Source: a virus
Lineage: Duplodnaviria; Heunggongvirae; Uroviricota; Caudoviricetes
Virus record (IMG/VR): IMGVR_UViG_2758568661_000004
Reading direction: 5' to 3' (one strand)
DNA length: 64,000 nucleotides
Part shown: piece after piece, positions 1-64,000 of the stretch
Layout of the letters: each line of letters starts with the position of its first letter
How positions within the stretch are numbered: the first letter of the stretch is position 1
Made by a program: the position numbers and the translations under genes
The notes under the pieces: generated by a model
Told to the model about the DNA's origin: nothing
Seen by the model: the letters and a program-made list of their open reading frames with translations, nothing else
Database searches by the model: none

Positions 1-273
1 CTGTCTGGCTGAACCTCGGGTTCAGGGTCCGGTGCGGGGGTGAACGGAACGTACGTGCCCGCCTTCACATCAGCTTTGTGGATCTTGTGCCAGTTCCGCC
101 GAGCGTATGCGGACGGGAACGCGTCGGACAGTTGACCGCAGGAGCAGAGGGCGCGACCTTCACCGGCGGAGGTGATGTAGCGCGCACCGTTGGTGATGCG
201 GTTCTTGTAGATGTTGAACGGGGCGCCCTCGTTGAGGAGGTAGTGCCCGGAGACTCGTGTGAACTCGGTCATG
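1..273 (-). CDS. hypothetical protein (N-terminal part; gene continues beyond window start)
   Basis: Minus-strand ATG at 271-273 preceded by AGGAAAGGA SD and a class-I junction motif at 295-305; frame open to window edge (MTEFTRVSGHYLLNEGAPF...). Absent from ORF track because truncated. Confidence 0.45.
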
Positions 274-309
274 GTGTTTCCTTTCCTACCGCATCATGCG
301 CAGGTTCGT

Positions 310-618
310 TCAACCGGCCTTATTTACCCCGTAGGAATCACCGATTTCGAACTCGTGGTACGTCGTCTCGTCGACGTACACCCAGCCGGTGTCCCGGCCG
401 TCATCCAGGTTGAATCTCCACTTCTCGGACACATGCTGCTGAACCGGCATCTGCACGGTGCAGTTCATGTTCTTGTCGTAGGAGTAGCACTGCATGGTTG
501 TGTAGCTGTACGCCGGCTCGTAGTTCTTCCCGGTGACCGTTCCGGCGGAGATTGCGGAACAGCCCGCGAGGATGACAACAGCGGCAGCCACGGTAACAGC
601 GACGAGGATCTTCTTCAT
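310..618 (-). CDS. lipoprotein (signal peptide + LAGC lipobox)
   Basis: ORF track; N-term MKKILVAVTVAAAVVILAGCSA; junction motif 627-637 with 4-codon minicistron ending ATGA on start. Confidence 0.7.
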   Translation of the reverse strand: MKKILVAVTVAAAVVILAGCSAISAGTVTGKNYEPAYSYTTMQCYSYDKNMNCTVQMPVQQHVSEKWRFNLDDGRDTGWVYVDETTYHEFEIGDSYGVNKAG

Positions 619-626
619 GCCACCCT

Positions 627-637
627 CATGCGCAGGA
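627..637 (-). promoter_or_regulatory. class-I junction motif (coding-strand TCCTGCGCATGAGG), representative
   Basis: 2 nt after upstream stop, motif ATG 11 nt before downstream ATG. Confidence 0.6.
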
Positions 638-639
638 GC

Positions 640-889
640 TCAGACGAACTGTCCGACTTTGAGGTTGTTGAACATGCCAGGTGACACGTACCGCCAGCCG
701 ACGCGGCCGCGTTCGTCTCGCACGTCAAGGCGGTACAGGGTGCGGTCGCCGCGCTTCTCGATCGCCTTCACGAGGATGCGGCCGTTACGGGTGAGCGGGA
801 GGCGGTACAGGTAGCCGAGAGCGGCGACGGCAGCTGAGGCGAGGGCAGCGAGGATGAGGGAATTCTTGGGGGTCATATGGGTAGTCATG
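640..889 (-). CDS. small membrane-anchored hypothetical protein
   Basis: ORF track (640..924) trimmed to class-II motif ATG (MTTHMTPKNSLILAALASAAVAALG...); ATGA overlap with upstream stop. Confidence 0.5.
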
Positions 890-1319
890 CGGCGAACATC
901 GGCTGGGCCTGCCGTGCAGACCACCCCCAGAACGCCCGTATCGTCACCATGAGAACCGTGCCGATGATGGCACCGGACGCGTTCATCGCCACATCTTGGA
1001 GGCTGGGGAACCGGTTATGCAGGAACAGCAGCTGCCCCAGTTCCGCCGTCATGGATGCGGCCGCACCGCCTGCCGGTGCAACCCACCACAGGCGGGGCGG
1101 TAGTGATGCGGCGAGCAGGAACCCGACGGGGATGAAGAACATGATGTTCGCGGTCGCCTCCAACTGCGGGTACCCGAACCAGCTGGGAAGCACACCAGCG
1201 TGAGCCCAGGTGAGGGCGTCGGAAATCTGGGTGGAGAACGGGGCGTCAACCGGTCCGGGAGAAGCCACAACTGCGACCCCGAACCCGATGTAGAGGGCGA
1301 GAAGGATCCGGGGAAGCAT
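885..1319 (-). CDS. VanZ-like membrane protein
   Basis: ORF track; multi-TM; SLQDVAMNASGAIIG resembles VanZ family motif. Confidence 0.6.
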   Translation of the reverse strand: MLPRILLALYIGFGVAVVASPGPVDAPFSTQISDALTWAHAGVLPSWFGYPQLEATANIMFFIPVGFLLAASLPPRLWWVAPAGGAAASMTAELGQLLFLHNRFPSLQDVAMNASGAIIGTVLMVTIRAFWGWSARQAQPMFAA

Positions 1320-2522
1320 CAGTACAGGTTCACGCCGCGGGCGCTCATGAACGGTTGCGCGTCGATACGGGAGCCGTCCTGGAACACCTCGAAGTGCAGG
1401 TGGCAGCCGGTGGAAGCGCCGGTTGATCCGACAAGCGCGATGACCTGACCTGCGGTCACCTGCTGGCCGTCGGCCACTTGGATGCCTCCGTCAACGATGT
1501 GGGCGTACCCAGTTTCGAAGTCACCGTGGGAGATCTTCACGAAGTTCCCGTATGTTCCAAGACGTCCAGCCCAGACGACAGTTCCGGTGGCGGCTGCGTA
1601 GATCGGGGAGTTGCAGGACGCGCCGATGTCGGTTCCGTAATGGGTGCCGCCGGAGCATCCACCGGATGAGCAGATGACGGCACGGGGGCCGTACACATCG
1701 GTGATTCCGCCGGCGGCAGGTCGTGCCCAACCGGATGGGCCGACAGCACCGGCTGTGTAGCTACCACCGACACGGGATGGTGTGATGATGGCGCTTCGGT
1801 AGGCGGCAGCTGTTGCAGCCTCCTGGTTGCGGAGGAATGCAACCTTCGCTTCCATCTCGACGATCTTCACCTGCTGGGCGGCGAGGGCAGCGTCCGCTTC
1901 CTGCTGGGCATCTTTCGCGTCATCCAGTTTCGCCTCAGCTTCCTCGCGGAGCTTCTCCCGGGCGCTTTCCGCTGCGTCAGCCTGGCCGGACAGCGATTCG
2001 GACGTGTTCGATGCAACCTCAGCGGCTTCGTACACGGTGGCGGTTGAACTGGTGACTTTGGACATCCGCGCCAGCCTCGACAGCATGTCTTTGGATTTGC
2101 TTTCATCGGAGAGGAACATCTGCACCTGCTGGTCGCCGACGTTCCCGGAACGATACATCTGCGCAGCCATCTGCCCAGCTATTTTCGATGCGTGCTTCGC
2201 TTCCGCCTGAGCTTTGCCAGCCCTCTCGGAGAGGTCGTCCGCGCGTTCGGTGGCGGCATCCAGTTTCTGCTGCGCTTCATCCAGGTCTGCGGCTGCGGAG
2301 TCCGCAACCTTCTGAGCGTTCTTGATGTCGTCGTTCAGTTGGCCGATGGATGCTTCCAGTGAGTCAACCTGCGCTTGGGCGTCGGCGGTGTTCGCTTTCG
2401 CTTTCTCCACATCCGACCAGCTGGGGTTCTCGACAGCGTTTGCGGGTGCTGCGGCAGCACCGATGGCAACGGTCAAGGTGATTGCTGCGGCGGCAAGGGC
2501 GGTACGGAGTGCGGATTTCATA
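1319..2522 (-). CDS. secreted M23 (LytM-type) peptidoglycan metalloendopeptidase with coiled-coil region
   Basis: ORF track trimmed to MKSALRTALAAAAITLTVAIGAAAAPANA signal peptide; long Ala/Glu/Lys-rich coiled coil; C-term GSTGASTGCHLHFEV M23 signature. Confidence 0.85.
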
Positions 2523-2609
2523 GGATTGTGTTTCCGGGTGAGTACGGCGAAGGGGTTACCTGCACAGACATGCGGCAACCCCTCCGATGGAGACGAAATC
2601 GTGTCGGGG

Positions 2610-3833
2610 TCAGCCGACGGTGGAGCCTACGGATGCCATGAACGGCTGCGGGTCAACACGGCTGCCGAACAGGTACACCTCGTAGTGGAGGTGGCATCCG
2701 GTGGAAGCGCCGGTGGACCCGACGAAGCCGATGACATCGCCGGCCTGCACGTACTGACCAAGGCCGACGTTGTATCCGGACAGGTGGGCGTAGCCGGTCT
2801 GGGCGTTGGCGCCGTGGTCGACCATGATGAAGTTGCCGTGGGTGCCGTCGTAGGCGGCGAAGTTGACGGTTCCGGCGTGGGCTGCGAGGACGGGGGTTCC
2901 GCATCCTGCGGCAACGTCGGTGCCCGAGTGGAACCCGGAGGAGCAACCGTCGCCGGCGCAGATGACGGCGCGGGGTCCGTAACCGTCGGAGATCCCACCG
3001 GTAGCGGGGTCAACCCAACGGTTCAGGTAGGCCTGCTCGGCGGCGATGCGTGCAGCTTCAGCCTCAGCAGCCTTGCGGGCTTCCTCAGCCTTGCGGGCTT
3101 CCTCTTCCGCCTTCTTCTGCGCTTCGATGTCGGCGAGGCGCTGCTCCGCGGCGGTCTGCGCCTTCTTCTCAGCCTTGACGGCTTCCTTCTCGAATGCGGT
3201 GGTGTCCTGAGCGTTCTTGTCTTCGAGGAAGTCCAGCTGAGCCTTCAGCTCTGCCGCCTTGACCTCGTGGGCGGCCAGGTCTGCCTCTGCCAGCTTCTGA
3301 ATCTCGGCGGCAGCGGCAAGCTCCTCCTCGGGGGTGAGGGCGGGTTCCGGCTTCGCGGCGGCGCCGTTGGCGATGTCGTTCACAGGTGCCGGTGCTGGTG
3401 CGGCGAGGGCCGGTGCGTCCTTCTGCACGTCCTCGACTGCTGACAGGACAGCCGTGACGGATTCCTTATCTTCGGCCGGGGCGGGTTCCACAACATCACC
3501 GGTGGCTTTCAGGCGGGCGTCCACGAGGGCGGCTGCGGCTGCCTCGGCGTTCTCCCGTGCCTTCTCGACTTCATCGTCGATGTGCTTGAGGCTGGTGACG
3601 ATGACCTTGGCCTGCTTGTGAGCGGTTTCAGGGGCAGCCTTCACAGCGGTCAGGGTTGTCCAGGACGGGTTCTCGCTGACGGTTGCGGTTGTTGCCATGG
3701 CGTTGGCGCTGGCTCCGAACACGGTGGCTGCTGCGATGGATGCTGCGATGATCGTGGTGCGGACTCGGGTTTTGGTGCTGGGGGTCAAAATGGTGGTTCT
3801 CCTTGAGTGGGGCGATTTCTTCGCTATCCCCAT
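2610..3833 (-). CDS. secreted M23 peptidase paralog with coiled-coil region
   Basis: ORF track; start is either motif ATG 3833 (HSRRTTIL possible Tat-like n-region) or TTG ~3788 behind AAGGAG SD; C-term GSTGASTGCHLHYEV. Confidence 0.85.
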   Translation of the reverse strand: MGIAKKSPHSRRTTILTPSTKTRVRTTIIAASIAAATVFGASANAMATTATVSENPSWTTLTAVKAAPETAHKQAKVIVTSLKHIDDEVEKARENAEAAAAALVDARLKATGDVVEPAPAEDKESVTAVLSAVEDVQKDAPALAAPAPAPVNDIANGAAAKPEPALTPEEELAAAAEIQKLAEADLAAHEVKAAELKAQLDFLEDKNAQDTTAFEKEAVKAEKKAQTAAEQRLADIEAQKKAEEEARKAEEARKAAEAEAARIAAEQAYLNRWVDPATGGISDGYGPRAVICAGDGCSSGFHSGTDVAAGCGTPVLAAHAGTVNFAAYDGTHGNFIMVDHGANAQTGYAHLSGYNVGLGQYVQAGDVIGFVGSTGASTGCHLHYEVYLFGSRVDPQPFMASVGSTVG

Positions 3834-3989
3834 GCGCAGGACTGCCCGCTAGAACGCGGAAAGTGCCTTTGGCGCTCTCCTATTTGCCTTTTGACCGGGC
3901 TTTCTAACAGTTCCCTGAATGCCACGCTCAGGCTCTTCGCTCGCTTGATTGACTGTCGAATGGCGCCGATACCCAGCTGCCGGGAACAC

Positions 3990-4024
3990 GAAAGCCGTCA
4001 CGGTTCGGGTCCGTGACGGCTTTC
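3990..4024 (-). terminator. intrinsic terminator hairpin (14-bp perfect stem GAAAGCCGTCACGG/CCGTGACGGCTTTC)
   Basis: Perfect inverted repeat 14 nt after the stop of the 4038..4538 gene. Confidence 0.6.
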
Positions 4025-4037
4025 GTGGGCTTGTGGG

Positions 4038-4538
4038 TCAGGCTGCGAGTGGCAGCTCCTCGTCCTCGTCGCCGATCAGGTAGAACGTGCGGGCGATGTT
4101 CGCTGCGTCATCCCATCGGTCGCCGGACAGGTCGAAGGTGACCTCCTCGACGGTGGCGTTGTTCGTGTCGGCGATCGCGTAGACGATCTCGTCGTTGTCC
4201 ACGACGTCGTGCAGGGCGACGACGAAACCGTCGGGTGCGATCAGGTTGAGCTCGTCGAGGATGGTGAGGGCGCGGCGTGCGAGCTCCAGCTCTTCAACGG
4301 CTTCCTCGACGCTGGCGCGGACGATGTCATCCGAGTCTGCATCAGTGATTGTGATGAACGTCTCGAGGCCGGTGATCTGGCTGACGATGTCGAACTCGTA
4401 CAGGGGTGAACCGTTGAACGTGTCGGCGGCGCTGAACACGGCGACGTGGAAGGGAGGCAGGAACTGCTCGATGCGGTCCAGTCCGTCCATGATCTGCTCG
4501 AGAGCTGCGGCGTCGAGGGTGGCGAAGTTGTTGCTCAT
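4038..4538 (-). CDS. acidic hypothetical protein
   Basis: ORF track (4038..4556) trimmed to ATG behind GGAGGAG SD (MSNNFATL...). Confidence 0.6.
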   Translation of the reverse strand: MSNNFATLDAAALEQIMDGLDRIEQFLPPFHVAVFSAADTFNGSPLYEFDIVSQITGLETFITITDADSDDIVRASVEEAVEELELARRALTILDELNLIAPDGFVVALHDVVDNDEIVYAIADTNNATVEEVTFDLSGDRWDDAANIARTFYLIGDEDEELPLAA

Positions 4539-4711
4539 GGTGTGGTGCTCCTCCATAGGGGCGGTGCGGCAGGACGCTGCACCGGCTGGTCACTCACGAC
4601 ATGCGCAGAGGACCGATTCCGGTGAAGGCTTCTAGGAAGTCTGAGGATTGCAACCAAACATCACGCCGGAGGAGACGATTCCGTTGCGGAAACCTCACCC
4701 ATGTACCCCGC

Positions 4712-7700
4712 TCAGTTCACTGTTGTCGTCTGGGCGCTGGTCCACACGGTGTCTTTGTACCCGGCTTTGACCGCGGTGACGGTGACGGTGAGCTTCGCAC
4801 CTTTGTCAGCCAACACCAGCTTGTAGGTCTTCGCGGAGCCGCCGGCGATGGCGGTTCCGTTGCGGAACCACTGGTACTTGAACGTGGTGGTGACGGGGGT
4901 CCAACCGGTTCCGGCTGTCGCGGTCAGCAGCTGACCGACGGTGGTAGTTCCGGAGATGGTGGGCAGGTTCGACCCGGTGAAGGACGGCTTCTCAGCGATT
5001 GCGGCGGTGGCGCTGCTCGTCCAGGACTTCTCGACGTAGAGCGGGTTGATGGCGGTGACCGTGACTGTGATGGTCTTGCCCACCTCGGCGTCCTTCAACA
5101 CGTACGTCTTCGCGGCCGCTCCGACGATGGGTGCACCGTTGCGGAACCACTGGTACTTGAACGTGGTGGGTGCCGGTGTGAGGCCGGACGGGACGGCAGT
5201 CAGTGTCTGCCCGTTGGTGGTGATGCCGGTGATCGCGGTTGTCGCGGTTCCGGAGAACGGGAGTGTCGCACCGGTTGTCCCTTGCCCGTCAACCACCCAC
5301 ACTTTGCTGACATAGGTGGCGCGGATCCCGGTCACCTGTACGGTGATTACCTTTCCGAGGTCAGCTGCAACCTGAACGTAGACGTTCTTGGTGGCTCCGG
5401 TGATGGCAACACCGTCACGCAGCCACTGGTAGGTGTAGCTGGCGGGCATCGGGGTGAGACCGGCGGTGCCGGGCTTCACTGTCAACGTCTGGGCGACGTT
5501 GCGGATGCCGGAGACCGTTGCCGTGGGGGTGCCGTCCAACGGGAGCATCGCACCGGTGGTGAGCTGATCCCCGGCGGTCCATACCTTATTCTGGTAGTTG
5601 ACGCGAACACCGGTGACTTTCACGGTGACCTTCTTGTTGAGGTCGTCGTTCGTCTGGATGTATGTGTTCTTGGTGGCTCCGGTGATGGCAACACCGTCAC
5701 GCAGCCACTGGTAGGTGTAGCTGGCGGGCATCGGGGTGAGACCGGCGGTGCCGGGCTTCACTGTCAACGTCTGGGCGACGTTGCGTATGCCGGAGACAAC
5801 AGCGTCGGGGGTGCCGTCCATCGGCAGCATGTCCCCGGCGATGGTCCCGCCGACAGTCCATGTGCGACTGGTGTATCCGGGTGTTGCTGCGGTCACCTTG
5901 ACCGTGATCGCTTTCCCGAGCTCGGCTGCTTTCACCATGTACAGGTTCTTGGTGGCTCCGGTGATGGCGACACCGTCCGCGTTCCACTGGTACGTGTATG
6001 CCTTCGGTGCGGGGGTGAGGCCGGACGGGGTGACGAGCAGGGACTGTCCGACGTTGAACTTCCCTCCAACACCGGCCGCGGGGATTCCGGCGAAGGTGGA
6101 CAGGACGCCGGCTTGCACCGGGTTGCTGGTCCAAGTGGTGTTCGTCACACCTGGGCGGATTCCAGTGACGGCGACAGTGAGCTGCGCTGTCATGTCGGCG
6201 TCACCGACAGTGTAGGCGGCGGCGATCGCACCGGTGATGGCGGCACCGTTCCGGTACCACTGGTACTTGTAGGAGGCGGGTTTCGGCGCCCAGCCGGCGT
6301 CCGGGACGGCGGTGAGCTTGGTGCCCCATGCGATCGGTGAGGTGCCAACGAATGTGATGGCGGGCTTGTTCGTTCCGGTGAACGGTCCGACCGGCGGGAC
6401 GGTCACCTGTTCGGACATCCAGGTGCGGTTGGTGCGCCCCGTGGCGGTCGCGGTGACAGCGACGGACAAGTTCTTCTGGATGTCCGCGGTGGTGACCGTG
6501 TACGTGTTCTTGGTTGCTCCAGCGATGAGGGCGCTGTCGCGCATCCACTGGTACTTGTATGTGGTGGGCTTCGGAACCCAGTCGTTGCCAGGTGCGGCGG
6601 TGAGAACCGATCCGGTGAGCTTGTCGCCGGTGATGGTGGGCAGTACATTTCCGGCGAAGCTGTTGGCTCCGCCGGCGTTCGCGCCAGCGGTCACGGAGAC
6701 GGTAGCGGTGGCGCCGTCGACGGAATCAACTTTCACGGAAACGCCGAGGGCTGCGGAATTGAAGGTGTCACCTGCACCCCAGACGAAGGAGCGGACACCG
6801 GCGGACACCTGCTTCGGGATGACGACGGATGCGCCGTTCGCGTCGATTTTCAGGATGCGGACACCGGTTCCGACGCGGGGGCGTTCGTTCCCTGACGGGT
6901 TCGGGTAGCGGGTGTAAAGGGCGTTGGCGTCACGTCCGGTGGCGTTGCGGTACTCGACGTAGTAGGTGACGTTCGAGTTGGTGTCGGTGACCTTGATGCC
7001 GCGGGTGCCGGTGCCGGATGCGCTGTTCAGTGTGAACTGGGTGGTTCCGGACGTTGGTGCGGTGATGAGGTCGGATCCGAGCAGGTTCAGTCGTGAGCGC
7101 TGGGTGACGTTCAACGCGGTCAGGGTGGGGTTGGATGCGCCGTTCAGCAGGTAGGAGGCGGCCATTGTGTCGTATAGGTCGCCGTACACCTGGTCGGTGC
7201 AGCCGGTGGTGTAAGGGGCGACACCATCTACGGTGGGGGCGGTGCAGTTGTGGGTGTTGGAGTGGTTCAAGGAGAAGTTGTGACCGAACTCATGGGCGAT
7301 GGTCTGGGTGTTCGCCCCGGGCAGGTCCGCCAGCCAGACGAGGCCGCCGGAGTTGATGCCGGATCCGACGGTGGCGAGTCCGATAGCGCCGGTGGCGCAG
7401 CTGTTGGGAGAGATGACCAGCAGGTGCTTGCCGGGGGTGTTGTAGTACGTGTTCGTGGTGTTGCCGAACTTCGTGGCTGCTTCGGTCCAGAGGTTGTTCT
7501 GGTTGCAGGCGTTTGCGGAGCTGTACCGCTGGACGGTGCCGACCCGGTTGATGGCGGAAACGGATCCGCCAGCCTGGTCGGACCAGAACTCTGACGCGAG
7601 GCTGACGAGGTTGTCCACGGCTGCGTCGTTGAATGGTGCCGCCTGACCGCTGGTGGTGACGACGGCGACGTCGACTGTGTGAATGGCTGGTGTCGCTGCG

Positions 7701-8158
7701 ACTTCCGTGGCGGCGACCTCGACTGCGGCGAGCGGGAACGGGGATTCGCCTGCTTCGTCGGTGATTGTCTGACCGGCTGCGGATGTGGCTTCTACTGTGC
7801 CTGAGGTTCGGATCCCGGCGTCTGCGACGAGGTGGGAATCGGCTACGGCGGTCGCTTCGATGTCGGCGCCGGTTGCGGCGTCAGCGGGCAGGGCGTCAGG
7901 TTCGATTGGTACTTGGTCGCCGGTGTCGGTGACGATGTATGCGATGCGGTCTGTTTCAGCCCCTGTTGCGGTGTCCGGTTGGAGGATGACGAGTTCACCG
8001 GTGATGTGGATGTTCACATCCGTCTGTGGTGCCGTCTCAGCGTGCGCTGGGGTAACAGCCGATGCGATGAGGGTCACGGAGGCGAGAGTCGCGAGAAGCG
8101 CCTTCCGAATCCAAGGACGTCGGGTGGTGCCGTGTTCGAGATCGGTTGTGACGCTCAT
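4712..8158 (-). CDS. secreted metzincin-type zinc metalloprotease with ~8 tandem Ig-like repeats
   Basis: ORF track; signal peptide ...TLIASAVTPAHA; HEFGHNFSLNHSN (HExxHxxSxxH); C-terminal ~85-aa repeats with YxYQWxRDGxAIxGAT...Y...D.G..I.V.VT consensus. Confidence 0.85.
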   Translation of the reverse strand: MSVTTDLEHGTTRRPWIRKALLATLASVTLIASAVTPAHAETAPQTDVNIHITGELVILQPDTATGAETDRIAYIVTDTGDQVPIEPDALPADAATGADIEATAVADSHLVADAGIRTSGTVEATSAAGQTITDEAGESPFPLAAVEVAATEVAATPAIHTVDVAVVTTSGQAAPFNDAAVDNLVSLASEFWSDQAGGSVSAINRVGTVQRYSSANACNQNNLWTEAATKFGNTTNTYYNTPGKHLLVISPNSCATGAIGLATVGSGINSGGLVWLADLPGANTQTIAHEFGHNFSLNHSNTHNCTAPTVDGVAPYTTGCTDQVYGDLYDTMAASYLLNGASNPTLTALNVTQRSRLNLLGSDLITAPTSGTTQFTLNSASGTGTRGIKVTDTNSNVTYYVEYRNATGRDANALYTRYPNPSGNERPRVGTGVRILKIDANGASVVIPKQVSAGVRSFVWGAGDTFNSAALGVSVKVDSVDGATATVSVTAGANAGGANSFAGNVLPTITGDKLTGSVLTAAPGNDWVPKPTTYKYQWMRDSALIAGATKNTYTVTTADIQKNLSVAVTATATGRTNRTWMSEQVTVPPVGPFTGTNKPAITFVGTSPIAWGTKLTAVPDAGWAPKPASYKYQWYRNGAAITGAIAAAYTVGDADMTAQLTVAVTGIRPGVTNTTWTSNPVQAGVLSTFAGIPAAGVGGKFNVGQSLLVTPSGLTPAPKAYTYQWNADGVAITGATKNLYMVKAAELGKAITVKVTAATPGYTSRTWTVGGTIAGDMLPMDGTPDAVVSGIRNVAQTLTVKPGTAGLTPMPASYTYQWLRDGVAITGATKNTYIQTNDDLNKKVTVKVTGVRVNYQNKVWTAGDQLTTGAMLPLDGTPTATVSGIRNVAQTLTVKPGTAGLTPMPASYTYQWLRDGVAITGATKNVYVQVAADLGKVITVQVTGIRATYVSKVWVVDGQGTTGATLPFSGTATTAITGITTNGQTLTAVPSGLTPAPTTFKYQWFRNGAPIVGAAAKTYVLKDAEVGKTITVTVTAINPLYVEKSWTSSATAAIAEKPSFTGSNLPTISGTTTVGQLLTATAGTGWTPVTTTFKYQWFRNGTAIAGGSAKTYKLVLADKGAKLTVTVTAVKAGYKDTVWTSAQTTTVN

Positions 8159-8256
8159 GCTGCGTTAGGCATGCGGCGGTCCGGCCTGGTTGCGTCAGTG
8201 GCGCGGGGTTCGCTGCGTGTCACGCAAAGATTGTGCGGATCGGGTGTGAACGTGTT

Positions 8257-8706
8257 TCAGGCGACGGGGGCGAGAGCCTCAGCGATGACCCGGGTCTTTG
8301 CCTCATCGAACGACCACATGAGAAGTGCGTTGTACGCCCACCATGCATCGATACGCCAGGTGTCTTCACCCTCGAAGTACCGGTCCATGTAAGTCGCTTC
8401 CATGGAGTCAAGGTGCTCAGCGGAAACCCATTCGGTGAACGCGGTGACCGCTTCGTCGATGGTCGATGCGGGACCGGTGAACCATGCGGTGCGGGTGACA
8501 CCTTTCCTTGTAACCTCAGCGGAGGTGACAGTGATGTCCCCGGGTTCTCTGATGGCTTTGAGGGCTCGGTTCGGGCCACCCCATTCGTACTCCGAGCTGC
8601 CCATGTAGTCCAAGCTGACGTGAGCGTCGAACCCGGTCTTGTGGGGGCGTTCCTCTACCGTCATTCGGTGGACGAGGTAGAAGCTGCCGGCGGTGAACTG
8701 TGTCAT
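8257..8706 (-). CDS. hypothetical protein
   Basis: ORF track (8257..8775) trimmed to MTQFTAGSFYLVHR; class-I motif 8715-8725 in fixed 11-nt register. Confidence 0.55.
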   Translation of the reverse strand: MTQFTAGSFYLVHRMTVEERPHKTGFDAHVSLDYMGSSEYEWGGPNRALKAIREPGDITVTSAEVTRKGVTRTAWFTGPASTIDEAVTAFTEWVSAEHLDSMEATYMDRYFEGEDTWRIDAWWAYNALLMWSFDEAKTRVIAEALAPVA

Positions 8707-8784
8707 GTTCACATCATGCGCAGAACCTATCTGTTTGGAACAACTGCATAGGCCCGCGCCGGTGGTGACCCCCACGAAAATGAT

Positions 8785-8811
8785 GACGCCCCGACAGATT
8801 GCCGGGGCGTC
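8785..8811 (-). terminator. hairpin terminator GACGCCCCG-N9-CGGGGCGTC followed by T-rich tract on minus strand
   Basis: 9-bp perfect stem; ATCATTTTCG follows on minus strand. Confidence 0.5.
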
Positions 8812-8974
8812 AGACGAACACTTACGGCGTCACCGGCAGGGGTAGCTCACCGAGGTCCTGCACCCTTCGGAGCAGTTGCTCCGGGTTCGCGTGTTAGGTG
8901 CGCTTGATCGGTGCCCGTTGCTGGGCGCTGGAACCTGTTGGTTCCCTTCCACACGGGTTGCCCCGCGCGGATCT

Positions 8975-9175
8975 CTATTCAGCCATGCGGCGAGCTTGCC
9001 GCTGGGCGAGTACTTTGTCCCGGTTCTCCCGGTACCAGGACGGCCACGAGTCCGGGCCGCCTTCCTCCAGTCGCGCGATGGAGTCCTCGAGGACACGGTT
9101 GAACCATGGAAGCTCGTGAACGCTTTCGATGGTCAAGCGCTTCATGGTCTTGATGGCTTCAGCTTCTGTCGGCAT
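8975..9175 (-). CDS. hypothetical small protein
   Basis: ORF track; C-terminus ...RRMAE* is encoded by a class-II motif copy (CGCCGCATGGCTGAATAG). Confidence 0.5.
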   Translation of the reverse strand: MPTEAEAIKTMKRLTIESVHELPWFNRVLEDSIARLEEGGPDSWPSWYRENRDKVLAQRQARRMAE

Positions 9176-9316
9176 CTGCGATCTCCCTGTCCGAGGCGGT
9201 CGTGTGCTCGATCTTGGACATGGCGAATCGGAAGCCGATGTTCATGGACACCCACCCGATGAGCGTTGCGGCGATCGGTACGGCGAAGGCGATGAGGGCG
9301 ACGATCAGGATGATGA

Positions 9317-9730
9317 TCACAGGGCGCCTTTCCGTGCACGGCTCACAGCTTTCCGTGTGGCTTTCGCCACCTTCCGGGGGTCGGTGAGCTTCCCGCCGAG
9401 GGTTGCGATGTCGCTAGCCCCGGTCATCCGCAGCGACCAGCTGCTGTCGGTGACTTCCAGAAGAACCTGGTTCGGGCTCAACGGCCAGACGATGTTCACT
9501 GCACCATCAGTTCGGTCTTCAAGGCATGCCGCCATGACATCGTTCACGGGGAGCATGGAGAGGACGTTGGAGACGTTCCGCTGTGCAGGGTTCCGGTGAA
9601 CTCCGGTACTCACCAGGATGCGTCTCGCAAGACGGGTTCCGTGAACTGTTGCGAACAGGTGGATGGTGAACACGGCGACAGCGGTGGCGCCGGTGACAGC
9701 AGCAACGGCAAGGATGGTGGCGTCGATCAT
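9317..9730 (-). CDS. membrane-anchored hypothetical protein
   Basis: ORF track; N-terminal TM helix; ATGA overlap with upstream gene. Confidence 0.55.
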   Translation of the reverse strand: MIDATILAVAAVTGATAVAVFTIHLFATVHGTRLARRILVSTGVHRNPAQRNVSNVLSMLPVNDVMAACLEDRTDGAVNIVWPLSPNQVLLEVTDSSWSLRMTGASDIATLGGKLTDPRKVAKATRKAVSRARKGAL

Positions 9731-10176
9731 GCGTACACTTCCGCCGGCCAGTCCTCAACAGGCAGGTATCCGCCCCATTTCAGGCCGGAACCTCCGCCGT
9801 CACGGTGCTCGCGGTTGCATTTCCAGCAGGTGCGTTCATGGAAGATGATTTCGCTCATCTCGCCGCGGACCCAGTCGATCTTCTTCTCGTCGTCGAGTGA
9901 GTCGAAAGTGTCAACTTCGATGGTGTTGCTGAACCTGTCGAGTTCCTCACCGGTTTCCGGGTCGGTGATCACAATCTCGTACACCGGACGTCCTGCCGGG
10001 AGGACGATCAGCTGCACGGGAGCGTCGTCGTCATCGAAGTCGGCGTCGCCGCGGTCTTCCCAGCTGTCGTCGAACTTGGCTGTGCTGAGGACGGCGGTGC
10101 CGCGGTATTGGCGGCCGTCACCGTCGAAAGTCATCAGGTAAGTGGGGTAAGTGGGGTCTGTCATCGTCTCAGTCAT
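9727..10176 (-). CDS. acidic hypothetical protein with C-terminal CxxC
   Basis: ORF track; degenerate motif CCTGCGAATGCGATGA upstream. Confidence 0.6.
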   Translation of the reverse strand: MTETMTDPTYPTYLMTFDGDGRQYRGTAVLSTAKFDDSWEDRGDADFDDDDAPVQLIVLPAGRPVYEIVITDPETGEELDRFSNTIEVDTFDSLDDEKKIDWVRGEMSEIIFHERTCWKCNREHRDGGGSGLKWGGYLPVEDWPAEVYA

Positions 10177-10366
10177 CGCATTCGCAGGGTTTGATCATCC
10201 AGCAGCCGGTGCAGGTCGTCTCCTGCTTGGTGGGGGCTTCGAAGGCGTCCTCGCATTCGGCGTGCACGAGCGTGCCGTCGGAGGCGTATCCGACCTCGTC
10301 GCCGACCTCGATCGGGTGGCCGCATTCCCCGCAGATGCCGGGGTATTTCGCTTCGAAGGTGTTCAC
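10169..10366 (-). CDS. zinc-ribbon mini-protein
   Basis: ORF track; CGECGH...CTGC...CEC; GTGA overlap with an upstream ~50-aa ORF. Confidence 0.5.
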   Translation of the reverse strand: MNTFEAKYPGICGECGHPIEVGDEVGYASDGTLVHAECEDAFEAPTKQETTCTGCWMIKPCECDD

Positions 10367-10375
10367 GCGGCCCGG

Positions 10376-10522
10376 TTCTCCGGGTTGCAGAAGAAGATCA
10401 CGGAACCGGGTGTGGTGCGGCCGAGGAACTCGGCGATGGAGTTTCCGGGCAGCTGGCTGCGCAGCATCGCGAACCCCTCAGCAATCTCCGGGGTGATGAC
10501 GATGGGTGCGGATGTATCTGGC
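10376..10522 (-). CDS. small hypothetical protein (~48 aa, below ORF-track cutoff)
   Basis: Minus-strand ATG ~10 nt after class-I motif 10533; ends GTGA-overlapping the 10169..10366 start. Confidence 0.3.
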
Positions 10523-10544
10523 ATGGGATTCCCATGCGCAGGAT

Positions 10545-10931
10545 TTACAGGCTGGCGGTGATCTTCGCTTCGAAGTAGTCGGCGATACCCACCCAGAACT
10601 CCCCCATGCTGTCGTACTCGCGGGACAGCGGGAAGTCGTCGTGGTGGTGGGCGAGGATGTCGCCGATACCGTCAACGTCCTCAGCGGTGAACTTGCCGTC
10701 GCTGCGCTCGTACGAGGCGATGATCTTGTCGACGTATCGGCGGGCGACCACCACATCGTTCAGACGTGCCACCCATGCCTCGAACACCTCAGCGGACAGG
10801 ACGACAGCTGAAGCGTCTTCACCGGCCGGGCTGGCGAGGATGATGGCGGTGCCGTCCTCGAAGCTCACCTCGACGGTGTCTCCGGTGTGGGTGCCGACGG
10901 CGGCAAGTTCGTGAAGCGGCTGAACGGTCAT
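10545..10931 (-). CDS. acidic hypothetical protein
   Basis: ORF track (10545..11003) trimmed to ATG behind CAGGAGGAC SD (MTVQPLHELAAV); motif-initiated 12-codon uORF ends ATGA on this start. Confidence 0.6.
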   Translation of the reverse strand: MTVQPLHELAAVGTHTGDTVEVSFEDGTAIILASPAGEDASAVVLSAEVFEAWVARLNDVVVARRYVDKIIASYERSDGKFTAEDVDGIGDILAHHHDDFPLSREYDSMGEFWVGIADYFEAKITASL

Positions 10932-10975
10932 TGGTGAGTCCTCCTGTGTTGGTTCGACCTTCTCATGCGCAGGTA

Positions 10976-11959
10976 TCACCGTGCAGGAATGGTGACCGCC
11001 CACACATCCACGTCAGGTCTCGCCCTCAGGAACCGCACCGAATGTCGGAACGACTCCCCTGACCAGGCGATGTCAGCGGACACCTCCACAACCATGGGCT
11101 CGATCAGGGTGAGGTGGATGGCGTCTTTCATAGTCGAGAAATGGCTTATTGCTCCGGGCTTCACCACTGGAGGCCACGGGTGCGCGGCCAATGGTGGGAG
11201 CAGCAGCGGCGCCAACTGCCTCACCTGCACTGGGGATAGAGGTGAGCTTCTCCCCGCAATGCGAAGCTTCCCGTTCACCCGGAAACCCACCACCAGCTCC
11301 TGCGGACGGTCTCGCGTCCCGATGACCGCCCCGGCGATCGTGTCGATGGTGTCCCGATGTTTCACCTTCACCCATTCGCGGCGGCCGCCGCTATAGGCGC
11401 CGTCCAACGCTTTGATGACCAGACCTTCCACTCCGACACTGTGTAAAGCGCCCATCCATTGGGCGGCTTCATTCGGGTCGCGGGTGGCGGAGTTCACGGA
11501 CAGCGGCGGCAGCCATCCTTTCCCGAGTTCCTCCAGCAGTTCCCGACGGACACGAAGTAACTGCCGGCGGATGTCATGGCGTGGGATGGCTAGGAGGTCG
11601 AACGCAGCGAACGATGCAGGCTCCTGCCTGGACAGCTCCCCGGCGCTGCGTTCACCTCGAGCCATCCGTCTTTGCATCGCGTCGAAACTGAGCCGCCCTC
11701 CCGACCAGATGACCGTCTCCCCGTCAACCACGCATCCGTCCGGGATCATCCGGGCTGCGGCGTTCACAATTTCCGGGAACAGCTGTGTGAGCTCCTTCTT
11801 CTGCCTCGACCACAGTCTGGTGTCACCGTCCCGGACGATGACGGTGCGGAACCCATCCAGTTTCGGTTCCGCTTGGGCGTCAACCAGACTTGGGATGGTC
11901 GCGGCTGGTCGGGCGAGCGCTACGTCCACGGGGACAGTGAACGTTTCCGGCAGCGCCAT
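10976..11959 (-). CDS. ATP-dependent DNA ligase (LigC/LigD ligase-domain-like)
   Basis: ORF track; motif I EPKLDGFR (KxDGxR), EGLVIK, WVKVK. Confidence 0.8.
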   Translation of the reverse strand: MALPETFTVPVDVALARPAATIPSLVDAQAEPKLDGFRTVIVRDGDTRLWSRQKKELTQLFPEIVNAAARMIPDGCVVDGETVIWSGGRLSFDAMQRRMARGERSAGELSRQEPASFAAFDLLAIPRHDIRRQLLRVRRELLEELGKGWLPPLSVNSATRDPNEAAQWMGALHSVGVEGLVIKALDGAYSGGRREWVKVKHRDTIDTIAGAVIGTRDRPQELVVGFRVNGKLRIAGRSSPLSPVQVRQLAPLLLPPLAAHPWPPVVKPGAISHFSTMKDAIHLTLIEPMVVEVSADIAWSGESFRHSVRFLRARPDVDVWAVTIPAR

Positions 11960-12010
11960 GCTGGGAGCCTACGCCTTCACCTTCTGGTGCCGTGTGGACG
12001 TTGACCCCCC

Positions 12011-15000
12011 CTATTTTCCCTTGACCGTCGCCGGTGGTGCAGCCTTGACCACCGCTGTCGGCAGCGACGTGTACGTCCTGGACGAGTACGTCGCCTTGGA
12101 TACGGTTGCCTCAACAGTGAACGTGTGCCCAATGTCTGCTGCGGTCACCGTGTGGTAGTTCGTGCCGGTGATGGCCACTCCGTCCCGGAACCACTTGAAG
12201 ACCGTCTTCGTCGGTGTCGGGAGGACTCCGGCGGGTGTGTTGGCGACCAGTTTCCCTCCGACGACAGCTTCACCTGTGATGACGGGGAGGTTCTCGCCGA
12301 CGAACGGCGGCAACGGCTTGATGACCGGGGTCGGGTTGCTCATCCATGTCTTCGTCTTGTAGTCCTTCCGAGAGCCGGTGATGGCGACGGTCAGGGTGTG
12401 GCCGACGTCAGCTGCGACCGGCAGGTAGGACGACTGCTTCCCCAGAGATCCGGGAATCAGGACGCCTTCCCGGTACCACTGGTATTTGTACGACGTGGGT
12501 GTGGGTGTCCACTTGCCGGGCTTCGCGTAGATGCGGTGCGCCAGCTCGTAGGAGCCTTCGATGGAGATGCCGCTGGGGTTTCCGGGGATGATCGTCCCGG
12601 GGTTGTCGAAGCCTTTGCCGCCGGGGTCTACCGTTCCGACCCAGACGCCGTTCTCCCAGCTTCCGCCGCTTTCATGGTTCGGGTCGGTGCTGGATCCCAT
12701 CTCCGGGTCACCGATTCCGTACTCCCGGTGTTCGTCGCCTTCCTCGAAGGAGAACCAGGGGAGGTCGTCGCCGGCGAACTCGAGGAGACCGACGATTTTG
12801 ATGGCGATGGTGACGATCCATACACGTGATTCGAAACCTACGCGTGTGCCTGTGATCTTCACGCCGATGAGCGTTCCGAGGTCATCTTCCACGAGCTTGT
12901 ACACCTTCGCCGTGGCCTTCGGGATGTCCACCCCGTTCCGCTGCCACTGGTATTTGAAGGAGGGTGCCGGGGTCAGCCCTGTCGGCGGGAATGCAGTCAG
13001 GGACTGGCCGACCTTGGCGCTGCCGGTGATGTACGGCCTACCTTCGCCGGCGAATGTGGACTGGCCGATCATCGAGGAGGAATCCGAGACGCTTGTCCAT
13101 GTCCGGTCGATGTAGAACTGCCGTGAGGCGGTGATCGACACGGTGAGTTTCTTGCCGGCGTCCGCAGCTGTGGGTGCGTACGTGGTCTTCGTTGCTCCGG
13201 CGATGGGCTGCCCGTTAAGGAACCACTGGTACTTGTAGGAGGTGGCTGATGGCGCCCATCCGTCACCCTTGACCGCGGTCACTGTGACACCGGTCTTCGG
13301 CGGGGCAGGAGACAGTGTGGGCAGGTTGTCGCCGGTGAACACGTCAGGTCCTGCCGTGACTGTGTCCCCTTCACTCTTCCAAGTGCGGTCAGGCAGTCCG
13401 ACCTTGTGGGCTGTCAAGGCGACGCTAAGAACATGGTCCACGTCGGCTGCGGTCTGCGTGAAGGATCGGGCTGTAGCCCCGGCGATCAGCTGGCCGTCAC
13501 GGAACCACTGCACGGTCACTGTGGTGGGTGTGGGTGCCCATCCTGTCCCGTTGGTCGCTGTAAGGACTTTCCCGATGCGGCGTTCCCCGGTGATGGTGGG
13601 GAGGTTCTCGCCTGCGAACGAGGTCAGGTCGGTGGTGACGAGGGTGCTCTCCGATGTCCAGGTGCGTTCCTTGACGAGGGGTCGCGTTCCGGTGACGGCG
13701 ATGTTCAGGACATGTCCGACGTCGGCGGCGACCTGGCGGTATGTGGCGGCTGTGGCGCCAGCGATAGCTTTCCCGTCACGGAGCCATTTGTAGGTGTACG
13801 CAGTCGGTGTTGGTGCCCAGTCCACTCCGGGTGCTGCGGTGAGCAGCTGGTTCAGCTGGTGGGTTCCGGTGATTGTGGGGAGGTCTTCTCCTGTGAAGTC
13901 GGGAACATCTGTGGTGATTTCGGTGTCTGAGCTCACCCATTCGCGGTTGTCGTATGCGGCCCGGATGTAGGTGATGCCGACGGAGGTGTTCGTTCCGATG
14001 TCAGCGCTGGTGAGTGTGTAGTTTCTTGAGGCGGCTCCGGTGATGGCGACGCCGTCGCGGTACCACTGGTACTTGGTTGTGGTCGGTGTTGGTGCCCACC
14101 CTGCCCCGGGGACGGCGGTCAGGGCCTGCCCGATGCTTCGGATTCCGGTGATGGTGGGGAGGTTATCTCCGGTGAACTTGTCCCAGCCGATCACTTCGGA
14201 CCCTTCAAGGGACGTCCATGTGGTTGCTTTGTAGCCGGTGACGGTGCCGGTGACGGCGACGCTGATGTGGTGGGTGACATCATCCGCGGTCAGCGTGTAT
14301 GTGACGGCTGTTGCCCCAGGGATCGGTTGTCCGTCGCGGAGCCATACGTAGGTGAGCGTTGTCGGGACGGGTGTCCATGTGGTCGCCGGTGTTGCTGTGA
14401 GTGTCTTGGTGATCCGCTGTTCGCCAGTGATGGTGGGCAGGTCCGTTCCGGTGACCTTTGGCAGGTCTTCGATGGTTCCGGTCGGGTCACTGACGGCTGT
14501 GTGCGCGGTGTATCCGGACTTGGAGCCGGTGACGCTGACACTGAGGGCGTGTCCGACGTCAGCAGCTTGCAGCAGGTACGGCTTGCCGACAGCGCCGGCG
14601 ATAGGGGCACCGTCGCGGAACCACTGGTAGGAGTAGTTGGTCGGCGCGGGAGCCCAACCGGCACCCGGCACTGCGGTCAGGGTCTGCCCGAGCCGGAGCG
14701 TTCCGGTGATTGTCGGCAGTGTGGTGCCGTCAATTGAACCGATACCGGCGATGGTGACCGGGTTCGATGTCCAGGTGCGGTCGACGAACACGTTCCGTTT
14801 TCCTGTCACGGCGACACTGATCTGCTTGCCAGCGTCTGACACCTGTGTGGTGAACGTCTTGGTGGTGGCGCCGGAGATGGGTGCGCCATCCCGGAGCCAC
14901 TGGTAGGTGTATGAGGTGGGTGACGGCGACCATGATGCTGGGTTCGCGGTCAGTGTCTGCTCGACGATCAGGACGCCGGTGATTGTGGGGAGATTGTCGC

Positions 15001-16825
15001 CGGCGAAGGTGGGGTTAGCGATGATCGCGAGCGGCTCGCTTGTCCAGGTGCGGTCTTCGTATGCGAGCTTCGAACCGGTGATGGCTGCGGTGATGGCGTG
15101 ACCTGCGTCAGCGGCGGTGACGATGTAGTTGCGGCTTTCAGCGCCGGGGATGGCCACTCCGTCACGGAACCACTGGTAGCTGTTTCCTGAGGGGATGGGC
15201 GACCAGGTGGACGGGTTCACGGCGAGGTTTTCACCGACCCAGGGGTTCCCGGCGATTGTGGGGAGGCCTTCTCCGGTGAATTTGGCGAGGACCGGTGTGA
15301 TGAGGGTGATGTCGATCTTCGCTGTTCCACCGGCTGCGGTGACAACGTTGATCTTCACTTTCCCCGACGTTGACGTGAACGTTGACGCGACCGGCCAGAC
15401 TGCACTGCGTGTTGTGGACGTGGTGTACGGGAGGACGACACTGGACTGGTCGGCGCCGTACTTGAGGATGCGGACACCTGTCCCCATTTTCGGCAGGACG
15501 CCGGATCCTTGGTCGGGGAGTTGGGAGTAGATGGATCCGGTGTCCCGGTAGGTGGCGTTGCGGTATTCGACGTAGTAGTGGGCACCGGTTTTCGGGTCGG
15601 TGATGTCAATGCCTCGCACGCCTGTCGTGGCGGATTGAGGGTAGATGACAACCGATGTCGTCTCGGTCAGTGAACCAGATGGCAGGGAGACTGGTGTGAC
15701 ACTCTGGTATGCGTTCAGGCGGAGGCGGTGTGTGACGTTCAGCGCGGGGGTGTTCGTGTTGCCCTTGCAGGTGGGTGCGCAGATGAGGTAGCCCATCCCC
15801 ATGGGGTCGTACAGGTCGGCGTACTCCTGGATTCCGCAGCCGGAGGCACCGTCTGATGCCGGGTAGGTGCAGCTCTCCACGTTGGAGTGGCGGAGGGAGA
15901 AGTTGTGGCCGAGCTCGTGGGTGATGGTGAGTTCGTCTGCGAGCGGCAGGGTGGTGGTTCCGCCGAGGGCGGTCCAGAGAACACCACCGTTGCTCATGCC
16001 AGCGCCGATGTTCGCGAGCCCGGAGTCGAGTCCGCATTCTTGTGGTGCGATGACGAGAAGGTGGTTGGTGGTCGAGTTGATGTAGGAGCTGTAGCCCACG
16101 CGGCCGAACTTGGCGGCGGCTTCATTCCAGAGTGACCATTTGTCGGCGGCGCACGGGTCGAGGGTGGTGGAGTACCGCTTGATGGAGGACAGGTAGATGG
16201 AGGGCAGCTGCCCGGTCTGGTCGTTCCAGTAGGTGGCGGATTTGGAGACCATCGAGGTGATGAACGCGTCTGTGACTGGGGAGACACGACCTTCGCTGTC
16301 CGTTACGACAGCGACTTCGAGCTGGTGGTTGGCCGATACTGCTGTCGCGGCGGCAACCTTCGGTGTGATGGTCCCTGTTGCGAGGGTGAGCGGCTCTCCT
16401 ACGGTGGTGGAGGCTTCAACGATGTTTTGCCCGGCGGTGGAGGTGGCTTCCACGGGGCCGGGTGGTGCGTTGCCGGCTTCTTGGAGGGTGGCGTCGGTGG
16501 GTGTGGCGATTGCGTCTACGGTGGCGCCGGATGTGGCGTCGGCGGGGATGAGGTTGCCGTCGACGGGGATGGTGGTTCCGTCGGCGGTTTGGACGACGTA
16601 GCTGGTGTCGGTGGCTGTGTTCTGGCCGATGGCACCGGTTGTGGTTTCGGCTTCGACGACGGCCAGTGTTCCTTGGATGTGGATGGTGGTGGGGTCGGGT
16701 TCGGCGGCGTTGGCGGGGACTGCGAATCCGGTGATGAGTACGGCTGCGGCGACGAGTGACGCCAGCGATCGCCACGCCCAGGAGTGTTCATTCCGGGCTG
16801 TTCGTGGGACCGTTGTGGTGCTCAT
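12011..16825 (-). CDS. secreted metzincin-type metalloprotease with ~12 tandem Ig-like repeats (paralog)
   Basis: ORF track (12011..17023) trimmed to MSTTTVPRTARNEHSWAWRSLASLVAAAVLITGFAVPANA; HELGHNFSLRHSN; same repeat consensus as 4712..8158. Confidence 0.85.
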   Translation of the reverse strand: MSTTTVPRTARNEHSWAWRSLASLVAAAVLITGFAVPANAAEPDPTTIHIQGTLAVVEAETTTGAIGQNTATDTSYVVQTADGTTIPVDGNLIPADATSGATVDAIATPTDATLQEAGNAPPGPVEATSTAGQNIVEASTTVGEPLTLATGTITPKVAAATAVSANHQLEVAVVTDSEGRVSPVTDAFITSMVSKSATYWNDQTGQLPSIYLSSIKRYSTTLDPCAADKWSLWNEAAAKFGRVGYSSYINSTTNHLLVIAPQECGLDSGLANIGAGMSNGGVLWTALGGTTTLPLADELTITHELGHNFSLRHSNVESCTYPASDGASGCGIQEYADLYDPMGMGYLICAPTCKGNTNTPALNVTHRLRLNAYQSVTPVSLPSGSLTETTSVVIYPQSATTGVRGIDITDPKTGAHYYVEYRNATYRDTGSIYSQLPDQGSGVLPKMGTGVRILKYGADQSSVVLPYTTSTTRSAVWPVASTFTSTSGKVKINVVTAAGGTAKIDITLITPVLAKFTGEGLPTIAGNPWVGENLAVNPSTWSPIPSGNSYQWFRDGVAIPGAESRNYIVTAADAGHAITAAITGSKLAYEDRTWTSEPLAIIANPTFAGDNLPTITGVLIVEQTLTANPASWSPSPTSYTYQWLRDGAPISGATTKTFTTQVSDAGKQISVAVTGKRNVFVDRTWTSNPVTIAGIGSIDGTTLPTITGTLRLGQTLTAVPGAGWAPAPTNYSYQWFRDGAPIAGAVGKPYLLQAADVGHALSVSVTGSKSGYTAHTAVSDPTGTIEDLPKVTGTDLPTITGEQRITKTLTATPATTWTPVPTTLTYVWLRDGQPIPGATAVTYTLTADDVTHHISVAVTGTVTGYKATTWTSLEGSEVIGWDKFTGDNLPTITGIRSIGQALTAVPGAGWAPTPTTTKYQWYRDGVAITGAASRNYTLTSADIGTNTSVGITYIRAAYDNREWVSSDTEITTDVPDFTGEDLPTITGTHQLNQLLTAAPGVDWAPTPTAYTYKWLRDGKAIAGATAATYRQVAADVGHVLNIAVTGTRPLVKERTWTSESTLVTTDLTSFAGENLPTITGERRIGKVLTATNGTGWAPTPTTVTVQWFRDGQLIAGATARSFTQTAADVDHVLSVALTAHKVGLPDRTWKSEGDTVTAGPDVFTGDNLPTLSPAPPKTGVTVTAVKGDGWAPSATSYKYQWFLNGQPIAGATKTTYAPTAADAGKKLTVSITASRQFYIDRTWTSVSDSSSMIGQSTFAGEGRPYITGSAKVGQSLTAFPPTGLTPAPSFKYQWQRNGVDIPKATAKVYKLVEDDLGTLIGVKITGTRVGFESRVWIVTIAIKIVGLLEFAGDDLPWFSFEEGDEHREYGIGDPEMGSSTDPNHESGGSWENGVWVGTVDPGGKGFDNPGTIIPGNPSGISIEGSYELAHRIYAKPGKWTPTPTSYKYQWYREGVLIPGSLGKQSSYLPVAADVGHTLTVAITGSRKDYKTKTWMSNPTPVIKPLPPFVGENLPVITGEAVVGGKLVANTPAGVLPTPTKTVFKWFRDGVAITGTNYHTVTAADIGHTFTVEATVSKATYSSRTYTSLPTAVVKAAPPATVKGK

Positions 16826-16911
16826 GTGCCGGAGACATGCGGCGAAACGCCCCCGTTTGGGGTACAAGCCGTGAAATGTCGGTTCGGGGAGGCTGGACCC
16901 GCCTCGAGCAG

Positions 16912-19900
16912 CTACCCCTTCGAGGCGGTGAGCCCGCAGCTGACGACGTCTCCGGCGGCGAGGGTGATGCTGACGCTGGGGCCTTCGATGGTGATGCCGG
17001 AGGCTCGGGTCTTCGAGGTGCACACCGGATGTGGGTAGCCTGCGAACTCGTCGTTGGTCTCAGCTTGGAAGTACCAGAGGTCACCGGCGGCGCGGATGAA
17101 GCTGGATGTTCCCGGATTGTCTGGTGTGGCGTTCAAACGGAAGTCGTTCTGGTCGTCTTCGTCTTCGTTGCTGTAGGAGATGTTCCCGTCGAACTTGAAC
17201 GACCCGGCCCCGCCGGTCACGTTCTGCGTGACGATGATCTCCCCGGCTTCCGGTGCGAACCCTGTCGGTGAGTAGGTGACAGGTTCGGTGTCTGCGGTGG
17301 TGAAGCTGTCGACCTGGGTTTCGGCGTTCCAGGCGGTGACGGTGACGTTGATCACATGGTCGATGTCCTCGGGCTGCAGTTCGTACATGCCGGAGTTCGC
17401 GTAGACGATCGGTTCGCCGTCGCGGAGCCACTGGAACAGCAGGTAGTCGGCTTTCGGCGCCCACGACCAGCCGGTGTTGACGGTGAGGGTGGCGCCGTTC
17501 TTGCGGATGCCGGAGATGGCCGGGTTGATGACGGCTGGGGCGGGCGGTTCGTCAGCGAGGACGGTGAGCTGGTCGCCGTTGGATGCCCAGCTGCGCTCAT
17601 CCCATCCGGTCTTGACGGCGGTCACGGTGACGGAGATGGTGCGGCCGGCGTCGAAGTCCGTCTGTGTGTACCACTCGGTTCCCGACGTTTCGAAAGGGTC
17701 GCCGTCGCGCATCCAGGTGTACCGGTAGGACTCAGGGGTTGGAGCCACGGTGCCCGCGGGAATGGCGTGGAGCTCAGACCCGACCACCCGTTCGCCTGTC
17801 AGGGTGGGGGTGGCGTCGCCGTAGAAGAGGCCGTTGGTGGCTTCGTCCCCGGCGGATACGGCTTTCTGGTCGATGACCCCGGCGCGGTGGGCGGTGGTCT
17901 CCACGGAGATGACGTGGCCCTTGTCGGCCGTCCGCTGCGTGTAGTGGTCGCGGTTCTCCCCTGCCACGGCGACACCGTCTCGGAGCCACTGGTACGTGAA
18001 CGACGTCGGCGCTGGTGCGTACGAAGCTGCGGCCGGGACGGCGGTGAGTGTCCCGGTCATCGTCCGGTAGCCGGTGATGGTGGGGCGGCCGCCGTCAGCG
18101 ACGACGAAAGCTCCCGTGGTCACCGGTGCAACTGCTGACGCTGCTGTTCTCTCCGTGTACCCGAACTTCCGGGCGGTGACCTTCACTGTGACGACGCTTG
18201 CGTTGTCGGCGAGTTGCTGTGTGTACGTCTTCCCGGTAGCTCCGGGGATGGGCGCGCCGCCACGGAGCCATTGGTAGCTGTAGGTGACGCCGAGGTTCGG
18301 TGCCCATGCCGGGGTGGCGGCTGTCAGGACGGAGCCGATCTTTCGGGTTCCGGTCACCACAGGCACGGCTGTCCCGGTGAACGTCGACAACTTTCCGATG
18401 GTCGCACTGTAAACGGATTCGATGTTCCTGCCCAGGTACCCGGCCCGGTGGGATCCGACCTTCACCGTCAGTCGGTACCCTCGGTCTGCGGCGGTCGCCG
18501 TGTATGTCTTCCCGGTCGCTCCGGGGATCACCGCAACTGACCTGTAATACGGGTCATTCCGGTACCACTGGTAGGTGTACGACGTTGCTGCCGGCGCCCA
18601 GGTCGAACGGGCTCCCGCAGTCAGGGTGCGTCCAACGAACGGCTCGCCGGAGATTAACGCCGGGTCGGCACCGACGAACACGTTCAGGGTCGCGGGGCCG
18701 GCGGCAGCCTTCCAGGTTCGGGACGTGGTGCCTTTCCGGTCAGCTGCGACGTTCACGGTGATGACCTTGCCGACATCTGACCCGGTCTGCTTGTAGGTGG
18801 CGGCGGTTGCCTTCGGGATGGCGGCGCCGTTCCGGAACCACTGGTACCGGTACCCGGTCGGTTTCGGCGACCAGCCGCTGTTCGGGTGCGCGGTCAGCGT
18901 GGACCCGTTCGCGCGGGTGCCGGTGATGGTGGGGAGTCCGTCACCGACGAATACGTTCAAGCCGACGGTCTTAGCTACGACGGGGCTGGCGTCTACCTTT
19001 GGCAGGTACCCGGAGCGCGCTGCGGTCAGTTTGACTGTGACTGCCCGGTTGAGGTCAGCTGCGGTGATGACGTAGGTGGCGGCGGTTGCCTTCGGGATGG
19101 CTGTCTCGTCTCGGTACCACTGGTACGTGTACGTGGACGGGGTGGGGTTCAAGGTGCTGACTTGGGCTGCGGTGAGTTTCTGTCCGACCTGACGGTAGCC
19201 GGTGACCTCTGCGGTGAGTGTGCCGGCGAATACCGGGGCTGCCGGGATGAGGACTCTGGGTGTCAGCGACACTTTCGCGTTGTGGAAGGGGATTGTCCCT
19301 CCGACCAAACCCATGACCTGGTGGCCGGTGTCAGCAACGGTCAGTTTGTAGCTTTGGTTGGTCGCTCCGTCGATGGCGATGTTGTCTCGGTACCACCGGT
19401 AGTAGTAGGCCGTTGGTTTGGGTGTCCAGTCGGTGCCGGGGTGGGCGGTGAGCGTCTGGTCAAGTCCGGGTGTGCCGGTGATTGTCGCGTTTGAAGTGCC
19501 GGTGACCTTGGGCGTTGTCAGAACGGTGACAGGGTCGCTGGTTCGGACGCGGGTCTCGTATCCGTCCCGCATGGTTGTGACGGCCACGGTCAGCTTCGTC
19601 CCGATGTCAGCTGCAACCGGTTTGTAGGTGGAACTCTGTGCGTACGGGGCGGTCGCGATGACGTTGCCGTCCCGGAACCACTGGTAGGTGTACTTCTGCG
19701 CGGCGGGAGTCCATCCGGCGCCGTCCTTGGCGGTCACCTCCCCGAGAGCCCAGGGGGAACCTGTGATGACGGGAGCCGTGTTGCCGGTGAACTTGGCTTG
19801 GTTGACGTCTGTGAGTGTGACAGTGACTGATGCGCTGGCAGCTGTCTTCGAGTTCACCTTCACTTTCACACCACCGGAGCGTGACGTGAATGTGTATCCG

Positions 19901-28524: not shown

Positions 28525-28851
28525 TCAGTCGTCAATGCCGAGCTGCTGCGGGACGGTGAGTGCCGGGTAGCGCAGCCGCTGTTCTTTCGGTTCGCTCTCG
28601 TTGGCGAGTTGGTGGTAGATGCTGAGGCCGGCGGAGGAGTTCAGCAGTTTCCGTTTCCGCTCTTCACCGGTGTTGCCGGTAGCCTCCACGGATCCGCGGA
28701 CGTGGACGGCCAGCTCCTGCTTCTCTGCCGGCATGGGGATGAACCCGTGCGCCCACCCGTGAACGGTTCGTTCGGACGCACCGAGGATCGCCCCGACCTG
28801 GCGTGGTGTGAGGCCGGATTCTTTGAGCAGCCAGCGGACGTCGGTGGTCAC
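28525..28851 (-). CDS. HTH (XRE-like) DNA-binding protein
   Basis: ORF track; LKESGLTPRQVGAILGASERTVHGWAHG helix-turn-helix. Confidence 0.6.
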   Translation of the reverse strand: MTTDVRWLLKESGLTPRQVGAILGASERTVHGWAHGFIPMPAEKQELAVHVRGSVEATGNTGEERKRKLLNSSAGLSIYHQLANESEPKEQRLRYPALTVPQQLGIDD

Positions 28852-29360
28852 CGGTTCTCCTCCCGGCGCTGCAGAAGTTCGTACGCTCCGCCTTTCCCAG
28901 CGAGGAGAACAGCTGGGGATGCTTTCAGGAGGGCGACAATCTCTGCTGACTCATCAGCGCGCACCTGTCGGTCGTGGCCTTCCAGCCAGTCGGCGACGGC
29001 CAAGGCGATGTTCTCCGCGTGGGCGAAGAAAACACCGTCCGGGAACAAGTTCATGATCGTCCGGAAGTCCGGGTGGGCGGGTGCTGGTCCGGTCAGCTGC
29101 CGCTGATGGTTGTACAGCCCGGTTGGGTAGCCGTCGTCCGCCCACCGGTTCATCGTCTCCACCAGGTTGTCGGCGGTCGGTTCGGTGCCGGCGGCGCTGG
29201 TCAGGTGGATGTGCGCGGTCAGGTCGCGAAGCGCTGCAACCATCCCCTGCTTCCGGGCTTCGGAAGCTTTCCGGTCGGCGCTCAGGTCAGCGTCCCGGAG
29301 TTCACGGCGGAGGTCTTCAATCTCCTCCCTGAGATCCTGGATCAGGTCGTGTTCAGGCAT
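28848..29360 (-). CDS. hypothetical protein
   Basis: ORF track (..29483) trimmed to MPEHDLIQDL; Arg-rich N-extension rejected. Confidence 0.5.
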   Translation of the reverse strand: MPEHDLIQDLREEIEDLRRELRDADLSADRKASEARKQGMVAALRDLTAHIHLTSAAGTEPTADNLVETMNRWADDGYPTGLYNHQRQLTGPAPAHPDFRTIMNLFPDGVFFAHAENIALAVADWLEGHDRQVRADESAEIVALLKASPAVLLAGKGGAYELLQRREENR

Positions 29361-29679
29361 GACGCTCCACGATCGCCGCAGCCAAAGCCAGCGTCTCCTT
29401 GTTATCCTGCTCCCACAGTTCAAGATGGGTTTGCGAGAACGTGGCAAGACCCTCCGGGATAACCGGGTAGGCGGTGATGGCACGGTTCAGCAGGGCGGTG
29501 ACCGCATCGATCGCCGGTTCGGAGGTCAGATGCATGATGGCGATGGCGGCGCGGGCATCCTCCCGGGACTTCCTCGCCCAGCGGAGCATCGACTTCTCCA
29601 CCTTCGGGTGCACCGGGTAGTTGCGCACCTCGGTGAGCCAGCTGACGGCGGCGGTCAGGGTCTCCATGTGGGTGCTCAT
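29353..29679 (-). CDS. hypothetical protein
   Basis: ORF track trimmed to MSTHMETL behind GGAGAC SD. Confidence 0.5.
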   Translation of the reverse strand: MSTHMETLTAAVSWLTEVRNYPVHPKVEKSMLRWARKSREDARAAIAIMHLTSEPAIDAVTALLNRAITAYPVIPEGLATFSQTHLELWEQDNKETLALAAAIVERHA

Positions 29680-30035
29680 GCACTGTCTCCGTTGATGAGG
29701 GCAGCGAACCGCAACGCCAAGGTCTGGTTGAGGATGGAAGGGTTCACATGCGCTGACCGTCCCGGCCACGGTGCTGACTGCCCGACCACGTTCGCGTGGC
29801 GGAGCACAGCGAGGATGGTGTCCATCACCTCAGCCGACGTGAGGACCAGGAAAGCTTCCGCGACTGTCTGATGCTGCTCGGACTTCCCGGCAGCGCGAGT
29901 CCACCGCTTCTCCGTCTTCGCGTCGATCTCGTACTCCCGGGCGACCGACAACCGGCGGATTGCTTGGGCGATGGCGGAGGCTGCTGCTTCGGCTTCCGCA
30001 TTGGATGGTTTCTGTTTGCGCACACGGTTAGGCAT
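29676..30035 (-). CDS. hypothetical protein
   Basis: ORF track; start is a class-II motif ATG (TGCCGCATGCCTAAC). Confidence 0.55.
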   Translation of the reverse strand: MPNRVRKQKPSNAEAEAAASAIAQAIRRLSVAREYEIDAKTEKRWTRAAGKSEQHQTVAEAFLVLTSAEVMDTILAVLRHANVVGQSAPWPGRSAHVNPSILNQTLALRFAALINGDSA

Positions 30036-30041
30036 GCGGCA

Positions 30042-30650
30042 TCACAGTCCCCGGATGCCGGTCTTCGCGTTCCGGTTGGTGCGGGCCTCCAGCTGCCTCA
30101 GCAGCGACCGGCCGAACGACCACCGTTCGTGATGATCCCAGTTCGGGTTCGGTATCAGATGCTGTGCGAGAGCGTCCAGACGGAGTCGGCCGTCCTCTTT
30201 CGTGGCGGTGTTCGCGGCGTCGATCGTCGCGGACACACCGTCGCGGAACTGGTCGCGGTCGCGGGCTTGCAACCATTCGGAGTTGAGGATTTTGGTGGCG
30301 AGCAGATCAGCGGATTTGTCATCCGCCTTCACCCCGGCCGCCGTGATCAGGTCGAGCAGGTACCGGTGGTCGAACGGGAGTGTGGTGACCGGGTCCAACC
30401 GTCGGACGGGGCGACGGAACAGCCTCTGCAGCCATGTCTGCTGCATGTACAGCGGCTCCCGGAAGGTCTTCCGATCCGCCGGGTACGGGTCGAGCCTGCC
30501 TTCGGTGAGGATGACCTTCTCCCCGGATAGCAGCTGCACTTTGTACTCAACGTTCCCGTGGGCGGTCAGCACCACACCGACCTCGCCAACGTTCGGGCCT
30601 GACTTCACGATGACCGGGTCGTTGTCGAAGTACCTGTCGGTTTCGCTCAT
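30042..30650 (-). CDS. hypothetical protein with KOW-like N-terminus
   Basis: ORF track; VIVKSGPNVGEVGVVL. Confidence 0.55.
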   Translation of the reverse strand: MSETDRYFDNDPVIVKSGPNVGEVGVVLTAHGNVEYKVQLLSGEKVILTEGRLDPYPADRKTFREPLYMQQTWLQRLFRRPVRRLDPVTTLPFDHRYLLDLITAAGVKADDKSADLLATKILNSEWLQARDRDQFRDGVSATIDAANTATKEDGRLRLDALAQHLIPNPNWDHHERWSFGRSLLRQLEARTNRNAKTGIRGL

Positions 30651-30805
30651 GCGGTCACCCCGAGAAGGTGTCGGGTTTCCACAGCGGCGAGCTCTTTGAG
30701 GGTGGGCGCATGCCCGACTGTCTCATCGAAGCTCCCGCAGATGCAGGTGGCGTGGACACCGTCATCGTTGACGGTGTAGCTGACGCGGATCTCATGCGGC
30801 TCCAA
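30647..30805 (-). CDS. possible small Cys-containing protein
   Basis: C-terminal ~52 aa of ORF 30647..31000 (…VSYTVNDDGVHATCICGSFDETVGHAPTLKELAAV…); start uncertain (TTG); ATGA coupling to next gene. Confidence 0.3.
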   Translation of the reverse strand: MEPHEIRVSYTVNDDGVHATCICGSFDETVGHAPTLKELAAVETRHLLGVTA

Positions 30806-31265
30806 GGGGAACCTCCTCTGTCCATAGGTGGCGGATGATGATGCGGGCGGCACGGCGTGCCTTGTTGTGCTGGCCGGAGCCGAGGATGACGGGTCGCTCT
30901 TGGTAGGAGGACCATGCGCTGAGGCACCATTCGGAGGATGTGACCTCGAGGATGAGCTTGCGAATCTTCCCGTCCCAGTGCACGTCGACGGCACCGTCAC
31001 GGCGGGTCAGGTCGAACTGTCCAGCGAGTACCAGCGAATCTGGGAGCTGCCGGAGGATGGCTGCTGCATTCATCCCCTGGGTTCGGTTCCGGGCGCGTGT
31101 GTCGTTCAGGAGACCGGCGATGGTGAAGGACGCCGCAACCTGCTCTCGTCCTTCGTCCGCGGGTGTCAGGTTCCGTCGTGCGGGCCTGGCGAATGGGCGT
31201 GCGAACACGACGATGATCACGATGGCTGGTACGACGACGATCAGGAGGATGGCAGCCACGATCAT
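30792..31265 (-). CDS. membrane-anchored hypothetical protein
   Basis: ORF track; N-terminal TM; GGAGG SD. Confidence 0.55.
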   Translation of the reverse strand: MIVAAILLIVVVPAIVIIVVFARPFARPARRNLTPADEGREQVAASFTIAGLLNDTRARNRTQGMNAAAILRQLPDSLVLAGQFDLTRRDGAVDVHWDGKIRKLILEVTSSEWCLSAWSSYQERPVILGSGQHNKARRAARIIIRHLWTEEVPLGAA

Positions 31266-31639
31266 GCGGAAGCCTCCACAGCCTGTCTGACGGCGGCTGC
31301 GCGCTCCTCATCGGTTTCATGCGGGTTCCGGATCTTCGAACCGCCGATCACCACGATGTGCTGGTCGATGAAACCTTCGAAGGGTTCGTCATCCTGGACA
31401 TGCTTGGCGGCGTAGCTGATAACCGCGGTGCGGCCTTCATTGAACGCTTCTCGCCGGATGTGGCGGATGAAGTCGGAGGCGAGGATGGAGGTGACGATGC
31501 GGTCACGGTCTTCAACCGCCATGTACGTTGTCACAGCGCGGGGGATCCCGTTCTCCGGGAACGATGCGGTGATCGTGTCGTATCCGATGGCCGCTTCGAG
31601 CGCTCGAGCTTCGGGGGTGTTCAGGAGGTCGTTCGTCAT
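31262..31639 (-). CDS. hypothetical protein
   Basis: ORF track (..32011) trimmed to class-II motif ATG (MTNDLLNTPEARALEAAIGYDT); ATGA overlap. Confidence 0.5.
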   Translation of the reverse strand: MTNDLLNTPEARALEAAIGYDTITASFPENGIPRAVTTYMAVEDRDRIVTSILASDFIRHIRREAFNEGRTAVISYAAKHVQDDEPFEGFIDQHIVVIGGSKIRNPHETDEERAAAVRQAVEASA

Positions 31640-31938
31640 GCGGCGGCTTCGCTTTCCTTCGAGGGCTTGGACAGGTCGACGGTGGTCTGGCTGACGCCGG
31701 TAGCGGCGGCGGTTTCCTCGTCGAGGATTGACTGCTCGCACAGGGTGCACAGGTCGCCGAACTGGTAGATGGCGCAGGTTTCCTCGTGCGTCCACACCTT
31801 GTCGCCGTTGTGGTCGCGGACGGAGCAGTCCGGGAACCCTCCCCCGCCGCAGCAGGGGCAGAGGGGTTCGTCGGCGTACTCGGCCGGGTCGGTGAACTCT
31901 TCCAGGCCCCATTTCGTTTGGATGGTGATCGTGGTCAA
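31636..31938 (-). CDS. Cys-rich hypothetical protein
   Basis: ORF track; CPCCGGGGFPDC...CTLCEQS. Confidence 0.5.
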   Translation of the reverse strand: MTTITIQTKWGLEEFTDPAEYADEPLCPCCGGGGFPDCSVRDHNGDKVWTHEETCAIYQFGDLCTLCEQSILDEETAAATGVSQTTVDLSKPSKESEAAA

Positions 31939-32486
31939 CGGGACTCCTTCTTCGGGGTGCGGTTGGCGAGCATCCGCGAAAGTTCAGGGAACGGGATGGT
32001 GGTCGCTGCACGCCCGGATTTCGTCTTCATCGACGCGAGGACGGTTGCAACGTCGCTGTGCAGTTCGATGAGCGGTGGCAGGCCGACGGGGACGTTCGGT
32101 ACGGAGCCGGACGCAGCATGTTTCGCCCATGCGAGCCTCTGCTGTTGGATGCGGCGGAGGAAGTCGTGCATGTCGTCCACTTGGACGCCGGGTCGGGTGT
32201 ACTCGACCGCCAGCTGCTGTAGGCGGCGCCGTTCCCGTTTAGAGAACTCTGGTGCGTCCTGGCGTGGGGTGGTGGCAGCGATCAAGTCAACGAGCGAGCG
32301 GTGGTACACGTCAGGCTGGAACCGGTCGAGGGTGTCCCTGACTTCGATGAGCAGGCCCAGTTGAATGCCGAGCTCATCCAGAGTCTGCGGTGGGAGCAGG
32401 GCGGTCTGCCCGATGACAGCGTTCACCTGGGTGAGCAGCTCGTCGAATGGGATGTGCGTTTTCACGGAGTTGCTTGCGGCGCTCAT
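31935..32486 (-). CDS. hypothetical protein
   Basis: ORF track. Confidence 0.55.
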   Translation of the reverse strand: MSAASNSVKTHIPFDELLTQVNAVIGQTALLPPQTLDELGIQLGLLIEVRDTLDRFQPDVYHRSLVDLIAATTPRQDAPEFSKRERRRLQQLAVEYTRPGVQVDDMHDFLRRIQQQRLAWAKHAASGSVPNVPVGLPPLIELHSDVATVLASMKTKSGRAATTIPFPELSRMLANRTPKKESR

Positions 32487-32610
32487 CTGCTTCCCCCTGG
32501 CCGGTAGATCGTGTCAGCCGCCCCGATGTGGAGGTCATGCAGTTTCCCGCCGGCGCAACGACCGGCGGCATGGCGGAGCCGGTCGGGTGGCAGGGTGTTG
32601 CGCAGCATGA
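32487..32610 (-). CDS. small hypothetical protein (~41 aa)
   Basis: ATG behind GGAGAC SD downstream of class-I motif 32649; stop TGA overlaps start of 31935..32486 (ATGA). Confidence 0.3.
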
Positions 32611-32673
32611 GTCTCCGGGGTCGCGAAGGGTGAATGGTTCAGCTAACCCATGCGCAGGAACCCCGGTGCGCCC

Positions 32674-33696
32674 TTACTTGGCGGTGGGCGCTGGGAGGCG
32701 AGCCATCTTGTGCGGCACGTTCAACCTCCCGAACCCCGGGAGCATCACCTTGTAGTTGGCGGGGTTGACCTTCTCCACGGTGCCCACCGCGAGATGGTAT
32801 TTCGTCCCTGGCGCCCAGATGACCGCGGGGTTGCCGGGTTTGATTCGAACACCACGGGGAACTTCGATGGGTTCACCGGTCGCCACCTGGGCGTCCCCTA
32901 CAGCTACGGGCGGCTTCTCGGGGATGGGTTTGTTGGCGCCGCGACCGTTCTCGGTGAAGCTGACCGACTCGAACGGGATCAGATATTTTGTTCCGCCGGG
33001 GATGGCGTACACGTACTTGGTGCGTCGCGATTCCACGATCACCCCGACCTCACCGGTTCTGGTGATGATCTCGTCACCACTTCTGGCGAGGGGAAGGTAT
33101 TTCCCTTCGTACAGTTTCCGGAACGCATCCTCACCGCGTACAGCTCCGGCGTTTTCCGGTTTGGTGGCGTTGAGCTTTCGTTCCTGATCTTCGGCGTACG
33201 GGTTCACACCACACCTGTCGCCGGTGCATCCGATCCGGCGGGCGTTCGCTTTCCATTCGGGGCCGTGGATGACCCGGCGGCGGCGTCCGGAAGGCCCGAC
33301 AGTGAAGGTTGTTGGCGTGATGGCGTGTGCAATCTCATGCAGGACGGTGTTCCGGAATTCATCCTCCGAAGCGAACCTCGTGTAGTGGGAGCTGACCGAG
33401 ATCGTCTTGGTTGACTTCATGCACCAGCCGATGCGGCTCTTTTCGTTGTTGAACTCGAAACGCCACCCGTCTTTGAGTAGCCCATGCTCCCCCATCTGAT
33501 CCATCGCGAACTCCCGCGCGGTGTCCACATCCCAGGGGCGGTTGACCGTGAGGCCTCCGAACTCCTCAGACCCGTGCTGATGGGCGACGTAGGTTCCCGG
33601 TCTCGCCGAACCAGTAGACGGGGCGTGCCCGCGTCCGGTTATGTCGATGACACCGATTGGTGCTCCGAACGTTGCTAGGTTCAGGCTCTGACTCAT
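32674..33696 (-). CDS. SprT-like zinc metalloprotease domain protein
   Basis: ORF track; VLHEIAHAITP HExxH motif. Confidence 0.6.
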   Translation of the reverse strand: MSQSLNLATFGAPIGVIDITGRGHAPSTGSARPGTYVAHQHGSEEFGGLTVNRPWDVDTAREFAMDQMGEHGLLKDGWRFEFNNEKSRIGWCMKSTKTISVSSHYTRFASEDEFRNTVLHEIAHAITPTTFTVGPSGRRRRVIHGPEWKANARRIGCTGDRCGVNPYAEDQERKLNATKPENAGAVRGEDAFRKLYEGKYLPLARSGDEIITRTGEVGVIVESRRTKYVYAIPGGTKYLIPFESVSFTENGRGANKPIPEKPPVAVGDAQVATGEPIEVPRGVRIKPGNPAVIWAPGTKYHLAVGTVEKVNPANYKVMLPGFGRLNVPHKMARLPAPTAK

Positions 33697-33726
33697 GCCC
33701 GATTACGTGTGCGGCACTAACTCACA

Positions 33727-33939
33727 TCAGGCGGCGGCGAGTGATGCGGTGTCGGTCAGGTCGTACCGGTAGACGGGTCCGTCAGCGTCAATCCCGGTCG
33801 CCCATCTGCCTTCAACAAGGTAGGTGCGACCTGCGTCGGTGAGCCTCTGCCCGAAGGCGAGGATCCGGTTGGTGGAGATCTGGTGGTTGCGGCCTTCGTG
33901 GGCGCGGACGACAACGTCGAGGGGGTGTGTGGCGGACAT
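33727..33939 (-). CDS. hypothetical small protein
   Basis: ORF track. Confidence 0.45.
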   Translation of the reverse strand: MSATHPLDVVVRAHEGRNHQISTNRILAFGQRLTDAGRTYLVEGRWATGIDADGPVYRYDLTDTASLAAA

Positions 33940-34001
33940 CGAATGTCTCCAAAGTGGTGCAAGGGCGGGTGGGGGTACCCGATGGAGACATGCGGCGGAA
34001 C

Positions 34002-34256
34002 TCAGCCGATCCGGTCGTTTTCGAGCATGTCGCGGACGAACTCGTCGAACTCCGGGTTGTTCACCGGTTTGGGTGTGGGGCGTGGCCGGCCGTGACGGAT
34101 GCGATGGTGCAGCTTCCGGAGCTTCCGTCGAGGTTCGTCTTCTGCGTCATCGAAATGCTCGTCGAGGCCCAACGATTGAGCGATGAGGAACACAAGGACG
34201 GCGCGCACTGTGAGGGCTACGGCACCGAGGAGGATGTCGGTTGCGAACGTGTTCAT
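34002..34256 (-). CDS. small membrane protein
   Basis: ORF track; N-terminal TM. Confidence 0.5.
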   Translation of the reverse strand: MNTFATDILLGAVALTVRAVLVFLIAQSLGLDEHFDDAEDEPRRKLRKLHHRIRHGRPRPTPKPVNNPEFDEFVRDMLENDRIG

Positions 34257-34687
34257 GCAGCGGCCGACTCCGGGGTTGCCTCATCCAGGTACCACCAGAT
34301 GACGTATTCGTGCTCCCATTCCCAATCGAATTCGCCGTCGGGGAAGGAGCCGTCCTCGAGGGCACGGTCACCGGTTTCGTCGGTGCAGGTGTCGCGGAGG
34401 TTCCCGTCCAGCCACCACAGCATCCAGCAGGTGTCATGCGGGTTGTAGTCGCATCCGCACGGCCAGAAGTCATGGTCGCAGTCAGGGTGCAGATGGCAGT
34501 AGGAGCCCTGGTCGCCGTCGCAAACAGGTTGACCGTCCACGATGCGGTGCACGGCACGCGGCGCTGCGAGCACGTCCGCCGGGGTCTCCTGGCGAGGCAC
34601 CGCCGGTGCCACCGGTGCAGGCTTGGGGGCACCGACGTAGAACTCTGGATGCTCGACGATGTGCTGGGCGTGGTCGATGGTAGTCAT
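34253..34687 (-). CDS. Cys/His-rich metal-binding hypothetical protein
   Basis: ORF track (..34876) trimmed to MTTIDHAQHIVEHPEFYV behind TGAGGAC; CHLHPDCDHDFWPCGCDYNPHDTC. Confidence 0.55.
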   Translation of the reverse strand: MTTIDHAQHIVEHPEFYVGAPKPAPVAPAVPRQETPADVLAAPRAVHRIVDGQPVCDGDQGSYCHLHPDCDHDFWPCGCDYNPHDTCWMLWWLDGNLRDTCTDETGDRALEDGSFPDGEFDWEWEHEYVIWWYLDEATPESAAA

Positions 34688-34774
34688 CAGAGTCCTCAAT
34701 GGTCGGTGCGGGTCTACGTCTGAGGAATGCGGCGGGCACCCTTCAACGTGAAGGTCATGCGCAGAAACAGTGAA

Positions 34775-34800
34775 CGCCGCCACCTCGCGAGGTGGCGGCG
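34775..34800 (-). terminator. perfect 13-bp palindromic hairpin CGCCGCCACCTCG/CGAGGTGGCGGCG
   Basis: 22 nt after the stop of 34822..35694; next class-I motif follows at 34756. Confidence 0.55.
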
Positions 34801-34821
34801 TCCAAACGGATTCGTGGTTTG

Positions 34822-35694
34822 TCAGCCTTCGTCGGCAGCGACAGTGAAACGGTCGGTGATCTTGGCGAGTCCCCAACCGTCGAGCCGGTAGATGACAGAT
34901 TTGGCGGCTTCTGTGGTCAGCCCGTACGTGTCGATGAGGTGGCGGGACAGTTGTGTGGAGCGAACGTCGCCGCCCTGTCGGAGGATCCAGGCGAGCACAT
35001 CGTCGATGTCGACACCGCTGATCTCTCGCTCGGTGCGACGCATGAGCACGTCGGCTGCGTCGAGGCGGGCCTGCTGACGCCGGCCATCACCGGGGAGCGG
35101 CTCGTCATGCCGAAGCCCCAGATGGGCGCGGAGGATGACCTCCACCATGTTCGCCGCATCAGACAGGCCACCGTTGTACCCACGCTGGAACTCAGACCCA
35201 GCCCGGTTCGGGTGGCGGAACGATTCGGCTAGGTCGGCAACCTGCTCGGCGAGGTTCTCCGCACCGGCACGGCTTACCCGGGCTGTTGCGCCGGCATCCG
35301 ACTGACGGATGACCGCCTCGGACACCACAGTGTCCACCGTGACGTTCCGGTCCTCAGCGGTTGTCGCGGCGAGGATGGTGGCGGCCGGTGACAGCTTGAC
35401 CACGGAAGGGTCACGGTCACCTTCGATGTGCTCCCCGACCAGGTGGAACCAACGCCCGAGCCCGTTCGCGTGCTGAACATCTTCGGGGTAGTCGCCGGCG
35501 CCGAGAGCGCTGACCTCATCTGAGAGCATCAGGTGGTTGAGGCTGAGGTCACCCAAAGCGTGCAGGACAGCAGCGACCTGGTTGATGGTGGGTGCCGGGT
35601 CGCCGTGCAAGTACACGCTCCCGGACACCGCCAGATGCGCTGTGATGCGGTCGCCCGGGTGCTGCCCTCCGATGGTGAATGCTGCGTCGGTCAC
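34822..35694 (-). CDS. hypothetical protein with C-terminal winged-helix-like region
   Basis: ORF track; GTG start overlapping upstream stop (GTGA); C-term STQLSRHLIDTYGLTTEAAKSVIYRLDGWGLAKI. Confidence 0.55.
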   Translation of the reverse strand: MTDAAFTIGGQHPGDRITAHLAVSGSVYLHGDPAPTINQVAAVLHALGDLSLNHLMLSDEVSALGAGDYPEDVQHANGLGRWFHLVGEHIEGDRDPSVVKLSPAATILAATTAEDRNVTVDTVVSEAVIRQSDAGATARVSRAGAENLAEQVADLAESFRHPNRAGSEFQRGYNGGLSDAANMVEVILRAHLGLRHDEPLPGDGRRQQARLDAADVLMRRTEREISGVDIDDVLAWILRQGGDVRSTQLSRHLIDTYGLTTEAAKSVIYRLDGWGLAKITDRFTVAADEG

Positions 35695-36131
35695 TGGTTC
35701 TCCTCCGTAGCAAGTGCGGCGGCGATCGCTTCCAGGACTTCGATCTCCTCGGCTTCCGGGTCGTTCAGGTAGTCGATGATGAGTTTGCGTGCCGCGGTCC
35801 GCTGGGCGAGCAGTTCTTTGTTCTCCTCGAGCACGTCGGTGGCTTCGTCAGCGGTCATCCCGCCGGCGTACTGCTCGTTGGACAGGACAACCCACCGCCC
35901 GGACTCGGACGGCACTGTCCTCTGGAAGTTGTCTCGGGCGGCGTCACGGAGACGCCCCACCTCAGCATGCTCGGCGTTCACCCGGTCGATGAGTTTCCGG
36001 ATGACAGCAAAAGTCCCCTTCTTCACGTCACTGTCTGTTGTCCGCCATGCTTCTGCGGTACGCCATTCCTGGTCGATGTACTGGGCGGCTTCCGTGGTGA
36101 GCTCGTCGATGGTCTGCTTGTTCTCAGTCAT
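35691..36131 (-). CDS. acidic helical hypothetical protein
   Basis: ORF track; 8-nt overlap with upstream gene. Confidence 0.55.
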   Translation of the reverse strand: MTENKQTIDELTTEAAQYIDQEWRTAEAWRTTDSDVKKGTFAVIRKLIDRVNAEHAEVGRLRDAARDNFQRTVPSESGRWVVLSNEQYAGGMTADEATDVLEENKELLAQRTAARKLIIDYLNDPEAEEIEVLEAIAAALATEENQ

Positions 36132-36624
36132 CCTGGTCTTCCTCGTAGTAGTCGCGCATCCACGCCATGATCTGCTGGCCTTGGAAGGTGATGACGTTCC
36201 GCTTCCGGCGGCGGGCGCGCTGTATACGGGATCCGTGACGGCCGACAGCTTTCACGTTGAAGGACGGCTTCCCCATCGCTTCTGGCCGGTCCCGGTTCCA
36301 GCCGGGGGTGTTGTCGCAGGGGCAGCCGATGACACCGAAGCCTCCGGTCACTCTTCCGTGCTGGTCGAGGGTGTGGGTGCAGTTCCCCCATGCGCATCGC
36401 ACCTGGGATCCGTACTTTCGGCGTTCGCGTGCAGCCTGCTTCGCTTCCGCGCGGACACGGGTGAGGGACGGGTTGTTGGAGTCGATGCCCACCATCTTGG
36501 CGAGGGTGTCCTGGTACACAGGCTCGTAACCGGGCTGCTCTGTGAGGGCTTTGAAAGCCTGCATCTCCGGGGTGCGCCAGTAACGGACGTCGTACCGTTT
36601 CCGGGTCTTCGATTTCCGTGTCAT
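36124..36624 (-). CDS. basic Cys/His-cluster protein (zinc-finger or HNH-like, unassigned)
   Basis: ORF track; CAWGNCTHTLDQHGRVTGGFGVIGCPCDN. Confidence 0.5.
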   Translation of the reverse strand: MTRKSKTRKRYDVRYWRTPEMQAFKALTEQPGYEPVYQDTLAKMVGIDSNNPSLTRVRAEAKQAARERRKYGSQVRCAWGNCTHTLDQHGRVTGGFGVIGCPCDNTPGWNRDRPEAMGKPSFNVKAVGRHGSRIQRARRRKRNVITFQGQQIMAWMRDYYEEDQDD

Positions 36625-37313
36625 CGGTCTTCCTTCGGGGTGTAGTTCAAGGTGACGGTGTACTGGATGGTGACCTCTGCGGCGTTCGCGAGGTACCGCA
36701 GCTCCGTCAACGTCATGTCGTACTCTCCGGCGAGGACCGACCGCACCTTCTCGACCGGCTGGTCAAGACGTTCCGCGATCAGTTCCACCGGGACGGTGGT
36801 GGTGTTCCTGATCGCTTCGATCAGCTGCTCTTGGGATTCGTAGTTGCTGGACGCGGCACGGGCTACTTCGTCAGCGAAGGCTGGACTTCCGATCAGCTGC
36901 TCCGTGAACCACACCTTCAACAGGTTGGTGGGGATCTTCTCCTGCTGCTCGGTGACGCACGTCTCCCACGGGGAGCCGGGGACGGCGATCAGGTTGTTCA
37001 GATGGGTGCCGCTGAGCGCTCCGTACTGGGCGGTGATGCTGTCCAGGATCACCCGCTGTTTGACGGTGATCGCGTCGATGTTCCCGGCGTCCCAGCTGCC
37101 GATGGTGTACCGGCCGTCGTACCGTGACCGGAGGTCGGCGGAGAAGGGGCAGCCGGGCAGGGCGGTGAACTGCTCGTTGAACAGAGGGTCGCCGGTCAGG
37201 GCGAGGGACCATCCTTGTGCGATGTAGGTGAGGGCTTGCAGTTTCGAGGTGGAGACGCCTTCGTTCGGGAATCGGGCGACGATCCCTGCGGCAATGTCAT
37301 GGATGGTCGTCAT
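36621..37313 (-). CDS. Panacea (DUF4065, SocA-like) domain protein, putative antitoxin
   Basis: ORF track; KLQALTYIAQGWSLALTGDPLFNEQFTALPGCPFSADLRSRY matches the Panacea-domain core; ATGA overlaps on both sides. Confidence 0.6.
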   Translation of the reverse strand: MTTIHDIAAGIVARFPNEGVSTSKLQALTYIAQGWSLALTGDPLFNEQFTALPGCPFSADLRSRYDGRYTIGSWDAGNIDAITVKQRVILDSITAQYGALSGTHLNNLIAVPGSPWETCVTEQQEKIPTNLLKVWFTEQLIGSPAFADEVARAASSNYESQEQLIEAIRNTTTVPVELIAERLDQPVEKVRSVLAGEYDMTLTELRYLANAAEVTIQYTVTLNYTPKEDR

Positions 37314-37660
37314 TCGCGACCCTTCGTGGATGCTTGGCCGACGAGGACGCCGAGGACGTGGACGGCGTTGATCCCGGCGAGCATCGCTTCGGTCTTCTCA
37401 AACTTGGATGTGCGATCGTTCGCCCCTGCGAGATGCTGTGTGAAAGCGGTGGTGAATGCTGTGTACAGCTCCTGCTGGCGTTCATCCGCGATGTTCGGGT
37501 TCGCCCCCGGCATGGCTGAGGCGACCATCCCGGTACGTATGGTGCTCTTGAGGGCCTTCCGGTACCAGGGTGTGGCAATCCAGGTGAGCGCCCAAGAGGC
37601 GATAGCCCACGCCGTTCTGTCGCGGGCGCGACCGAGCGTGCTGCGGTCAGCTGTGATCAT
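37310..37660 (-). CDS. small membrane-associated hypothetical protein (first gene of coupled operon)
   Basis: ORF track (..37693) trimmed to ATG behind CGGAGGA SD (MITADRSTL); hydrophobic TAWAIASWALTWIATPW; 13-codon motif uORF ends ATGA on start. Confidence 0.5.
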   Translation of the reverse strand: MITADRSTLGRARDRTAWAIASWALTWIATPWYRKALKSTIRTGMVASAMPGANPNIADERQQELYTAFTTAFTQHLAGANDRTSKFEKTEAMLAGINAVHVLGVLVGQASTKGRE

Positions 37661-37710
37661 CTGAATCCTCCGTGCGTTGTGGTGCTTACACACCTCATGC
37701 GCAGAACAGG

Positions 37711-37872
37711 TCAGACGTACATCACCGGGCGGTCACCGGTTTCATGCAACGTCAAGTTGAACTGGGCGAGCGCCAGTTCGACAGCATCCACCGGGGTGGT
37801 GTCGTCAATCCCGAAGACGGGGATGTCTCCGGTGAGGTGTTCAGCGAGTGCGCGGGTCGGGGTTGCGGGCAT
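37711..37872 (-). CDS. small hypothetical protein (~53 aa)
   Basis: ORF track (..37953) trimmed to second of two tandem CCGCATGCC motif ATGs. Confidence 0.4.
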   Translation of the reverse strand: MPATPTRALAEHLTGDIPVFGIDDTTPVDAVELALAQFNLTLHETGDRPVMYV

Positions 37873-37898
37873 GCGGTGGAGGCATGCGGCGACTGGGT

Positions 37899-38198
37899 TC
37901 AGGCCAGCTCGAGCGAAGCTGCGGCTCGAACTGCTTTCAGGCATCCGCGGCACACCTTCATGTGTTTGATGTCGCCGGGCCAGAAGTTGTCGGGGATCCC
38001 ACCGTCAGCGACAGCTTTATCCAAGTAGGTGAGAACCTCGGAGATGTCTTTCAGCCGGTAGTCGTCAGGTTTGAAGCCGTCCCAGAACTCCCTGATGCGG
38101 GGGCAGCCGGCTTTGACCAGCACCTTCCCCTGCTCGTCAACATGGGTTTCGATGTGCGCGTGGATGGTGGTTCGTTCACGCCAGGCGAAAGCTCTCAC
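37899..38198 (-). CDS. hypothetical protein
   Basis: ORF track; C-terminal CRGC. Confidence 0.5.
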   Translation of the reverse strand: MRAFAWRERTTIHAHIETHVDEQGKVLVKAGCPRIREFWDGFKPDDYRLKDISEVLTYLDKAVADGGIPDNFWPGDIKHMKVCRGCLKAVRAAASLELA

Positions 38199-38485
38199 TG
38201 CCGTGCTCCGACCAACGCTTCGAACACCCGAAGAGACACTTGGGAGATGATCTTGGATGCTTCGGTGCCGTGCTGGTCGATGGTCCGGGACTCCTTGATG
38301 GCGTCCTTGACGATGGCCGCGATGTCCGTGGAGGTGAGGTCGGGCTTGTCACGGTCTGATGCGCCGGCGGCGATGAGTGCGTCACGGGCTTGACCGTACG
38401 TGGTGACAGCGTCCGGGCGGGAGGAGGACATCCGGTGGGCGCGGTCCAGCTTCTCGATGAGCTCGGCGGTGGTCAGGTCTGTCAT
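38195..38485 (-). CDS. hypothetical protein
   Basis: ORF track; class-I motif 38494-38504, 4-codon minicistron ATGAACCTTCCATGA. Confidence 0.55.
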   Translation of the reverse strand: MTDLTTAELIEKLDRAHRMSSSRPDAVTTYGQARDALIAAGASDRDKPDLTSTDIAAIVKDAIKESRTIDQHGTEASKIISQVSLRVFEALVGARQ

Positions 38486-38493
38486 GGAAGGTT

Positions 38494-38504
38494 CATGCGC
38501 AGGA
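38494..38504 (-). promoter_or_regulatory. class-I junction motif, representative
   Basis: GTCCTGCGCATGAACCTTCCATGACA; fixed 11-nt register. Confidence 0.6.
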
Positions 38505-38512
38505 CGCGATGG

Positions 38513-38923
38513 TCAGTCATCTTCGGGGATCCCGTCCGGGTGGAGCAGGTTCAGCAGCTCACCGCACGGGTGGCACCAACCGCCAATCCGGGGCGGGTGC
38601 GGGCAGTTGCCGACCATCCGGTCGGTGACGGCAGCGATCCGCGCTTCGGCTTCCTCGAGTGCGTCGGCGAGCTTCGCGACGTGAACGGCGAGGGTCGCTT
38701 CAAGGACTCGGCAGCCGAACTCCGGGTAGCACTTCAACCGGACGTCATGCCCGTGCGCTTCCTCCCAAGCGGCCAACAGTGCGCTGTCGTATGGCGGGTC
38801 GATTCCGAGCTTCTCGTCACGGTCGGACGGTTCGTAGTCGGTGCGGACACCGGCGATTTCATCGCGGCCGGCGGCGATCAGCTCAGCGTGCATCAGCGGC
38901 ACCTCGGGTGAACGTGCGGACAA
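38513..38923 (-). CDS. Cys-rich hypothetical protein
   Basis: ORF track; CPHPPRIGGWCHPCG. Confidence 0.55.
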   Translation of the reverse strand: MSARSPEVPLMHAELIAAGRDEIAGVRTDYEPSDRDEKLGIDPPYDSALLAAWEEAHGHDVRLKCYPEFGCRVLEATLAVHVAKLADALEEAEARIAAVTDRMVGNCPHPPRIGGWCHPCGELLNLLHPDGIPEDD

Positions 38924-38982
38924 CCCGCAGGAGTGGGCTGGGGCGGTTCCGTCGGGCGGCGCGGTCTCCGGCCAGGTAGTAC

Positions 38983-39360
38983 TTACCCTTTCGCATACTG
39001 GGTGTCCTTGTCTGTGTTGGCGCGAAGCACCGTGATCAGCTCCATGAGTTCCGGCTTGGAACCCTCCGGTGTCTCACCGAAGGTGGTGGCGGCGTCGAGA
39101 ATCGGGGTGTCCAGTTGCTCGAACAGGGCGAGCATCGTCTTCGCGTCGCTGATGTTGGCGTACCGAGATCCGGTGCCCAACCCGGTGGGCAGATGGGTTG
39201 TCGTCCACCCGCTCTTAGCCACCTCGTGGTTGATGATGGGGCGGTGCGCAGCCCAACGACCGGACGGGGTGACGTGAGCGTCAAGCTCGGTGGTCAGGAT
39301 TTCACCGCGGACACGGCGTGCAACAGTGACGGGTCGGTGGGTGGTTCGGATCGCTGTCAT
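38983..39360 (-). CDS. hypothetical protein
   Basis: ORF track; GAGGGAG SD. Confidence 0.55.
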   Translation of the reverse strand: MTAIRTTHRPVTVARRVRGEILTTELDAHVTPSGRWAAHRPIINHEVAKSGWTTTHLPTGLGTGSRYANISDAKTMLALFEQLDTPILDAATTFGETPEGSKPELMELITVLRANTDKDTQYAKG

Positions 39361-39401
39361 GGCTTGCTCCCTCTGGTGTCACTGGGTTCATGCGCAGAAC
39401 A

Positions 39402-39803
39402 TCAAGCGGAAAGGACAGTTGACGCCAACCGAAGGTGAGCTGCGAACCGGACAGGGAAGCCGGGGTCAGCTTGGTCAGCACCCAATGCTTCATTCAGCAG
39501 GTCAAGTTGTGGTTGGACGGTGCGATGCAGCGTGGCGATGAGCAGTGCGTCGTCGCGGCGGACAACCACCGGTTCCATCGACGGGCCTTCCAGCCGGCCA
39601 TCGACCGATTCCAGTTCCGAGTACCCGTCCACCGTTTCGTAGCAGGACAGGCACCGGCAACCAGCCTCGAGGCGGGTGTGAGGTTCCACCGCCCACGGTC
39701 CGGTAGAAGAGAACTGGGTGAGGTATTCAAGCCGGGAGATGGCCGCGGTCAACAGTTCGTAGTTCCGGCCGGCGTCCCCGGTGAGGAAAGATTCGGCGGT
39801 CAT
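39402..39803 (-). CDS. Cys-containing hypothetical protein
   Basis: ORF track; class-I motif begins 1 nt after its stop. Confidence 0.55.
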   Translation of the reverse strand: MTAESFLTGDAGRNYELLTAAISRLEYLTQFSSTGPWAVEPHTRLEAGCRCLSCYETVDGYSELESVDGRLEGPSMEPVVVRRDDALLIATLHRTVQPQLDLLNEALGADQADPGFPVRFAAHLRLASTVLSA

Positions 39804-39825
39804 ACAAGTCAGGCATGCGGCAAGG

Positions 39826-40341
39826 TCAGCCGGTCACCCATTCGCGTTGATGGCGAGCGAATGTGATCGGGTTCCCGGCGAACTTGACCGGCAGGTCGTA
39901 CGCGGACCGGTGAGCGCGAACACCAATCAGGGTGGAGGAGCGCTCGAACCGTCGGGAGACGGCGCGGACAGCGTCATGGAAGTCGATGGGGAGGAAGTCA
40001 CCGGCGACCAACGACAATGTGAGGCTGCTGTCCTGGCCGTGCTCGCGGGCATCCAACGTCAGGTAGGCGCGGTGGGAGTTGCGTCGTTTCGGTCGGAACG
40101 CTTTCGGATGCGCGGATCGGCGGCGGGTTTCATGTGCTTCGAACAGCAGCGACCCGGCACCGGTTCTGCCTACCGGCATCCAACCGTTGATGCGCAACGT
40201 CTCAGCGACCACTGCCGCGCATTCGGCCGGGTCACCGGTGGCGACGACGGTTGTGGCTGGGTGGGCGATCGCGTAGCTGGTGAGCGGGTGCGGTGGTGTG
40301 GTTCTCACAGGCAGGATGCCTTCGGCTGCGGTGTCAGCCAT
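39826..40341 (-). CDS. hypothetical protein
   Basis: C-terminal 171 codons of ORF 39826..40725 from MADTAAEGILPV; upstream 128 codons are R/T/S-rich and rejected. Confidence 0.45.
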   Translation of the reverse strand: MADTAAEGILPVRTTPPHPLTSYAIAHPATTVVATGDPAECAAVVAETLRINGWMPVGRTGAGSLLFEAHETRRRSAHPKAFRPKRRNSHRAYLTLDAREHGQDSSLTLSLVAGDFLPIDFHDAVRAVSRRFERSSTLIGVRAHRSAYDLPVKFAGNPITFARHQREWVTG

Positions 40342-40450
40342 GCATTGCCCGGCTCCGGGGTTGATGGCCGCATCCGGCCGGCGCTGCTCACGTTCCGGCA
40401 CGGAGGTGCGTACTTCCCCGCGAGAATGAGGGTGAGCAACGCGTCGGTGT

Positions 40451-40834
40451 TCAACGTCCACCTCGAAGCACCTTCGGGATGAGCTTGTTCTGAATCCTCG
40501 CGTACACGGTCTGCCGCCGGCGGTGCTCCTTGTACTTCTTGTGCCCGCCGTCGAAACCGTACTGGGCGCGGTACACGTTGATGCGGGAACCGTCCCAGTC
40601 GTCAAGTGTGGACCAGAGCCTTTGCAGATGGTCGACTGCTTCCTCGAGCGTGTTGTAATCCTCCGCCATCGGGTACCCGTCGAACACGAGGTTCGAGGCG
40701 ACAATCGTGGTGGCTTCACCTTCATTGACCAGGCTCGGCCAGCGTCGCTCAGCTTTACGTCGGAGTCTGTGCAGGCGCGCTTCCAACCGGATCTTGATCC
40801 GGTAGAAGGCCATGGGAAGGTCGAGGCTGGTCAC
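40451..40834 (-). CDS. hypothetical protein
   Basis: ORF track; GTG start with 4-codon motif minicistron ending GTGA. Confidence 0.55.
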   Translation of the reverse strand: MTSLDLPMAFYRIKIRLEARLHRLRRKAERRWPSLVNEGEATTIVASNLVFDGYPMAEDYNTLEEAVDHLQRLWSTLDDWDGSRINVYRAQYGFDGGHKKYKEHRRRQTVYARIQNKLIPKVLRGGR

Positions 40835-40854
40835 AGGGTGACCATGCGCAGGAA

Positions 40855-41241
40855 CTACTCGCCGCGCACACCCGTGGAGTTCAGCAGGAGCGCCGGGTAG
40901 CCGGCGGCGTTGTTCGTGAGCGCGAACAGGGTCGCGAAATCGGTGGCGTCATCGAACTTGTAGCTGACGTCAGCTTCAACCATCCACAGCTGTACCCAGC
41001 GTGCACCTCGCAGCTGGGAGCGGTGGTCGAAGGAGTCCTTCGCGTCACCAGCTCCGCGGTAGAGGAGAGCGTCGGGGCTGCCCTTGCCGAAATCGGTGAT
41101 GGACAGGTACACGCTTCGTGATGGGTCCGGCAGCTTCACCGTGAGCTCGCTGATCGCCGCATCCAGATAGTCGGCGACCTTCGGATCGGTGTTCAGCTTC
41201 TGAGCCTTGAGGAGGCTTCTCAGTGCAGCGTTCTTCGTCAT
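40855..41241 (-). CDS. hypothetical protein
   Basis: ORF track; motif 41250-41260 + minicistron ATGGGGACAGCATGA. Confidence 0.55.
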   Translation of the reverse strand: MTKNAALRSLLKAQKLNTDPKVADYLDAAISELTVKLPDPSRSVYLSITDFGKGSPDALLYRGAGDAKDSFDHRSQLRGARWVQLWMVEADVSYKFDDATDFATLFALTNNAAGYPALLLNSTGVRGE

Positions 41242-41263
41242 GCTGTCCCCATGCGCAGGAACC

Positions 41264-41596
41264 CTACTCAGTGTTCTCTGCTGCGTCCGTCACATGCTGG
41301 GCGTACCTGGCCTTGTTGATGAGGTCTGTGAGACGGTCAGTCCAACCGACACGCCAGCCGGGCTGTTTACTGGCATCCGCCAGGAACGTTTCGAGGTTAT
41401 CGGCGATGCTACGGGCTGCCTTCGCTTCGTCGCTGAGGGCGTTCACGTACACGCGCACAGCGGAGGCTTCCCGGGCTGCGCGTACAGTCCACCGGCTGGT
41501 GTCCTCACGCTCGACGGTGTAATGGCCGGCGGAACCGATCGCCTGGTCGAGCAGCTGCTCGAGCATGGTCACCGGGGCGGGTGTGGTGTCAGGCAT
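41264..41596 (-). CDS. hypothetical protein
   Basis: ORF track (..41638) trimmed to ATG behind AAGGAC (MPDTTPAPVTM). Confidence 0.5.
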   Translation of the reverse strand: MPDTTPAPVTMLEQLLDQAIGSAGHYTVEREDTSRWTVRAAREASAVRVYVNALSDEAKAARSIADNLETFLADASKQPGWRVGWTDRLTDLINKARYAQHVTDAAENTE

Positions 41597-41634
41597 TCTG
41601 GCGTCCTTCAAAGTGAGTGATGACAGGTGAGGTG

Positions 41635-41803
41635 TCACGCGTGATCGTCCGTGGTACCGGGATCATGCGCAGGAACCTTCACGTACCCGTCGTTGAGGAA
41701 CTGCTGCCCGCAGCTCCCGCAGTTGAACCATTCCTCGTCATCCTTCGGGAATGGAAGGAACGCACCGCAGAACGGGCATTGCGGATGTGTCATGCGTTCA
41801 CTC
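41635..41803 (-). CDS. zinc-ribbon mini-protein (~56 aa, below ORF-track cutoff)
   Basis: MSERMTHPQCPFCGAFLPFPKDDEEWFNCGSCGQQFLNDGYVKVPAHDPGTTDDHA; the class-I motif encodes its ...VPAHD... C-terminal segment. Confidence 0.4.
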
Positions 41804-41842
41804 ATGCCCGCACGTTACCGGGGCCGAACTGCCGGTGGCGTT

Positions 41843-43327
41843 TTACGGCTTGATCGTCCACGCCTGGTTCTTGAACTCGAACCATTTCGTCTGGTCGGTG
41901 GTGGACCCGATACCCAACCCGATTGCGCCAGCCCATGGGGTCAGGTTCACCGGGAACAGGGTGGTGCCGGACACGACCACTGTCCCTCCTGACGGGGCAG
42001 CCCACACATCAGCTGTCTTCGGGAAGAACTGCTGTGCCGTGGTGTTCTCAGAAGACAGGTAGTCCGTGGAACCGTCAGTGTTGCGGATGACAGCCAGCCA
42101 CCCTTGCTTGCGTGTGGTGAAGTACGTCGGCAGGTAGAACACCTTCGACCCGCTGATGACGTCAACGTGGTAGCCGATGTTCACGGTGACAGCGTCGATG
42201 TCGATGGTTGTGCCGACGCCGCCCCAGTTGACGGAGCCGACCATGACCCTCATGCTGGCGGTGTTCGTGGGTGAGTCAGATGCGAGCGAGCCGCCCATGC
42301 GAGCCCATGTTCCAACGGCGGAGGTGATGTCCGTGCCCGTTGTCACAGCGGTGCTGAGTGCCGTTCCCGCGGCGTTGTAGAACTGAACTTGGACACGCAG
42401 GTTCGTGGCGAAGCTCGCCCTTCCCATCAGGCTCAACGTGTACCGCTTCCCTGCGACAGCAGGGATTGTGTACGCGCCGGCACCGTCCAGATATGCGGAT
42501 TTTGTGGTGACTTGCAGTGAACCGCCGGTTGTCTGGGTGGCGCGGATGTAGGAGCCGCCTTCAGGCGCGTCCGCTGCGGTGACCCTGGCGAATGTGGCGC
42601 CGGTGACAGCCGGGAATCGCGTGGCACCGGTGGTGTCCGTTTCGAAGCTGCCGTCGGTGACCAGGTTGGAGTAGTCCGGGTCTGGGCTGAGGAGGACTTT
42701 CGCTGCCTCCCCGGAGGAGAGGACGGGTTTCCCGTAGGCGGTGTCCAAGGCGGGCAGCGAGTTGCTGTACGACCCGTTGGCGGTGAAGTAGGCAGCCTCC
42801 GCAGCGGCCAGTTTCGCGGGTGTGGTCAACGGTGTCGGCGGAGGTGTGACGGCGACGGATCCGTCGCCACCGTTCGCCACATCGGCAAGGCCGGCGAGCA
42901 TGACTGTGAACGCAACACAGGAGCTGGTGTCCGGGATGGGTTTGCCGTCCCGGTACTCCCCGATGGTGTCGGAGGCGTTTGACCGCCAGAACACTGAACC
43001 TGTCGGGGATTGGGTTGCACCCACCCAGCAGGTTCCGGCCGGGTTCGCCTGAACGAACACATCCTTCCGGTCCGGCATGAGTTGCGCGGCGCGAAGCACT
43101 TTCAGTTCCCCATACCCGGAGTACTGGGATTGGTGTGCGGCTTCAGCGATCGCGACTGTGTTCAGGTTCTGCTTGGTGGCTTGATCCTGCGCCCAGGGTA
43201 CGGCGGAGAACACCACTGGCAGTGCGACAGCGGTGATGATTCCGACGATCAGAACACCGACCATGATTGACGCAAGGTCAATGGCGGCGCGGCTGTTTCT
43301 GGCGAACGTGTGGAGCAGGCGAAGCAT
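41843..43327 (-). CDS. membrane-anchored secreted protein with CBM4/9-like (DGSFE...) carbohydrate-binding-type domain
   Basis: ORF track; hydrophobic N-terminus IDLASIMVGVLIVGIITAVALPVVF; Thr/Pro linker; C-terminal beta-rich domain; no LPxTG. Confidence 0.55.
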   Translation of the reverse strand: MLRLLHTFARNSRAAIDLASIMVGVLIVGIITAVALPVVFSAVPWAQDQATKQNLNTVAIAEAAHQSQYSGYGELKVLRAAQLMPDRKDVFVQANPAGTCWVGATQSPTGSVFWRSNASDTIGEYRDGKPIPDTSSCVAFTVMLAGLADVANGGDGSVAVTPPPTPLTTPAKLAAAEAAYFTANGSYSNSLPALDTAYGKPVLSSGEAAKVLLSPDPDYSNLVTDGSFETDTTGATRFPAVTGATFARVTAADAPEGGSYIRATQTTGGSLQVTTKSAYLDGAGAYTIPAVAGKRYTLSLMGRASFATNLRVQVQFYNAAGTALSTAVTTGTDITSAVGTWARMGGSLASDSPTNTASMRVMVGSVNWGGVGTTIDIDAVTVNIGYHVDVISGSKVFYLPTYFTTRKQGWLAVIRNTDGSTDYLSSENTTAQQFFPKTADVWAAPSGGTVVVSGTTLFPVNLTPWAGAIGLGIGSTTDQTKWFEFKNQAWTIKP

Positions 43328-43431
43328 GGGTTGGACTGGTTTTCGGGTTGTTGTTCACCGTCGGGTTACGGTTCACAGTCCGCAGACATGCGGCACACAC
43401 CATACGCACTCAGGTTTCGTACTGCTAACTC

Positions 43432-44196
43432 TCAGCCTTGTGCTGCGACTTGGGCTGCGATCACCTTCGGCGGTCCAGCTGACAGGGGTCGCCAGTTGTC
43501 GAACACACCGAACGCTGCAATTCGTTTCGCGGTGGAGTACAGCGGGGTGCAGGTGGTGAGGGTGATGACCCGTTCGGTGGGTGTCTGGTCGACGACCGGT
43601 TCCCCGTTCATCCCGGGGACGGCATCCAGCACCTCCACATGATCTGGGGTGACGATCTCCTCCTGCTGGAACAGGTACGTGTACCAACCATCCTTCGTTT
43701 GGACGATGATCGGGTCACCGGGCACAAGCTGGTCAATCCAGTGAAGACCTCCGCCGTACGCGGACCGGTGGGACGCGACAGCGAAGTTCCCGTACGCGCC
43801 GGGCAGGTTGGTGTCCGGGTAATGTCCGAGGCCGAGCTCGAATGAGTTCAGGACGTCATGTCCGATGCCTTCGGCAATGTTCCGCCGGTAGTCAGGACCG
43901 AACCTGGGGACGTAGAGGACAGCGAAAGCTTCACCGTTGCCGGCTGGTGAGTCGGCGACCGGCGGTTCGCCGTAGTCGATGGTGTAGTCGGGGCTGTGAG
44001 GGGTGACATCCTTCACCCATTCCTGGGAGGTGGCGTCTGCCGCTGAGGATTGCTGGTTCACGTAGATGGCGTCCTGCCAGAACAGCTTCCATCCGAGGAA
44101 CAGCAGGATGAGGACCGCTGCGGTCATCAGCACCTCACCGGAGATGGTGAACACGGTGGCGCGCGAACGGCGCTTGGCTGGTGCGGTGTCAGTCAA
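43432..44196 (-). CDS. sortase (class E-like transpeptidase)
   Basis: ORF track; N-terminal TM; catalytic TLTTCTP (TLxTC) motif; TTG start behind AAGGAC SD. Confidence 0.8.
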   Translation of the reverse strand: MTDTAPAKRRSRATVFTISGEVLMTAAVLILLFLGWKLFWQDAIYVNQQSSAADATSQEWVKDVTPHSPDYTIDYGEPPVADSPAGNGEAFAVLYVPRFGPDYRRNIAEGIGHDVLNSFELGLGHYPDTNLPGAYGNFAVASHRSAYGGGLHWIDQLVPGDPIIVQTKDGWYTYLFQQEEIVTPDHVEVLDAVPGMNGEPVVDQTPTERVITLTTCTPLYSTAKRIAAFGVFDNWRPLSAGPPKVIAAQVAAQG

Positions 44197-44205
44197 CTGG
44201 GGTCC

Positions 44206-44508
44206 TTACGGTGCGGGCTGGTCAGCTACCCCATGCGCAGAACCGGCAACCTGGGCGTAGTTCCACCGTGACAGGGACGGGTGAACACCAGCACCGGCGG
44301 TCTTCTCATGCAGATGCCCGTGGTACTCCTCGAAGCTGCCCGTGTGCTCACCGCACCCGCAGACGTACACACCGTCAACGAATTGTGGGGTGTGCGCAGC
44401 GAACACCTGACCGAGCAGCGACACGTTCACGGCGATACCGGCGTTGGTCACTGTTGTCAAATGGGTGGTCACGGATGCTCCTCGTGGGTTGGGGTTCACG
44501 GGAGGCAT
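44206..44508 (-). CDS. Cys/His-cluster hypothetical protein
   Basis: ORF track; VCGCGEHTGSFEEYHGHLHEK; class-I motif encodes ...GSAHG... near its C-terminus; start is motif ATG 44508 or GTG ~44469. Confidence 0.5.
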   Translation of the reverse strand: MPPVNPNPRGASVTTHLTTVTNAGIAVNVSLLGQVFAAHTPQFVDGVYVCGCGEHTGSFEEYHGHLHEKTAGAGVHPSLSRWNYAQVAGSAHGVADQPAP

Positions 44509-44516
44509 GCGGCGAC

Positions 44517-44780
44517 CTAGGCGGGGAGGCTCACTCCGGCGTTGATGAGTGCTGCCGCGTACATGTGTTCACGGGTGACACCGAACGACCATTGGCAGTT
44601 GTCTTCCTCCCAGCAGAGGTGGTCGCCTTCGCCGCCTTCGTACAGGTTCCAGTCCTCGTCGGTGGCGTGCGGTCGGAAGCAGTGGGTGCAACGGCCGTCA
44701 AGGGCATGCTCGAGGACTGTGGTGATGCTCAGAACTTCCGGGGTCAGCGCCGGAAGGTTATCGATCGTGGCGACGGTCAC
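44517..44780 (-). CDS. Cys-rich hypothetical protein
   Basis: ORF track; CTHCF...HLCW. Confidence 0.5.
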   Translation of the reverse strand: MTVATIDNLPALTPEVLSITTVLEHALDGRCTHCFRPHATDEDWNLYEGGEGDHLCWEEDNCQWSFGVTREHMYAAALINAGVSLPA

Positions 44781-45121
44781 GCGGTCACCTCGACGGTGGC
44801 GGTGGGGTGTGCTTCGCAGGCGTCTGCGATGTCCAGTAGGAACCGGACTGTGGATTCGACTGTGCCGTTCATGATGGACGGGGTGACACCGTCGCGGCGT
44901 CGCGGGACGTGGTGCACGAAGTCGGCAGGCCGGATGGCGATCTGGTGAGCTGCGGCACGAACCGGCTGCACCATGGTGGCTGCGGGTGCCCCGTTGAAGT
45001 CTTTGAGGTTGACGCCGGCGTCACGCCACATCTGGGCGGTGTTCGAGGTGTGGTTCGCGTAGAACAGTTCCCGGTCGGTGCCGTCGGTGGCCTTCTCAAC
45101 CAGGGTGACGTCGTAGCTCAT
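44777..45121 (-). CDS. hypothetical protein
   Basis: ORF track trimmed to ATG behind GGAAGGA (MSYDVTLV); 18-codon motif uORF ends ATGA on this start. Confidence 0.55.
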   Translation of the reverse strand: MSYDVTLVEKATDGTDRELFYANHTSNTAQMWRDAGVNLKDFNGAPAATMVQPVRAAAHQIAIRPADFVHHVPRRRDGVTPSIMNGTVESTVRFLLDIADACEAHPTATVEVTA

Positions 45122-45186
45122 GTGATGCATCCTTCCACGGCTGGTCGTTCCAGCCTCGTCTTCACCAACCTCATGCGCAGGAACTG

Positions 45187-45642
45187 TCAGAGGTTCCGCG
45201 TCCTGATCTGCTCGGCGATGTCCTCAGCGACCGCCACCCGGTGATGCAGTTCCCCGGCACGGCGGTCAAGCTGGTCGCGGTGCTCGTCGTAGAGAAGCTC
45301 GGCGTGCTGTTTGATCAGGTGCGCGTCAGCGGACAGGTGCGGCTTCGGGTCCATCAGCCATGAGACGAACGCGTCGAAACCGGCGGCTTCGTCAGCGAAC
45401 TGCTTCGCTGTCCGGTGCGCCTCACGGACACGGTCCGGCTGCTGCTCGGGGAGGTTGCTCACCCAGCCGTGCTCAGCGTGCGGGAGCAGTTGTTCGACGG
45501 GGATGCTGACAGCTTTCGCCAGCGGGAGCAGCTTCTGCTCCTGTTCGGTGAGGCCGGGCTGTCCGAGGATGGCGAGGAGCTGGTCGGCGTTGTTCTCACG
45601 CGCCCATGTGATGGCGCGGTCGATGGTCTTCTGGTCGGTCAT
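45187..45642 (-). CDS. hypothetical helical protein
   Basis: ORF track. Confidence 0.55.
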   Translation of the reverse strand: MTDQKTIDRAITWARENNADQLLAILGQPGLTEQEQKLLPLAKAVSIPVEQLLPHAEHGWVSNLPEQQPDRVREAHRTAKQFADEAAGFDAFVSWLMDPKPHLSADAHLIKQHAELLYDEHRDQLDRRAGELHHRVAVAEDIAEQIRTRNL

Positions 45643-45899
45643 CGGACGATGTCTCCTGTGATGGTCATGAAGTCGTGGGCGAGGGTGCCCGGTTGGTTCA
45701 GCTGGCGGGTGAGGGTGTCGTTCTCCAGGGTGAGCGCTGCGCTCATCTTTTGTGCTGCGGCGAGTTCCTTCCGGAGTTTCCGGTTGGTATGCAGAAGGTC
45801 TGACGCGAGTTGGGCGAGGTTGGCGATGAGCTTCCGGTGCGGACCCTCGATGGCGATGGCGAACCGTGCTTGCCGGAACAGCTTCTTTGATGACGACAA
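45639..45899 (-). CDS. hypothetical small protein
   Basis: ORF track; TTG start behind GAAGGAGG. Confidence 0.5.
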   Translation of the reverse strand: MSSSKKLFRQARFAIAIEGPHRKLIANLAQLASDLLHTNRKLRKELAAAQKMSAALTLENDTLTRQLNQPGTLAHDFMTITGDIVR

Positions 45900-45938
45900 C
45901 TGGTCAAACCTCCTTCTCGAGGTGTCATGCGCAGAACG

Positions 45939-46556
45939 TCACGCGAGACGCAACGGAACCCATGCTTCATGGATGAGTTCAGCGACTGTCCCGGGTTGAG
46001 TTCCGGTGAGGGTGCCGAGGCGGGTGACGGATGCGTCATGCCCGTCCGGGTCACGGAGATGCAGTGCGGCGACTGTCAGTTGCGGGTGCGCGTCGATGAG
46101 CCACAGCCAGACGTCGTCGGCTCTGGCGCCGCCGAGATGAGCACATACCTGTGAGGACAGGCTCTCGTTCTCTTCCGCCGGCAATGCTTGGTGGGCGCCG
46201 TCGATGAACTCCACACTGGTCAAAGCCCAGCCGCGGCCGATGGCGTACCCGGCAAGGTGGAGCATGTCCCCGGTTCCGAACCTGGGGATGGAGAGTCCAA
46301 GGTTCGGGTCTTCGAAGTCGATGGGTGTGTCACCTTTGCCGACGGTTTCCGCGACGACTTGCGGGTCGGTGCTCGCAGCGTCAGCGACAACCAACTGTTC
46401 AACACTCGGGGCGGTGTTCAAGTGTGCGCGGATCGCGGCGATCGTGTCACCGACAGCTTCCTGGTAGATGGCTGCGGCGTCCGGGTGGAGCATGTCCGGG
46501 GGTGCGGCGGATGAGGCTGCGTCCAACGCGGCCTCGACGGCTGCTGGCACTGCCAT
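45939..46556 (-). CDS. hypothetical protein
   Basis: ORF track (..46643) trimmed to ATG behind GGAGGGGAG (MAVPAAVEAAL). Confidence 0.55.
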   Translation of the reverse strand: MAVPAAVEAALDAASSAAPPDMLHPDAAAIYQEAVGDTIAAIRAHLNTAPSVEQLVVADAASTDPQVVAETVGKGDTPIDFEDPNLGLSIPRFGTGDMLHLAGYAIGRGWALTSVEFIDGAHQALPAEENESLSSQVCAHLGGARADDVWLWLIDAHPQLTVAALHLRDPDGHDASVTRLGTLTGTQPGTVAELIHEAWVPLRLA

Positions 46557-46599
46557 GTCATGCTCCCCTCCGGTACTGAGGGAGTCATGCGGCGACAGG

Positions 46600-46884
46600 T
46601 CAGGCGGTGGGTGACCATTCGCCGGCCGCCCGGCGGCTGACAACCTTCATCAGCTCCGGGTTCCGGAGGCGTTTGTTCAGTCGTGTGTACTGACGTTCAA
46701 GGCGTCGGGCGGCAGGTTCTGAGGTTTGCGGTTCCACCCAGTCGCCGTTCTCCCACCAGATCCCCCACTCCACATCGTCTGCGTCGGCAGCGTCGATGCG
46801 GCTGAGGAGCTCGTCGATGATCTCCCGGAATGCTGTGTTCTCTCCGGCGGCCGCGTAGGCGCGTTCGGCGAGGTCACTGGTCAC
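46600..46884 (-). CDS. hypothetical protein
   Basis: ORF track. Confidence 0.55.
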   Translation of the reverse strand: MTSDLAERAYAAAGENTAFREIIDELLSRIDAADADDVEWGIWWENGDWVEPQTSEPAARRLERQYTRLNKRLRNPELMKVVSRRAAGEWSPTA

Positions 46885-46982
46885 GGCGGAAGAAGTCCAA
46901 GTTGTTGTGGGCGGCGATCGACAGGACGACGATGACGGCGATGGCGGATGCGATGATTTCTGCGGGCATGTTGTGGTTCCTT

Positions 46983-47183
46983 TCAGGCACCTTCCCCATG
47001 CGCAGGATCACGTTTCGCGCGTCGTTTCTCCTCCCGACGCCATTGCCGGGTTTTCGATCGTTCATGCCAGGAGATGAACGAGTCGACGATCCCGTGGAAG
47101 ATGAGTTCGATGAAAAGGTCGACGATCAGCCAGCGGAACACCCAGAAGATGCCTCGGAATAGTGCTTCAAGCAGGTCGGACAT
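46983..47183 (-). CDS. small membrane protein
   Basis: ORF track; C-terminal ...DPAHGEGA* encoded by a class-I motif. Confidence 0.5.
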   Translation of the reverse strand: MSDLLEALFRGIFWVFRWLIVDLFIELIFHGIVDSFISWHERSKTRQWRREEKRRAKRDPAHGEGA

Positions 47184-47246
47184 GGGTTCGCTTCCGGGTC
47201 GGGGTTGACGGCCGATGTTCAGGCATGCGGCGCATAGCCGACTGGT

Positions 47247-47720
47247 TCAGCTGATGCTGACGGAGCTGATCTGCCCTACCCATAGGCTCTGACGTTCCAT
47301 GTCGGTGGCCGCGTCGAAACGTTCGATGGCTTCCTCGGCGAACATGTCGAGGTGGATGCCGAGCGGCATGTTCATGGGTGCTTCAAGCCAGTAGGTGGTG
47401 ATGCGGTGTGAGTCGCCGCTGAGCGCGGCTACGTCGGCGACTCGCGCTTTCAGCTGGTCGGCGTGCAGGGAGGCGTCGTCGAGGGTGATGAACACTTTCA
47501 CGGGGACGATGGCGCCGAGGTCGGCGGTGGTTCCGACGGCGTACACCCGGTCGGTGATCGTCGCGGGCAGGGATGCGGGTGCAGCACCGTTGCGGTGCAC
47601 AGCATCCAGGATGAGACGTGCCTGCCAGACGGTGGCTGCTTGGTGGGCGCTGCGGTTGTCGAGCAGTTCCGACTGGATCAAGGACAGTTCGGTGGAGATG
47701 ACGTCGAGGTCGAGGGTCAC
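47247..47720 (-). CDS. hypothetical protein
   Basis: ORF track; GTG start behind GAAGGAT. Confidence 0.55.
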   Translation of the reverse strand: MTLDLDVISTELSLIQSELLDNRSAHQAATVWQARLILDAVHRNGAAPASLPATITDRVYAVGTTADLGAIVPVKVFITLDDASLHADQLKARVADVAALSGDSHRITTYWLEAPMNMPLGIHLDMFAEEAIERFDAATDMERQSLWVGQISSVSIS

Positions 47721-47782
47721 TGTGAATCCTTCATATTGATGGTCGATTTCTAACGTCTCATGCGCAGGAGCGACAGGCGAGA

Positions 47783-47887
47783 CTACTCGTCCTCAGGAAC
47801 CCAGCCGACTATGGGTGCGATCGCCACGCACACAACAATGATGAGGATGAGCGCGCCGACGACCCCGGCGATGATCTGGACGACGGT
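47783..47887 (-). CDS. tiny membrane peptide (~34 aa)
   Basis: TTG start overlapping the upstream stop (TTGA); MTVVQIIAGVVGALILIIVVCVAIAPIVGWVPEDE. Confidence 0.3.
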   Translation of the reverse strand, partial: TVVQIIAGVVGALILIIVVCVAIAPIVGWVPEDE

Positions 47888-48315
47888 CAATCGTCGCCCC
47901 AGTTCTGGTTCTCGCGGTGGTGCTCGAGGGCGGCTTCGTTCTCCACTGCCCACTTGATAAGGGCGTCATGGTCGAGGCCGGCGGGTGCGTAGCCGTGCAT
48001 GGCCTTCTTGAATGACACCGGCTCGAGACGGATGGTGTCGTAGAAGACGTCAGCGAAGCTGAGGTCGTAGGTGACCCAGATGTCGTCCCACGGTTCAACG
48101 TTGTGACGGCGGGTGGTGTCGGAGTTCAGGACGGTGACAGCAACCGGGACAAGGATCGGTTCCTCGTCAAGCACCGGGGTGGCGCCGGACTTGATGAACC
48201 CGTCCAGCAGCCGCAGTGCAGCGCGGGCGGTGTTGTATTCACGGGTGCTGCCGTCACCGGCGGCACGGTCGCGGATGTCGCGGATACCGTCAAGGATGTT
48301 CCCGAAGTTCGTCAT
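47887..48315 (-). CDS. hypothetical protein
   Basis: ORF track. Confidence 0.55.
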   Translation of the reverse strand: MTNFGNILDGIRDIRDRAAGDGSTREYNTARAALRLLDGFIKSGATPVLDEEPILVPVAVTVLNSDTTRRHNVEPWDDIWVTYDLSFADVFYDTIRLEPVSFKKAMHGYAPAGLDHDALIKWAVENEAALEHHRENQNWGDD

Positions 48316-48854
48316 GCTCGGATCATGCGCAGGATCGCGGCTGCACCAGCGCGGGCAGTCGCGACTGTCGCGTGCACAGCGGGGACGGCGACGTCCCTGA
48401 TTGTGACCGCTGCCTTCGACAGGTGTGGTTGCGCGGCGGCGGCAGCACGGCGGGCAACGTCCATGGTCGCTGGCGCTGTTTCAGAGGCGACCCGGGAGGT
48501 GTGCGCCAACGCAACCTGTCGCGCACCAGCGGTGATGTGGCGGAGGTCACGGACGGCGGGGCTGCCGGCAACCATGTCCACCCGGCGTGCAAGCTGACTG
48601 GCTGCCGGTGAGTTCCGGATAGCATCCAACCTCAGGTCAACCCTGTCCGGGTGGGCGACATGGTTGCCGTCCAGGATCAGCTGGAACCACTCCTGGTCAG
48701 TCATCACTGCCCCGGTCTCCGGGGATACAGCATCGAGCAGTGAATCGGCGATGCTTCCGGGGATCCCGGTGAGGATGCCGGTGCGGGCGTGCACGGCCAA
48801 TGCGACCACAGCAGTGGCGAAGGTCACAGCCAGGACGATGATGATCTCGGACAT
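48312..48854 (-). CDS. membrane-anchored hypothetical protein
   Basis: ORF track; C-terminus ...AILRMIRA* is the class-I motif read in frame; stop overlaps the next ATG. Confidence 0.55.
   Translation of the reverse strand: MSEIIIVLAVTFATAVVALAVHARTGILTGIPGSIADSLLDAVSPETGAVMTDQEWFQLILDGNHVAHPDRVDLRLDAIRNSPAASQLARRVDMVAGSPAVRDLRHITAGARQVALAHTSRVASETAPATMDVARRAAAAAQPHLSKAAVTIRDVAVPAVHATVATARAGAAAILRMIRA
48324..48334 (-). promoter_or_regulatory. class-I junction motif embedded in C-terminal coding sequence
   Basis: GATCCTGCGCATGATCCGAGCATGACG; near-identical junction at 48856-48880. Confidence 0.6.
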
Positions 48855-48874
48855 GCCTGGATCATGCGCAGGAA

Positions 48875-49156
48875 TCAGGCGGCGGCTTTCTCCGACAAGA
48901 CCACGGACGAGATGGTGTTCGCCCCGTCGTACATCCAGTTCTTCGCCCAGATGAAGTCGATGACCAGTTCACTGTCATGCGGGAGTCTGACTTCGTGAAG
49001 GGTGACTGTCTGACCGGGTGCCGGCTCGACAGTGTCGAAGGATGAGTCAGCGGTTGTGCGGCGGGTGTACGTGTCAGCACGGCGAACCTGCCCGTCGTCG
49101 TACACAATCACCCACGCCCGCATTGTTCGGGCGACTATGCGGCGTTCCATCCCCAT
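48875..49156 (-). CDS. hypothetical protein
   Basis: ORF track. Confidence 0.5.
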   Translation of the reverse strand: MGMERRIVARTMRAWVIVYDDGQVRRADTYTRRTTADSSFDTVEPAPGQTVTLHEVRLPHDSELVIDFIWAKNWMYDGANTISSVVLSEKAAA

Positions 49157-49326
49157 CAGTCGGTGCTCTCCTGCTCGGACGGGAGGGCATCCAGAGCGCG
49201 GAGCTCATCGATGGCCGCGTCAAGGACAGCCCGGTCATCAGCGCGGACGGTTCGGTTTCGAAGAATGGACAGGTCGGTGAGCAGGTCGCGATGCTTCGGC
49301 GTGTATGTGCCTTTCGGGTACCCCAT
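49156..49326 (-). CDS. small hypothetical protein
   Basis: C-terminal 56 aa of ORF 49156..49452 (MGYPKGTYTPKHRDLL...); CCCCATCAG junctions repeated at both ends. Confidence 0.4.
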   Translation of the reverse strand: MGYPKGTYTPKHRDLLTDLSILRNRTVRADDRAVLDAAIDELRALDALPSEQESTD

Positions 49327-49709
49327 CAGCTCGCATCCTCCGACCGGAGCAGACGGCCGACTCCCCCGCGCCGTGCGCGGACGCTTGTCCAGTCGCGGGC
49401 GAGGTTGCGAAGCCCGTAGTAGTCGTCGGTGCTGGTGTTTTCCACCGCCCACATCTCCTTCGCCGTACCGTCATCTGTGGTGACCCAGTTGAAGTGGATG
49501 TCTGCCGTCTCCTGGTCGGCGAACGCTTGCGTGTCCGGGTTCGCGCCGTCCTCAGTCGTCATGACCAGGTAGGAGACGCGGGGGTCCTTGGCTCGGTAGA
49601 TGGCGGCGATGGCGTCACCGATGGCGTCCGTCACACCGTCATCGAAAGGTGCCTGCTCCATCAGCTCGCGAAGCTGGTCGATGATTCGTTCACGGTTCAC
49701 ATGGGTCAT
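49326..49709 (-). CDS. acidic hypothetical protein
   Basis: ORF track (..49730) trimmed to ATG behind GGAGGAA. Confidence 0.5.
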   Translation of the reverse strand: MTHVNRERIIDQLRELMEQAPFDDGVTDAIGDAIAAIYRAKDPRVSYLVMTTEDGANPDTQAFADQETADIHFNWVTTDDGTAKEMWAVENTSTDDYYGLRNLARDWTSVRARRGGVGRLLRSEDAS

Positions 49710-49745
49710 GGGTTCCTCCGAAGGTGGCATTGGATAGGGGAAGGT

Positions 49746-50144
49746 TCAGGCGGCGCGGCGGTCCCGCTTGGCGGTGACCCTGGATTCGAGCAGCCACCCG
49801 TCATGGTGCGGTTCCACGGAATACCAGCGGGCGGCGAACCGGTTCAACGCTGTGTCGGACAGACCGACCTTCCCGGCGACCCGCCACAGCTGTGCCGACC
49901 ATCCGGCTCCCGGTGCGAGGTGCGCGTCGTCGTACAGGTCCTGCGCTTCCACCGGGTCGTAGGACCCGGCAACGGACACCGGCTTCTGCCGGTGATCCAG
50001 GACGATGACTGCGTACACGGGGATGGTGTTGTCGTACTCATCGGGGAGTCGGCCGCCGAGAGCACGAATCGTCTCATCGAGGGTGTCCGCCGTTTCAGGG
50101 TGAGCGGTGCGGATCCGGACGAGCTTCGGGATGAGCGGTGACAT
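49746..50144 (-). CDS. hypothetical protein
   Basis: ORF track; AAGGAA SD. Confidence 0.55.
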   Translation of the reverse strand: MSPLIPKLVRIRTAHPETADTLDETIRALGGRLPDEYDNTIPVYAVIVLDHRQKPVSVAGSYDPVEAQDLYDDAHLAPGAGWSAQLWRVAGKVGLSDTALNRFAARWYSVEPHHDGWLLESRVTAKRDRRAA

Positions 50145-50192
50145 GCGTTGTTTCCTTGCGGTCGGTGATGTTCACCACACCCATGCGCAGAG

Positions 50193-50684
50193 TCAACGGA
50201 TACGCGGACCGAACGGGTACTGCCCTTTCTTGATCATCCTCGTGATGTCAGCACCGGAGTACGGCCCGCCGGGGCTGGGTTCACGGCGTTGGTCGGCGAT
50301 GCGTTGCATCTGACCGAGTTCACGCAGCACCAACTGCTCCGCGGGTGCATCCTTGAACCCGGTGTCCTCCACCGGGCGGCCGTGACGGATGATGACCACC
50401 TTGAACTGTTCTGCTCTGTTCACGGTGACTTCGACGCGGTCACGGTCCTGCGCCCAACTGATGGTGGCGCCGCCGGCACCGTCGGACAGGATTTCCGGGT
50501 TCGGCACCGGGCCACGCTGAGCGCGAGCCAGCACCCGATCCAGTTTCATTGCCACCGGCGCTGAGATGCCGAGGTCCGGGTTGTCGTCGTACCGTCCGGT
50601 CAGTGCACGGACCTGATATTCGGGGCGGATGTTCGTCGGCAACCTGGCTCCTCTTCCTGTTGCAGGTGTCATGCGCAGCAACAC
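50193..50684 (-). CDS. hypothetical protein
   Basis: ORF track; start ambiguous (GTG 50684, motif ATG 50672 or later TTG). Confidence 0.5.
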   Translation of the reverse strand: MLLRMTPATGRGARLPTNIRPEYQVRALTGRYDDNPDLGISAPVAMKLDRVLARAQRGPVPNPEILSDGAGGATISWAQDRDRVEVTVNRAEQFKVVIIRHGRPVEDTGFKDAPAEQLVLRELGQMQRIADQRREPSPGGPYSGADITRMIKKGQYPFGPRIR

Positions 50685-50688
50685 CCGG

Positions 50689-51744
50689 TCAGTTCAGGTG
50701 GTTGAGTTCGCCATCATCCGGGAGGGTGACAGCGAACGCCCACTCGGGGATGTGCTGACGTTCGATCATCACATCCAACAGTCGCGGGAACGTGAACCCC
50801 GGCGCGGCGGCCATGGACCGGTGAACCACCACAGCGGCGGCGGAGCTTTTCCCTAACGCCCACAGCAACCATCCGGCCATCGCCAACGGTGCAGCATCCA
50901 ACCCGTCCGGCGCCAGAGCAGCCAAACGGAGGCACAACCGGGTTGCGGCGTCAACACGGTGGGGGTCCGGGCGTGGTCCGATGCCTCGGAACAGCTCACC
51001 GAAGCTGTCGTCGCTGACAGATCCTGTCTCCGCGTACTCCTGCCGGTCCCGATCTGCGAGAGCCCCCACATCATCACCGAACGCCCATCGGAGCAGGGTG
51101 ACATCCCGATGGGCTGGCTGCTGGAACAGAACCAGCAGGTTGGCTGCACGCACAGGATCCGGCATCCCGTCCAAAGAGCCGGTAACCACGTCAGAGGTGA
51201 CGCCGTCCACGTTCACCAGCTTCAACGCTGAGGCAACCGCGGCGCGTTCCGCATCGGACGCGGCAGGGAGTACCGCGTCAGCATCCACAGCCACAGCTGG
51301 GGCTGGCGCGATTGCGTTCACCGGTGAGCTGGTGACCATCTCCCACGGGAAACCGTTCGTTGGTGTGTCCGGGTCCAGCAGGGAACCCCACCCGTCCTCA
51401 CAGACGATCAAGGCGTCACGCACCTGATACCCGCTTGAATCGGCGAGGTCACAGAAACTGAACAGCTGCGACCTGAACTCGGTCGTCTGGTCGCCGGCGA
51501 AACGCCCGTCGGCGTACAACACAGGGACGATACCGTCAGCCACGTCCACACGCGCAACCAACCCCAGCATCGACGATGCGGAACCTGGCGCACCCAACAC
51601 CGCACTGTCCAGCCGGAGCGCTCCGGCGGTGCGGTTACCGGCAAACATCACCAGCACCAGTGAATCCTTCGGCTGGTATCCAAGGAGAGTGGGCAGCAGC
51701 GCGAGAAGGTCCTCAGGCTTGGAAGCGCGGATCACATCAGTCAT
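50689..51744 (-). CDS. DUF4192-family protein
   Basis: ORF track; N-terminus ...PEDLLALLPTLLGYQPKDSLVLVMF resembles DUF4192; own promoter region after a terminator. Confidence 0.65.
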   Translation of the reverse strand: MTDVIRASKPEDLLALLPTLLGYQPKDSLVLVMFAGNRTAGALRLDSAVLGAPGSASSMLGLVARVDVADGIVPVLYADGRFAGDQTTEFRSQLFSFCDLADSSGYQVRDALIVCEDGWGSLLDPDTPTNGFPWEMVTSSPVNAIAPAPAVAVDADAVLPAASDAERAAVASALKLVNVDGVTSDVVTGSLDGMPDPVRAANLLVLFQQPAHRDVTLLRWAFGDDVGALADRDRQEYAETGSVSDDSFGELFRGIGPRPDPHRVDAATRLCLRLAALAPDGLDAAPLAMAGWLLWALGKSSAAAVVVHRSMAAAPGFTFPRLLDVMIERQHIPEWAFAVTLPDDGELNHLN

Positions 51745-51850
51745 AAGGAGTTCCTACCACCCCAAGGAAGGCCGCAGGATTTTCCGAGCATGAAGCTTCC
51801 CCGGCGCTGGATGTTCGCTGGGAGGCGAACAGCGAACAGGATACACAAAA

Positions 51851-51885
51851 GGGCGGCAACCCCACATGATGTGGAACTGCCGCCC
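51851..51885. terminator. bidirectional-looking hairpin terminator (GGGCGGCA...TGCCGCCC with nested CCACATgATGTGG)
   Basis: 20 nt after the flotillin gene stop; TTTTGTGT on minus strand, CCTGTTTGTT on plus strand. Confidence 0.55.
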
Positions 51886-51901
51886 TCCTGTTTGTTACTG
51901 G

Positions 51902-53356
51902 TTACGCACTGACGGTGACATCACCGGCGGGGGTCTCCACCTTGACGGTGCCGAGGTCGATGATCTCCGGGGTGGTCGACTTCGACTTGACGGCACCAGC
52001 CGCAGCGCGACCGGCGGCGCTACCGCCGACGAAGGAGCCGAGGATGCCCTTCAGGTCGAGGCCGAGGGTGGCGGAGAGCATCGAGTCGACCTCAGCCATT
52101 CCGGAGACGACGTTCTTCGCCAGCTGGCCGGCGCCGTCCGTGGAGACGACGGTGAGGTTGTCGATGTTGCCCATCGGGGCTGCGATCTCACGGGCGATCA
52201 GCGGCAGAGCCTCGATCACCTTGAGCTGGAGGAGCGCCTCGGACTGCTCGGCGACAGCCTCAGCGGCCAGCTTCGTGGAGCGTGCCTCAGCTTCACCGCG
52301 AGCGGCGATGGCCTTCGCCTCTGCGAGACCTTCAGCTTCGAGAGCCTCAGCAGCGGCGACACGGGAGTCGCGCTCAGCGTTCGCGCGGATGAGCTTCTCG
52401 TCAGCCTGAGCCTGAGCGATGGTCTTCACACGGTACGCCTCAGCGTCGGCGACAGCCTTGACCTCGGAGTCGAGCTCGGCGGCGCGGAGCGAAGCCTTCT
52501 TCTGGGCGGTGATCTCCTGCTGGGCGACGACAGCCTGCTGCGACTGAGCCTCAGCGAGCGGTCGGGCGGCGGCAGCCTCAGCGGTCGCCTTGTCGGTGAT
52601 GCGCTGCAGCTCAGCCTTCTTCTGCGCGAGGGATGCCTCACGCTCGGCGACGGCCTGCTCTGCGGTGATCGCAGCCTCGCGGGACTCCTTCTGGGCGATG
52701 GACTCGGCGATCTCAGCGCGCTGGCGTACAGCGGCCTGCTCGGCACGGCCGAGGTCTTCGATGTACCCGTTGTTGTCCTGGATGCCCTTGATCTCGAACG
52801 AGTCAACGTCGAGGCCCTGGTTCACGAGGGACTGCTTGGCGATGTCGAGAACGGCGGTGGACAGCTCGTCACGCTTCGTGATGATGGTCTGCACGTCGGT
52901 GGAGCCGATGGAGGAGCGCAGCGAACCGGACAGAACCTCGAGGGCGAACTGGTCGATGTTCTTGTCCTGGCCGAGGAAGCGCTGAGCGGCGGCGCGGATG
53001 GACTCGTCGGAGGAGCCGACCTTGACGATGGCGACAGCGTCCACGGACATGGTGATGCCGTTGGAGGTCTGAGCGATGGCCTGAATGTCGATGGCGCGTG
53101 AGCGCAGCGAGATCTTGTGCCCCTTCTGGAAGAACGGCATGATCCAGATGCCCTGGCCGTGGACGACGCGCTGGCCGGACTGCTGCGTCTCGATGCCGTC
53201 GACGACCTTGCGCTTGGAGCGCTTGCCGGTGACGATGAGCGCCTCGTCGGGGCCGACGTTCTTGTAGAGCGTCTTCGCCCAGATGAACACGATGAAGCCG
53301 ATCACGAGGACGGCGAGGATGGCTCCGAATACGGGGCCGAACAGGAAGTCGATCAA
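51902..53356 (-). CDS. flotillin-like SPFH/band-7 domain protein
   Basis: ORF track; N-terminal TM, SPFH core, long Ala/Glu/Gln-rich coiled coil; TTG start behind AAAGGAGG SD. Confidence 0.85.
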   Translation of the reverse strand: MIDFLFGPVFGAILAVLVIGFIVFIWAKTLYKNVGPDEALIVTGKRSKRKVVDGIETQQSGQRVVHGQGIWIMPFFQKGHKISLRSRAIDIQAIAQTSNGITMSVDAVAIVKVGSSDESIRAAAQRFLGQDKNIDQFALEVLSGSLRSSIGSTDVQTIITKRDELSTAVLDIAKQSLVNQGLDVDSFEIKGIQDNNGYIEDLGRAEQAAVRQRAEIAESIAQKESREAAITAEQAVAEREASLAQKKAELQRITDKATAEAAAARPLAEAQSQQAVVAQQEITAQKKASLRAAELDSEVKAVADAEAYRVKTIAQAQADEKLIRANAERDSRVAAAEALEAEGLAEAKAIAARGEAEARSTKLAAEAVAEQSEALLQLKVIEALPLIAREIAAPMGNIDNLTVVSTDGAGQLAKNVVSGMAEVDSMLSATLGLDLKGILGSFVGGSAAGRAAAGAVKSKSTTPEIIDLGTVKVETPAGDVTVSA

Positions 53357-53493
53357 GGCGACTTCCTCCTTTCTTATTGGGGTTGTGTGCCCGTGCGGGC
53401 GTGGGTGCTGCTGGTTTTGGGGCTGCCGGTGGGCAGCGTGGACGCCGGGGTTAGACGGTGTTCATCTGACCCATGCGCAGAATCTGCGGAAGG

Positions 53494-54612
53494 TCACAGT
53501 GCCGGCAGGGGCGGGAGGGTGAATCCGAGGTGGATGGTGCTGCGCGTGGATGCGAGCAGGGCGCCGGGCTTCATGGAGAGGAACGTGGCGTTGTCCTCGA
53601 GGTACGCCCATTCGCCGCCCAGGTTGATGGCAGGGTCGGCGCTCACACCGTCCAGTTCGATGACGACGGAGCGGTTCGGGAGCGCATCCAGCTGCCATTT
53701 CTCGGTGAGTTCCGGTGACGGGGTGTCCGGGTTCCAGGTGACGAGAACACTGAGCTTGTCCCGCTTGGTTGCGATCACCCAGATGGCTTCGTTCGTGTAC
53801 TCGCGGTCGTCGGGGTCTTCCGGGTCGAGGTGGATCCAGTTCCCGTAGTACTTCTTGTACGTGACGGTGCGTGGGAACCGGTCGTTGATGTACCCGAACA
53901 TGGTGATGATCGACCCGGACGGCAGGGCGGTGACGTCCGCCTCGCTGGTCAGTGCCGGGTTCGGGCGGATCTGGGCAAGGAACTCGGTGACTTCGTCATC
54001 GGAAGGCACCCGATGCGATGGCTCGTCATCCGCCGGGATCGGGTACAGGATCGGCGGGTGCCCGGGGTGAACAAGCACAGTGGGGCTGGCAGGGGCAAAA
54101 GCGATCGCTTCGAGTTCGCTGATCCGTGCATCCTTCTCAGCGATGACCGCTTCGAGCTCAGCGACCTTAGCCTCAGCCACCTGTCGGAGGTTATGGGCGG
54201 TGGGGTTCCCAGCTTTCTGGACGGTGAACACGAATTCCTCATCGACGCCTTCGGTGACGAGGCGAGCTTCGACGTAGTTGATGGCTTGGTGATGGTCGAA
54301 CCAACGCCGCACCATCGTTCCGATGAGCAGGGTGGTGTGCTCCGCCTCCTCGAAGGTGACGCTTGCGACGTTGTCACGAACTTCATGCCAGCGGAGGAGG
54401 CCGTCGTTGTCAGCGACTGTGTTCGGTTTACGGCGGCCGGTTTTCACCGGACCCCACCCGTCAACGGGTGGGAAGATGCGGATGGTGTCACCGTCTGCGG
54501 ACATCATCGTCTCGCCGGTGCCGTACACACGTTGGATGGCTTCGTTGATCTCCGGGAGTGCGGTGAGGGGCATCGGGAGGGAGAACGCCGCTACAGGCTG
54601 ACGGTTGGTCAC
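53494..54612 (-). CDS. hypothetical protein
   Basis: ORF track; GTG start overlapping upstream stop (GTGA). Confidence 0.6.
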   Translation of the reverse strand: MTNRQPVAAFSLPMPLTALPEINEAIQRVYGTGETMMSADGDTIRIFPPVDGWGPVKTGRRKPNTVADNDGLLRWHEVRDNVASVTFEEAEHTTLLIGTMVRRWFDHHQAINYVEARLVTEGVDEEFVFTVQKAGNPTAHNLRQVAEAKVAELEAVIAEKDARISELEAIAFAPASPTVLVHPGHPPILYPIPADDEPSHRVPSDDEVTEFLAQIRPNPALTSEADVTALPSGSIITMFGYINDRFPRTVTYKKYYGNWIHLDPEDPDDREYTNEAIWVIATKRDKLSVLVTWNPDTPSPELTEKWQLDALPNRSVVIELDGVSADPAINLGGEWAYLEDNATFLSMKPGALLASTRSTIHLGFTLPPLPAL

Positions 54613-54989
54613 TTGTCTGTTCCTTCTGAACCCTCAGCATCTGCCGGCACGGCGGACGGGTCGGTGATCGTGGAGTCGAGGCAGTCGATGGACGGGTTCT
54701 CGGAGGTCAGGTACGTGTTCGCTGCGATGACGCAGATGACGTTGCGACCGTCGCCGAGGTTCTGCCGGATGACGGTCGTGGTCATGTCGTCACCCTCGGT
54801 GTACTCAGTCCTTGTGGACCCGATGACGACCACGGAGGTGTCCGGTGACACTGGTTCCGGTGCGGCGACCGGCTGGTCCGTCTCCATGATGGACGGGTCG
54901 GAGTCGAGGTAGTCCTGCATGGCGGAGCAGGAGGTGAGGGTGAGGGTGAGACCAGCCACAACGGCTGCGGTCACGAAAAGGTTGCGCAT
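54609..54989 (-). CDS. lipoprotein
   Basis: ORF track; MRNLFVTAAVVAGLTLTLTSCSA lipobox; class-I motif in fixed 11-nt register. Confidence 0.65.
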   Translation of the reverse strand: MRNLFVTAAVVAGLTLTLTSCSAMQDYLDSDPSIMETDQPVAAPEPVSPDTSVVVIGSTRTEYTEGDDMTTTVIRQNLGDGRNVICVIAANTYLTSENPSIDCLDSTITDPSAVPADAEGSEGTDK

Positions 54990-55016
54990 GGGATGGTCAT
55001 GCGCAGGAACTCTTGC

Positions 55017-55418
55017 CTAGCCGACGTCGACTGCCGGCCGGTCGTTCAGGACACTCATCACACGCTCGTACACGAGGTCGCACACCCCGTCCGGGACGTT
55101 ATGAAGGTACCGGGTCGGTTTGCCGACACTGTTGCATTCCACCAGCTGCGCCACCCATCGGATGGGTGTGGCGATGCTCTCCACCGTCCATGACCGGTTG
55201 TTGAACGCCTTGTCAGCCGTGCCGGGCTTCGTCCCGTTCAGCTCCACCAGATAGTGGCCGGGAACATCCGGGTTGTCGGTCGTCAGCAGAAGCCTGGCGA
55301 TCTCCTCGGCGAGGTCGTGGGTGGGGGTGTTCACATCCAGGTTGGATGAACGGATCTTGTTCAAGTTCACGGCGGGTGTCTCCTCTATGCGGTCGTGCTC
55401 AGAGGAGGCATGCGGCAA
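55017..55418 (-). CDS. hypothetical protein
   Basis: ORF track; TTG within class-II motif or GTG ~55365 behind GAGGAG. Confidence 0.5.
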   Translation of the reverse strand: MPHASSEHDRIEETPAVNLNKIRSSNLDVNTPTHDLAEEIARLLLTTDNPDVPGHYLVELNGTKPGTADKAFNNRSWTVESIATPIRWVAQLVECNSVGKPTRYLHNVPDGVCDLVYERVMSVLNDRPAVDVG

Positions 55419-55428
55419 CGGGGTGTCG

Positions 55429-56544
55429 TCAGCTGTTCGGCTGCGATGCAGCCTCAGGCTCGCCGCCCGTGGCCTCGGGTTCCGGATCTGGTTCAGTGTC
55501 CGTGCCCGCCAGATGCCGGGTGACCACGTTCACGACCGCGGCTGCTGGAACGGCGAACAGCGCGCCGGGGATCCCAGCGACGATGCTTCCGATGGCCACG
55601 GCGAGGACAACAGCCAACGGGTGGACGTTCACAGCGCTGCCCATCACCAACGGTTGCAGCAGGTGGCCTTCGATCTGCTGGACGGCGATGATGACCACCA
55701 GCATCCACACGGCAACCCACGGCCCGCAGTACAGCAGGGCGAGGAGGACGGCGGCTGTCCCGGCGACGAGCGCACCGACCACGGGGATGAACGCTCCAAG
55801 GAACACGAGGATGGCGATCGGTACAGCCATCGGCACCCCGAGGAGGAACGCTCCCAACCCGATACCGAAAGCGTCGAAGCCGGCGACCAGGACTTGGATT
55901 CGAGCGAAGCTGGACAGGGTCGTCCATGCGGCCTGCCCTGCGCCGTCAGCTTTCTCGCGTGCAGCTTTCGGGAACAGGCTGACCGTCCACGACCAGATGC
56001 GTGGACCGTCGATGAGGATGAACAGGAGGGTGAAGAACGCCAACGCCACACCGACACCCGCATGCCCGACACCGGATCCGATGGATACCGCGCCGTCCAG
56101 CAGGGCGCTGGAATCTGATTGCAGCTTCGTGACAGCGGAGTCGACGTACCCGTTGATCTCCTTGTCGGTGAGGCCGAGCGGGGAGTCGTGAAGGAACACC
56201 TTCACCCCATCCCAGAACTCGACGGCACGGCCGGCGACATCACGGGAGCCCTGGATGATCTGGATGACCGCGACGGTGAGCAGCCCACCGATGAGAGCGA
56301 CCGTTCCGACGAGGGTGGTGGTGATCGCCAACCATGTCGGCCACCGTTTGCTGCGAAGGTATCCGACTGCGGGGACGAGAAGGGATCCGAGGAGGATGGC
56401 GATGAGGACGGGGATGACGATTTCGGAGAGTTTCGACACTCCCCACATGGCAGCTGCCGCGGCGGCGACAATCACCAGGATCCGCCACGCCCATGACGCA
56501 GCAGCTTGCACTGGTGTGGGGACGGGGTGGATGTTGTCGGTCAT
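55429..56544 (-). CDS. AI-2E family transporter (PerM/UPF0118-like permease)
   Basis: ORF track; ~8 TM helices; typical AI-2E length and hydrophobic pattern. Confidence 0.75.
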   Translation of the reverse strand: MTDNIHPVPTPVQAAASWAWRILVIVAAAAAAMWGVSKLSEIVIPVLIAILLGSLLVPAVGYLRSKRWPTWLAITTTLVGTVALIGGLLTVAVIQIIQGSRDVAGRAVEFWDGVKVFLHDSPLGLTDKEINGYVDSAVTKLQSDSSALLDGAVSIGSGVGHAGVGVALAFFTLLFILIDGPRIWSWTVSLFPKAAREKADGAGQAAWTTLSSFARIQVLVAGFDAFGIGLGAFLLGVPMAVPIAILVFLGAFIPVVGALVAGTAAVLLALLYCGPWVAVWMLVVIIAVQQIEGHLLQPLVMGSAVNVHPLAVVLAVAIGSIVAGIPGALFAVPAAAVVNVVTRHLAGTDTEPDPEPEATGGEPEAASQPNS

Positions 56545-56569
56545 GCCGGTGAGGCATGCGGCGGGATGG

Positions 56570-57319
56570 TTACACGCCGGCGGCTTTCCTGACCGCTGCG
56601 AGAACCTGCTCCGGTGTGCGACCCCGGTCGGCGAGGGCGCGGCGGATCTCCTTCAACACCTTCCGGTCGCGCTTCGTCTTCGCTTCGAACGCTTCCAACC
56701 AGTCACCGTCGACAACAACGTCGTCGGGGCCGTAGAAGGTGGGGCTGGCTCCAGGCTGCAGGTATCCGAGGTACGTGTCGGGACGGTCGTCATGCTCGGC
56801 AAGCCAGGTCTTCCGCGCTTCGGAGTCTGCACGGACACGCTCCAAATGTGCGGCATGCTCCGCGTCATCACGGACACGGTTCCGTTCAAGCTCACGCTGC
56901 TGCTCATCCAGAAGGGAGGCGGCGTTCATGATCAGGCCGGACAGTTGCGGGGAGGCGACCAAGGTCGCGCGAAGCGCAGCAGAAACCGGGTTGACCTGCT
57001 CTGTCGTGGGTCGCGGTCGGCGTCCCGGGAACAGCCGGTCGAACCGTGCCATTGACTCCACGGACACGATCACGTTCACGCACCGGTTGATGAGGTTCTC
57101 AGCGTCCGGGTGGGCGGCGGCGTAGTCATTCAGCTCTTCGACGAACCCTTCAACGACTGGTGATGACGGTCGTTCCGGGTTGATGTACGCCTGCAGTTCC
57201 CACACTTCCTGCTGCTTCGAGTGGAGCATCTTCGCGGCAGCGGCAAGGAGCTCACCGGCGACGACGTCGGGGGTCTCGGCGAGGCTGCGGAGGTCACGTT
57301 CAAGCTTGTCGGTTGTCAT
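56570..57319 (-). CDS. hypothetical protein
   Basis: ORF track (..57364) trimmed to MTTDKLERDL, which gives ATGA overlap with upstream gene. Confidence 0.55.
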   Translation of the reverse strand: MTTDKLERDLRSLAETPDVVAGELLAAAAKMLHSKQQEVWELQAYINPERPSSPVVEGFVEELNDYAAAHPDAENLINRCVNVIVSVESMARFDRLFPGRRPRPTTEQVNPVSAALRATLVASPQLSGLIMNAASLLDEQQRELERNRVRDDAEHAAHLERVRADSEARKTWLAEHDDRPDTYLGYLQPGASPTFYGPDDVVVDGDWLEAFEAKTKRDRKVLKEIRRALADRGRTPEQVLAAVRKAAGV

Positions 57320-57921
57320 GGTAGTTGCCTGTCTGTGGTGGTGTCGGTTTCTGCGACCGGCCACGGGGTTGATTCGGAAGGCCAGACGGTTCCTGTGTCG
57401 GCGTGCCAGGTGTTCTCGGCACGCACCTTCTGGATGTGGTCAGCGGCGAACCTGGTGAGAGCCGGCCGGAGGTACCGGGTGAAGGGGATGGTTTTGCTGA
57501 GCTCCCCGAGAATCATGAACAGGATGACGGGGACGCCGATGAGGGCGATGAACTTGGAGGCGTCGTCGGTCAACGCGTAGAGGCGTGGTGAGTTGAGCAG
57601 ACCGGAATGGAGGATGACCGCGTCAGCGACCAGGCCGACGGTGACGCCGATGGTCCGGCCGAGGATCCGGTCGGTTGCCACCATCTTCTGGGTGACCTCG
57701 TTCACGTCCGCGGTCTCGATGTTGGCGCCGAGGGTGGTGAGGAACGGTTTCCGGTCGGGGAAGGTGAGGAGGACGGTGGGGTTGTCCTGCCAGCCGGGGT
57801 CGGTTTCGTCGTCTTCGCTCTGCGGCCCGACTTTCGCTCCGGTGATGGCGTGGACGTCACCGTCCAGACGGACGAAACGGCCGACGATGCGGTCAGGGTC
57901 GGTGATGGTGATCATGCCCAT
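57316..57921 (-). CDS. membrane protein
   Basis: ORF track; central TM helices; GAGGAG SD. Confidence 0.55.
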   Translation of the reverse strand: MGMITITDPDRIVGRFVRLDGDVHAITGAKVGPQSEDDETDPGWQDNPTVLLTFPDRKPFLTTLGANIETADVNEVTQKMVATDRILGRTIGVTVGLVADAVILHSGLLNSPRLYALTDDASKFIALIGVPVILFMILGELSKTIPFTRYLRPALTRFAADHIQKVRAENTWHADTGTVWPSESTPWPVAETDTTTDRQLP

Positions 57922-57968
57922 CGGGGTGGTGCTCCTCGGTTGCTGTGGTTACTGGGTTGCCATGCGCA

Positions 57969-58113
57969 GGTTCACCCGAACGCAGGCTGGGCTGCGGCGC
58001 ACGAACGGCAGAAGACGATGAAGTTGTACGGGTTGTCGGCGACCTGTCTTGCTTCTGCTGCGGTGAGTTTCCGGAGGACGGTGCCGCAGTCCTGGCAGTC
58101 GAGGGTGGGTTCG
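57969..58113 (-). CDS. zinc-ribbon mini-protein (~48 aa, below ORF-track cutoff)
   Basis: MSFHEPTLDCQDCGTVLRKLTAAEARQVADNPYNFIVFCRSCAAAQPAFG; ATGA overlap with 58121..58339 stop; class-I motif right after its stop. Confidence 0.35.
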
Positions 58114-58120
58114 TGGAAGC

Positions 58121-58339
58121 TCATCCGTTGTGTTCCGGCTTGTGGATGAGGGTGAGGCCTTCGGGATACTGGCGGGACAGTTCGTAGCTGTCCCAGAGGG
58201 CTTCCTCGCCCGGCTCAGCCCAGTATTTGACTCCGCTGGGTGTTCCGATGCATTGGAACGCGATGCCGCTGTCGGTGAGGACGACTGCTTTCTCAGGCAG
58301 TTTGCTGAGGTAGATCGATGAGGTGAATTTCTGAGCCAT
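58121..58339 (-). CDS. hypothetical small protein
   Basis: ORF track. Confidence 0.5.
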   Translation of the reverse strand: MAQKFTSSIYLSKLPEKAVVLTDSGIAFQCIGTPSGVKYWAEPGEEALWDSYELSRQYPEGLTLIHKPEHNG

Positions 58340-58342
58340 AGG

Positions 58343-58600
58343 TCAGGCCTCCGGAAGCCAGATGATGGTGAACGTGGGTGTGCGGCCGCCGAAGGAGCGG
58401 GAGCGGATGAGGTTGGCGGCGTCCTGCGTGTGGCCGGTGCCGACCTGCATGAACTTGACGTCCCCGCGCTGGTCCATGCCCAGCTGGATGGCGGCGCCCA
58501 TGTTGTCGCGGAGGATGGTGCCGACAGGGATGCGGGCAAGGTCGATGGCGTCGGTGAGGACTTCTCCGACGTTGTGGGTGGCCTGCAAGGTTGTGCTCAT
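58343..58600 (-). CDS. hypothetical protein (first gene downstream of the regulatory hub)
   Basis: ORF track (..58630) trimmed to MSTTLQATHNVGEV; minicistron ATGACCACCATATGA ends ATGA on start. Confidence 0.5.
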   Translation of the reverse strand: MSTTLQATHNVGEVLTDAIDLARIPVGTILRDNMGAAIQLGMDQRGDVKFMQVGTGHTQDAANLIRSRSFGGRTPTFTIIWLPEA

Positions 58601-58758
58601 ATGGTGGTCATGCGCAGGGTTGACGCCCATCCAACCGGATTACATCGTTACACCTTGATTACCGCTTCGCTGTAACAGGCTTTTTCCCGGTCAGCGCTTT
58701 GTTTTTAGGCTCGTTACATCCGTTACACTTCATAGGTGCATGTATATGGGAGGAAGAT

Positions 58759-58794
58759 GACATGTTTCGACGCCGGCCTGGGCGCAAACATGTC
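58759..58794 (+). terminator. plus-strand hairpin (GACATGTTTCG...CGCAAACATGTC) followed by TCTTTTCTCTT
   Basis: Sits inside a 17-codon mini-ORF preceded by GGGAGGAAG SD at 58748. Confidence 0.45.
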
Positions 58795-58957
58795 TCTTTT
58801 CTCTTAACGTAAGTAATAATGAATTGTAATCTTGTAATATATAGATAGAAGGGTGTCTCGCCCTACTCCCGTCTGGGATCCACCGTTACGCAGGTGGTGT
58901 AACGAGATGCAATCGGAGTAATCCGGGGCGACTCGTCGCGCGTTTCGGCGCTCATCT

Positions 58958-59061
58958 GTCAACCCTGGTTGACAAGACTGATTCTGAGGCCATCTGGGCG
59001 TCAACCGTGGTTGACACACGAAGTCAACGCGGGTTGACGTTTCCTGTCAACGTAGGTTGAC
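58958..59061. repeat. array of four 16-bp palindromes GTCAAC-N4-GTTGAC (operator, iteron or centromere-like)
   Basis: Copies at 58958-58973, 59000-59015, 59023-59038, 59046-59061 (spacing 42, 23, 23 bp); extra half-sites at 58620 and 59067. Confidence 0.7.
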
Positions 59062-59102
59062 GAATGCTTGACCGTTATCCCGGCCGCATCCCGGAAACAG
59101 CG

Positions 59103-59128
59103 AAAGCCGCCCACAGTCGGACGGCTTC
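59103..59128 (-). terminator. hairpin terminator after 59150..59410 gene
   Basis: AAGCCGTCC-GACTGTG-GGCGGCTT followed by TCGCTGTTTCC on minus strand, 25 nt after stop. Confidence 0.5.
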
Positions 59129-59149
59129 ACACTACGGATCGTCGGCAGC

Positions 59150-59410
59150 TCAGCTCGACTTCCACTCCCGGAACACCCGCGCCAGCGACTTCCCGCCAAG
59201 CCAGTCGAGACGACCGATCTGGGCATTCATCACCTTCGTGTCGGCGTACACCGCACACTCCTCAAGGACATCATCACGGAGCGCATACCCGGCGTCGACG
59301 AGTGCACGGGCAACCACCAGCTCCGGGGTCTCCCGGTGGGCGGCGTTGGACAGCTGCGCGTCACGGACGATCTTCGCGATTACCTGGGTCTGGTCCTGCG
59401 TGGTGGTCAT
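59150..59410 (-). CDS. hypothetical protein
   Basis: ORF track (..59443) trimmed to ATG behind AAGGAAGG (MTTTQDQTQVIAKIV). Confidence 0.5.
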   Translation of the reverse strand: MTTTQDQTQVIAKIVRDAQLSNAAHRETPELVVARALVDAGYALRDDVLEECAVYADTKVMNAQIGRLDWLGGKSLARVFREWKSS

Positions 59411-59451
59411 GGGTGAGCCTTCCTTCGTTGTCACATGGTTCATGCGCAGAG

Positions 59452-59775
59452 TCAGTTGAAGACCATCACACGTTTACAGGAACCGCACAACCGGTAGTTG
59501 GGGTCGGTACGTCGTCCGCAGTTCGGGCAGGTCACCCTCTGAGGGAGGTTGCGGATGACCGCCCAGATGATCAGACCGACAACTCCGATGACAGCGACCG
59601 GGATGAGGATCCAGAGGAACTGGCCGACAGCACCCCAGAAGTCACCGTGCTCCCACTCCTTGGCGACAGCTTCCCACCAAGCCTGGAACGCCAGCATCAC
59701 CCCGAAAAACGCGGCGATGCCGATCAACGCCACCCCGGAACAACCGATCCCAGACTTCTTCGTGCTCGTAGCCAC
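59452..59775 (-). CDS. membrane protein with C-terminal zinc ribbon
   Basis: ORF track; two TM helices; CPNCGRRTDPNYRLCGSC; GTTGAC half-site 10 nt upstream of start. Confidence 0.55.
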   Translation of the reverse strand: MATSTKKSGIGCSGVALIGIAAFFGVMLAFQAWWEAVAKEWEHGDFWGAVGQFLWILIPVAVIGVVGLIIWAVIRNLPQRVTCPNCGRRTDPNYRLCGSCKRVMVFN

Positions 59776-59887
59776 ACCACTCCTCTGCCGTTGACAACAG
59801 AGGCCATTCTCACGGACCGTGTGGCGTCACGGGAAAACCGGCACACCACCCGATCAGGTGGGGCGAGGACGCGGCTCCTGGCGCACG

Positions 59888-60274
59888 TCAGCGCATGAAC
59901 TGCGCCACCACGACCATGGCCGGGTTGTCCGTCACTTCAATGGCGGAAACGTCGGGATGGGTATTGAAGTAGTCCTCTGCCCACGCGATCGCCTCCTCGC
60001 GGTCGAAGAAGCTCCCGTTGTACCGGTTCGGGTTCGGACCGCTCTTCGGGTTCCACGAATAGCCGCCGACGGGGATCCACGAGACGTTGAATGAGCCGAC
60101 CGGACGGGAAGGGTCAAGGGCTGCAAGCAGCTTGTCAACTTCGGCGACCAGCGCTGGGGCCTCCTCGCCTCGTTCCGCTGAATACCTCTCACGGGCATCG
60201 AACAGAGCTCCACTGATTGCGGCGGCATTCCTCGGGCTGATCGTCGAAAAATCGACAGTGGACTCTGCGCTCAT
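59888..60274 (-). CDS. hypothetical protein
   Basis: ORF track; C-terminus overlaps an inverted partial motif palindrome GCGCATGAACTGCGC. Confidence 0.55.
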   Translation of the reverse strand: MSAESTVDFSTISPRNAAAISGALFDARERYSAERGEEAPALVAEVDKLLAALDPSRPVGSFNVSWIPVGGYSWNPKSGPNPNRYNGSFFDREEAIAWAEDYFNTHPDVSAIEVTDNPAMVVVAQFMR

Positions 60275-60345
60275 GAAGGCTCCTTCGTGGTGCTCTGTCT
60301 GTGAATTTGTCTGTGGTTTCGCATCGTACCCATACTGCCGGGCAC

Positions 60346-60957
60346 TCAGAACTGTGAGATGAACGCGTCGATGCGCGCCACGTCGTCCATGGTCACACCA
60401 ACCGTCGGCAGTGGCTCAATCATCATGTGCGGGACGTCGAAGATGGTGTCCTCATGGAAGTTCGACCATGTACGGCCGATAGCGATCTCCTGGTCGTCAA
60501 TCCAGATCCACGGCTGTTGGGTGTCCTGGATGCGCCAGCGGAGGCCTTCACGTTTCCATTCGGCTGGGACGGCACCACGGACGCGGGACGGCATCTTTCG
60601 GAGGACGAATCCACCGGCCATCTTCCCGTCGAACGCTTGCTCGACGAGGGCGCGGGCGCCGGGACCCCATGTGGTCAACCAGCCGAGCTCAACACGACCG
60701 CTGCGAACGAAGCCGTCGAGGGCGTCGATGATGTCCGGGTTGAAATCCACCCAATACTTCTGGCCATGCTGCAACCTGACCCGACGGCGGACGTTCCCGT
60801 CAGCAACCGGAGGGATCACGCTGTCCAGCGTGAGACCGCCGGCACGGTTCCTCTCCCACTGCTCGAAGTCGATGATGTTCAAGCAGTCATCGATGTCCTG
60901 GGCGAGCAACGGCTTCGAGCCGTCGAACGCGTCAGGTGGGAGCAAGGTTTCCATGCT
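60346..60957 (-). CDS. hypothetical protein
   Basis: ORF track (..61437) trimmed to METLLPPDAFDG; class-I motif 60963-60973 (CTGCGCATGATGTGAGCATGG, near-identical to the 8715 junction). Confidence 0.55.
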   Translation of the reverse strand, partial: SMETLLPPDAFDGSKPLLAQDIDDCLNIIDFEQWERNRAGGLTLDSVIPPVADGNVRRRVRLQHGQKYWVDFNPDIIDALDGFVRSGRVELGWLTTWGPGARALVEQAFDGKMAGGFVLRKMPSRVRGAVPAEWKREGLRWRIQDTQQPWIWIDDQEIAIGRTWSNFHEDTIFDVPHMMIEPLPTVGVTMDDVARIDAFISQF

Positions 60958-60974
60958 CACATCATGCGCAGAGT

Positions 60975-61577
60975 TCACGCCATTCCGCGTGCAGTTTGGG
61001 CGATGCCGACAAACAAATACAGGACACCCAGCACCAACCCGACGATCGGCATCCACCGACCCTTCTGCCCGGGCGTGAACTTCGACAGCCCAATCCCGGA
61101 GAACACGATAGCGCTGAGCGTCACAGGCACCCCGATGATCAGCGGGATGAACGCGAAGATGGACACGATGCCGAGGATGAACCCGGTGGTGGCGAACCCG
61201 TTCGACGTGGTCTGCGTGGTCTTGATCGCAGGCGGTCCAGGTGACGGCCGCTGCGACCCTGTGTAGCCGTTTGCCGGTGCTAGCCGTGCCGGTGACGGTG
61301 ATGTGCTCGGCGGCTGCTTCTTGGTGAGTGCCGTCGAGGCGGTCGACTGCTGCCTGCCCTCTGATGCCGTCATCGGCAGCGGATGCGGTTTTGGCAGGTT
61401 CTGCGCAACTGCGGTTGGCGTGTTCTCCGTCACCCATTGCTGATACCGGCGATGCAGCGCCGCAGGATCCGCCGCCAACGCATTCGCGAAGTCGTCGGTG
61501 GCGCTGACATCAATCCGTTTCCTACCCTCCGGGGTGGCGAAGTGAAACGACCATTGCGCAAAGTCGAGCTCAGCCAA
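60975..61577 (-). CDS. membrane protein with Pro/Ser-rich linker
   Basis: ORF track; C-terminal TM helices. Confidence 0.55.
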   Translation of the reverse strand: MAELDFAQWSFHFATPEGRKRIDVSATDDFANALAADPAALHRRYQQWVTENTPTAVAQNLPKPHPLPMTASEGRQQSTASTALTKKQPPSTSPSPARLAPANGYTGSQRPSPGPPAIKTTQTTSNGFATTGFILGIVSIFAFIPLIIGVPVTLSAIVFSGIGLSKFTPGQKGRWMPIVGLVLGVLYLFVGIAQTARGMA

Positions 61578-61634
61578 CCTGTCCTCCTGACGGTCCTGAT
61601 GCGTTGAGTGTACCGACGCGGGTCACTAGGCGAT

Positions 61635-62489
61635 TCAGCCAGCTGCGGCTGCCTCGAATGTGAACGCACCGGTCTTGTCAGTGATGGTCACCGTGACATT
61701 CGCGGTGCTGCTGTCTGACCCTGTAGCCACACAGGTGTACACAGCACCGGCAGTGAAACCGATGTGTTCCGGGCAGGTGACGTCGGTGACGGTGACCGTT
61801 GAACCGGCAGCGACCAGCTGGGCGGTGTACTCAGTTGAGATTTGAGATTCCACGTTCTCCGACTGGGCTGTCTCGAGGACACTGCTGTCTCCGGTGACCC
61901 CGCCGGCGAGCCCGAGAGTGAACCCGAGGATGAACGGGATGAGTGCGAGTGCGGCGACGATGATGGAGATGATCCCGAGGGCTTTACCTCCGCGATGGCG
62001 TCGTTTCAAGCCGATGGACCCGAGGATAATGGCGGTGACAGCACCGATGGCGGGGATGGGTGCGTCACCGGACATGATGGCGCCGAGCAACGCGACGCCG
62101 GCGAGGATGGCTGAGCTGATGATCAGGCTGCCGCGCTTCCGCTGGCGTTCTTCCTTCCATGGCGAGCTGACCGGGGCGTTCACCGCTGCGTTGACCTGTG
62201 CAGGAGTCCACCCCTGCGTGGGCTGATGCTGCGGGGCAGGCGGGATAGCGGTGCCACCAGGCTGCTGAGGGGCACTGAACGCCGGTGCTGCTGAAGGTGC
62301 AACCAGAACCGGTTGGGCGTACGCCTGCTGCTGTGGGGCGTACTGCACGGCAGGTGTCACCGGAGGTGCTGTGATCGACACAGCCTCACGGGTGTGCGTC
62401 GACCATGATCCGTCCCACCAGCGGAGCATGTCCGGTCCAGTCGGGTCAGCTTCCGGGTCGGGGTACCAGCCGGGCTTCGGTGCGTTCAA
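61635..62489 (-). CDS. DUF2510-like membrane protein
   Basis: ORF track; N-terminal GWYPDPEADPTGPDMLRWWDGSWS; Pro-rich linker, central TM; TTG start behind GAAGGAG. Confidence 0.6.
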   Translation of the reverse strand: MNAPKPGWYPDPEADPTGPDMLRWWDGSWSTHTREAVSITAPPVTPAVQYAPQQQAYAQPVLVAPSAAPAFSAPQQPGGTAIPPAPQHQPTQGWTPAQVNAAVNAPVSSPWKEERQRKRGSLIISSAILAGVALLGAIMSGDAPIPAIGAVTAIILGSIGLKRRHRGGKALGIISIIVAALALIPFILGFTLGLAGGVTGDSSVLETAQSENVESQISTEYTAQLVAAGSTVTVTDVTCPEHIGFTAGAVYTCVATGSDSSTANVTVTITDKTGAFTFEAAAAG

Positions 62490-62607
62490 CAGTGGGCTCC
62501 TTCAAGGGTGGTTCGCCCATGCGGGGCGGTGACGCCGGACGGGCGCGAACACCACGGTAGGGGGTCCGTGAACGTGCCGGAGAAAACGCCACAGTGTTCG
62601 GCTGTTC

Positions 62608-62628
62608 CTGCGCATGGGAGATGCGCAG
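62608..62628. promoter_or_regulatory. head-to-head junction-motif palindrome CTGCGCAT-N5-ATGCGCAG in the divergent intergenic region
   Basis: Perfect 8-bp arms; only place where both motif orientations meet; lies between the minus-strand 61635..62489 and plus-strand 62718..63452 genes. Confidence 0.6.
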
Positions 62629-62717
62629 CCCTGCACTCGGTGCGGCGCGCCTCGAATTTTGGAGACCCCTTCATGAACACACCCACCGCTGCCGTACGGA
62701 CAGAGAGCGAGTAGCCG

Positions 62718-63452
62718 ATGTACAAGACTTCTGATGCCGGGCAGGTCCTCTGGGGGATCTTCGGACCGGTCATCACTGTGATCGTGATCGTTGCCATCGT
62801 GGCTGCTGTCGGGTGGGCTGGCCTCAGGTACGCCCGCCTGCGGCTGGCGAAACTGTTGGAGGAGAAGGCTGAGCTTCGGAAGATCGCTGAGCGTGCTGAG
62901 CGTTCAGCTGCTGCCCGTGCAGCGAAAGCCTCTCACGAGCTCGCCACGTTCAAATCCGGCACCCGAAGGGTCGGGTCCGACTGGGGCGGGAACCGTGCCC
63001 CTTGGAACGCTCCGTCGTCGTTGTCGTTCCGTGACCGTTCGGAGAAGCCTGCCTGGGCGACCGGTGTTCAGTCTGCTGTGGCCGCGTTCCCAGACGCGGT
63101 TGCACCCGCTGACGGTGCCGGTTTCAAGGATCTCTTCGAGGTCGCGAAGTCAACACCGGAGAGCGGCTACCTGATGTCGAAGCTTCGCGCCGCCTCGAAC
63201 GGCGCCACCGCGTCGTCCATGTTCGGTGCGCCGGACAACGTCTCGGCCGCGACGCTCCTGATCGCGGACTCGTTGGGTATCGACACCAGCAAGGTGGACG
63301 GTCTGATCCGGCAGATTGAGCAGCTTGCCGGGCAGGGGCATGTGACAGGGCAGCTGGAAATCCCGACCGATTCCGGCCTCAAGCGCCGGTACACCGTCGG
63401 CGAGCTTGCCTCGTTGATCCGTGCTGCGCAGAAGACCGCAGGCGAAGACTGA
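62718..63452 (+). CDS. membrane-anchored hypothetical protein
   Basis: ORF track; N-terminal TM; followed by terminator hairpin. Confidence 0.6.
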   Translation: MYKTSDAGQVLWGIFGPVITVIVIVAIVAAVGWAGLRYARLRLAKLLEEKAELRKIAERAERSAAARAAKASHELATFKSGTRRVGSDWGGNRAPWNAPSSLSFRDRSEKPAWATGVQSAVAAFPDAVAPADGAGFKDLFEVAKSTPESGYLMSKLRAASNGATASSMFGAPDNVSAATLLIADSLGIDTSKVDGLIRQIEQLAGQGHVTGQLEIPTDSGLKRRYTVGELASLIRAAQKTAGED

Positions 63453-63516
63453 CCGCGGTGCTGGTCGGTGCCGCACACATAGTTTCTGTGCCACCAACCG
63501 GTGCCATAACCGATAC

Positions 63517-63555
63517 GGGGCCGTGACGTCGATGAAGACGTCCGGCCCCTTTCTC
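63517..63555 (+). terminator. intrinsic terminator (GGGGCCGTGACGTC...GACGTCCGGCCCC + TTTCTC)
   Basis: ~65 nt after the stop of 62718..63452. Confidence 0.55.
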
Positions 63556-63713
63556 ATGCCCTGCCTGTCAGAGACCGCAGATGATCTCGCCGATGCCACC
63601 GGGCCGGGAACTCACCCGTGAAGACGCCGAACCGCACGCTCAGCCTGGCAATCCTGCGCATGGACACGGTGAGGCAATCCCGCCTCGCGATTAGGGTTTT
63701 CACAAACCTGGGG

Positions 63714-63740
63714 AAGCCCCGCTTCGGCGGGGCTTTTCTG
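63714..63740 (+). terminator. hairpin AAGCCCCGC-TTCG-GCGGGGCTT followed by TTCTGGTT
   Basis: 9-bp stem with TTCG tetraloop; preceded at 63652-63663 by a plus-orientation class-I motif copy. Confidence 0.5.
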
Positions 63741-63751
63741 GTTCCATCGCC

Positions 63752-64000: not shown

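What the first reader, a model, noticed from the sequence alone, without database searches (positions are those of the whole stretch)
1..62489. 62 kb of strictly co-directional, tightly packed genes consistent with a mobile-element cargo region of unusual organisation
More than 100 consecutive genes share one strand, with frequent 1-8-nt overlaps and very few terminators (3990, 8785, 34775, 51851, 59103). The content mixes plasmid- or phage-associated functions (Dam methylase, DNA ligase, HD hydrolase, SprT-like protease, DUF4192, HTH regulators, many zinc-ribbon mini-proteins) with cell-surface and membrane functions (sortase, adhesin-like protein, flotillin, AI-2E transporter, M23 peptidases, giant proteases). 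No integrase, relaxase, T4SS or virion gene is visible. Actinobacterial chromosomes rarely show 100% strand bias over this length. This suggests a single large plasmid, ICE or phage-like replicon with polycistronic, motif-punctuated expression, or a long leading-strand island.
Basis: inference. Interest (0 to 1): 0.5.

Follow-up and report, generated by a model that had tools for sequence, protein, structure and literature searches.

The report
One-strand gene array of giant plasmid
About 100 mostly unknown genes lie head to tail on one DNA strand in what is most likely the variable arm of a giant plasmid of a Microbacteriaceae bacterium, and a 12-base signal repeated in front of about every third gene looks like a private promoter shared by this plasmid family.

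Summary
I genes between 3 and 62,489, all on the minus strand. No integrase, relaxase, T4SS or virion gene is present, including in 19 kb of recovered flanks.

The window has no close relative in public phage, plasmid or GTDB collections. A flanking module (DUF2637, J-domain, UvrD-like helicase) and the flotillin gene tie it to Leifsonia sp. Leaf264 (71-78% identity, syntenic). More distant relatives are 100-250 kb metagenome contigs and the 546-608 kb Curtobacterium giant plasmids, where same-strand arrays of small unknown genes are normal.

In Leaf264 the flotillin and g2 homologues lie 1.2 kb apart. Here they are 51 kb apart, so about 640-51,850 is variable cargo.

The block is not a few long operons. 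T[C/T]CTGCGCATG[A/G] occurs 35 times in the window and 42 times in 83 kb, against about one expected. Every copy points the same way as the gene downstream of it. Either it ends exactly 7 nt before an ATG that has no Shine-Dalgarno sequence, or it lies further upstream of a start codon that has one. Variants with the same spacing occur in all relatives. I read it as a family-specific promoter giving leaderless or leadered mRNAs. This is inferred, not shown.

The parts
3..62489 (-). Same-strand block of 98 called genes (g1-g98), 92% coding
   Evidence: independent gene calls
640..51850 (-). Variable cargo (g3-g82) lying between two blocks that are adjacent in Leifsonia sp. Leaf264
   Evidence: tblastn against L024: the flotillin and g2 homologues are 1.2 kb apart there and 51 kb apart here
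51902..57921 (-). Conserved backbone block g83-g89. Identity to Leaf264: flotillin g83 78%, g84 44%, g88 36%, g89 38%. The AI-2E transporter g87 is absent from the Leaf264 locus.
310..618 (-). g2 lipoprotein (phrog_4392), a backbone gene with a paralogue in the left flank and a 48% homologue in Leaf264
3983..4032 (-). Terminator hairpin after g7 (17-bp stem, -32.8 kcal/mol)
8784..8812 (-). Terminator hairpin (13-bp stem plus T tract), followed by the motif copy at 8714-8725
34771..34804 (-). Terminator hairpin (15-bp stem), followed 5 nt later by the motif copy at 34755-34766
51842..51891 (-). Strongest terminator (22-bp stem, -35.3 kcal/mol, UUUUG tail) after flotillin g83. It marks the backbone/cargo boundary.
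59090..59139 (-). Terminator hairpin after g93
294..305 (-). Motif copy ACCTGCGCATGA, 21 nt before the g1 ATG, with a Shine-Dalgarno sequence
626..637 (-). Motif copy TCCTGCGCATGA, then 7 nt, then the g2 ATG
3830..3841 (-). Motif copy upstream of g6 (leadered, with Shine-Dalgarno)
4599..4610 (-). Motif copy CTCTGCGCATGT upstream of g7
8714..8725 (-). Motif copy, then 7 nt, then ATG (g9; implies a start at 8706)
10532..10543 (-). Motif copy, then 7 nt, then the g15 ATG
10963..10974 (-). Motif copy, 31 nt leader with AGGAGG (g16)
24036..24047 (-). Motif copy, 24 nt leader with Shine-Dalgarno (g24). It heads a 13-kb motif-free unit running through Dam, two giant proteins and the ligase.
24629..24640 (-). 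Motif copy upstream of g25
28503..28514 (-). Motif copy at the start of g33
32648..32659 (-). Motif copy in the gap upstream of g43
34755..34766 (-). Motif copy directly after the terminator (g47)
37695..37706 (-). Motif copy, 34 nt leader with GGAGG (g52)
38493..38504 (-). Motif copy, then 7 nt, then the g55 ATG
39388..39399 (-). Motif copy, 27 nt leader with Shine-Dalgarno (g57)
40842..40853 (-). Motif copy, then 7 nt, then the g60 GTG
41249..41260 (-). Motif copy, then 7 nt, then the g61 ATG
41663..41674 (-). Motif copy upstream of g62
44231..44242 (-). Motif copy upstream of the sortase gene g64 (inside the end of g65)
45171..45182 (-). Motif copy upstream of g67
45925..45936 (-). Motif copy, leader with GAAGGAGG (g69)
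46996..47007 (-). Motif copy upstream of g71/g72
47758..47769 (-). Motif copy, 37 nt leader (g73)
48323..48334 (-). Motif copy, then 7 nt, then the g75 ATG
48862..48873 (-). Motif copy, then 7 nt, then the g76 ATG
50181..50192 (-). Motif copy upstream of g80
50669..50680 (-). Motif copy, 26 nt leader with Shine-Dalgarno (g81)
53471..53482 (-). Motif copy, 114 nt leader with AAGGAGG (flotillin g83)
54997..55008 (-). Motif copy, then 7 nt, then the g85 ATG
57960..57971 (-). Motif copy, 38 nt leader with GAGGAG (g89)
58608..58619 (-). Motif copy, then 7 nt, then the g92 ATG
59440..59451 (-). Motif copy upstream of g93 (leader with GAAGGAAGG)
60962..60973 (-). Motif copy, then 7 nt, then the g96 ATG (start at 60954)
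62606..62617 (+). Motif copy on the plus strand, 100 nt upstream of the plus-strand gene g99. The motif follows gene orientation.
63652..63663 (+). Motif copy on the plus strand, 88 nt upstream of the plus-strand gene g100
1319..3833 (-). g5 and g6: paralogous secreted coiled-coil M23 peptidases
4712..8158 (-). g8: giant secreted reprolysin-like metalloprotease with 93-aa Ig-like repeats (1148 aa)
10976..11959 (-). g17: ATP-dependent DNA ligase
12011..21312 (-). g18 (1604-1670 aa) and g19 (1466 aa): paralogues of g8
21343..22140 (-). g20: orphan Dam-type (D12) adenine methylase
25773..26606 (-). g28: HD-domain dNMP phosphatase (phrog_318)
28525..28851 (-). g34: small HTH protein with homologues on pS16 and on Arthrobacter plasmids
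32674..33696 (-). g44: SprT-like (ArdC-type) metalloprotease-domain protein
41843..44196 (-). g63 (surface protein with a type-IV-pilin-like N terminus) and g64 (sortase)
50689..51744 (-). g82: DUF4192 protein
55429..56544 (-). g87: AI-2E family transporter
58601..59149 (.). Largest non-coding gap. It holds four GTCAAC-N4-GTTGAC palindromes (58958-59061), GTAACG repeats and a 38% GC tract (58750-58849). It could be an ori, par or operator region.
62718..64000 (+). The first two opposite-strand genes (g99, g100), which end the run

Best explanation
The window is the variable cargo arm, with part of the backbone, of a very large plasmid-type replicon of a Microbacteriaceae bacterium. It belongs to the same loose family as a Leifsonia sp. 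Leaf264 element and the 546-608 kb Curtobacterium giant plasmids (pS16, pCPAA3).

About 100 mostly small, lineage-restricted genes lie head to tail on one strand. They are not a few giant operons. At least 33 copies of one 12-nt element, T[C/T]CTGCGCATG[A/G], sit between the stop codon of one gene and the start of the next, always pointing in the direction of the genes.

I read this element as a -35-less promoter occupying -19 to -8, with A at -11 and T at -10. Transcription would then start 7-8 nt downstream. Where an ATG sits exactly there, the mRNA is leaderless and has no Shine-Dalgarno sequence. Elsewhere a 15-115 nt leader with a normal Shine-Dalgarno sequence follows.

Within units, genes are translationally coupled through ATGA/GTGA overlaps. 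Only five strong terminators exist, and four of them are immediately followed by a new motif copy. Read-through is therefore frequent. Placing every gene on one strand makes read-through harmless, because it prevents convergent transcription and antisense RNA. It also lets one factor switch on the whole arm.

Shown: the anatomy, the statistics, and the conservation of motif and spacing in relatives. Inferred: promoter function, the leaderless mRNAs, a dedicated factor and plasmid status.
For: Mobile-replicon nature.
- The 82.8 kb holds no housekeeping gene, and about 85% of the genes have no Pfam match.
- It carries a toxin-antitoxin pair, Dam, SprT/ArdC-like, ligase and HD genes, and the DUF2637/J-domain/UvrD-helicase module.
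- The helicase is 71% and the flotillin 78% identical to Leifsonia sp. Leaf264, with conserved gene order.
- The same module occurs on metagenome contigs of 101-247 kb.
- The only PLSDB hits of the unknown genes are Micrococcales plasmids of 375-608 kb, and 13 of 124 proteins hit 182 kb of pS16.
- pS16 carries RepA and ParA and has same-strand runs of 50-80 small unknown genes.

Motif.
- The 12-mer with at most 1 mismatch occurs 28 times in the window against 0.44 expected.
- The exact 9-mer core occurs 42 times in 82.8 kb against about 1 expected: 39 on the minus strand and 3 on the plus strand. Every copy faces the same way as the gene downstream of it, and nearly all are intergenic.
- No conserved -35 region is present.
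- There are two spacing classes. About 15 sites have exactly 7 nt to the start codon, with mean SD pairing energy -2.0 kcal/mol; 14 of these 15 starts are ATG. The others lie 15-114 nt upstream, with mean -6.9 and 9 of 21 ATG starts (Fisher p = 0.004).
- Position -1 is mostly C.
- Four of the five terminators are followed by a motif copy within 20-150 nt.

Family-wide conservation.
- Variants are TCCGCACATG in Leaf264, TGCCGCGCATG in three metagenome relatives and tCCGCGCATAg in pS16 (116 copies in 382 kb).
- All are strand-specific and all show the same N8-ATG spacing after GC[GA]CAT[GA].
- This includes the sites in front of orthologous genes, where the spacer sequence differs but its length does not.
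Against: - No replication, partition or transfer gene and no replicon end lies in the 82.8 kb available. Read depth could not be examined, so an integrated state is not excluded.
- The Leaf264 relative sits on a 701-kb contig of unknown status.
- Only about 10-15% of the genes have detectable homologues in the relatives.
- Promoter function is inferred from position alone, and no TSS data exist.
- The -10-like part lacks the usual T at -7.
- The element is a near-palindrome (TC.TGCGCA.GA), which would also suit a dimeric repressor.
- No cognate sigma or RNA polymerase gene was found here. In 382 kb of pS16 the only sigma gene is FliA-like and sits in the flagellar cluster.
- I could not test whether the motif is equally common on the host chromosome.
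Confidence: 0.6

Rival explanations
1. The same element family, but here integrated in the chromosome as a very large genomic island or ICE rather than an autonomous plasmid.
For: No rep/par gene lies in 82.8 kb. The DUF2637 protein matches a PHROG annotated as excisionase. The Leaf264 relative lies on a 701-kb contig with sugar-nucleotide genes about 9 kb beyond the helicase. More distant helicase homologues are chromosomal, for example in Agromyces sp. Root81.
Against: There is no integrase, att-like repeat or tRNA in 82.8 kb. The annotated relatives are circular plasmids with RepA and ParA. A 701-kb contig is in the size range of those plasmids.
Confidence: 0.2
2. Early or host-takeover region of a very large actinophage or phage-plasmid. 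The repeated motif would then be a phage-specific promoter.
For: Several genes fall in PHROG families: Dam, dNMP phosphatase (7e-66), SprT-like, helicase (5e-95) and an MmcB-like protein. One-strand layout with many copies of one promoter and few terminators is the classic phage pattern (T7, T4 late; my own knowledge). A review reports a distant terminase-like gene on pCPAA3 (PMC8929003).
Against: No capsid, portal, terminase, tail or lysis-cassette gene lies in 82.8 kb. No phage record shares more than one gene. IMG/VR holds no close relative of three proteins. The content is rich in sortase, flotillin, transporter and giant surface proteins. pS16 carries RepA and ParA, flagella and type IV pilus genes.
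Confidence: 0.07
3. The 12-nt element is an operator for an element-encoded repressor, which silences the whole arm by blocking elongation or initiation (as stoperators do). It would not itself be the promoter.
For: It is a near-palindrome. It is asymmetric, sits in short intergenic gaps, and always has one orientation relative to transcription, as with the cluster A mycobacteriophage stoperators (the comparison rests on my own knowledge). Small HTH proteins are present, for example g34.
Against: An operator does not explain the two spacing classes: exactly 7 nt to an SD-less ATG, or a longer distance with an SD. It also does not explain why the spacing stays fixed across five diverged elements while the spacer sequence changes, nor the terminator-then-motif arrangement. 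The two roles are not mutually exclusive.
Confidence: 0.15
4. The element acts in RNA. It would be a processing site that cuts polycistronic RNA into leaderless mRNAs, or a start-associated translation signal like the SAS of cluster K mycobacteriophages.
For: It shows fixed spacing to the start codon, SD-less starts and strict sense orientation.
Against: More than half of the copies lie 15-115 nt upstream of starts that have their own SD. The motif has no complementarity to the anti-SD sequence, and no structure is associated with it. The C at -1 and purine at +1 fit transcription initiation.
Confidence: 0.06
5. Ordinary chromosomal region whose strand bias reflects leading-strand gene preference.
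For: GC and AT skews keep a constant sign over the window.
Against: The skew is explained mainly by codon usage: third-position GC skew is about -0.28 in coding orientation, as in pS16. No core gene lies in 82.8 kb. The relatives are plasmids.
Confidence: 0.02

Closest known systems
Curtobacterium giant plasmids: pS16 (NZ_CP126255, 546 kb), pCPAA3 (CP018784, 567 kb) and NZ_CP126274 (608 kb)
   Same: They share the UvrD-like helicase (40-42%), J-domain, DUF2637, Dam, SprT/ArdC, M23, RES, flotillin and AI-2E genes, plus several otherwise orphan families (g9, g34, g48, g84, g90). They have long same-strand arrays of small unknown genes. They have the same promoter-like element with the same N8-ATG spacing.
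   Different: The motif variant differs (GCGCATA against CTGCGCATG). Only about 10% of the genes are detectably shared and there is no long-range synteny. GC is 67% against 63%. Whether this element carries RepA/ParA, type IV pilus, FtsK or flagellar genes is unknown.
Leifsonia sp. Leaf264, contig LMMR01000005.1 (unannotated relative; locus L024)
   Same: This is the closest relative. Identities are helicase 71%, flotillin 78%, g84 44%, g2 48% and DUF2637 41%. Gene order is g89-g88-g84-g83 ... g2-[DUF2637 trio]-DnaJ-helicase. A motif copy with a 7-nt spacer precedes the same genes.
   Different: It lacks the 51 kb between flotillin and g2. Its motif variant is TCCGCACATG. The status of the replicon is unknown.
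Phage transcription programmes built on one promoter class (T7 class II/III promoters; T4 late promoters, which have a -10 element only)
   Same: Genes lie on one strand, there are tens of near-identical promoters and few terminators, and a -10-only element needs no -35 (the phage facts are my own knowledge).
   Different: No phage RNA polymerase, gp55-like factor or virion genes were found. The carrier looks like a plasmid. The proposed output is leaderless mRNA, an actinobacterial trait.
Mycobacteriophage cluster A stoperators and cluster K start-associated sequences
   Same: These are short asymmetric motifs in many short intergenic gaps, with one orientation relative to transcription. The SAS also sits a few bases before start codons (my own knowledge).
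   Different: Stoperators have no fixed distance to start codons. The SAS contains the SD sequence, whereas this motif does not, and it also occurs far upstream of SD-bearing starts. The sequences are unrelated and the host family differs.
Leading regions of conjugative plasmids (anti-defence islands)
   Same: They show strict one-strand orientation and carry an orphan methylase, an ArdC/SprT-like gene and many small unknown genes (the concept is my own knowledge).
   Different: No oriT or relaxase is nearby. The block is five to ten times longer than typical leading regions. Much of the cargo is cell-surface and membrane proteins.
TtrA-type terminal helicases of Streptomyces linear plasmids
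   Same: The flanking helicase is about 35% identical to UvrD-like helicases that sit 2-6 kb from the ends of many Streptomyces plasmid records. In two metagenome relatives the module lies 15-18 kb from a contig end.
   Different: No telomere or terminal-protein gene was seen. The Curtobacterium relatives are circular.

Membership tests
Microbacteriaceae giant plasmids of the pS16/pCPAA3 type | DUF2637, J-domain protein and UvrD-like helicase genes | tested here: met
   They are present as one module in the left flank (window -6064 to -1644). The helicase is 40-42% identical to the three Curtobacterium plasmids. pS16 carries all three genes.
Microbacteriaceae giant plasmids of the pS16/pCPAA3 type | Long same-strand arrays of small genes of unknown function | tested here: met
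   98 of 98 genes here. pS16 has 78 of 90 genes on one strand in 50-100 kb and about 50 in a row in 157-183 kb.
Microbacteriaceae giant plasmids of the pS16/pCPAA3 type | Strand-specific GCGCAT[A/G] element, followed by N8-ATG or by a leader with a Shine-Dalgarno sequence | tested here: met
Microbacteriaceae giant plasmids of the pS16/pCPAA3 type | Own replication and partition genes (RepA, ParA) and an extrachromosomal molecule | not testable with these tools
   None is found in the 82.8 kb recovered.
Microbacteriaceae giant plasmids of the pS16/pCPAA3 type | Substantial shared gene content | tested here: inconclusive
   13 of 124 proteins hit one third of pS16 at E<1e-5, with identities of 29-56%.
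T4SS-type conjugative plasmid or ICE | Relaxase, VirB4-type ATPase and coupling protein | tested here: not met
   No such Pfam or PHROG match in 124 proteins. The only P-loop protein is the UvrD-like helicase.
T4SS-type conjugative plasmid or ICE | Integrase or recombinase and attachment sites (for an ICE) | tested here: not met
   No integrase and no tRNA.
Actinomycete TraB-type conjugative elements (AICE and Streptomyces plasmids) | FtsK/SpoIIIE-family TraB translocase | tested here: not met
   Absent from the 82.8 kb. It is present on pS16, so it may lie outside the recovered part.
Tailed phage or prophage | Terminase, portal, major capsid and tail genes | tested here: not met
   PHROGs finds none. 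The M23 domain hits to 'endolysin/tape measure' families are domain-level only. There is no multi-gene match to any of 50,697 phage records.
Plasmid leading region (anti-defence island) | One-strand orientation plus anti-restriction-type genes | tested here: met
   Orphan Dam methylase and an SprT/ArdC-like gene, with all genes on one strand. Assignment is by domain only.
Plasmid leading region (anti-defence island) | Adjacency to oriT and a relaxase; single-strand promoters | tested here: not met
   No relaxase lies within 82.8 kb. The repeated motif is not a hairpin.
Actinobacterial leaderless-mRNA promoters | -10 element ending 6-7 nt before a start codon that lacks a Shine-Dalgarno sequence and is AUG or GUG | tested here: met
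   15 sites have exact 7-nt spacing, with mean SD energy -2.0 against -6.9 kcal/mol and 14 of 15 ATG starts.
Actinobacterial leaderless-mRNA promoters | Housekeeping -10 consensus TANNNT | tested here: not met
   The hexamer at -12 to -7 reads CAT[G/A]RN. A-11 is kept and T-7 is not conserved. This points to a different specificity factor.
Actinobacterial leaderless-mRNA promoters | Mapped primary 5' ends at the start codon | not testable with these tools
   No transcriptome data are available.
Stoperator-type repressor sites (cluster A mycobacteriophages) | Many asymmetric sites in short intergenic gaps, with one orientation relative to transcription | tested here: met
Stoperator-type repressor sites (cluster A mycobacteriophages) | Cognate immunity repressor on the element | tested here: inconclusive
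   Small HTH proteins exist (g34), but none is linked to the motif.

The most novel reading that the evidence does not exclude
A family of Microbacteriaceae giant plasmids may run most of its genes from one private promoter class. That class has no -35 element and reads GC[G/A]CAT[G/A] at -15 to -9. It would be read by a plasmid-encoded, still unidentified sigma-like factor or polymerase whose specificity co-evolves with each plasmid, since four motif variants occur in five elements. The output would largely be leaderless mRNAs. This would amount to phage-style transcriptional autonomy in a plasmid, and the strict one-strand gene layout would be its structural consequence.
Probability: 0.3. 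Interest if true: 0.75.

Novelty: new variant of a known kind. Interest (0 to 1): 0.55.

Why it matters
Giant plasmids of plant- and soil-associated Microbacteriaceae are deposited in databases but barely studied. The only comments I found in the searchable library are a size and GC entry with a few gene predictions in a review, and a mention of a tmRNA.

This window shows that such replicons carry 50-kb-scale, fast-turnover cargo made almost entirely of unknown small proteins and large surface proteins. It also shows that the whole family shares a simple, highly conserved cis-element with a fixed geometry relative to start codons.

If the element is a promoter, it gives three things:
- a ready-made, testable regulon definition for hundreds of orphan genes;
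- a natural model for leaderless gene expression in Actinobacteria;
- a compact, portable promoter for Microbacteriaceae genetics.

It also improves gene-start annotation, because ATG 7 nt after the motif marks the start. It explains the extreme strand bias without invoking anything exotic.

Tried and rejected
- Megablast of 25 kb against phages and plasmids found nothing.
- tblastn of concatenated proteins against phages and plasmids gave only single-gene hits and no synteny.
- An exact 42-mer from the source contig was absent from the GTDB species representatives.
- The protein-pattern scan of GTDB with the helicase returned only Acinetobacter loci at 32-38%, an artefact of 8-mer seeding.
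- IMG/VR held no relatives of g82 or g84. The helicase family is common there, but only at 31-39%.
- Word-indexed homologue searches returned nothing for g84 and one chromosomal hit for g82. g84 does have 30-44% homologues in Leaf264 and pS16, so 'ORFan' here means no close relative.
- The sample accession and the motif were not found in the literature library.
- Rfam found no family in the window, and there are no tRNAs.
- Replication direction from GC skew was inconclusive. The whole-sequence skew is mainly codon usage. A residual strand asymmetry exists but may reflect gene-caller bias or codon adaptation.
- A cognate sigma factor was sought in 382 kb of pS16 annotation. Only a FliA-like sigma in the flagellar cluster turned up.
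- The idea that the ATG inside the motif is the real start codon was rejected. It is out of frame with the downstream gene (offset 11 nt) and usually opens no ORF.
- A chromosomal helicase homologue in Agromyces sp. Root81 lacks the module, so the helicase alone is not diagnostic.

Full report
**Observation.** The window has 63% GC throughout. Gene calling with a codon model trained on the long ORFs gives 98 genes on the minus strand between 3 and 62,489 and none on the plus strand. Two plus-strand genes follow, at 62,718 and 63,752. Coding density is 92%. Of 97 junctions, 36 are overlaps: 25 are the 4-nt ATGA/GTGA type, 4 are 1 nt and 3 are 8 nt. Another 22 gaps are 30 nt or less.

They lie at 3983-4032, 8784-8812, 34771-34804, 51842-51891 and 59090-59139. 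Generic terminator-like and sigma-70-like matches do not exceed shuffled controls. About 85% of the genes match no family, and there is no integrase, relaxase, T4SS or virion gene. The window contains no tRNA and no Rfam family.

**Source and flanks.** Exact-protein look-ups place the window in two contigs of a public assembly of run SRR7126390. Contig_18 covers window 6,237 to 73,066, and contig_11 covers -11,768 to 4,886. Both break inside the repeat protein g8. I joined them to the window to make an 82.8-kb sequence.

To the right, after the two plus-strand genes, the minus-strand array resumes. It is interrupted only by an Xre/RES toxin-antitoxin pair. It includes an MmcB-like nuclease and a DUF285 surface protein with a type-IV-pilin-like N terminus. 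To the left, two more same-strand genes are followed by three opposite-strand genes, one of them a DUF2637 protein that matches a PHROG annotated as excisionase. Then come same-strand genes for a J-domain protein, a UvrD-like helicase and He_PIG surface proteins. Overall, 116 genes lie on one strand and 7 on the other, and none is a housekeeping gene.

**Relatives.** Nothing matches at the DNA level in phages or plasmids. No phage or plasmid record shares more than isolated genes. An exact 42-mer is absent from the GTDB representatives. IMG/VR holds no close relative.

The flanking helicase was the handle. Its best homologue is in Leifsonia sp. Leaf264 (71%). Metagenome contigs of 101-247 kb follow (55-58%), then Agromyces (45-50%) and the Curtobacterium giant plasmids (40-42%). 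All are Microbacteriaceae.

The Leaf264 locus is syntenic. It holds homologues of g89, g88, g84 and flotillin g83 (78%), then g2, the opposite-strand DUF2637 trio, the J-domain gene and the helicase. The flotillin and g2 homologues are 1.2 kb apart there and 51 kb apart here. Window 640-51,850 is therefore a variable insertion or expansion between conserved backbone blocks, and the strongest terminator sits at its right edge. The three metagenome relatives carry the same DUF2637/J-domain/helicase module, followed by same-strand arrays of small unknown genes.

Among 18 unknown proteins tested, the only plasmid hits were to Curtobacterium, Arthrobacter and Pseudarthrobacter plasmids of 375-608 kb. 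In 182 kb of pS16, 13 of our 124 proteins have homologues.

pS16 is a circular 546-kb plasmid with RepA and ParA. It also carries two type IV pilus-like gene sets, FtsK/SpoIIIE proteins, a flagellar cluster and nucleotide-metabolism genes. It has same-strand runs of 50-80 small hypothetical genes that include M23, Dam, SprT, RES and HTH genes. The one-strand layout is therefore the norm in this family. The present run is simply a long example.

**The repeated motif.** A repeat search turned up a short family next to start codons (family D20). The 12-mer TCCTGCGCATGA with at most one mismatch occurs 28 times in the window against 0.44 expected. The exact core CTGCGCATG occurs 35 times in the window and 42 times in the 82.8 kb, against about one expected. 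Thirty-nine copies are on the minus strand. The three plus-strand copies lie upstream of plus-strand genes (DUF2637, g99, g100). Orientation therefore follows the gene, not the strand. Nearly all copies are intergenic, typically straight after the previous stop codon. Nothing is conserved where a -35 element would be.

The sites fall into two classes.
- In about 15 sites the motif ends exactly 7 nt before the start codon. There is no Shine-Dalgarno pairing (mean -2.0 kcal/mol) and 14 of the 15 starts are ATG.
- In the others the motif lies 15-114 nt upstream of a start with a clear Shine-Dalgarno sequence (mean -6.9). Only 9 of 21 of these starts are ATG (Fisher p = 0.004).

The base before these ATGs is mostly C. 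Four of the five strong terminators are followed within 20-150 nt by a motif copy.

**Conservation of the motif.** Every relative has its own variant. Leaf264 has TCCGCACATG, the three metagenome contigs have TGCCGCGCATG, and pS16 has tCCGCGCATAg. All are strand-specific and follow the local gene orientation. All show the same N8-ATG spacing after GC[G/A]CAT[G/A] in a large class of sites, and longer Shine-Dalgarno-bearing leaders in the rest.

In front of orthologous genes (g2, the helicase, DUF2637) the spacer sequence differs between this element and Leaf264, but its length does not. In 382 kb of pS16 there are 116 copies. They are dense in the small-gene arrays and sparse inside the flagellar cluster. 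I found no description of the motif in the literature library.

**Interpretation.** Taking the A of the ATG as +1, the conserved bases occupy -19 to -8, with A at -11 and T at -10. That is the geometry of a -10 region whose transcripts start at the start codon, as in the leaderless mRNAs common in Actinobacteria (established knowledge). It explains several observations together: the SD-less, ATG-dependent class; the SD-bearing leadered class; the pyrimidine at -1; the terminator-then-motif arrangement; and the strict co-orientation.

The hexamer is not the housekeeping TANNNT, because T at -7 is not conserved. There is no -35 element, and the variant differs from element to element. Together these point to a dedicated specificity factor that evolves with each element. 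No such factor was identified, and this step is inference.

On this reading the block consists of at least 33 short transcription units of one to eight genes. The longest runs 13 kb, from 24,036 through Dam, two giant proteases and the ligase. Translational coupling operates inside units, and read-through between units is frequent. Putting everything on one strand makes that read-through harmless and allows a single switch.

Alternative readings are listed as rivals: a repressor operator of the stoperator kind, an RNA processing site, or a translation signal. The operator reading is compatible with the near-palindromic sequence but does not explain the spacing classes.

**What the cargo encodes.**
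- Secreted and surface proteins: two coiled-coil M23 peptidases; three paralogous giant reprolysin-like metalloproteases with 93-aa Ig-like repeats; a pilin-like protein with a sortase; and lipoproteins.
- Membrane proteins: VanZ, DUF4190 proteins, flotillin and an AI-2E transporter.
- DNA-related functions typical of mobile elements: an orphan Dam methylase, a ligase, an HD dNMP phosphatase, an SprT/ArdC-like protein, a Panacea-domain protein and DUF4192.
- Dozens of small acidic or zinc-ribbon proteins with no relatives.

**What remains open.**
- Plasmid or integrated island. No rep/par gene, end or depth information is available.
- The identity of the factor that reads the motif.
- Whether the motif is absent from host chromosomes.
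- The meaning of the palindrome and AT-rich region at 58.6-59.15 kb.
- A third-position skew asymmetry between majority- and minority-strand genes.

**Verdict.** It is wrong in calling the organisation unusual for its family and in describing it as a few long polycistrons. The window is a new, very divergent member of a poorly studied group of Microbacteriaceae giant plasmids. The family-wide leaderless-type promoter element is the part worth following up.

Noticed in passing
window 58601-59149: This is the largest non-coding gap of the block. It holds four 16-bp palindromes GTCAAC-N4-GTTGAC (58958-59061; 0.19 expected) that occur nowhere else in the 83 kb or in the relatives. It also holds several GTAACG repeats and the lowest-GC 100 nt of the whole sequence (38%, 58750-58849). 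The gap lies between a terminator and a motif copy. It could be an origin, a partition site or an operator array.
   Followed up: partly
whole 82.8 kb; also L024, L026, L027 and pS16 segments: Third-codon-position GC skew is -0.23 to -0.35 in majority-strand genes but -0.01 to -0.08 in all three groups of opposite-strand genes. The same tendency follows the local majority strand in the relatives. The template strand of most genes is therefore G+T-rich, which is the reverse of the usual leading-strand rule. The effect could also be weaker codon adaptation or gene-caller bias.
   Followed up: partly
window 41843-43327 (g63); L003 18873-20327 (window about 71590-73044): Two surface proteins start with a type-IV-pilin-like hydrophobic N terminus (...PW[AT]QDQA...). 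One of them carries DUF285/BspA-type repeats. A Leaf264 WD40/RCC1 protein shares the same N terminus. pS16 encodes two type IV pilus-like systems with prepilin peptidases.
   Followed up: partly
window 4712-8158 and 12011-21312: Three paralogous giant secreted proteins (37-39% identical) combine a reprolysin-like HExxHxxxxxH metalloprotease domain with 7-14 repeats of about 93 aa (279 nt) containing Y.YQW.RDG. None has an LPXTG signal. The repeats are where the public short-read assembly breaks.
   Followed up: partly
L004 5516-10951 (window -6064 to -629); L024, L026, L027, L029: A divergent module is conserved in all close relatives. A gene of about 40 aa, one of about 250-290 aa and a DUF2637/excisionase-like gene lie on one strand. 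A gene of about 200 aa, one or more J-domain genes and the UvrD-like helicase lie on the other. In two metagenome contigs the module sits 15-18 kb from a contig end. Similar helicases sit 2-6 kb from the ends of many Streptomyces plasmid records.
   Followed up: partly
L003 14600-16038 (window 67317-68755): An Xre/MbcA-type antitoxin and a RES-domain toxin form one of the few opposite-strand units. RES toxins recur in pS16 and in two metagenome relatives.
   Followed up: no
window 53494-54612 (g84): The word-indexed search of 5.8 billion proteins returned only the protein itself. Even so, tblastn finds 44% and 30% homologues in Leaf264 and pS16. An 'ORFan' verdict from that tool should therefore be read as 'no close relative'.
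   Followed up: yes
window 8706, 58600, 60954 and other gene starts: The rule 'ATG 7 nt after the motif' picks start codons that differ from the longest-ORF or best-score starts for several genes (g9, g92, g96). It could be used to correct annotation in this plasmid family.
   Followed up: partly
pS16 (NZ_CP126255) 1-414 kb: This 'plasmid' carries LigA, thymidine kinase, Dut, ThyA, NrdHIEF, RNase H, SbcCD, UmuDC, SmpB, a full flagellar regulon and GH25 lysozyme, next to hundreds of small unknown genes. MOB-suite calls it non-mobilizable. A motif copy precedes the FliA-like sigma gene.
   Followed up: no
L024 about 1130-1160 (Leaf264): A run of about 20 C residues lies immediately upstream of the g84 homologue. 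It could be a slipped-strand switch or an assembly artefact.
   Followed up: no

What the first reader, a model, noticed from the sequence alone, without database searches (positions are those of the whole stretch)
294..62630. Pervasive orientation-locked ~13-bp gene-junction element (over 50 copies) in two sequence classes
The plus-strand 9-mer CATGCGCAG occurs about 33 times. Core start positions: 295, 627, 3831, 4600, 8715, 10533, 10964, 24037, 24630, 28504, 32649, 34756, 37696, 38494, 39389, 40843, 41250, 41664, 44232, 45172, 45926, 46997, 47759, 48324, 48863, 50182, 50670, 53472, 54998, 57961, 58609, 59441, 60963. The variant CATGCGGC occurs about 21 times: 887, 2569, 8170, 8984, 16836, 21323, 22180, 22468, 27522, 30033, 30793, 31637, 33989, 37884, 39815, 43387, 44506, 46587, 47224, 55410, 56555. 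Read on the coding (minus) strand, class I is YTCCTGCGCATGR and class II is CGCCGCATG(T/A/C)C(T/C). Almost every copy sits in a gene junction: 0-15 nt after the upstream stop, or overlapping the last codons, and 8-70 nt before the next start. The orientation follows gene direction and flips only where genes flip (62605, 63652). After the two strong terminators at 8785 and 34775, the motif sits on the promoter-proximal side of the next gene. My rough expectation for a 9-mer of this composition in 64 kb of ~63%-GC DNA is under one copy per strand (an estimate, not a computed statistic). This is not an uptake-sequence or restriction-site pattern, because those are orientation-neutral; it behaves like a start- or junction-associated sequence. 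It could be a promoter, an RNA-processing site or a translational element, and 13 bp with over 50 copies fits no family I can name. Cluster-K mycobacteriophage SAS elements are conceptually similar but far fewer and of different sequence.
Basis: seen in the sequence. Interest (0 to 1): 0.9.

Follow-up and report, generated by a model that had tools for sequence, protein, structure and literature searches.

The report
Plasmid-specific compact promoters before nearly every gene
A 12-13 bp sequence in two versions sits in almost every gap between genes of this actinobacterial plasmid-like element, always pointing with the genes and at a fixed distance from start codons that lack a ribosome-binding site; it is most likely a new, plasmid-family-specific type of promoter whose recognition factor is still unknown.

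Summary
CATGCGCAG occurs 33 times on the plus strand and 2 on the minus (0.8 expected). CATGCGGC occurs 22 times on the plus strand and 0 on the minus (5 expected; 19 are robust copies). Intergenic DNA is 7% of the gene array, yet 52 of 55 copies lie at gene junctions, and nearly every true intergenic gap holds one. On the coding strand class I is (G)TTCCTGCGCATGR and class II is TCGCCGCATGyCT. Both share CGCATG, and there is no -35 box.

A pyrimidine-purine step follows at a fixed distance. At about 19 sites that purine begins an ATG/GTG start codon with no Shine-Dalgarno sequence. Most other sites have 17-107 nt leaders with one. Related Microbacteriaceae plasmids carry the same elements at the same spacing: Curtobacterium pS16 (103 copies of TCCGCGCATAG), pCPAA3, a Glaciihabitans plasmid (class II) and a Leifsonia contig. 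Annotated start codons in pS16 and the Glaciihabitans plasmid confirm the spacing. Flagellar and metabolic blocks on those plasmids lack the elements.

Best reading (about 0.7): compact -10-type promoters that are not the housekeeping TANNNT type, many giving leaderless mRNAs. No sigma factor or RNA polymerase gene was found. No transcript data exist, and the host chromosome could not be tested.

The parts
294..307 (-). class I element GAACCTGCGCATGA; predicted TSS 286; leadered (ATG 272, SD GGAAAGGA)
626..639 (-). class I; predicted TSS 618 = ATG of gene 310-618 (leaderless, no SD)
3830..3843 (-). class I; predicted TSS 3822; leadered (M23 peptidase gene, start 3788, SD AAGGAGA)
4599..4612 (-). 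class I; predicted TSS 4591; leadered (start 4556 or 4538)
8714..8727 (-). class I; predicted TSS 8706 = ATG (leaderless); first element after terminator 8785-8811
10532..10545 (-). class I; predicted TSS 10524 = ATG of gene 10363-10524 (leaderless)
10963..10976 (-). class I; predicted TSS 10955; leadered (ATG 10931, SD AGGAGGA)
24036..24049 (-). class I; predicted TSS 24028; leadered (TTG 24011, SD GAGAGGAA)
24629..24642 (-). class I; predicted TSS 24621; leadered (start 24579)
28503..28516 (-). class I; predicted TSS 28495; leadered (ATG 28470); upstream gene's TGA stop lies inside the motif
32648..32661 (-). class I; predicted TSS 32640; leadered (ATG 32608, SD GGAGA)
34755..34768 (-). class I; predicted TSS 34747; leadered (ATG 34687); directly after strong terminator 34771-34804
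37695..37708 (-). class I; predicted TSS 37687; leadered (ATG 37660, SD GGAGGA)
38493..38506 (-). class I; predicted TSS 38485 = ATG of gene 38195-38485 (leaderless)
39388..39401 (-). class I; predicted TSS 39380; leadered (ATG 39360, SD GAGGGAG)
40842..40855 (-). class I; predicted TSS 40834 = GTG of ORF 40451-40834 (leaderless; the gene caller chose ATG 40813)
41249..41262 (-). class I; predicted TSS 41241 = ATG of gene 40855-41241 (leaderless)
41663..41676 (-). class I; predicted TSS 41655; leadered (GTG 41638 or ATG 41596)
44231..44244 (-). class I; predicted TSS 44223; leadered (sortase gene, TTG 44196)
45171..45184 (-). class I; predicted TSS 45163; leadered (ATG 45130 or 45121); upstream TGA stop lies inside the motif
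45925..45938 (-). class I; predicted TSS 45917; leadered (TTG 45899, SD GAAGGAGG)
46996..47009 (-). class I; predicted TSS 46988; leadered (start 46884, or a small ORF)
47758..47771 (-). class I; predicted TSS 47750; leadered (GTG 47720, SD GAAGGA)
48323..48336 (-). class I; predicted TSS 48315 = ATG of gene 47887-48315 (leaderless); the motif overlaps the end of the upstream gene
48862..48875 (-). class I; predicted TSS 48854 = ATG of gene 48312-48854 (leaderless)
50181..50194 (-). class I; predicted TSS 50173; leadered (ATG 50144, SD AAGGAAA)
50669..50682 (-). class I (GTTGCTGCGCATGA); predicted TSS 50661; leadered (TTG 50642, SD GGAAGAGGAG)
53471..53484 (-). class I; predicted TSS 53463; long leader to the flotillin gene (TTG 53356, SD AAGGAGGAA)
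54997..55010 (-). class I; predicted TSS 54989 = ATG of gene 54609-54989 (leaderless)
57960..57973 (-). class I; predicted TSS 57952; leadered (ATG 57921, SD GAGGAG)
58608..58621 (-). class I (AACCCTGCGCATGA); predicted TSS 58600 = ATG (leaderless candidate; the gene caller chose 58630, upstream of the motif)
59440..59453 (-). class I; predicted TSS 59432; leadered (ATG 59410, SD GAAGGAAGG)
60962..60975 (-). class I; predicted TSS 60954 = ATG (leaderless candidate; the gene caller chose GTG 60978)
62604..62617 (+). class I copy flipped with the gene direction; predicted TSS about 62625; plus-strand gene starts at 62718
63650..63663 (+). class I copy flipped with the gene direction; predicted TSS about 63671; plus-strand gene starts at about 63752
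883..895 (-). class II element TCGCCGCATGACT; ATG at +15 (876), leaderless candidate
2566..2578 (-). class II; leadered (M23 peptidase gene, ATG 2521)
8167..8179 (-). class II; ATG at +17 = 8158, start of the 1148-aa Ig/metalloprotease protein (leaderless)
8981..8993 (-). class II (TCGCCGCATGGCT); downstream unit unclear (small ORF 8830-9096)
16833..16845 (-). class II; ATG at +16 = 16825, start of the 1604-aa Ig-repeat protein (leaderless)
21320..21332 (-). class II; ATG at +16 = 21312, start of the 1466-aa Ig-repeat protein (leaderless)
22177..22189 (-). class II; leadered (Dam-type methylase gene, GTG 22140, SD GGAGAGA)
22465..22477 (-). class II; ATG at +15 (22458), leaderless candidate (DUF4190 gene)
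27519..27531 (-). class II; start uncertain (motif ATG 27524, or GTG at +36/+42 after GAAGGA)
30030..30042 (-). class II; GTG at +15 (30023), in frame with the gene; leaderless candidate
33986..33998 (-). class II; leadered (ATG 33939, SD GGAGA)
37880..37892 (-). class II; ATG at +16 = 37872 (leaderless candidate)
39811..39823 (-). class II; ATG at +16 = 39803, start of gene 39402-39803 (leaderless)
43384..43396 (-). class II; leadered (pilin-like 494-aa protein, ATG 43327)
44503..44515 (-). class II; leadered (GTG 44472, SD GAGGAG)
46583..46595 (-). class II; leadered (ATG 46556, SD GGAGGGGAG)
47221..47233 (-). class II; leadered (ATG 47183)
55406..55418 (-). class II; leadered (GTG 55370, SD GAGGAGA)
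56552..56564 (-). class II; ATG at +16 = 56544, start of the AI-2E transporter gene (leaderless)
30790..30802 (-). GCCGCATG without the nCT tail, inside or at the edge of an ORF; probably a chance match, not counted
31634..31646 (-). GCCGCATG whose ATG is the start codon of a translationally coupled gene; no nCT tail; probably a chance match
55922..55934 (-). GGCCGCATGGAC, 502 nt inside the AI-2E gene; a chance match
34771..34804 (-). strong intrinsic terminator (15-bp stem, T-tract), followed on the coding strand by the class I element at 34755-34768
8785..8811 (-). intrinsic terminator hairpin GACGCCCCG-N9-CGGGGCGTC plus ATCATTTTC, upstream of the class I element at 8714-8727

Best explanation
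The two motif classes are the core (-10-region) elements of compact promoters with no -35 box. They belong to a family of Microbacteriaceae megaplasmids. The window is part of such an element; at least 83 kb of it was seen.

Proposed mechanism: RNA polymerase, directed by a specificity factor that is not the housekeeping sigma, binds (G)TTCCTGCGCATGR (class I) or TCGCCGCATGyCT (class II). It starts transcription at a purine 8 nt (class I) or 9-11 nt (class II) downstream of CATG. This places the invariant A of CATG at -11 in class I.

Almost every true intergenic gap carries one such promoter. The genes in between overlap by 4 bp and are translationally coupled. Terminators are rare, so transcripts should form nested, read-through sets. 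At about 19 of the 54 robust promoters the first transcribed base is the A or G of the start codon, giving leaderless mRNAs. Most of the others give 17-107 nt leaders with a normal Shine-Dalgarno sequence.

Class II drives the large surface and transfer-type genes (three giant Ig-repeat proteins, a pilin-like adhesin, an M23 hydrolase, Dam, AI-2E). Class I drives mostly small genes of unknown function. This suggests two co-ordinately controlled regulons.

Shown here: sequence, counts, strand lock, junction location, spacing, the SD dichotomy, and conservation in relatives.
Inferred: that the site is a promoter, the exact TSS, and the existence of a dedicated factor.
For: 1. Enrichment and strand lock: 33 plus / 2 minus and 22 plus / 0 minus, against 0.8 and 5 expected.
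2. Location: 52 of 55 copies lie at junctions that make up 7% of the array. There is one motif per real gap, and motif-less genes overlap their upstream neighbour.
3. Logo: no information upstream of -7 from CGCATG. A pyrimidine is at +13 in 29 of 33 sites and a purine at +14 in 32 of 33. This matches the -1/+1 preference at mapped actinobacterial TSSs and their lack of a -35 box (PMC3898074).
4. ATG/GTG lies exactly at +14 in 11 of 33 class I sites (0.93 expected) and at +15 to +17 in 10 of 22 class II sites (0.62 expected per offset).
5. Using independent gene calls, 1 of 12 leaderless starts has an SD core, against 23 of 29 leadered starts (background 9%).
6. Conservation with the same geometry. 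pS16 has 103 TCCGCGCATAG sites, with ATG/GTG at GCGCAT+9 in 45 and at +10 in 7, Y at -1 in 85 and R at +1 in 95 of 103. About 15 of 26 plus-strand sites coincide with PGAP start codons. pCPAA3 has 21 copies on the coding strand and 0 on the other. The Glaciihabitans plasmid has 11 class II sites, all on the coding strand of its backbone block, and 4 of 7 checked sites have the PGAP start at +16. Leifsonia carries variants.
7. The motif is absent from the flagellar cluster of pS16, from the 98-kb accessory part of the Glaciihabitans plasmid and from an unrelated Streptomyces plasmid.
8. Sigma70-type promoters are not enriched (1 found, 2 expected), and only one strong terminator lies on the coding strand in 20 kb, followed at once by a motif.
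9. No RNA structure (z-scores -1.3 to +1.8) and no Rfam family.
10. pS16 has a weak element 17 nt upstream of GCGCAT (C at -33 in 79 of 103 sites). That is a sigma70-family spacer length.
Against: - There are no transcript 5'-end data for any of these replicons, so the TSS is inferred from start codons and a Y/R step.
- No cognate sigma factor or RNA polymerase was found in the window or its flanks, on the fully annotated Glaciihabitans plasmid, or on pS16 beyond its flagellar-cluster sigma.
- The host chromosome could not be examined, so a host regulon with the same motif is not excluded.
- The -10 region lacks the T at -12 and the T at -7 of housekeeping promoters, so the assignment rests on analogy with alternative-sigma promoters recalled from general knowledge.
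- The class II offset is 1-3 nt longer than the class I offset, and this is unexplained.
- Leadered class I sites show a conserved TGA(A/C)C at the predicted start. This is more specific than a simple Y/R rule.
- About one promoter per 1.1 kb with almost no terminators is unusual for a plasmid.
Confidence: 0.7

Rival explanations
1. RNA-processing site. Long polycistronic transcripts are cut by an element- or host-encoded endoribonuclease that recognises the motif in RNA and cleaves 8-11 nt downstream. This produces monocistronic mRNAs, some with 5'-AUG ends.
For: - Strand lock and junction location fit equally well.
- Terminators and sigma70-type promoters are scarce, so long primary transcripts are plausible.
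- No sigma factor was found.
- These plasmids encode many RNA-repair and RNA-processing proteins, including RtcB, RNA ligase, PIN, HEPN and HipA.
Against: - Cleavage at a fixed distance downstream of an unstructured 12-nt sequence is not how known sequence-specific endoribonucleases work. There is no conserved fold around the motif and no Rfam family.
- This model would still need promoters upstream of each array, and none is evident.
- A motif follows each strong terminator directly, where a new start rather than a cut is needed.
- The Y(-1)/R(+1) step and an A at -11 are initiation signatures.
Confidence: 0.1
2. Stoperator-like silencing sites. An element-encoded monomeric repressor binds the asymmetric 13-bp sites in every junction and blocks initiation or elongation in an orientation-dependent way, as in cluster A mycobacteriophages.
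For: Like stoperators, these are 13-bp asymmetric sites, present in more than 20 copies, lying in short intergenic spaces, with orientation correlated to transcription (PMC9283540; window data). Several small HTH proteins are encoded and shared with pS16.
Against: - Stoperators are not reported to have a fixed register with start codons. Here the register is exact to the nucleotide in about 35-50% of sites across four replicons.
- Roadblock sites give no reason for the SD-less starts.
- Two sequence classes would require two repressors.
- No homologue of a cluster A-type repressor was detected by Pfam or PHROG scans of the window proteins.
- The two roles are not exclusive: a promoter could also be an operator.
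Confidence: 0.1
3. Translational element. The motif is an alternative ribosome-binding or coupling signal, for example through the mini-ORF ATG-N9-TGA that overlaps the ATGA start in class I leaderless sites.
For: - The motif lies 8-10 nt before SD-less start codons in about 19 sites.
- In class I leaderless sites the motif's ATG is in frame with a TGA that overlaps the gene's ATGA (seen in the sequence).
Against: - In most sites the start codon is 30-120 nt from CGCATG and has its own SD.
- In leadered sites the TGA is out of frame with the motif's ATG.
- pS16 has CATA instead of CATG, so there is no ATG in the motif, yet the spacing is the same.
- The motif's ATG is in frame with the downstream gene about as often as chance predicts (12 of 55).
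Confidence: 0.03
4. Polar DNA-handling signal. On this reading the motif is a KOPS/SRS-like guide for the plasmid's FtsK/SpoIIIE translocases, a Chi-like site or a priming site, and its strand bias reflects the direction of replication or transfer rather than transcription.
For: - The plasmid family encodes giant FtsK/SpoIIIE proteins.
Against: - Such motifs are scattered through coding sequence. Here 52 of 55 copies lie in the 7% of the array that is junction DNA.
- The orientation flips locally with single genes and small gene blocks, not with replichores.
- The exact register with start codons is unexplained by this model.
Confidence: 0.03

Closest known systems
Actinobacterial leaderless-gene promoters recognised by the housekeeping sigma (TANNNT -10, no conserved -35; M. 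tuberculosis TSS map, PMC3898074)
   Same: The architecture is the same: a -10-region element only, no -35, a purine at +1 and a pyrimidine at -1, and a large fraction of transcripts starting at the A or G of the start codon without an SD (one search compared).
   Different: The sequence is not TANNNT. Position -12 is an invariant C, and -7 is T in only 7 of 33 window class I sites and 3 of 103 pS16 sites. Conservation extends upstream to about -21, giving 12-13 nearly invariant bases. That is far more stringent than host promoters. The motif is also confined to one plasmid family.
Cluster A mycobacteriophage stoperators (L5 gp71-type repressor sites; PMC9283540)
   Same: Both are 13-bp asymmetric sites present in tens of copies, lying in short intergenic spaces, with orientation locked to the direction of transcription.
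   Different: The stoperator description gives no fixed distance to start codons or to a Y/R step. Stoperators act by repression and share sequence with a true operator at an early promoter. Here the register with SD-less start codons is exact, there are two classes, and no such repressor was found.
Plasmid-specific 34-bp promoter motif of the Bifidobacterium breve megaplasmid pMP7017 (PMC10832533)
   Same: Both are on an actinobacterial conjugative megaplasmid. Both are repeated motifs overlapping the -10 region of many plasmid promoters, present in related plasmids, and in pMP7017 absent from host chromosomes.
   Different: The pMP7017 motif contains a canonical TATACT -10 box and is read as a transcription-factor site laid over ordinary promoters. 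It has 19 copies for 56 genes on 190 kb. Here there are 54 robust copies on 64 kb, no canonical -10 box, and no sequence similarity to the pMP7017 motif.
Phage middle/late promoters read by phage-encoded sigma-like factors, e.g. T4 late promoters (TATAAATA at -10, no -35, gp55). This comparison is from general knowledge and was not tested here.
   Same: Both are short, highly conserved elements confined to the -10 region, repeated in front of many transcription units of one replicon and unlike host promoters. Both imply a replicon-specific specificity factor and co-ordinated control.
   Different: The replicon here is a plasmid family with RepA/ParA, Tad-type and FtsK-type transfer genes, not a phage. 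The sequence is GC-rich. No gp55-like or other sigma-like gene has been identified.
Cluster K mycobacteriophage start-associated sequences (SAS).
   Same: Both are 13-bp, orientation-locked, repeated just upstream of gene starts in an actinobacterial mobile element.
   Different: As I recall it, SAS contains the ribosome-binding site and lies a few bases before each associated start codon. The present motif has no SD-like core, and in most copies it lies 30-120 nt upstream of a start codon that has its own SD.

Membership tests
Housekeeping (sigma A / sigma70 group 1) promoter | -10 hexamer TANNNT, with T at -12, A at -11 and T at -7 | tested here: not met
   A at -11 is met (33/33; 103/103). 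Position -12 is an invariant C. Position -7 is T in 7 of 33 class I sites and 3 of 103 pS16 sites.
Housekeeping (sigma A / sigma70 group 1) promoter | TTGACA-like -35 box, 16-18 bp upstream of the -10 box | tested here: not met
   There is no information above background upstream of the motif in either class. The consensus scan finds 1 site in 20 kb against 2 expected. Actinobacterial promoters often lack a -35 box anyway.
Bacterial promoter in general (any sigma) | Fixed distance from the conserved element to a purine start site preceded by a pyrimidine | tested here: met
   Y at -1 in 29 of 33 and R at +1 in 32 of 33 window class I sites. In pS16, 85 and 95 of 103.
Bacterial promoter in general (any sigma) | Primary (5'-triphosphate) transcript ends at the predicted position | not testable with these tools
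   No transcriptome data exist for these replicons, and no TSS map of any Microbacteriaceae was found in the library.
Alternative-sigma or phage-type sigma promoter regulon | A cognate sigma or sigma-like factor encoded by the element or the host | tested here: inconclusive
   No sigma or RNAP domain was found in the window or flanks. None is annotated on the Glaciihabitans plasmid. pS16 has only its flagellar-cluster sigma. There is no paralogue by phmmer and no RNAP catalytic motif. The rest of the element and the host genome were not available.
Alternative-sigma or phage-type sigma promoter regulon | The motif is confined to a defined gene set and absent from unrelated genes on the same replicon | tested here: met
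   The motif is absent from the pS16 flagellar cluster and from the 98-kb accessory part of the Glaciihabitans plasmid. It is also absent from an unrelated Streptomyces plasmid.
Leaderless mRNA genes | The start codon coincides with the transcript start, and there is no SD upstream | tested here: met
   ATG/GTG peaks at +14 and at +15 to +17. An SD core is present in 1 of 12 leaderless genes against 23 of 29 leadered genes. PGAP and gene-caller starts coincide with the predicted positions. The 5' end itself is inferred.
Cluster A stoperators | 13-bp asymmetric sites, more than 20 per genome, in short intergenic spaces, with orientation correlated to transcription (PMC9283540) | tested here: met
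   definition
Cluster A stoperators | A cognate immunity repressor (HTH plus stoperator domain), with the same site acting as operator at an early promoter | tested here: inconclusive
   No such protein was recognised by Pfam or PHROG scans of the window proteins. Small HTH proteins are present. Binding cannot be tested here.
Cluster K SAS | The motif contains the ribosome-binding site and lies immediately upstream of each associated start codon (from general knowledge) | tested here: not met
   The motif has no SD-like core. Most copies lie 30-120 nt upstream of a start codon that has a separate SD.
Structured cis-regulatory RNA or known RNA family | A conserved secondary structure or an Rfam match | tested here: not met
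   0 Rfam matches at gathering score. Fold z-scores range from -1.3 to +1.8 with no common structure.
Polar DNA motifs (KOPS/SRS/Chi-like) | Distributed along the replicon, including coding sequence, with strand bias following replication or translocation direction | tested here: not met
   52 of 55 copies lie in junctions. The strand flips with individual gene blocks.

The most novel reading that the evidence does not exclude
Microbacteriaceae megaplasmids carry their own orthogonal transcription system. On this reading, one or more unrecognised, element-encoded specificity factors (sigma-like or otherwise) would exist, at least two in this element, matching classes I and II. They would redirect host RNA polymerase to 12-13 bp promoters with no -35 box, placed in front of nearly every transcription unit. 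Hundreds of plasmid genes, many expressed as leaderless mRNAs, would then switch on and off as phage-like regulons, for example on entry into a new host or during transfer. The factor would define a new family, because no known sigma or RNAP domain is detectable on two fully sequenced members.
Probability: 0.35. Interest if true: 0.85.

Novelty: new variant of a known kind. Interest (0 to 1): 0.68.

Why it matters
If these are promoters, three things follow.

1. A whole family of large actinobacterial plasmids (148-567 kb for the sequenced members, in Curtobacterium, Glaciihabitans and this element's host; related motifs also lie on a 701-kb Leifsonia contig) expresses most of its largely uncharacterised gene load through its own stringent promoter code rather than host-type promoters. 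That implies a master regulator able to switch hundreds of genes together. It would be a plasmid counterpart of phage temporal control.

2. The motif is a practical annotation tool. It marks transcription-unit boundaries and fixes start codons, including leaderless ones, to the nucleotide in replicons where about 80% of genes are 'hypothetical'.

3. The motif provides compact 13-bp, probably orthogonal promoter parts for high-GC Gram-positive hosts, and a direct handle for fishing out the unknown recognition factor by DNA-affinity capture with the 13-mer.

If the sites instead prove to be processing or roadblock sites, a sequence-specific system acting at more than 50 junctions would be equally unreported for plasmids.

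Tried and rejected
- Phage origin. Megablast of 24 kb against 50,697 phage records found nothing. PHROG hits to the giant proteins are only Ig domains. Relatives carry RepA/ParA and Tad- and FtsK-type genes. The element is a plasmid-type element.
- Close relatives. Plasmid megablast found none. The DUF4192 protein has no relatives in the species-representative genomes. It has one 34% homologue among 5.8 billion proteins, in an unrelated chromosomal context.
- Mini-ORF or translational coupling through the motif's ATG. Rejected because the frame is inconsistent and pS16 has CATA.
- A -35 element in the window. None was found. The enriched upstream words are upstream stop codons.
- A third motif class in the few motif-less gaps. 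None was found; some gaps have sigma A-like -10 boxes.
- Degenerate copies. Allowing up to 3 mismatches adds few junction sites.
- Known RNA family or structure. None.
- Trans-factor. Pfam scans of about 95 window proteins (and precomputed hits), the full annotation of two relatives, phmmer with the pS16 sigma, Pfam on ten large hypothetical proteins and an RNAP catalytic-motif search were all negative.
- Literature. The motif strings give only chance primer or aptamer hits. No Microbacteriaceae TSS map was found.
- The second strand-locked repeat in pS16 (CACGGAGAC) is a coding tandem repeat.
- Host chromosome test.

Full report
**1.

CATGCGCAG occurs 33 times on the plus strand and twice on the minus strand. 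Dinucleotide-preserving shuffles give 0.81 +/- 0.93, with a largest value of 5. CATGCGGC occurs 22 times on the plus strand and never on the minus strand, against 5.0 +/- 2.2 expected. Five class II coordinates are off by one, and one copy (55925) was missed.

Nearly all genes lie on the minus strand, so the motifs read on the coding strand as follows:
- Class I: (G)(T)T(C/T)CTGCGCATG(A/G)
- Class II: (T)(C)GCCGCATGnCT

Both classes share the hexamer CGCATG. That hexamer occurs 77 times on the coding strand and 8 times on the other. The 22 copies that belong to neither class behave as background, with only 2 intergenic. If the nCT tail is required, 19 class II copies are robust. The copies at 30793, 31637 and 55925 look like chance matches.

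**2. Where the copies sit**

I used gene calls made independently of the motif (the Logan assembly's calls), plus a few of my own ORFs for the stretch those calls do not cover.
- Intergenic DNA is 7.0% of the 62-kb co-directional array.
- 40 of 55 copies are fully intergenic, and 12 more lie within 25 nt of a gene boundary.
- Of the three 'internal' copies, two depend on start-codon choice and one is the chance match at 55925.

The relation also runs the other way:
- Genes with no motif upstream almost all abut or overlap the preceding gene. The gap is <=3 nt in 38 of 47, mostly 4-bp ATGA/GTGA overlaps.
- Genes with a motif have real gaps, >=6 nt in 42 of 49.

So essentially every true intergenic gap holds exactly one copy. 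In 7 cases the upstream gene's TGA stop is the TGA inside CATGA.

The two copies on the other strand (62608, 63654) precede plus-strand genes. In the flanks recovered from the source assembly the motif continues and flips with the genes.

**3. Anatomy downstream of the motif**

In what follows, offsets written as +n count from the C of CGCATG, taken as 0. Positions written as -n, such as -11 or -33, are relative to the predicted transcription start.

There is no information upstream of about -7 from CGCATG, so there is no -35 box. Downstream, class I has a pyrimidine at +13 in 29 of 33 sites and a purine at +14 in 32 of 33.

Start codons pile up at precise offsets:
- ATG/GTG at +14 in 11 of 33 class I sites, against 0.93 expected.
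- ATG/GTG at +15 to +17 in 10 of 22 class II sites, against 0.62 expected per offset.

These starts have no Shine-Dalgarno sequence, because the motif occupies that space. With the independent gene calls, 1 of 12 genes that start at the predicted position has an SD core. Among genes that start 25 nt or more from the C of CGCATG, 23 of 29 have one. The background in random 13-mers is 9%. Predicted leaders are 17-107 nt, with a median near 30.

If the purine at +14 is the first transcribed base, the invariant A of CATG lies at -11. A second peak of RTG at +12 (8 sites) belongs to a conserved TGA(A/C)C at the predicted start of leadered class I sites. It is mostly out of frame with the gene, and I cannot fully explain it.

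**4. What the replicon is**

There is no nucleotide match in the phage or plasmid collections, and there are no tRNA genes. The window encodes:
- a sortase;
- three giant Ig-repeat/reprolysin-like proteins;
- two M23 peptidases;
- a Dam-type methylase and an ATP-dependent DNA ligase;
- a SprT-like protein, DUF4192, a flotillin, an AI-2E transporter and a SocA-like antitoxin.

Most small proteins have no family.

The source is an isolate-type assembly (SRR7126390). With its flanks the element is at least 83 kb. Its best protein relatives are on three Curtobacterium megaplasmids: a UvrD-like helicase at 40-42% identity and the SprT-like protein at 24-29%. About 15-20 proteins are shared with pS16 at 30-47% identity.

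pS16 is a circular 546-kb plasmid. It carries RepA/ParA, Tad-type ATPases, prepilin peptidases, FtsK/SpoIIIE proteins, a T4SS coupling protein, a flagellar cluster, many phage-like nucleotide and RNA-repair genes, and long co-directional runs of small hypothetical genes. The window therefore belongs to a large plasmid-type element of a Microbacteriaceae-like host.

**5. Comparative evidence, the strongest part**

A de novo k-mer search found that relatives carry the same kind of element.

*pS16.* It has TCC-GCGCATAG(G/A), sharing the GCGCAT core with class I. Over the 509 kb loaded there are 103 copies, and 100 have CC just upstream. An ATG/GTG lies exactly 9 nt after GCGCAT in 45 copies and 10 nt after in 7, and 50 of these open ORFs of >=40 codons. 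A pyrimidine is at -1 in 85 copies and a purine at +1 in 95. The strand follows the local gene direction, and the flagellar cluster has essentially none. GCGCAT+9 is the same distance as class I's CATG+8. I checked the 26 plus-strand sites in the part loaded first against the PGAP table by hand. About 15 coincide exactly with annotated start codons, for example 7962 to 7977, 116855 to 116870 and 246346 to 246361 (sbcD).

*pCPAA3 (C. pusillum).* The same motif occurs 21 times on the coding strand and 0 times on the other in 40 kb.

*The 148.8-kb Glaciihabitans plasmid.* It has CGCCGCATGTCT, which is the window's class II. There are 11 full copies, all on the coding strand of the 50-kb backbone block and none in the 98 kb of sugar-metabolism and IS-rich DNA. 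In 4 of 7 sites checked, the PGAP start lies 16 nt after the C of CGCATG, which is the class II offset. This plasmid has no class I copies, and pS16 has no class II copies.

*A 701-kb Leifsonia contig.* It carries TTCCTGCGCATGA and GTCCGCGCATGTAGG variants. It also carries a different junction element, GCCACACACCTA-N6-7-ATG.

*A Streptomyces plasmid.* It shares only the helicase and has none of the motifs.

So the motif and its register with start codons are conserved across replicons whose shared proteins are 25-45% identical. Start-codon annotations made without knowledge of the motif confirm that register.

**6. Mechanism**

The simplest account of all of this is a compact promoter. It would explain the strand lock, one copy per real gap, the position directly after the two strong terminators, the exact distance to a Y/R step and to SD-less start codons, the normal SD on the remaining genes, the absence of RNA structure or an Rfam family, and the lack of ordinary sigma70-type promoters.

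The architecture matches what TSS mapping found in M. tuberculosis: a -10-region element only, no -35 box, a purine at +1, a pyrimidine at -1 and many leaderless transcripts (PMC3898074). The sequence, however, is not the housekeeping TANNNT. Position -12 is an invariant C, and -7 is T in only 7 of 33 window sites and 3 of 103 pS16 sites. Conservation also extends over 12-13 bases.

From general knowledge, a GC-rich block ending in CAT at -12 to -10 recalls the composite -10 elements of alternative sigma factors (sigma32 CCCCAT, sigmaB/F GGGTAT). A -10-only promoter repeated across one replicon recalls T4 late promoters. These are analogies, not tests. pS16 also shows a weak upstream element: C at -33 in 79 of 103 sites, with CGCAC ending at -33 in 11 sites against 0.65 expected. 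It lies 17 nt upstream of GCGCAT, a sigma70-family spacer length. The window has no equivalent.

Class II precedes the three giant surface proteins, the pilin-like adhesin, an M23 hydrolase, Dam and AI-2E. In Glaciihabitans it is confined to the transfer/backbone block. Class I precedes mostly small unknown genes. This suggests two regulons.

**7. What is missing**

I could not find the factor that reads the motif.
- No sigma or RNAP domain is present in the window or flanks.
- None is annotated on the Glaciihabitans plasmid.
- pS16 has only its flagellar-cluster sigma, plus WhiB, TraR/DksA and Lsr2 proteins.
- That sigma has no paralogue in any of these replicons.
- Ten large hypothetical proteins have no Pfam family.
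- No long ORF carries an RNAP catalytic motif.

The rest of this element and the host chromosome were not available, so a host-encoded alternative sigma remains possible. There are no transcript data. I put the promoter reading at about 0.7.

**8. Rivals**

- *RNA processing (0.1).* It fits the strand lock and location. It would need cleavage at a fixed distance from an unstructured sequence, and it still lacks upstream promoters.
- *Stoperator-like repressor sites (0.1).* They share the 13-bp asymmetric, intergenic, orientation-locked pattern (PMC9283540). They do not explain the nucleotide-exact register with SD-less start codons. A promoter could also serve as an operator.
- *Translational element (0.03).* Most copies lie far upstream of starts that have their own SD. 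The pS16 version has no ATG in the motif yet keeps the spacing.
- *Polar DNA signals for the FtsK-type translocases (0.03).* They would not be confined to junctions, and they would not flip with single genes.

**9. Novelty**

No paper in the library holds these sequences in a relevant context. The nearest published analogue is the plasmid-specific 34-bp motif overlapping the -10 box of 19 promoters on Bifidobacterium pMP7017 (PMC10832533). That motif contains a canonical TATACT and is read as a regulator site.

I rate this finding a new variant of a known kind. It is a new, very stringent promoter-like code specific to one plasmid family, with unusually dense use (about one per 1.1 kb) and a high share of leaderless genes. 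The more novel reading is an unrecognised, plasmid-encoded specificity factor that gives these megaplasmids a phage-like orthogonal transcription programme. The evidence does not exclude it, and I give it about 0.35.

Noticed in passing
window 41843-43327 (-); L003 18873-20348 (-): Two large proteins begin with a type-IV-pilin-like N-terminal helix (AIDLASIMVGVLVIG..VPW.QD.AAK). The same domain heads RCC1 and BspA-type surface proteins on the Glaciihabitans plasmid, a pS16 protein, and loci in Leifsonia and Frigoribacterium. The related plasmids encode prepilin peptidases and Tad-type ATPases, so these may be pilin-anchored adhesins of the transfer apparatus.
   Followed up: partly
window 4712-8158, 12011-16825, 16912-21312 (-); sortase at 43432-44196 (-): Three giant proteins of 1148-1604 aa carry reprolysin-like metalloprotease and many Ig-like repeats. 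The repeats produce over-represented 9-mers such as TACCAGTGG (19 copies). Each gene is preceded by a class II element with a leaderless start. A sortase is encoded nearby.
   Followed up: partly
window 58000-62000: This region has a lower GC content (0.595-0.617 against about 0.63). Several of its intergenic gaps lack the motif and carry sigma A-like -10 boxes instead, for example TACACT upstream of the gene starting at 61577. It may be a differently regulated or separately acquired module.
   Followed up: no
L025 (Leifsonia sp. Leaf264 contig_3, 583583-603999): A different strand-locked junction element, GCCACACACCTA-N6-7-ATG, occurs 6 times in 20 kb with 0 copies on the other strand. It again abuts SD-less start codons, so the plasmid family seems to use several such codes.
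   Followed up: partly
pS16 (NZ_CP126255.1), all 103 motif sites: A weak upstream element is present: C at -33 in 79 of 103 sites, with CGCAC ending at -33 in 11 sites against 0.65 expected. It lies 17 nt upstream of GCGCAT. The window has no equivalent.
   Followed up: partly
window, leadered class I sites, offsets +12 to +17 from the C of CGCATG: A conserved (R/C)TGA(A/C)C lies at the predicted transcript start: TG at -1/+1 in 11 of 22 sites and RTG at +12 in 8 sites. It is mostly out of frame with the gene. It may be an initial-transcribed-sequence preference or a relic of leaderless starts.
   Followed up: partly
pS16 (NZ_CP126255.1), whole record: This 546-kb plasmid combines RepA/ParA, Tad, FtsK and T4SS coupling-protein genes and a complete flagellar cluster with many phage-like genes: LigA, Tdk, Tmk, Dut, NrdHIEF, ThyA, DHFR, DnaE, SmpB, Pth, RtcB, RNA ligase and Thg1. 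The stretch at 479-493 kb has few protein-coding genes in the PLSDB table; since that table omits RNA genes, it may hold RNA genes, but this was not checked.
   Followed up: no
window 36621-37313 (-); L003 14600-16038 (+): Toxin-antitoxin and defence-type genes lie inside the array: a SocA/Panacea-domain protein and a RES-domain pair that is also present on pS16 and the Glaciihabitans plasmid.
   Followed up: no
L026 (NZ_CP194644.1, 'Streptomyces sp. L7' chromosome, 4.27 Mb): A pilin-like domain relative and three GCGCATAG copies lie on a chromosome that is small for a Streptomyces. This may be an integrated relative of the plasmid family or a mislabelled organism.
   Followed up: no

What the first reader, a model, noticed from the sequence alone, without database searches (positions are those of the whole stretch)
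34775..37706. Five-gene, fully translationally coupled operon containing a Panacea (DUF4065) domain protein: candidate toxin-antitoxin or defence module
A discrete transcription unit begins with a class-I motif at 37696, whose 13-codon uORF ends ATGA on the first gene, and ends with the perfect 13-bp hairpin at 34775-34800. All five genes overlap by ATGA, GTGA or 8-nt overlaps. They are a small membrane-associated protein (37310-37660), a Panacea/SocA-like domain protein with an HTH-like tail (36621-37313), a basic Cys/His-cluster protein with an HNH- or zinc-finger-like cluster (36124-36624), an acidic helical protein (35691-36131) and a 290-aa protein with a C-terminal winged helix (34822-35694). 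Panacea domains are reported as hyper-promiscuous antitoxin domains neutralising diverse adjacent toxins, including small membrane toxins. The gene immediately upstream fits that description, and the three extra coupled genes could make this a larger defence-type cassette.
Basis: partly seen in the sequence, partly recalled or inferred. Interest (0 to 1): 0.75.

Follow-up and report, generated by a model that had tools for sequence, protein, structure and literature searches.

The report
Panacea–HTH fusion in conserved operon
The five overlapping genes are real and one does carry a Panacea antitoxin-type domain, but that domain is a one-off addition fused to the DNA-binding regulator of an operon that exists without it in a related bacterial mobile element, so a toxin-antitoxin or defence role is possible but unproven.

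Summary
Five minus-strand genes (37660→34822) are joined by ATGA/ATGA/8-nt/GTGA overlaps. A recurring motif with a 13-codon uORF precedes them, and a −29.9 kcal/mol hairpin follows. Gene 2 passes the Pfam Panacea threshold (28.1 vs 25.7 bits).

The interpretation needs revision.
- Gene 2 is an end-to-end fusion of a complete Panacea protein (residues 1–~142) with a complete small XRE-like HTH protein (~148–226).
- The only orthologous cassette found (Leifsonia sp. Leaf264) has g1, the HTH as a separate 90-aa gene, g3, g4 and g5 (split in two). It sits between the same motif and a terminator, and it has no Panacea.
- None of 55 other Panacea loci carries any other cassette gene.
- No toxin, HNH or defence (PADLOC) signature was found. 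g1's membrane propensity is marginal.
- Overlapping junctions are the norm in this element (52%).

Best reading: this is a conserved backbone operon of a rare Micrococcales plasmid/ICE-like element. A panA gene was inserted into it and fused to its HTH regulator. The fusion may work as a modular antitoxin or sensor-regulator, with g1 the best candidate partner. That would be a new architectural variant of a known kind. Interest is moderate.

The parts
37695..37709 (-). Copy of the element-wide intergenic motif CTGTTCTGCGCATGA. It lies immediately after the stop of the upstream gene (37711) and may be a promoter or a leaderless-start signal.
   Evidence: 12 copies, all on the minus strand, against 1.98 expected. 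A variant, TTCCGCACATGT, sits at the equivalent position upstream of the Leifsonia g1-like gene.
37657..37698 (-). 13-codon uORF. It starts at the motif's ATG and ends in an ATGA overlap with the g1 start.
   Evidence: Read directly from the sequence and translated. In Leifsonia the uORF is reduced to ATG-TAG, so its peptide is not conserved.
37310..37660 (-). g1: a 116-aa basic protein (pI 10.1) with one Trp-rich, marginally hydrophobic segment (residues 15-33). It is the first gene of the unit and the best candidate partner or toxin for g2.
   Evidence: Leifsonia ortholog at 38% identity with conserved GRARD / IATPWY / RTGM motifs. Hydropathy is marginal. No Pfam, PHROG, PADLOC or plasmid tblastn hits.
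36888..37313 (-). g2 N-terminal module (residues 1 to about 142): a complete Panacea/DUF4065 domain.
   Evidence: Pfam PF13274 at 28.1 bits, above the 25.7 cutoff. It matches full-length stand-alone Panacea proteins of 140-160 aa, best 46% identity.
36636..36872 (-). g2 C-terminal module (residues about 148-226): a divergent XRE/Cro-type HTH with the signature D(L/M)TLTELRYLANAA.
   Evidence: It matches residues 6-84 of 90-aa stand-alone proteins at about 50% identity. Family members give sub-threshold Pfam HTH_26/HTH_3 hits. PDB profile hits fall in HTH regions but are weak.
36124..36624 (-). g3: a 166-aa basic protein (pI 10.1) with an invariant Cys4 cluster (C77, C82, C101, C103) and an invariant basic tail, VKAVGRHGSR(I/V)QRARRRK.
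   Evidence: 65-68% identical to its Leifsonia ortholog. A Leifsonia paralog and a soil-metagenome fragment also exist. No HNH or other family hit. The AF2 model is low confidence.
35691..36131 (-). g4: a 146-aa acidic (pI 4.5) protein. Only the C-terminal ~40 residues are conserved with Leifsonia.
   Evidence: 54% identity over 39 aa. The Pfam and PHROG hits are sub-threshold and are not reproduced by the ortholog.
34822..35694 (-). g5: a 290-aa multi-module protein. Its N-domain (residues 1-92) also occurs as a stand-alone ~112-aa protein. Residues 98-134 have a β-α-α, RHH-like topology. The C-terminal half ends in a three-helix bundle.
   Evidence: In Leifsonia it is two genes (166 and 165 aa, 51-54% and 50% identity) with g3 between them. 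The N-domain is found on Curtobacterium and Frondihabitans megaplasmids. AF2 mean pLDDT is 50, with residues 221-270 at 70-85.
34771..34804 (-). Terminator-like hairpin: 15-bp stem, CGCG loop, weak T tract.
   Evidence: -29.9 kcal/mol. A GC-rich hairpin lies at the equivalent position after the last Leifsonia cassette gene.
34755..34769 (-). The next copy of the motif (TGTTTCTGCGCATGA), opening the following unit.

Best explanation
The five genes form a conserved backbone operon of a rare family of Micrococcales plasmid/ICE-like elements. It is not a self-contained PanAT module.

Shown:
- The ancestral unit consists of g1, a small XRE-like HTH protein, a Cys4 basic protein (g3), an acidic protein (g4) and a multi-module protein (g5). 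It is bounded by an element-specific motif and a terminator.
- In this element a complete Panacea gene occupies the slot between g1 and the HTH gene. It has fused end to end with the HTH gene.

Inferred:
- The fusion works like the modular PanA antitoxins described by Ernits et al. 2023.
- The HTH dimer binds DNA and (auto)regulates the unit.
- The Panacea domain is an add-on that binds a protein partner or senses a cue.
- The most likely partner is g1. It is encoded immediately upstream and ATGA-coupled. In Leifsonia it is followed in the same slot by an unrelated 130-aa protein (X), which looks like an antitoxin swap.
- On this view g1 plus Panacea-HTH would be a TA-like maintenance pair at the head of the operon.
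- g3, g4 and g5 are a separately conserved set whose basic, zinc-cluster and helical features suggest nucleic-acid binding. They serve the element's own regulation or maintenance, not a toxin-accessory role.
For: - Panacea passes the Pfam threshold.
- g2 is a two-module fusion of two otherwise complete proteins.
- The Leifsonia cassette has g1, HTH, g4, g5N, g3 and g5C with conserved motif and terminator boundaries, and no Panacea.
- X occupies the Panacea slot with 4-nt and 8-nt overlaps and is unrelated to Panacea.
- Tight coupling plus SD-like sites on every gene.
- Literature precedent: HTH-bearing PanAs, and Panacea appended as an accessory or sensor domain to MqsA (ZBD-HTH-Panacea) or carrying a C-terminal Phd-C (PMC8832971; PMC10440598).
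- The closest HTH relative sits in a prophage immunity/integration region, overlapping the integrase gene. This fits a regulator role.
- The setting is a mobile-element array with orphan Dam, SprT-like, ligase and DUF4192 genes, where addiction modules are common.
Against: - No gene carries a recognisable toxin domain, and PADLOC finds nothing.
- g1's membrane propensity is marginal and weaker in the ortholog.
- g1, g3, g4 and g5 persist without Panacea in Leifsonia, so none of them strictly needs it.
- The four closest Panacea relatives have no recurrent partner. More distant Panacea loci in the same analysis do, which serves as a positive control.
- Only about half of all DUF4065 proteins lie in TA-like loci, and this locus fails the criteria that define those.
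- There is only one orthologous cassette, so the comparative inference rests on a single case.
- No operator-like inverted repeat was found upstream of g1.
- The structure models were too poor to test any fold.
Confidence: 0.4

Rival explanations
1. The operon is purely regulatory or for maintenance and contains no toxin. The HTH protein is a transcription regulator of the element's life cycle. g1, g3, g4 and g5 are small DNA-binding or structural cofactors for regulation, replication or partition. Panacea is a sensory or adaptor add-on that tunes the regulator, and nothing is neutralised.
For: - The cassette is part of a syntenic backbone: 16 of 43 Leifsonia genes are shared, and shared genes flank the cassette on both sides.
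- Panacea is dispensable in the ortholog.
- The HTH relative lies next to an integrase in a prophage immunity region.
- g3 is basic with a Cys4 cluster, and g5 has RHH-like and three-helix elements.
- No toxin signature was found.
- Ernits et al. favour a sensor role for Panacea.
Against: - Every experimentally characterised Panacea protein in the two papers read here is an antitoxin.
- The DNA-binding folds of g3 and g5 are not confirmed by any significant hit.
- No function can be assigned to g1 or g4.
Confidence: 0.3
2. The operon is a five-gene anti-phage defence (abortive-infection) cassette. Panacea-HTH is the sensor and repressor, and g1 and/or g3-g5 are the effectors.
For: - TA and defence systems overlap extensively, and Panacea is proposed to act as a trigger sensor.
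- The unit is tightly coupled, bounded, and sits on a mobile element.
Against: - No PADLOC hit on any of the five proteins.
- No nuclease, NTPase, pore-forming or other effector domain was found.
- The cassette behaves as conserved backbone, not as variable cargo in a hotspot.
- The supposed sensor domain is absent from the ortholog.
- The family is extremely rare: only the window and Leifsonia among 5.8 billion protein clusters.
Confidence: 0.1
3. g2 is an anti-defence decoy. The element carries an orphan Panacea antitoxin domain to neutralise host PanT-type toxins, or TA-based immunity, when it enters a new cell. Its fusion to the cassette's HTH protein is incidental.
For: - The panA gene appears to have arrived without a recognisable cognate toxin.
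- The surrounding array carries genes typical of establishment or anti-restriction regions: orphan Dam methylase, SprT-like protein, ligase, dNMP phosphatase.
- The closest Panacea relatives are also solo genes in arrays of small mobile-element genes.
Against: - The fusion to a DNA-binding module and the tight coupling on both sides argue for integration into the operon's own function.
- No precedent for Panacea as an anti-defence protein was found in the papers read.
- Natural PanAs are specific for their cognate toxins.
Confidence: 0.1

Closest known systems
PanAT type II toxin-antitoxin systems (Panacea/DUF4065 antitoxins; Kurata et al. 2022, PMC8832971)
   Same: g2 has a genuine Panacea domain. 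It sits on a mobile element and overlaps small adjacent genes, one of which (g1) is small, basic and encoded first. Toxin-first order occurs in 325 of 1,268 PanATs. Many PanAs also carry an HTH.
   Different: The operon has five genes, not two or three. The Panacea-partner pairing is not conserved in any second genome. The HTH is C-terminal, whereas the 343 described HTH-PanAs have it N-terminal. No partner resembles any known toxin. Toxicity is untested.
Modular PanAs in which Panacea is an accessory domain (B. fungorum MqsA-type ZBD-HTH-Panacea; C. doosanense Panacea plus C-terminal Phd-C; Ernits et al. 2023, PMC10440598)
   Same: Panacea is joined linearly to a pre-existing antitoxin or regulator module that also exists on its own. 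Here that module is the 90-aa HTH protein of Leifsonia. The HTH would supply DNA binding and dimerisation, and Panacea a sensor or partner-binding function.
   Different: The domain order is reversed (Panacea-HTH). The HTH belongs to a small uncharacterised family, not to MqsA. There is no ZBD, PAD1 or Phd-C neutralising element. The conserved partners number four genes instead of a single toxin.
SocAB of Caulobacter crescentus (SocA is a Panacea protein that acts as a ClpXP adaptor for the toxin SocB; from general knowledge, and cluster T10 in PMC8832971)
   Same: The two share the Panacea fold family. NCBIfam SocA_antitoxin gives a weak local match.
   Different: The match is 23.9 bits against a 190-bit equivalog cutoff, so g2 is not a SocA equivalog. 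There is no SocB-like partner.
XRE/Cro-C1 HTH antitoxins and mobile-element repressors (HigA/VapI type; phage repressors adjacent to integrase genes)
   Same: The g2 C-terminal module has the HTH sequence pattern. Its relatives occur as small stand-alone proteins in prophage immunity/integration regions. It gives weak profile hits to HigA/VapI-type and lambda-repressor-like structures.
   Different: All hits are below family thresholds. The family has its own signature (NYExQ…DLTLTELRYLANAA…Y.V) and no characterised member.

Membership tests
PanAT (Panacea-neutralised TA system) | The antitoxin carries a Panacea/DUF4065 domain above the Pfam gathering threshold | tested here: met
   PF13274 at 28.1 bits against a 25.7 cutoff, near full profile coverage. 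Reciprocal hits to stand-alone Panacea proteins.
PanAT (Panacea-neutralised TA system) | The partner gene lies within 100 nt of panA | tested here: met
   g1 and g3 each overlap g2 by 4 nt.
PanAT (Panacea-neutralised TA system) | Two- or three-gene architecture, with a neighbourhood that does not suggest a longer operon (criterion 3 of PMC8832971) | tested here: not met
   Five coupled genes lie between the motif and the terminator. The ortholog has eight genes between the same boundaries.
PanAT (Panacea-neutralised TA system) | [quoted passage not shown] | tested here: not met
   The only orthologous cassette lacks Panacea. 55 other Panacea loci lack all cassette genes. The closest Panacea relatives share no partner, whereas distant ones do.
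PanAT (Panacea-neutralised TA system) | The partner is toxic, and PanA neutralises it by forming a complex | not testable with these tools
   This needs expression and neutralisation assays and pull-downs.
Known anti-phage defence systems (PADLOC-DB v2) | At least one protein matches a defence-system HMM | tested here: not met
   No families at E ≤ 0.1 for any of the five proteins. DefenseFinder was not available.
HNH endonuclease (g3) | An HNH/His-Me finger profile match with conserved catalytic His and Asn | tested here: not met
   No Pfam, NCBIfam or PHROG HNH hit. His84 and His89 are not conserved in the homologs; only the four Cys and His130 are.
XRE/Cro-C1 HTH family (g2 C-terminal module) | A match to the HTH_3, HTH_26 or HTH_31 profiles at the gathering threshold | tested here: inconclusive
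   g2 itself gives no hit. Family member P0145 scores 21.2 bits on HTH_26 (cutoff 22) and 18.9 on HTH_3 (cutoff 23). PDB profile hits fall in HTH regions but have E > 0.01.
SocA antitoxin equivalog (NCBIfam NF047745) | Score at or above the curated equivalog cutoff | tested here: not met
   23.9 bits against a 190-bit cutoff.
Winged-helix and ribbon-helix-helix DNA-binding domains (g5) | A confident fold or a profile match | tested here: inconclusive
   AF2 mean pLDDT is 50. There is a C-terminal three-helix bundle at 70-85 with no wing strands, and a β-α-α element at 98-134 at pLDDT 54-62. No significant Foldseek or PDB-profile hit.

The most novel reading that the evidence does not exclude
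The window and Leifsonia cassettes would be a natural pair, with and without Panacea, of an undescribed multi-protein system carried by Micrococcales mobile elements. In it, g1, g3, g4 and g5 form a conditionally harmful or defensive effector set under an XRE-type regulator. Panacea has been grafted onto that regulator as a trigger sensor. That would be a Panacea-controlled system with more than three components, and a direct handle on the open question of what the Panacea domain senses.
Probability: 0.15. Interest if true: 0.7.

Novelty: new variant of a known kind. Interest (0 to 1): 0.4.

Why it matters
Why the Panacea domain is so promiscuous, and whether it neutralises toxins directly or acts as a sensor, is still open (PMC10440598). 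Here a complete Panacea protein is fused to the C-terminal HTH regulator of an operon whose ortholog keeps the regulator as a separate gene without Panacea. That pair forms a natural comparison. It could show what Panacea adds to a pre-existing regulator or antitoxin and which co-encoded protein it contacts. The case is also a caution: a Panacea hit alone does not identify a TA module, because the rest of this 'cassette' is conserved independently of it. The practical value is limited. The family is extremely rare (two loci), and none of the four partner proteins can yet be assigned a function.

Tried and rejected
- Megablast of the operon, of 1-25 kb and of 30-42 kb against phages and plasmids found no match.
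- PADLOC and NCBIfam gave nothing useful.
- The weak PHROG hits for g3 (phrog_6114) and g4 (phrog_21046), and the sub-threshold Pfam DUF6197 hit for g4, are not reproduced by the Leifsonia orthologs. I treat them as chance.
- Word-indexed homolog searches for g2, g3 and g5 returned only the query, Leifsonia and one fragment.
- Viral-contig scans for g3 and g5 found nothing. tblastn of g1 and g3 against plasmids found nothing.
- The AF2 models of g5 and g3 had pLDDT 50 and 47, too poor for fold assignment. Foldseek against the PDB gave a best E of 0.18.
- PDB profile searches for g3, g5, the RHH-like segment and the C-terminal segment gave no significant hits.
- I tested whether Leifsonia protein X is a cryptic Panacea domain. 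hhalign probability is 0.1%.
- I tested whether X-HTH is a recurring pair, using the L007 upstream ORF. BLASTP E = 24, so this is rejected.
- I considered a prophage origin for the window. No capsid, portal, terminase, tail or integrase families were found among about 90 proteins.
- I looked for an operator-like inverted repeat upstream of g1. None is conserved.
- Two alignments were too divergent for the locus search tool.
Full report
**1. The observation**

The window is a 63% GC contig (Logan assembly SRR7126390_18, 66.8 kb). Nearly all its genes are on the minus strand. g1 starts at the ATG at 37660, with GGAGGA 7 nt upstream. The alignment with its ortholog supports this start. All five starts have purine-rich SD-like sequences.

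The motif CTGTTCTGCGCATGA lies at 37695-37709. Its ATG (37698-37696) opens a 13-codon uORF whose stop overlaps the g1 start. The hairpin at 34771-34804 has a 15-bp stem and folds at -29.9 kcal/mol. The next motif copy follows it at 34755-34769.

Two features are less special than they look. Overlapping junctions make up 23 of 44 (52%) in this part of the contig, and a longer run of six lies at 30042-32608. The motif is element-wide: 12 copies, all on the coding strand, against about 2 expected.

**2. The Panacea protein is a fusion**

Pfam confirms SocA_Panacea on g2 (28.1 bits, cutoff 25.7, residues 25-116).

An exhaustive HMMER search of 1.8 billion representatives found 942 relatives, and they fall into two groups. 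Stand-alone Panacea proteins of 140-160 aa match g2 residues 1 to about 140, best 46% identity. Small proteins of 80-140 aa match residues about 145-226 at 40-54% identity. The second group covers residues 6-84 of a 90-aa protein, so g2 joins two essentially complete proteins end to end.

The C-terminal family carries the signature NYExQ…D(L/M)TLTELRYLANAA…Y.V. Its members give sub-threshold Pfam HTH_26/HTH_3 hits and weak PDB hits in HTH regions of sigma factors and of HigA/VapI-type and lambda-repressor-like proteins. It is therefore a divergent XRE-like HTH. That assignment is inconclusive by threshold.

**3. Comparative genomics**

Scanning 185,579 species genomes with the HTH signature returned one locus, in Leifsonia sp. 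Leaf264. Its gene order is as follows:
- g1-like (38% identity)
- X (130 aa, unrelated to anything in the window)
- stand-alone HTH (90 aa, 53%)
- Y (112 aa)
- g4-like (C-terminus 54%)
- g5 N-half (166 aa, 51-54%)
- g3-like (65-68%)
- g5 C-half (165 aa, 50%)

There is no Panacea. X is not a cryptic Panacea domain (hhalign probability 0.1%).

A variant of the motif (TTCCGCACATGT) precedes the g1-like gene, and a GC-rich hairpin follows the last gene. The unit boundaries are therefore conserved. Synteny extends beyond the cassette: 16 of 43 Leifsonia genes have window counterparts, on both sides of it. The cassette is part of a shared backbone and is not mobile cargo.

In the other direction, 55 other Panacea loci share only the Panacea domain with the window. 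These are 51 viral contigs, three Arthrobacter-group megaplasmids and the closest relative, L069.

In an all-against-all neighbour comparison, distant Panacea loci show recurrent downstream partners. Those are the expected PanAT pairs and serve as a positive control. The four closest relatives of g2 show none.

The other modules also have independent distributions:
- The g5 N-domain is a stand-alone ~112-aa protein on Curtobacterium and Frondihabitans megaplasmids.
- The g3 zinc domain recurs with different upstream partners.
- The nearest HTH relative lies just upstream of, and overlapping, a tyrosine integrase in a prophage immunity region.

g3 and g5 are otherwise found only in Leifsonia among 5.8 billion protein clusters.

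**4. What the other proteins are**

None of g1, g3, g4 or g5 has a significant Pfam, PHROG, NCBIfam, PADLOC or PDB-sequence match.

- **g3** is basic. It has four invariant cysteines (C-x4-C-x18-C-x-C) and an invariant basic tail.
- **g1** has one Trp-rich segment with marginal membrane propensity. The Wimley-White sum is -6.9 kcal/mol, but the Kyte-Doolittle mean is 0.42. The ortholog is weaker and has an Arg in the middle of the segment.
- **g4** is acidic, and only its last ~40 residues are conserved.
- **g5** modelled poorly (pLDDT 50). It shows a β-α-α element at 98-134 and a three-helix bundle at 221-270 with pLDDT 70-85. Neither Foldseek nor PDB profiles confirm a fold.
- The **g3 model** was also poor (pLDDT 47).

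**5. The element**

About 90 window proteins were scanned. No capsid, portal, terminase, tail, integrase or T4SS ATPase families were found. The recognisable functions are:
- an orphan Dam methylase, an HD dNMP phosphatase and an ATP-dependent ligase
- a SprT-like protein and a DUF4192 protein
- two M23 peptidases
- a sortase next to a pilin-like protein
- three giant secreted Ig/reprolysin proteins

The right end of the window (from about 51.9 kb) carries host-like genes: flotillin, an AI-2E transporter and VanZ.

The best relatives of several modules are in Micrococcales (Leifsonia, Curtobacterium, Frondihabitans, Paen- and Pseudarthrobacter, Microbacterium). I infer a plasmid- or ICE-like element of a Micrococcales host. 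The replicon type is unresolved.

**6. Mechanism**

Shown:
- The unit is bounded and coupled.
- g2 is a Panacea-HTH fusion.
- Panacea is lineage-specific within a conserved cassette.
- A non-homologous protein (X) occupies the same slot in the ortholog.

From the literature:
- About half of DUF4065 proteins lie in conserved two- or three-gene TA-like loci.
- HTH extensions are common but N-terminal.
- PanAs bind their toxins directly (PMC8832971).
- Panacea can also be an accessory, probably sensory, domain attached to a module that itself neutralises and binds DNA, for example ZBD-HTH-Panacea or Panacea-Phd-C (PMC10440598).

Inferred: g2 is a modular antitoxin-type regulator. Its HTH supplies DNA binding, and its Panacea domain binds a partner or a cue. 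g1 is the most likely partner, because of its position and because of the apparent swap of the protein that follows it. I put this at 0.4.

A toxin-free regulatory operon is nearly as likely (0.3). A five-gene defence system (0.1) and an anti-defence decoy antitoxin (0.1) are not excluded.

**7. Comparison and novelty**

The locus works like a PanA-type module in at most its first two genes. It is not a member of the PanAT class as defined, because two of the defining criteria were tested and failed.

The Panacea-then-HTH order and the embedding in a five-gene conserved unit are, as far as the two papers read here show, undescribed. Both are modest variations on known modular PanAs, so I rate this a new variant of a known kind. 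Interest is moderate. The pair of cassettes with and without Panacea is a useful natural experiment on what Panacea does. However, the case rests on one ortholog, and four proteins have no assignable function.

Noticed in passing
window 885-899, 3830-3844, 8714-8728, 28503-28517, 34755-34769, 37695-37709, 38493-38507, 39388-39402, 44231-44245, 45925-45939, 47758-47772, 48323-48337 (all minus strand); L006 ~1526, 7670, 15523, 16784, 19071, 19304: The motif (G/C)TTCTGCGCATGA occurs 12 times, only on the coding strand, against about 2 expected. It sits at gene boundaries, just after or over the upstream stop and 10-50 nt before the next start. Its embedded ATG opens mini-ORFs of 2-14 codons. Three of these end in ATGA on the next gene's start, and two are in frame with the downstream gene. 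A variant, TCCGCGCATG / TTCCGCACATGT, sits in intergenic gaps of the related Leifsonia element. It may be an element-specific promoter or a leaderless-mRNA start signal. It has no sigma-70-like hexamers.
   Followed up: partly
window 34822-35694 versus L006 9489-9989, 10001-10507 and 10500-10997: g5 is one gene in the window. In Leifsonia it is two genes, with the g3 ortholog lying exactly between the halves. This is either a gene fusion or a split by relocation of the small Cys4 gene. A second g3 paralog lies 3 kb downstream in Leifsonia (L006 13573-13944), next to a homolog of window gene 44777-45130.
   Followed up: partly
L064 7001-7345, L065 6971-7306, L066 ~7001-7267; L002-L004: 'Non-mobilizable' megaplasmids of 420-570 kb in Microbacteriaceae and Micrococcaceae carry the same style of long one-directional arrays of small unknown genes. 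These are mixed with nucleic-acid enzymes: ligases, RNA ligase, oligoribonuclease, HNH, exonuclease, RNase H, thymidine kinase and peptidyl-tRNA hydrolase. The g5 N-domain and the closest annotated Panacea relatives lie in these arrays.
   Followed up: partly
window 4712-8158, 12011-17023, 16912-21312; 41843-43327; 43432-44196; 1319-2578; 2610-3833: Three giant secreted proteins (1148, 1670 and 1466 aa) combine Ig-like repeats with reprolysin-type metalloprotease domains. The same window has a sortase next to a 494-aa protein with a pilin-like N-terminus, and two M23 peptidases. None of the giant proteins ends in an LPXTG-type sorting signal.
   Followed up: partly
window 21343-22140, 25773-26768, 10976-11959, 32674-33696, 50689-51744: The window carries an orphan Dam-type (D12) methyltransferase, an HD-domain dNMP phosphatase (64% identical to a Leifsonia element gene), an ATP-dependent DNA ligase, a SprT-like metalloprotease and a DUF4192 protein. 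This gene set is reminiscent of establishment or anti-restriction regions of plasmids. No restriction partner for the methylase was seen.
   Followed up: no
window 34253-34690 (first gene after the terminator): A ~145-aa protein rich in Cys, His and Trp (…CDGDQGSYCHLHPDCDHDFWPCGCDYNPHDTCW…) follows the next motif copy and a 14-codon uORF. No family was assigned to it.
   Followed up: no
L068 8001-9480: In the closest stand-alone relative of the g2 HTH module (P0023, 50% identity), the HTH gene overlaps the start of a tyrosine integrase gene by 8 nt. Two other HTH genes and a divergent early operon (excisionase-like HTH_17, RusA, Dam, WhiB) lie beside it. The layout recalls the repressor-integrase arrangement of temperate actinophages.
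   Followed up: no
window ~51900-64000: The right end of the window changes character to host-like genes: an SPFH/flotillin protein, an AI-2E transporter, VanZ, and DUF4190, DUF2510 and DUF4333 membrane proteins. Some of these are on the plus strand. This may mark the edge of the mobile element, but no integrase, tRNA gene or repeat marking a boundary was found.
   Followed up: no
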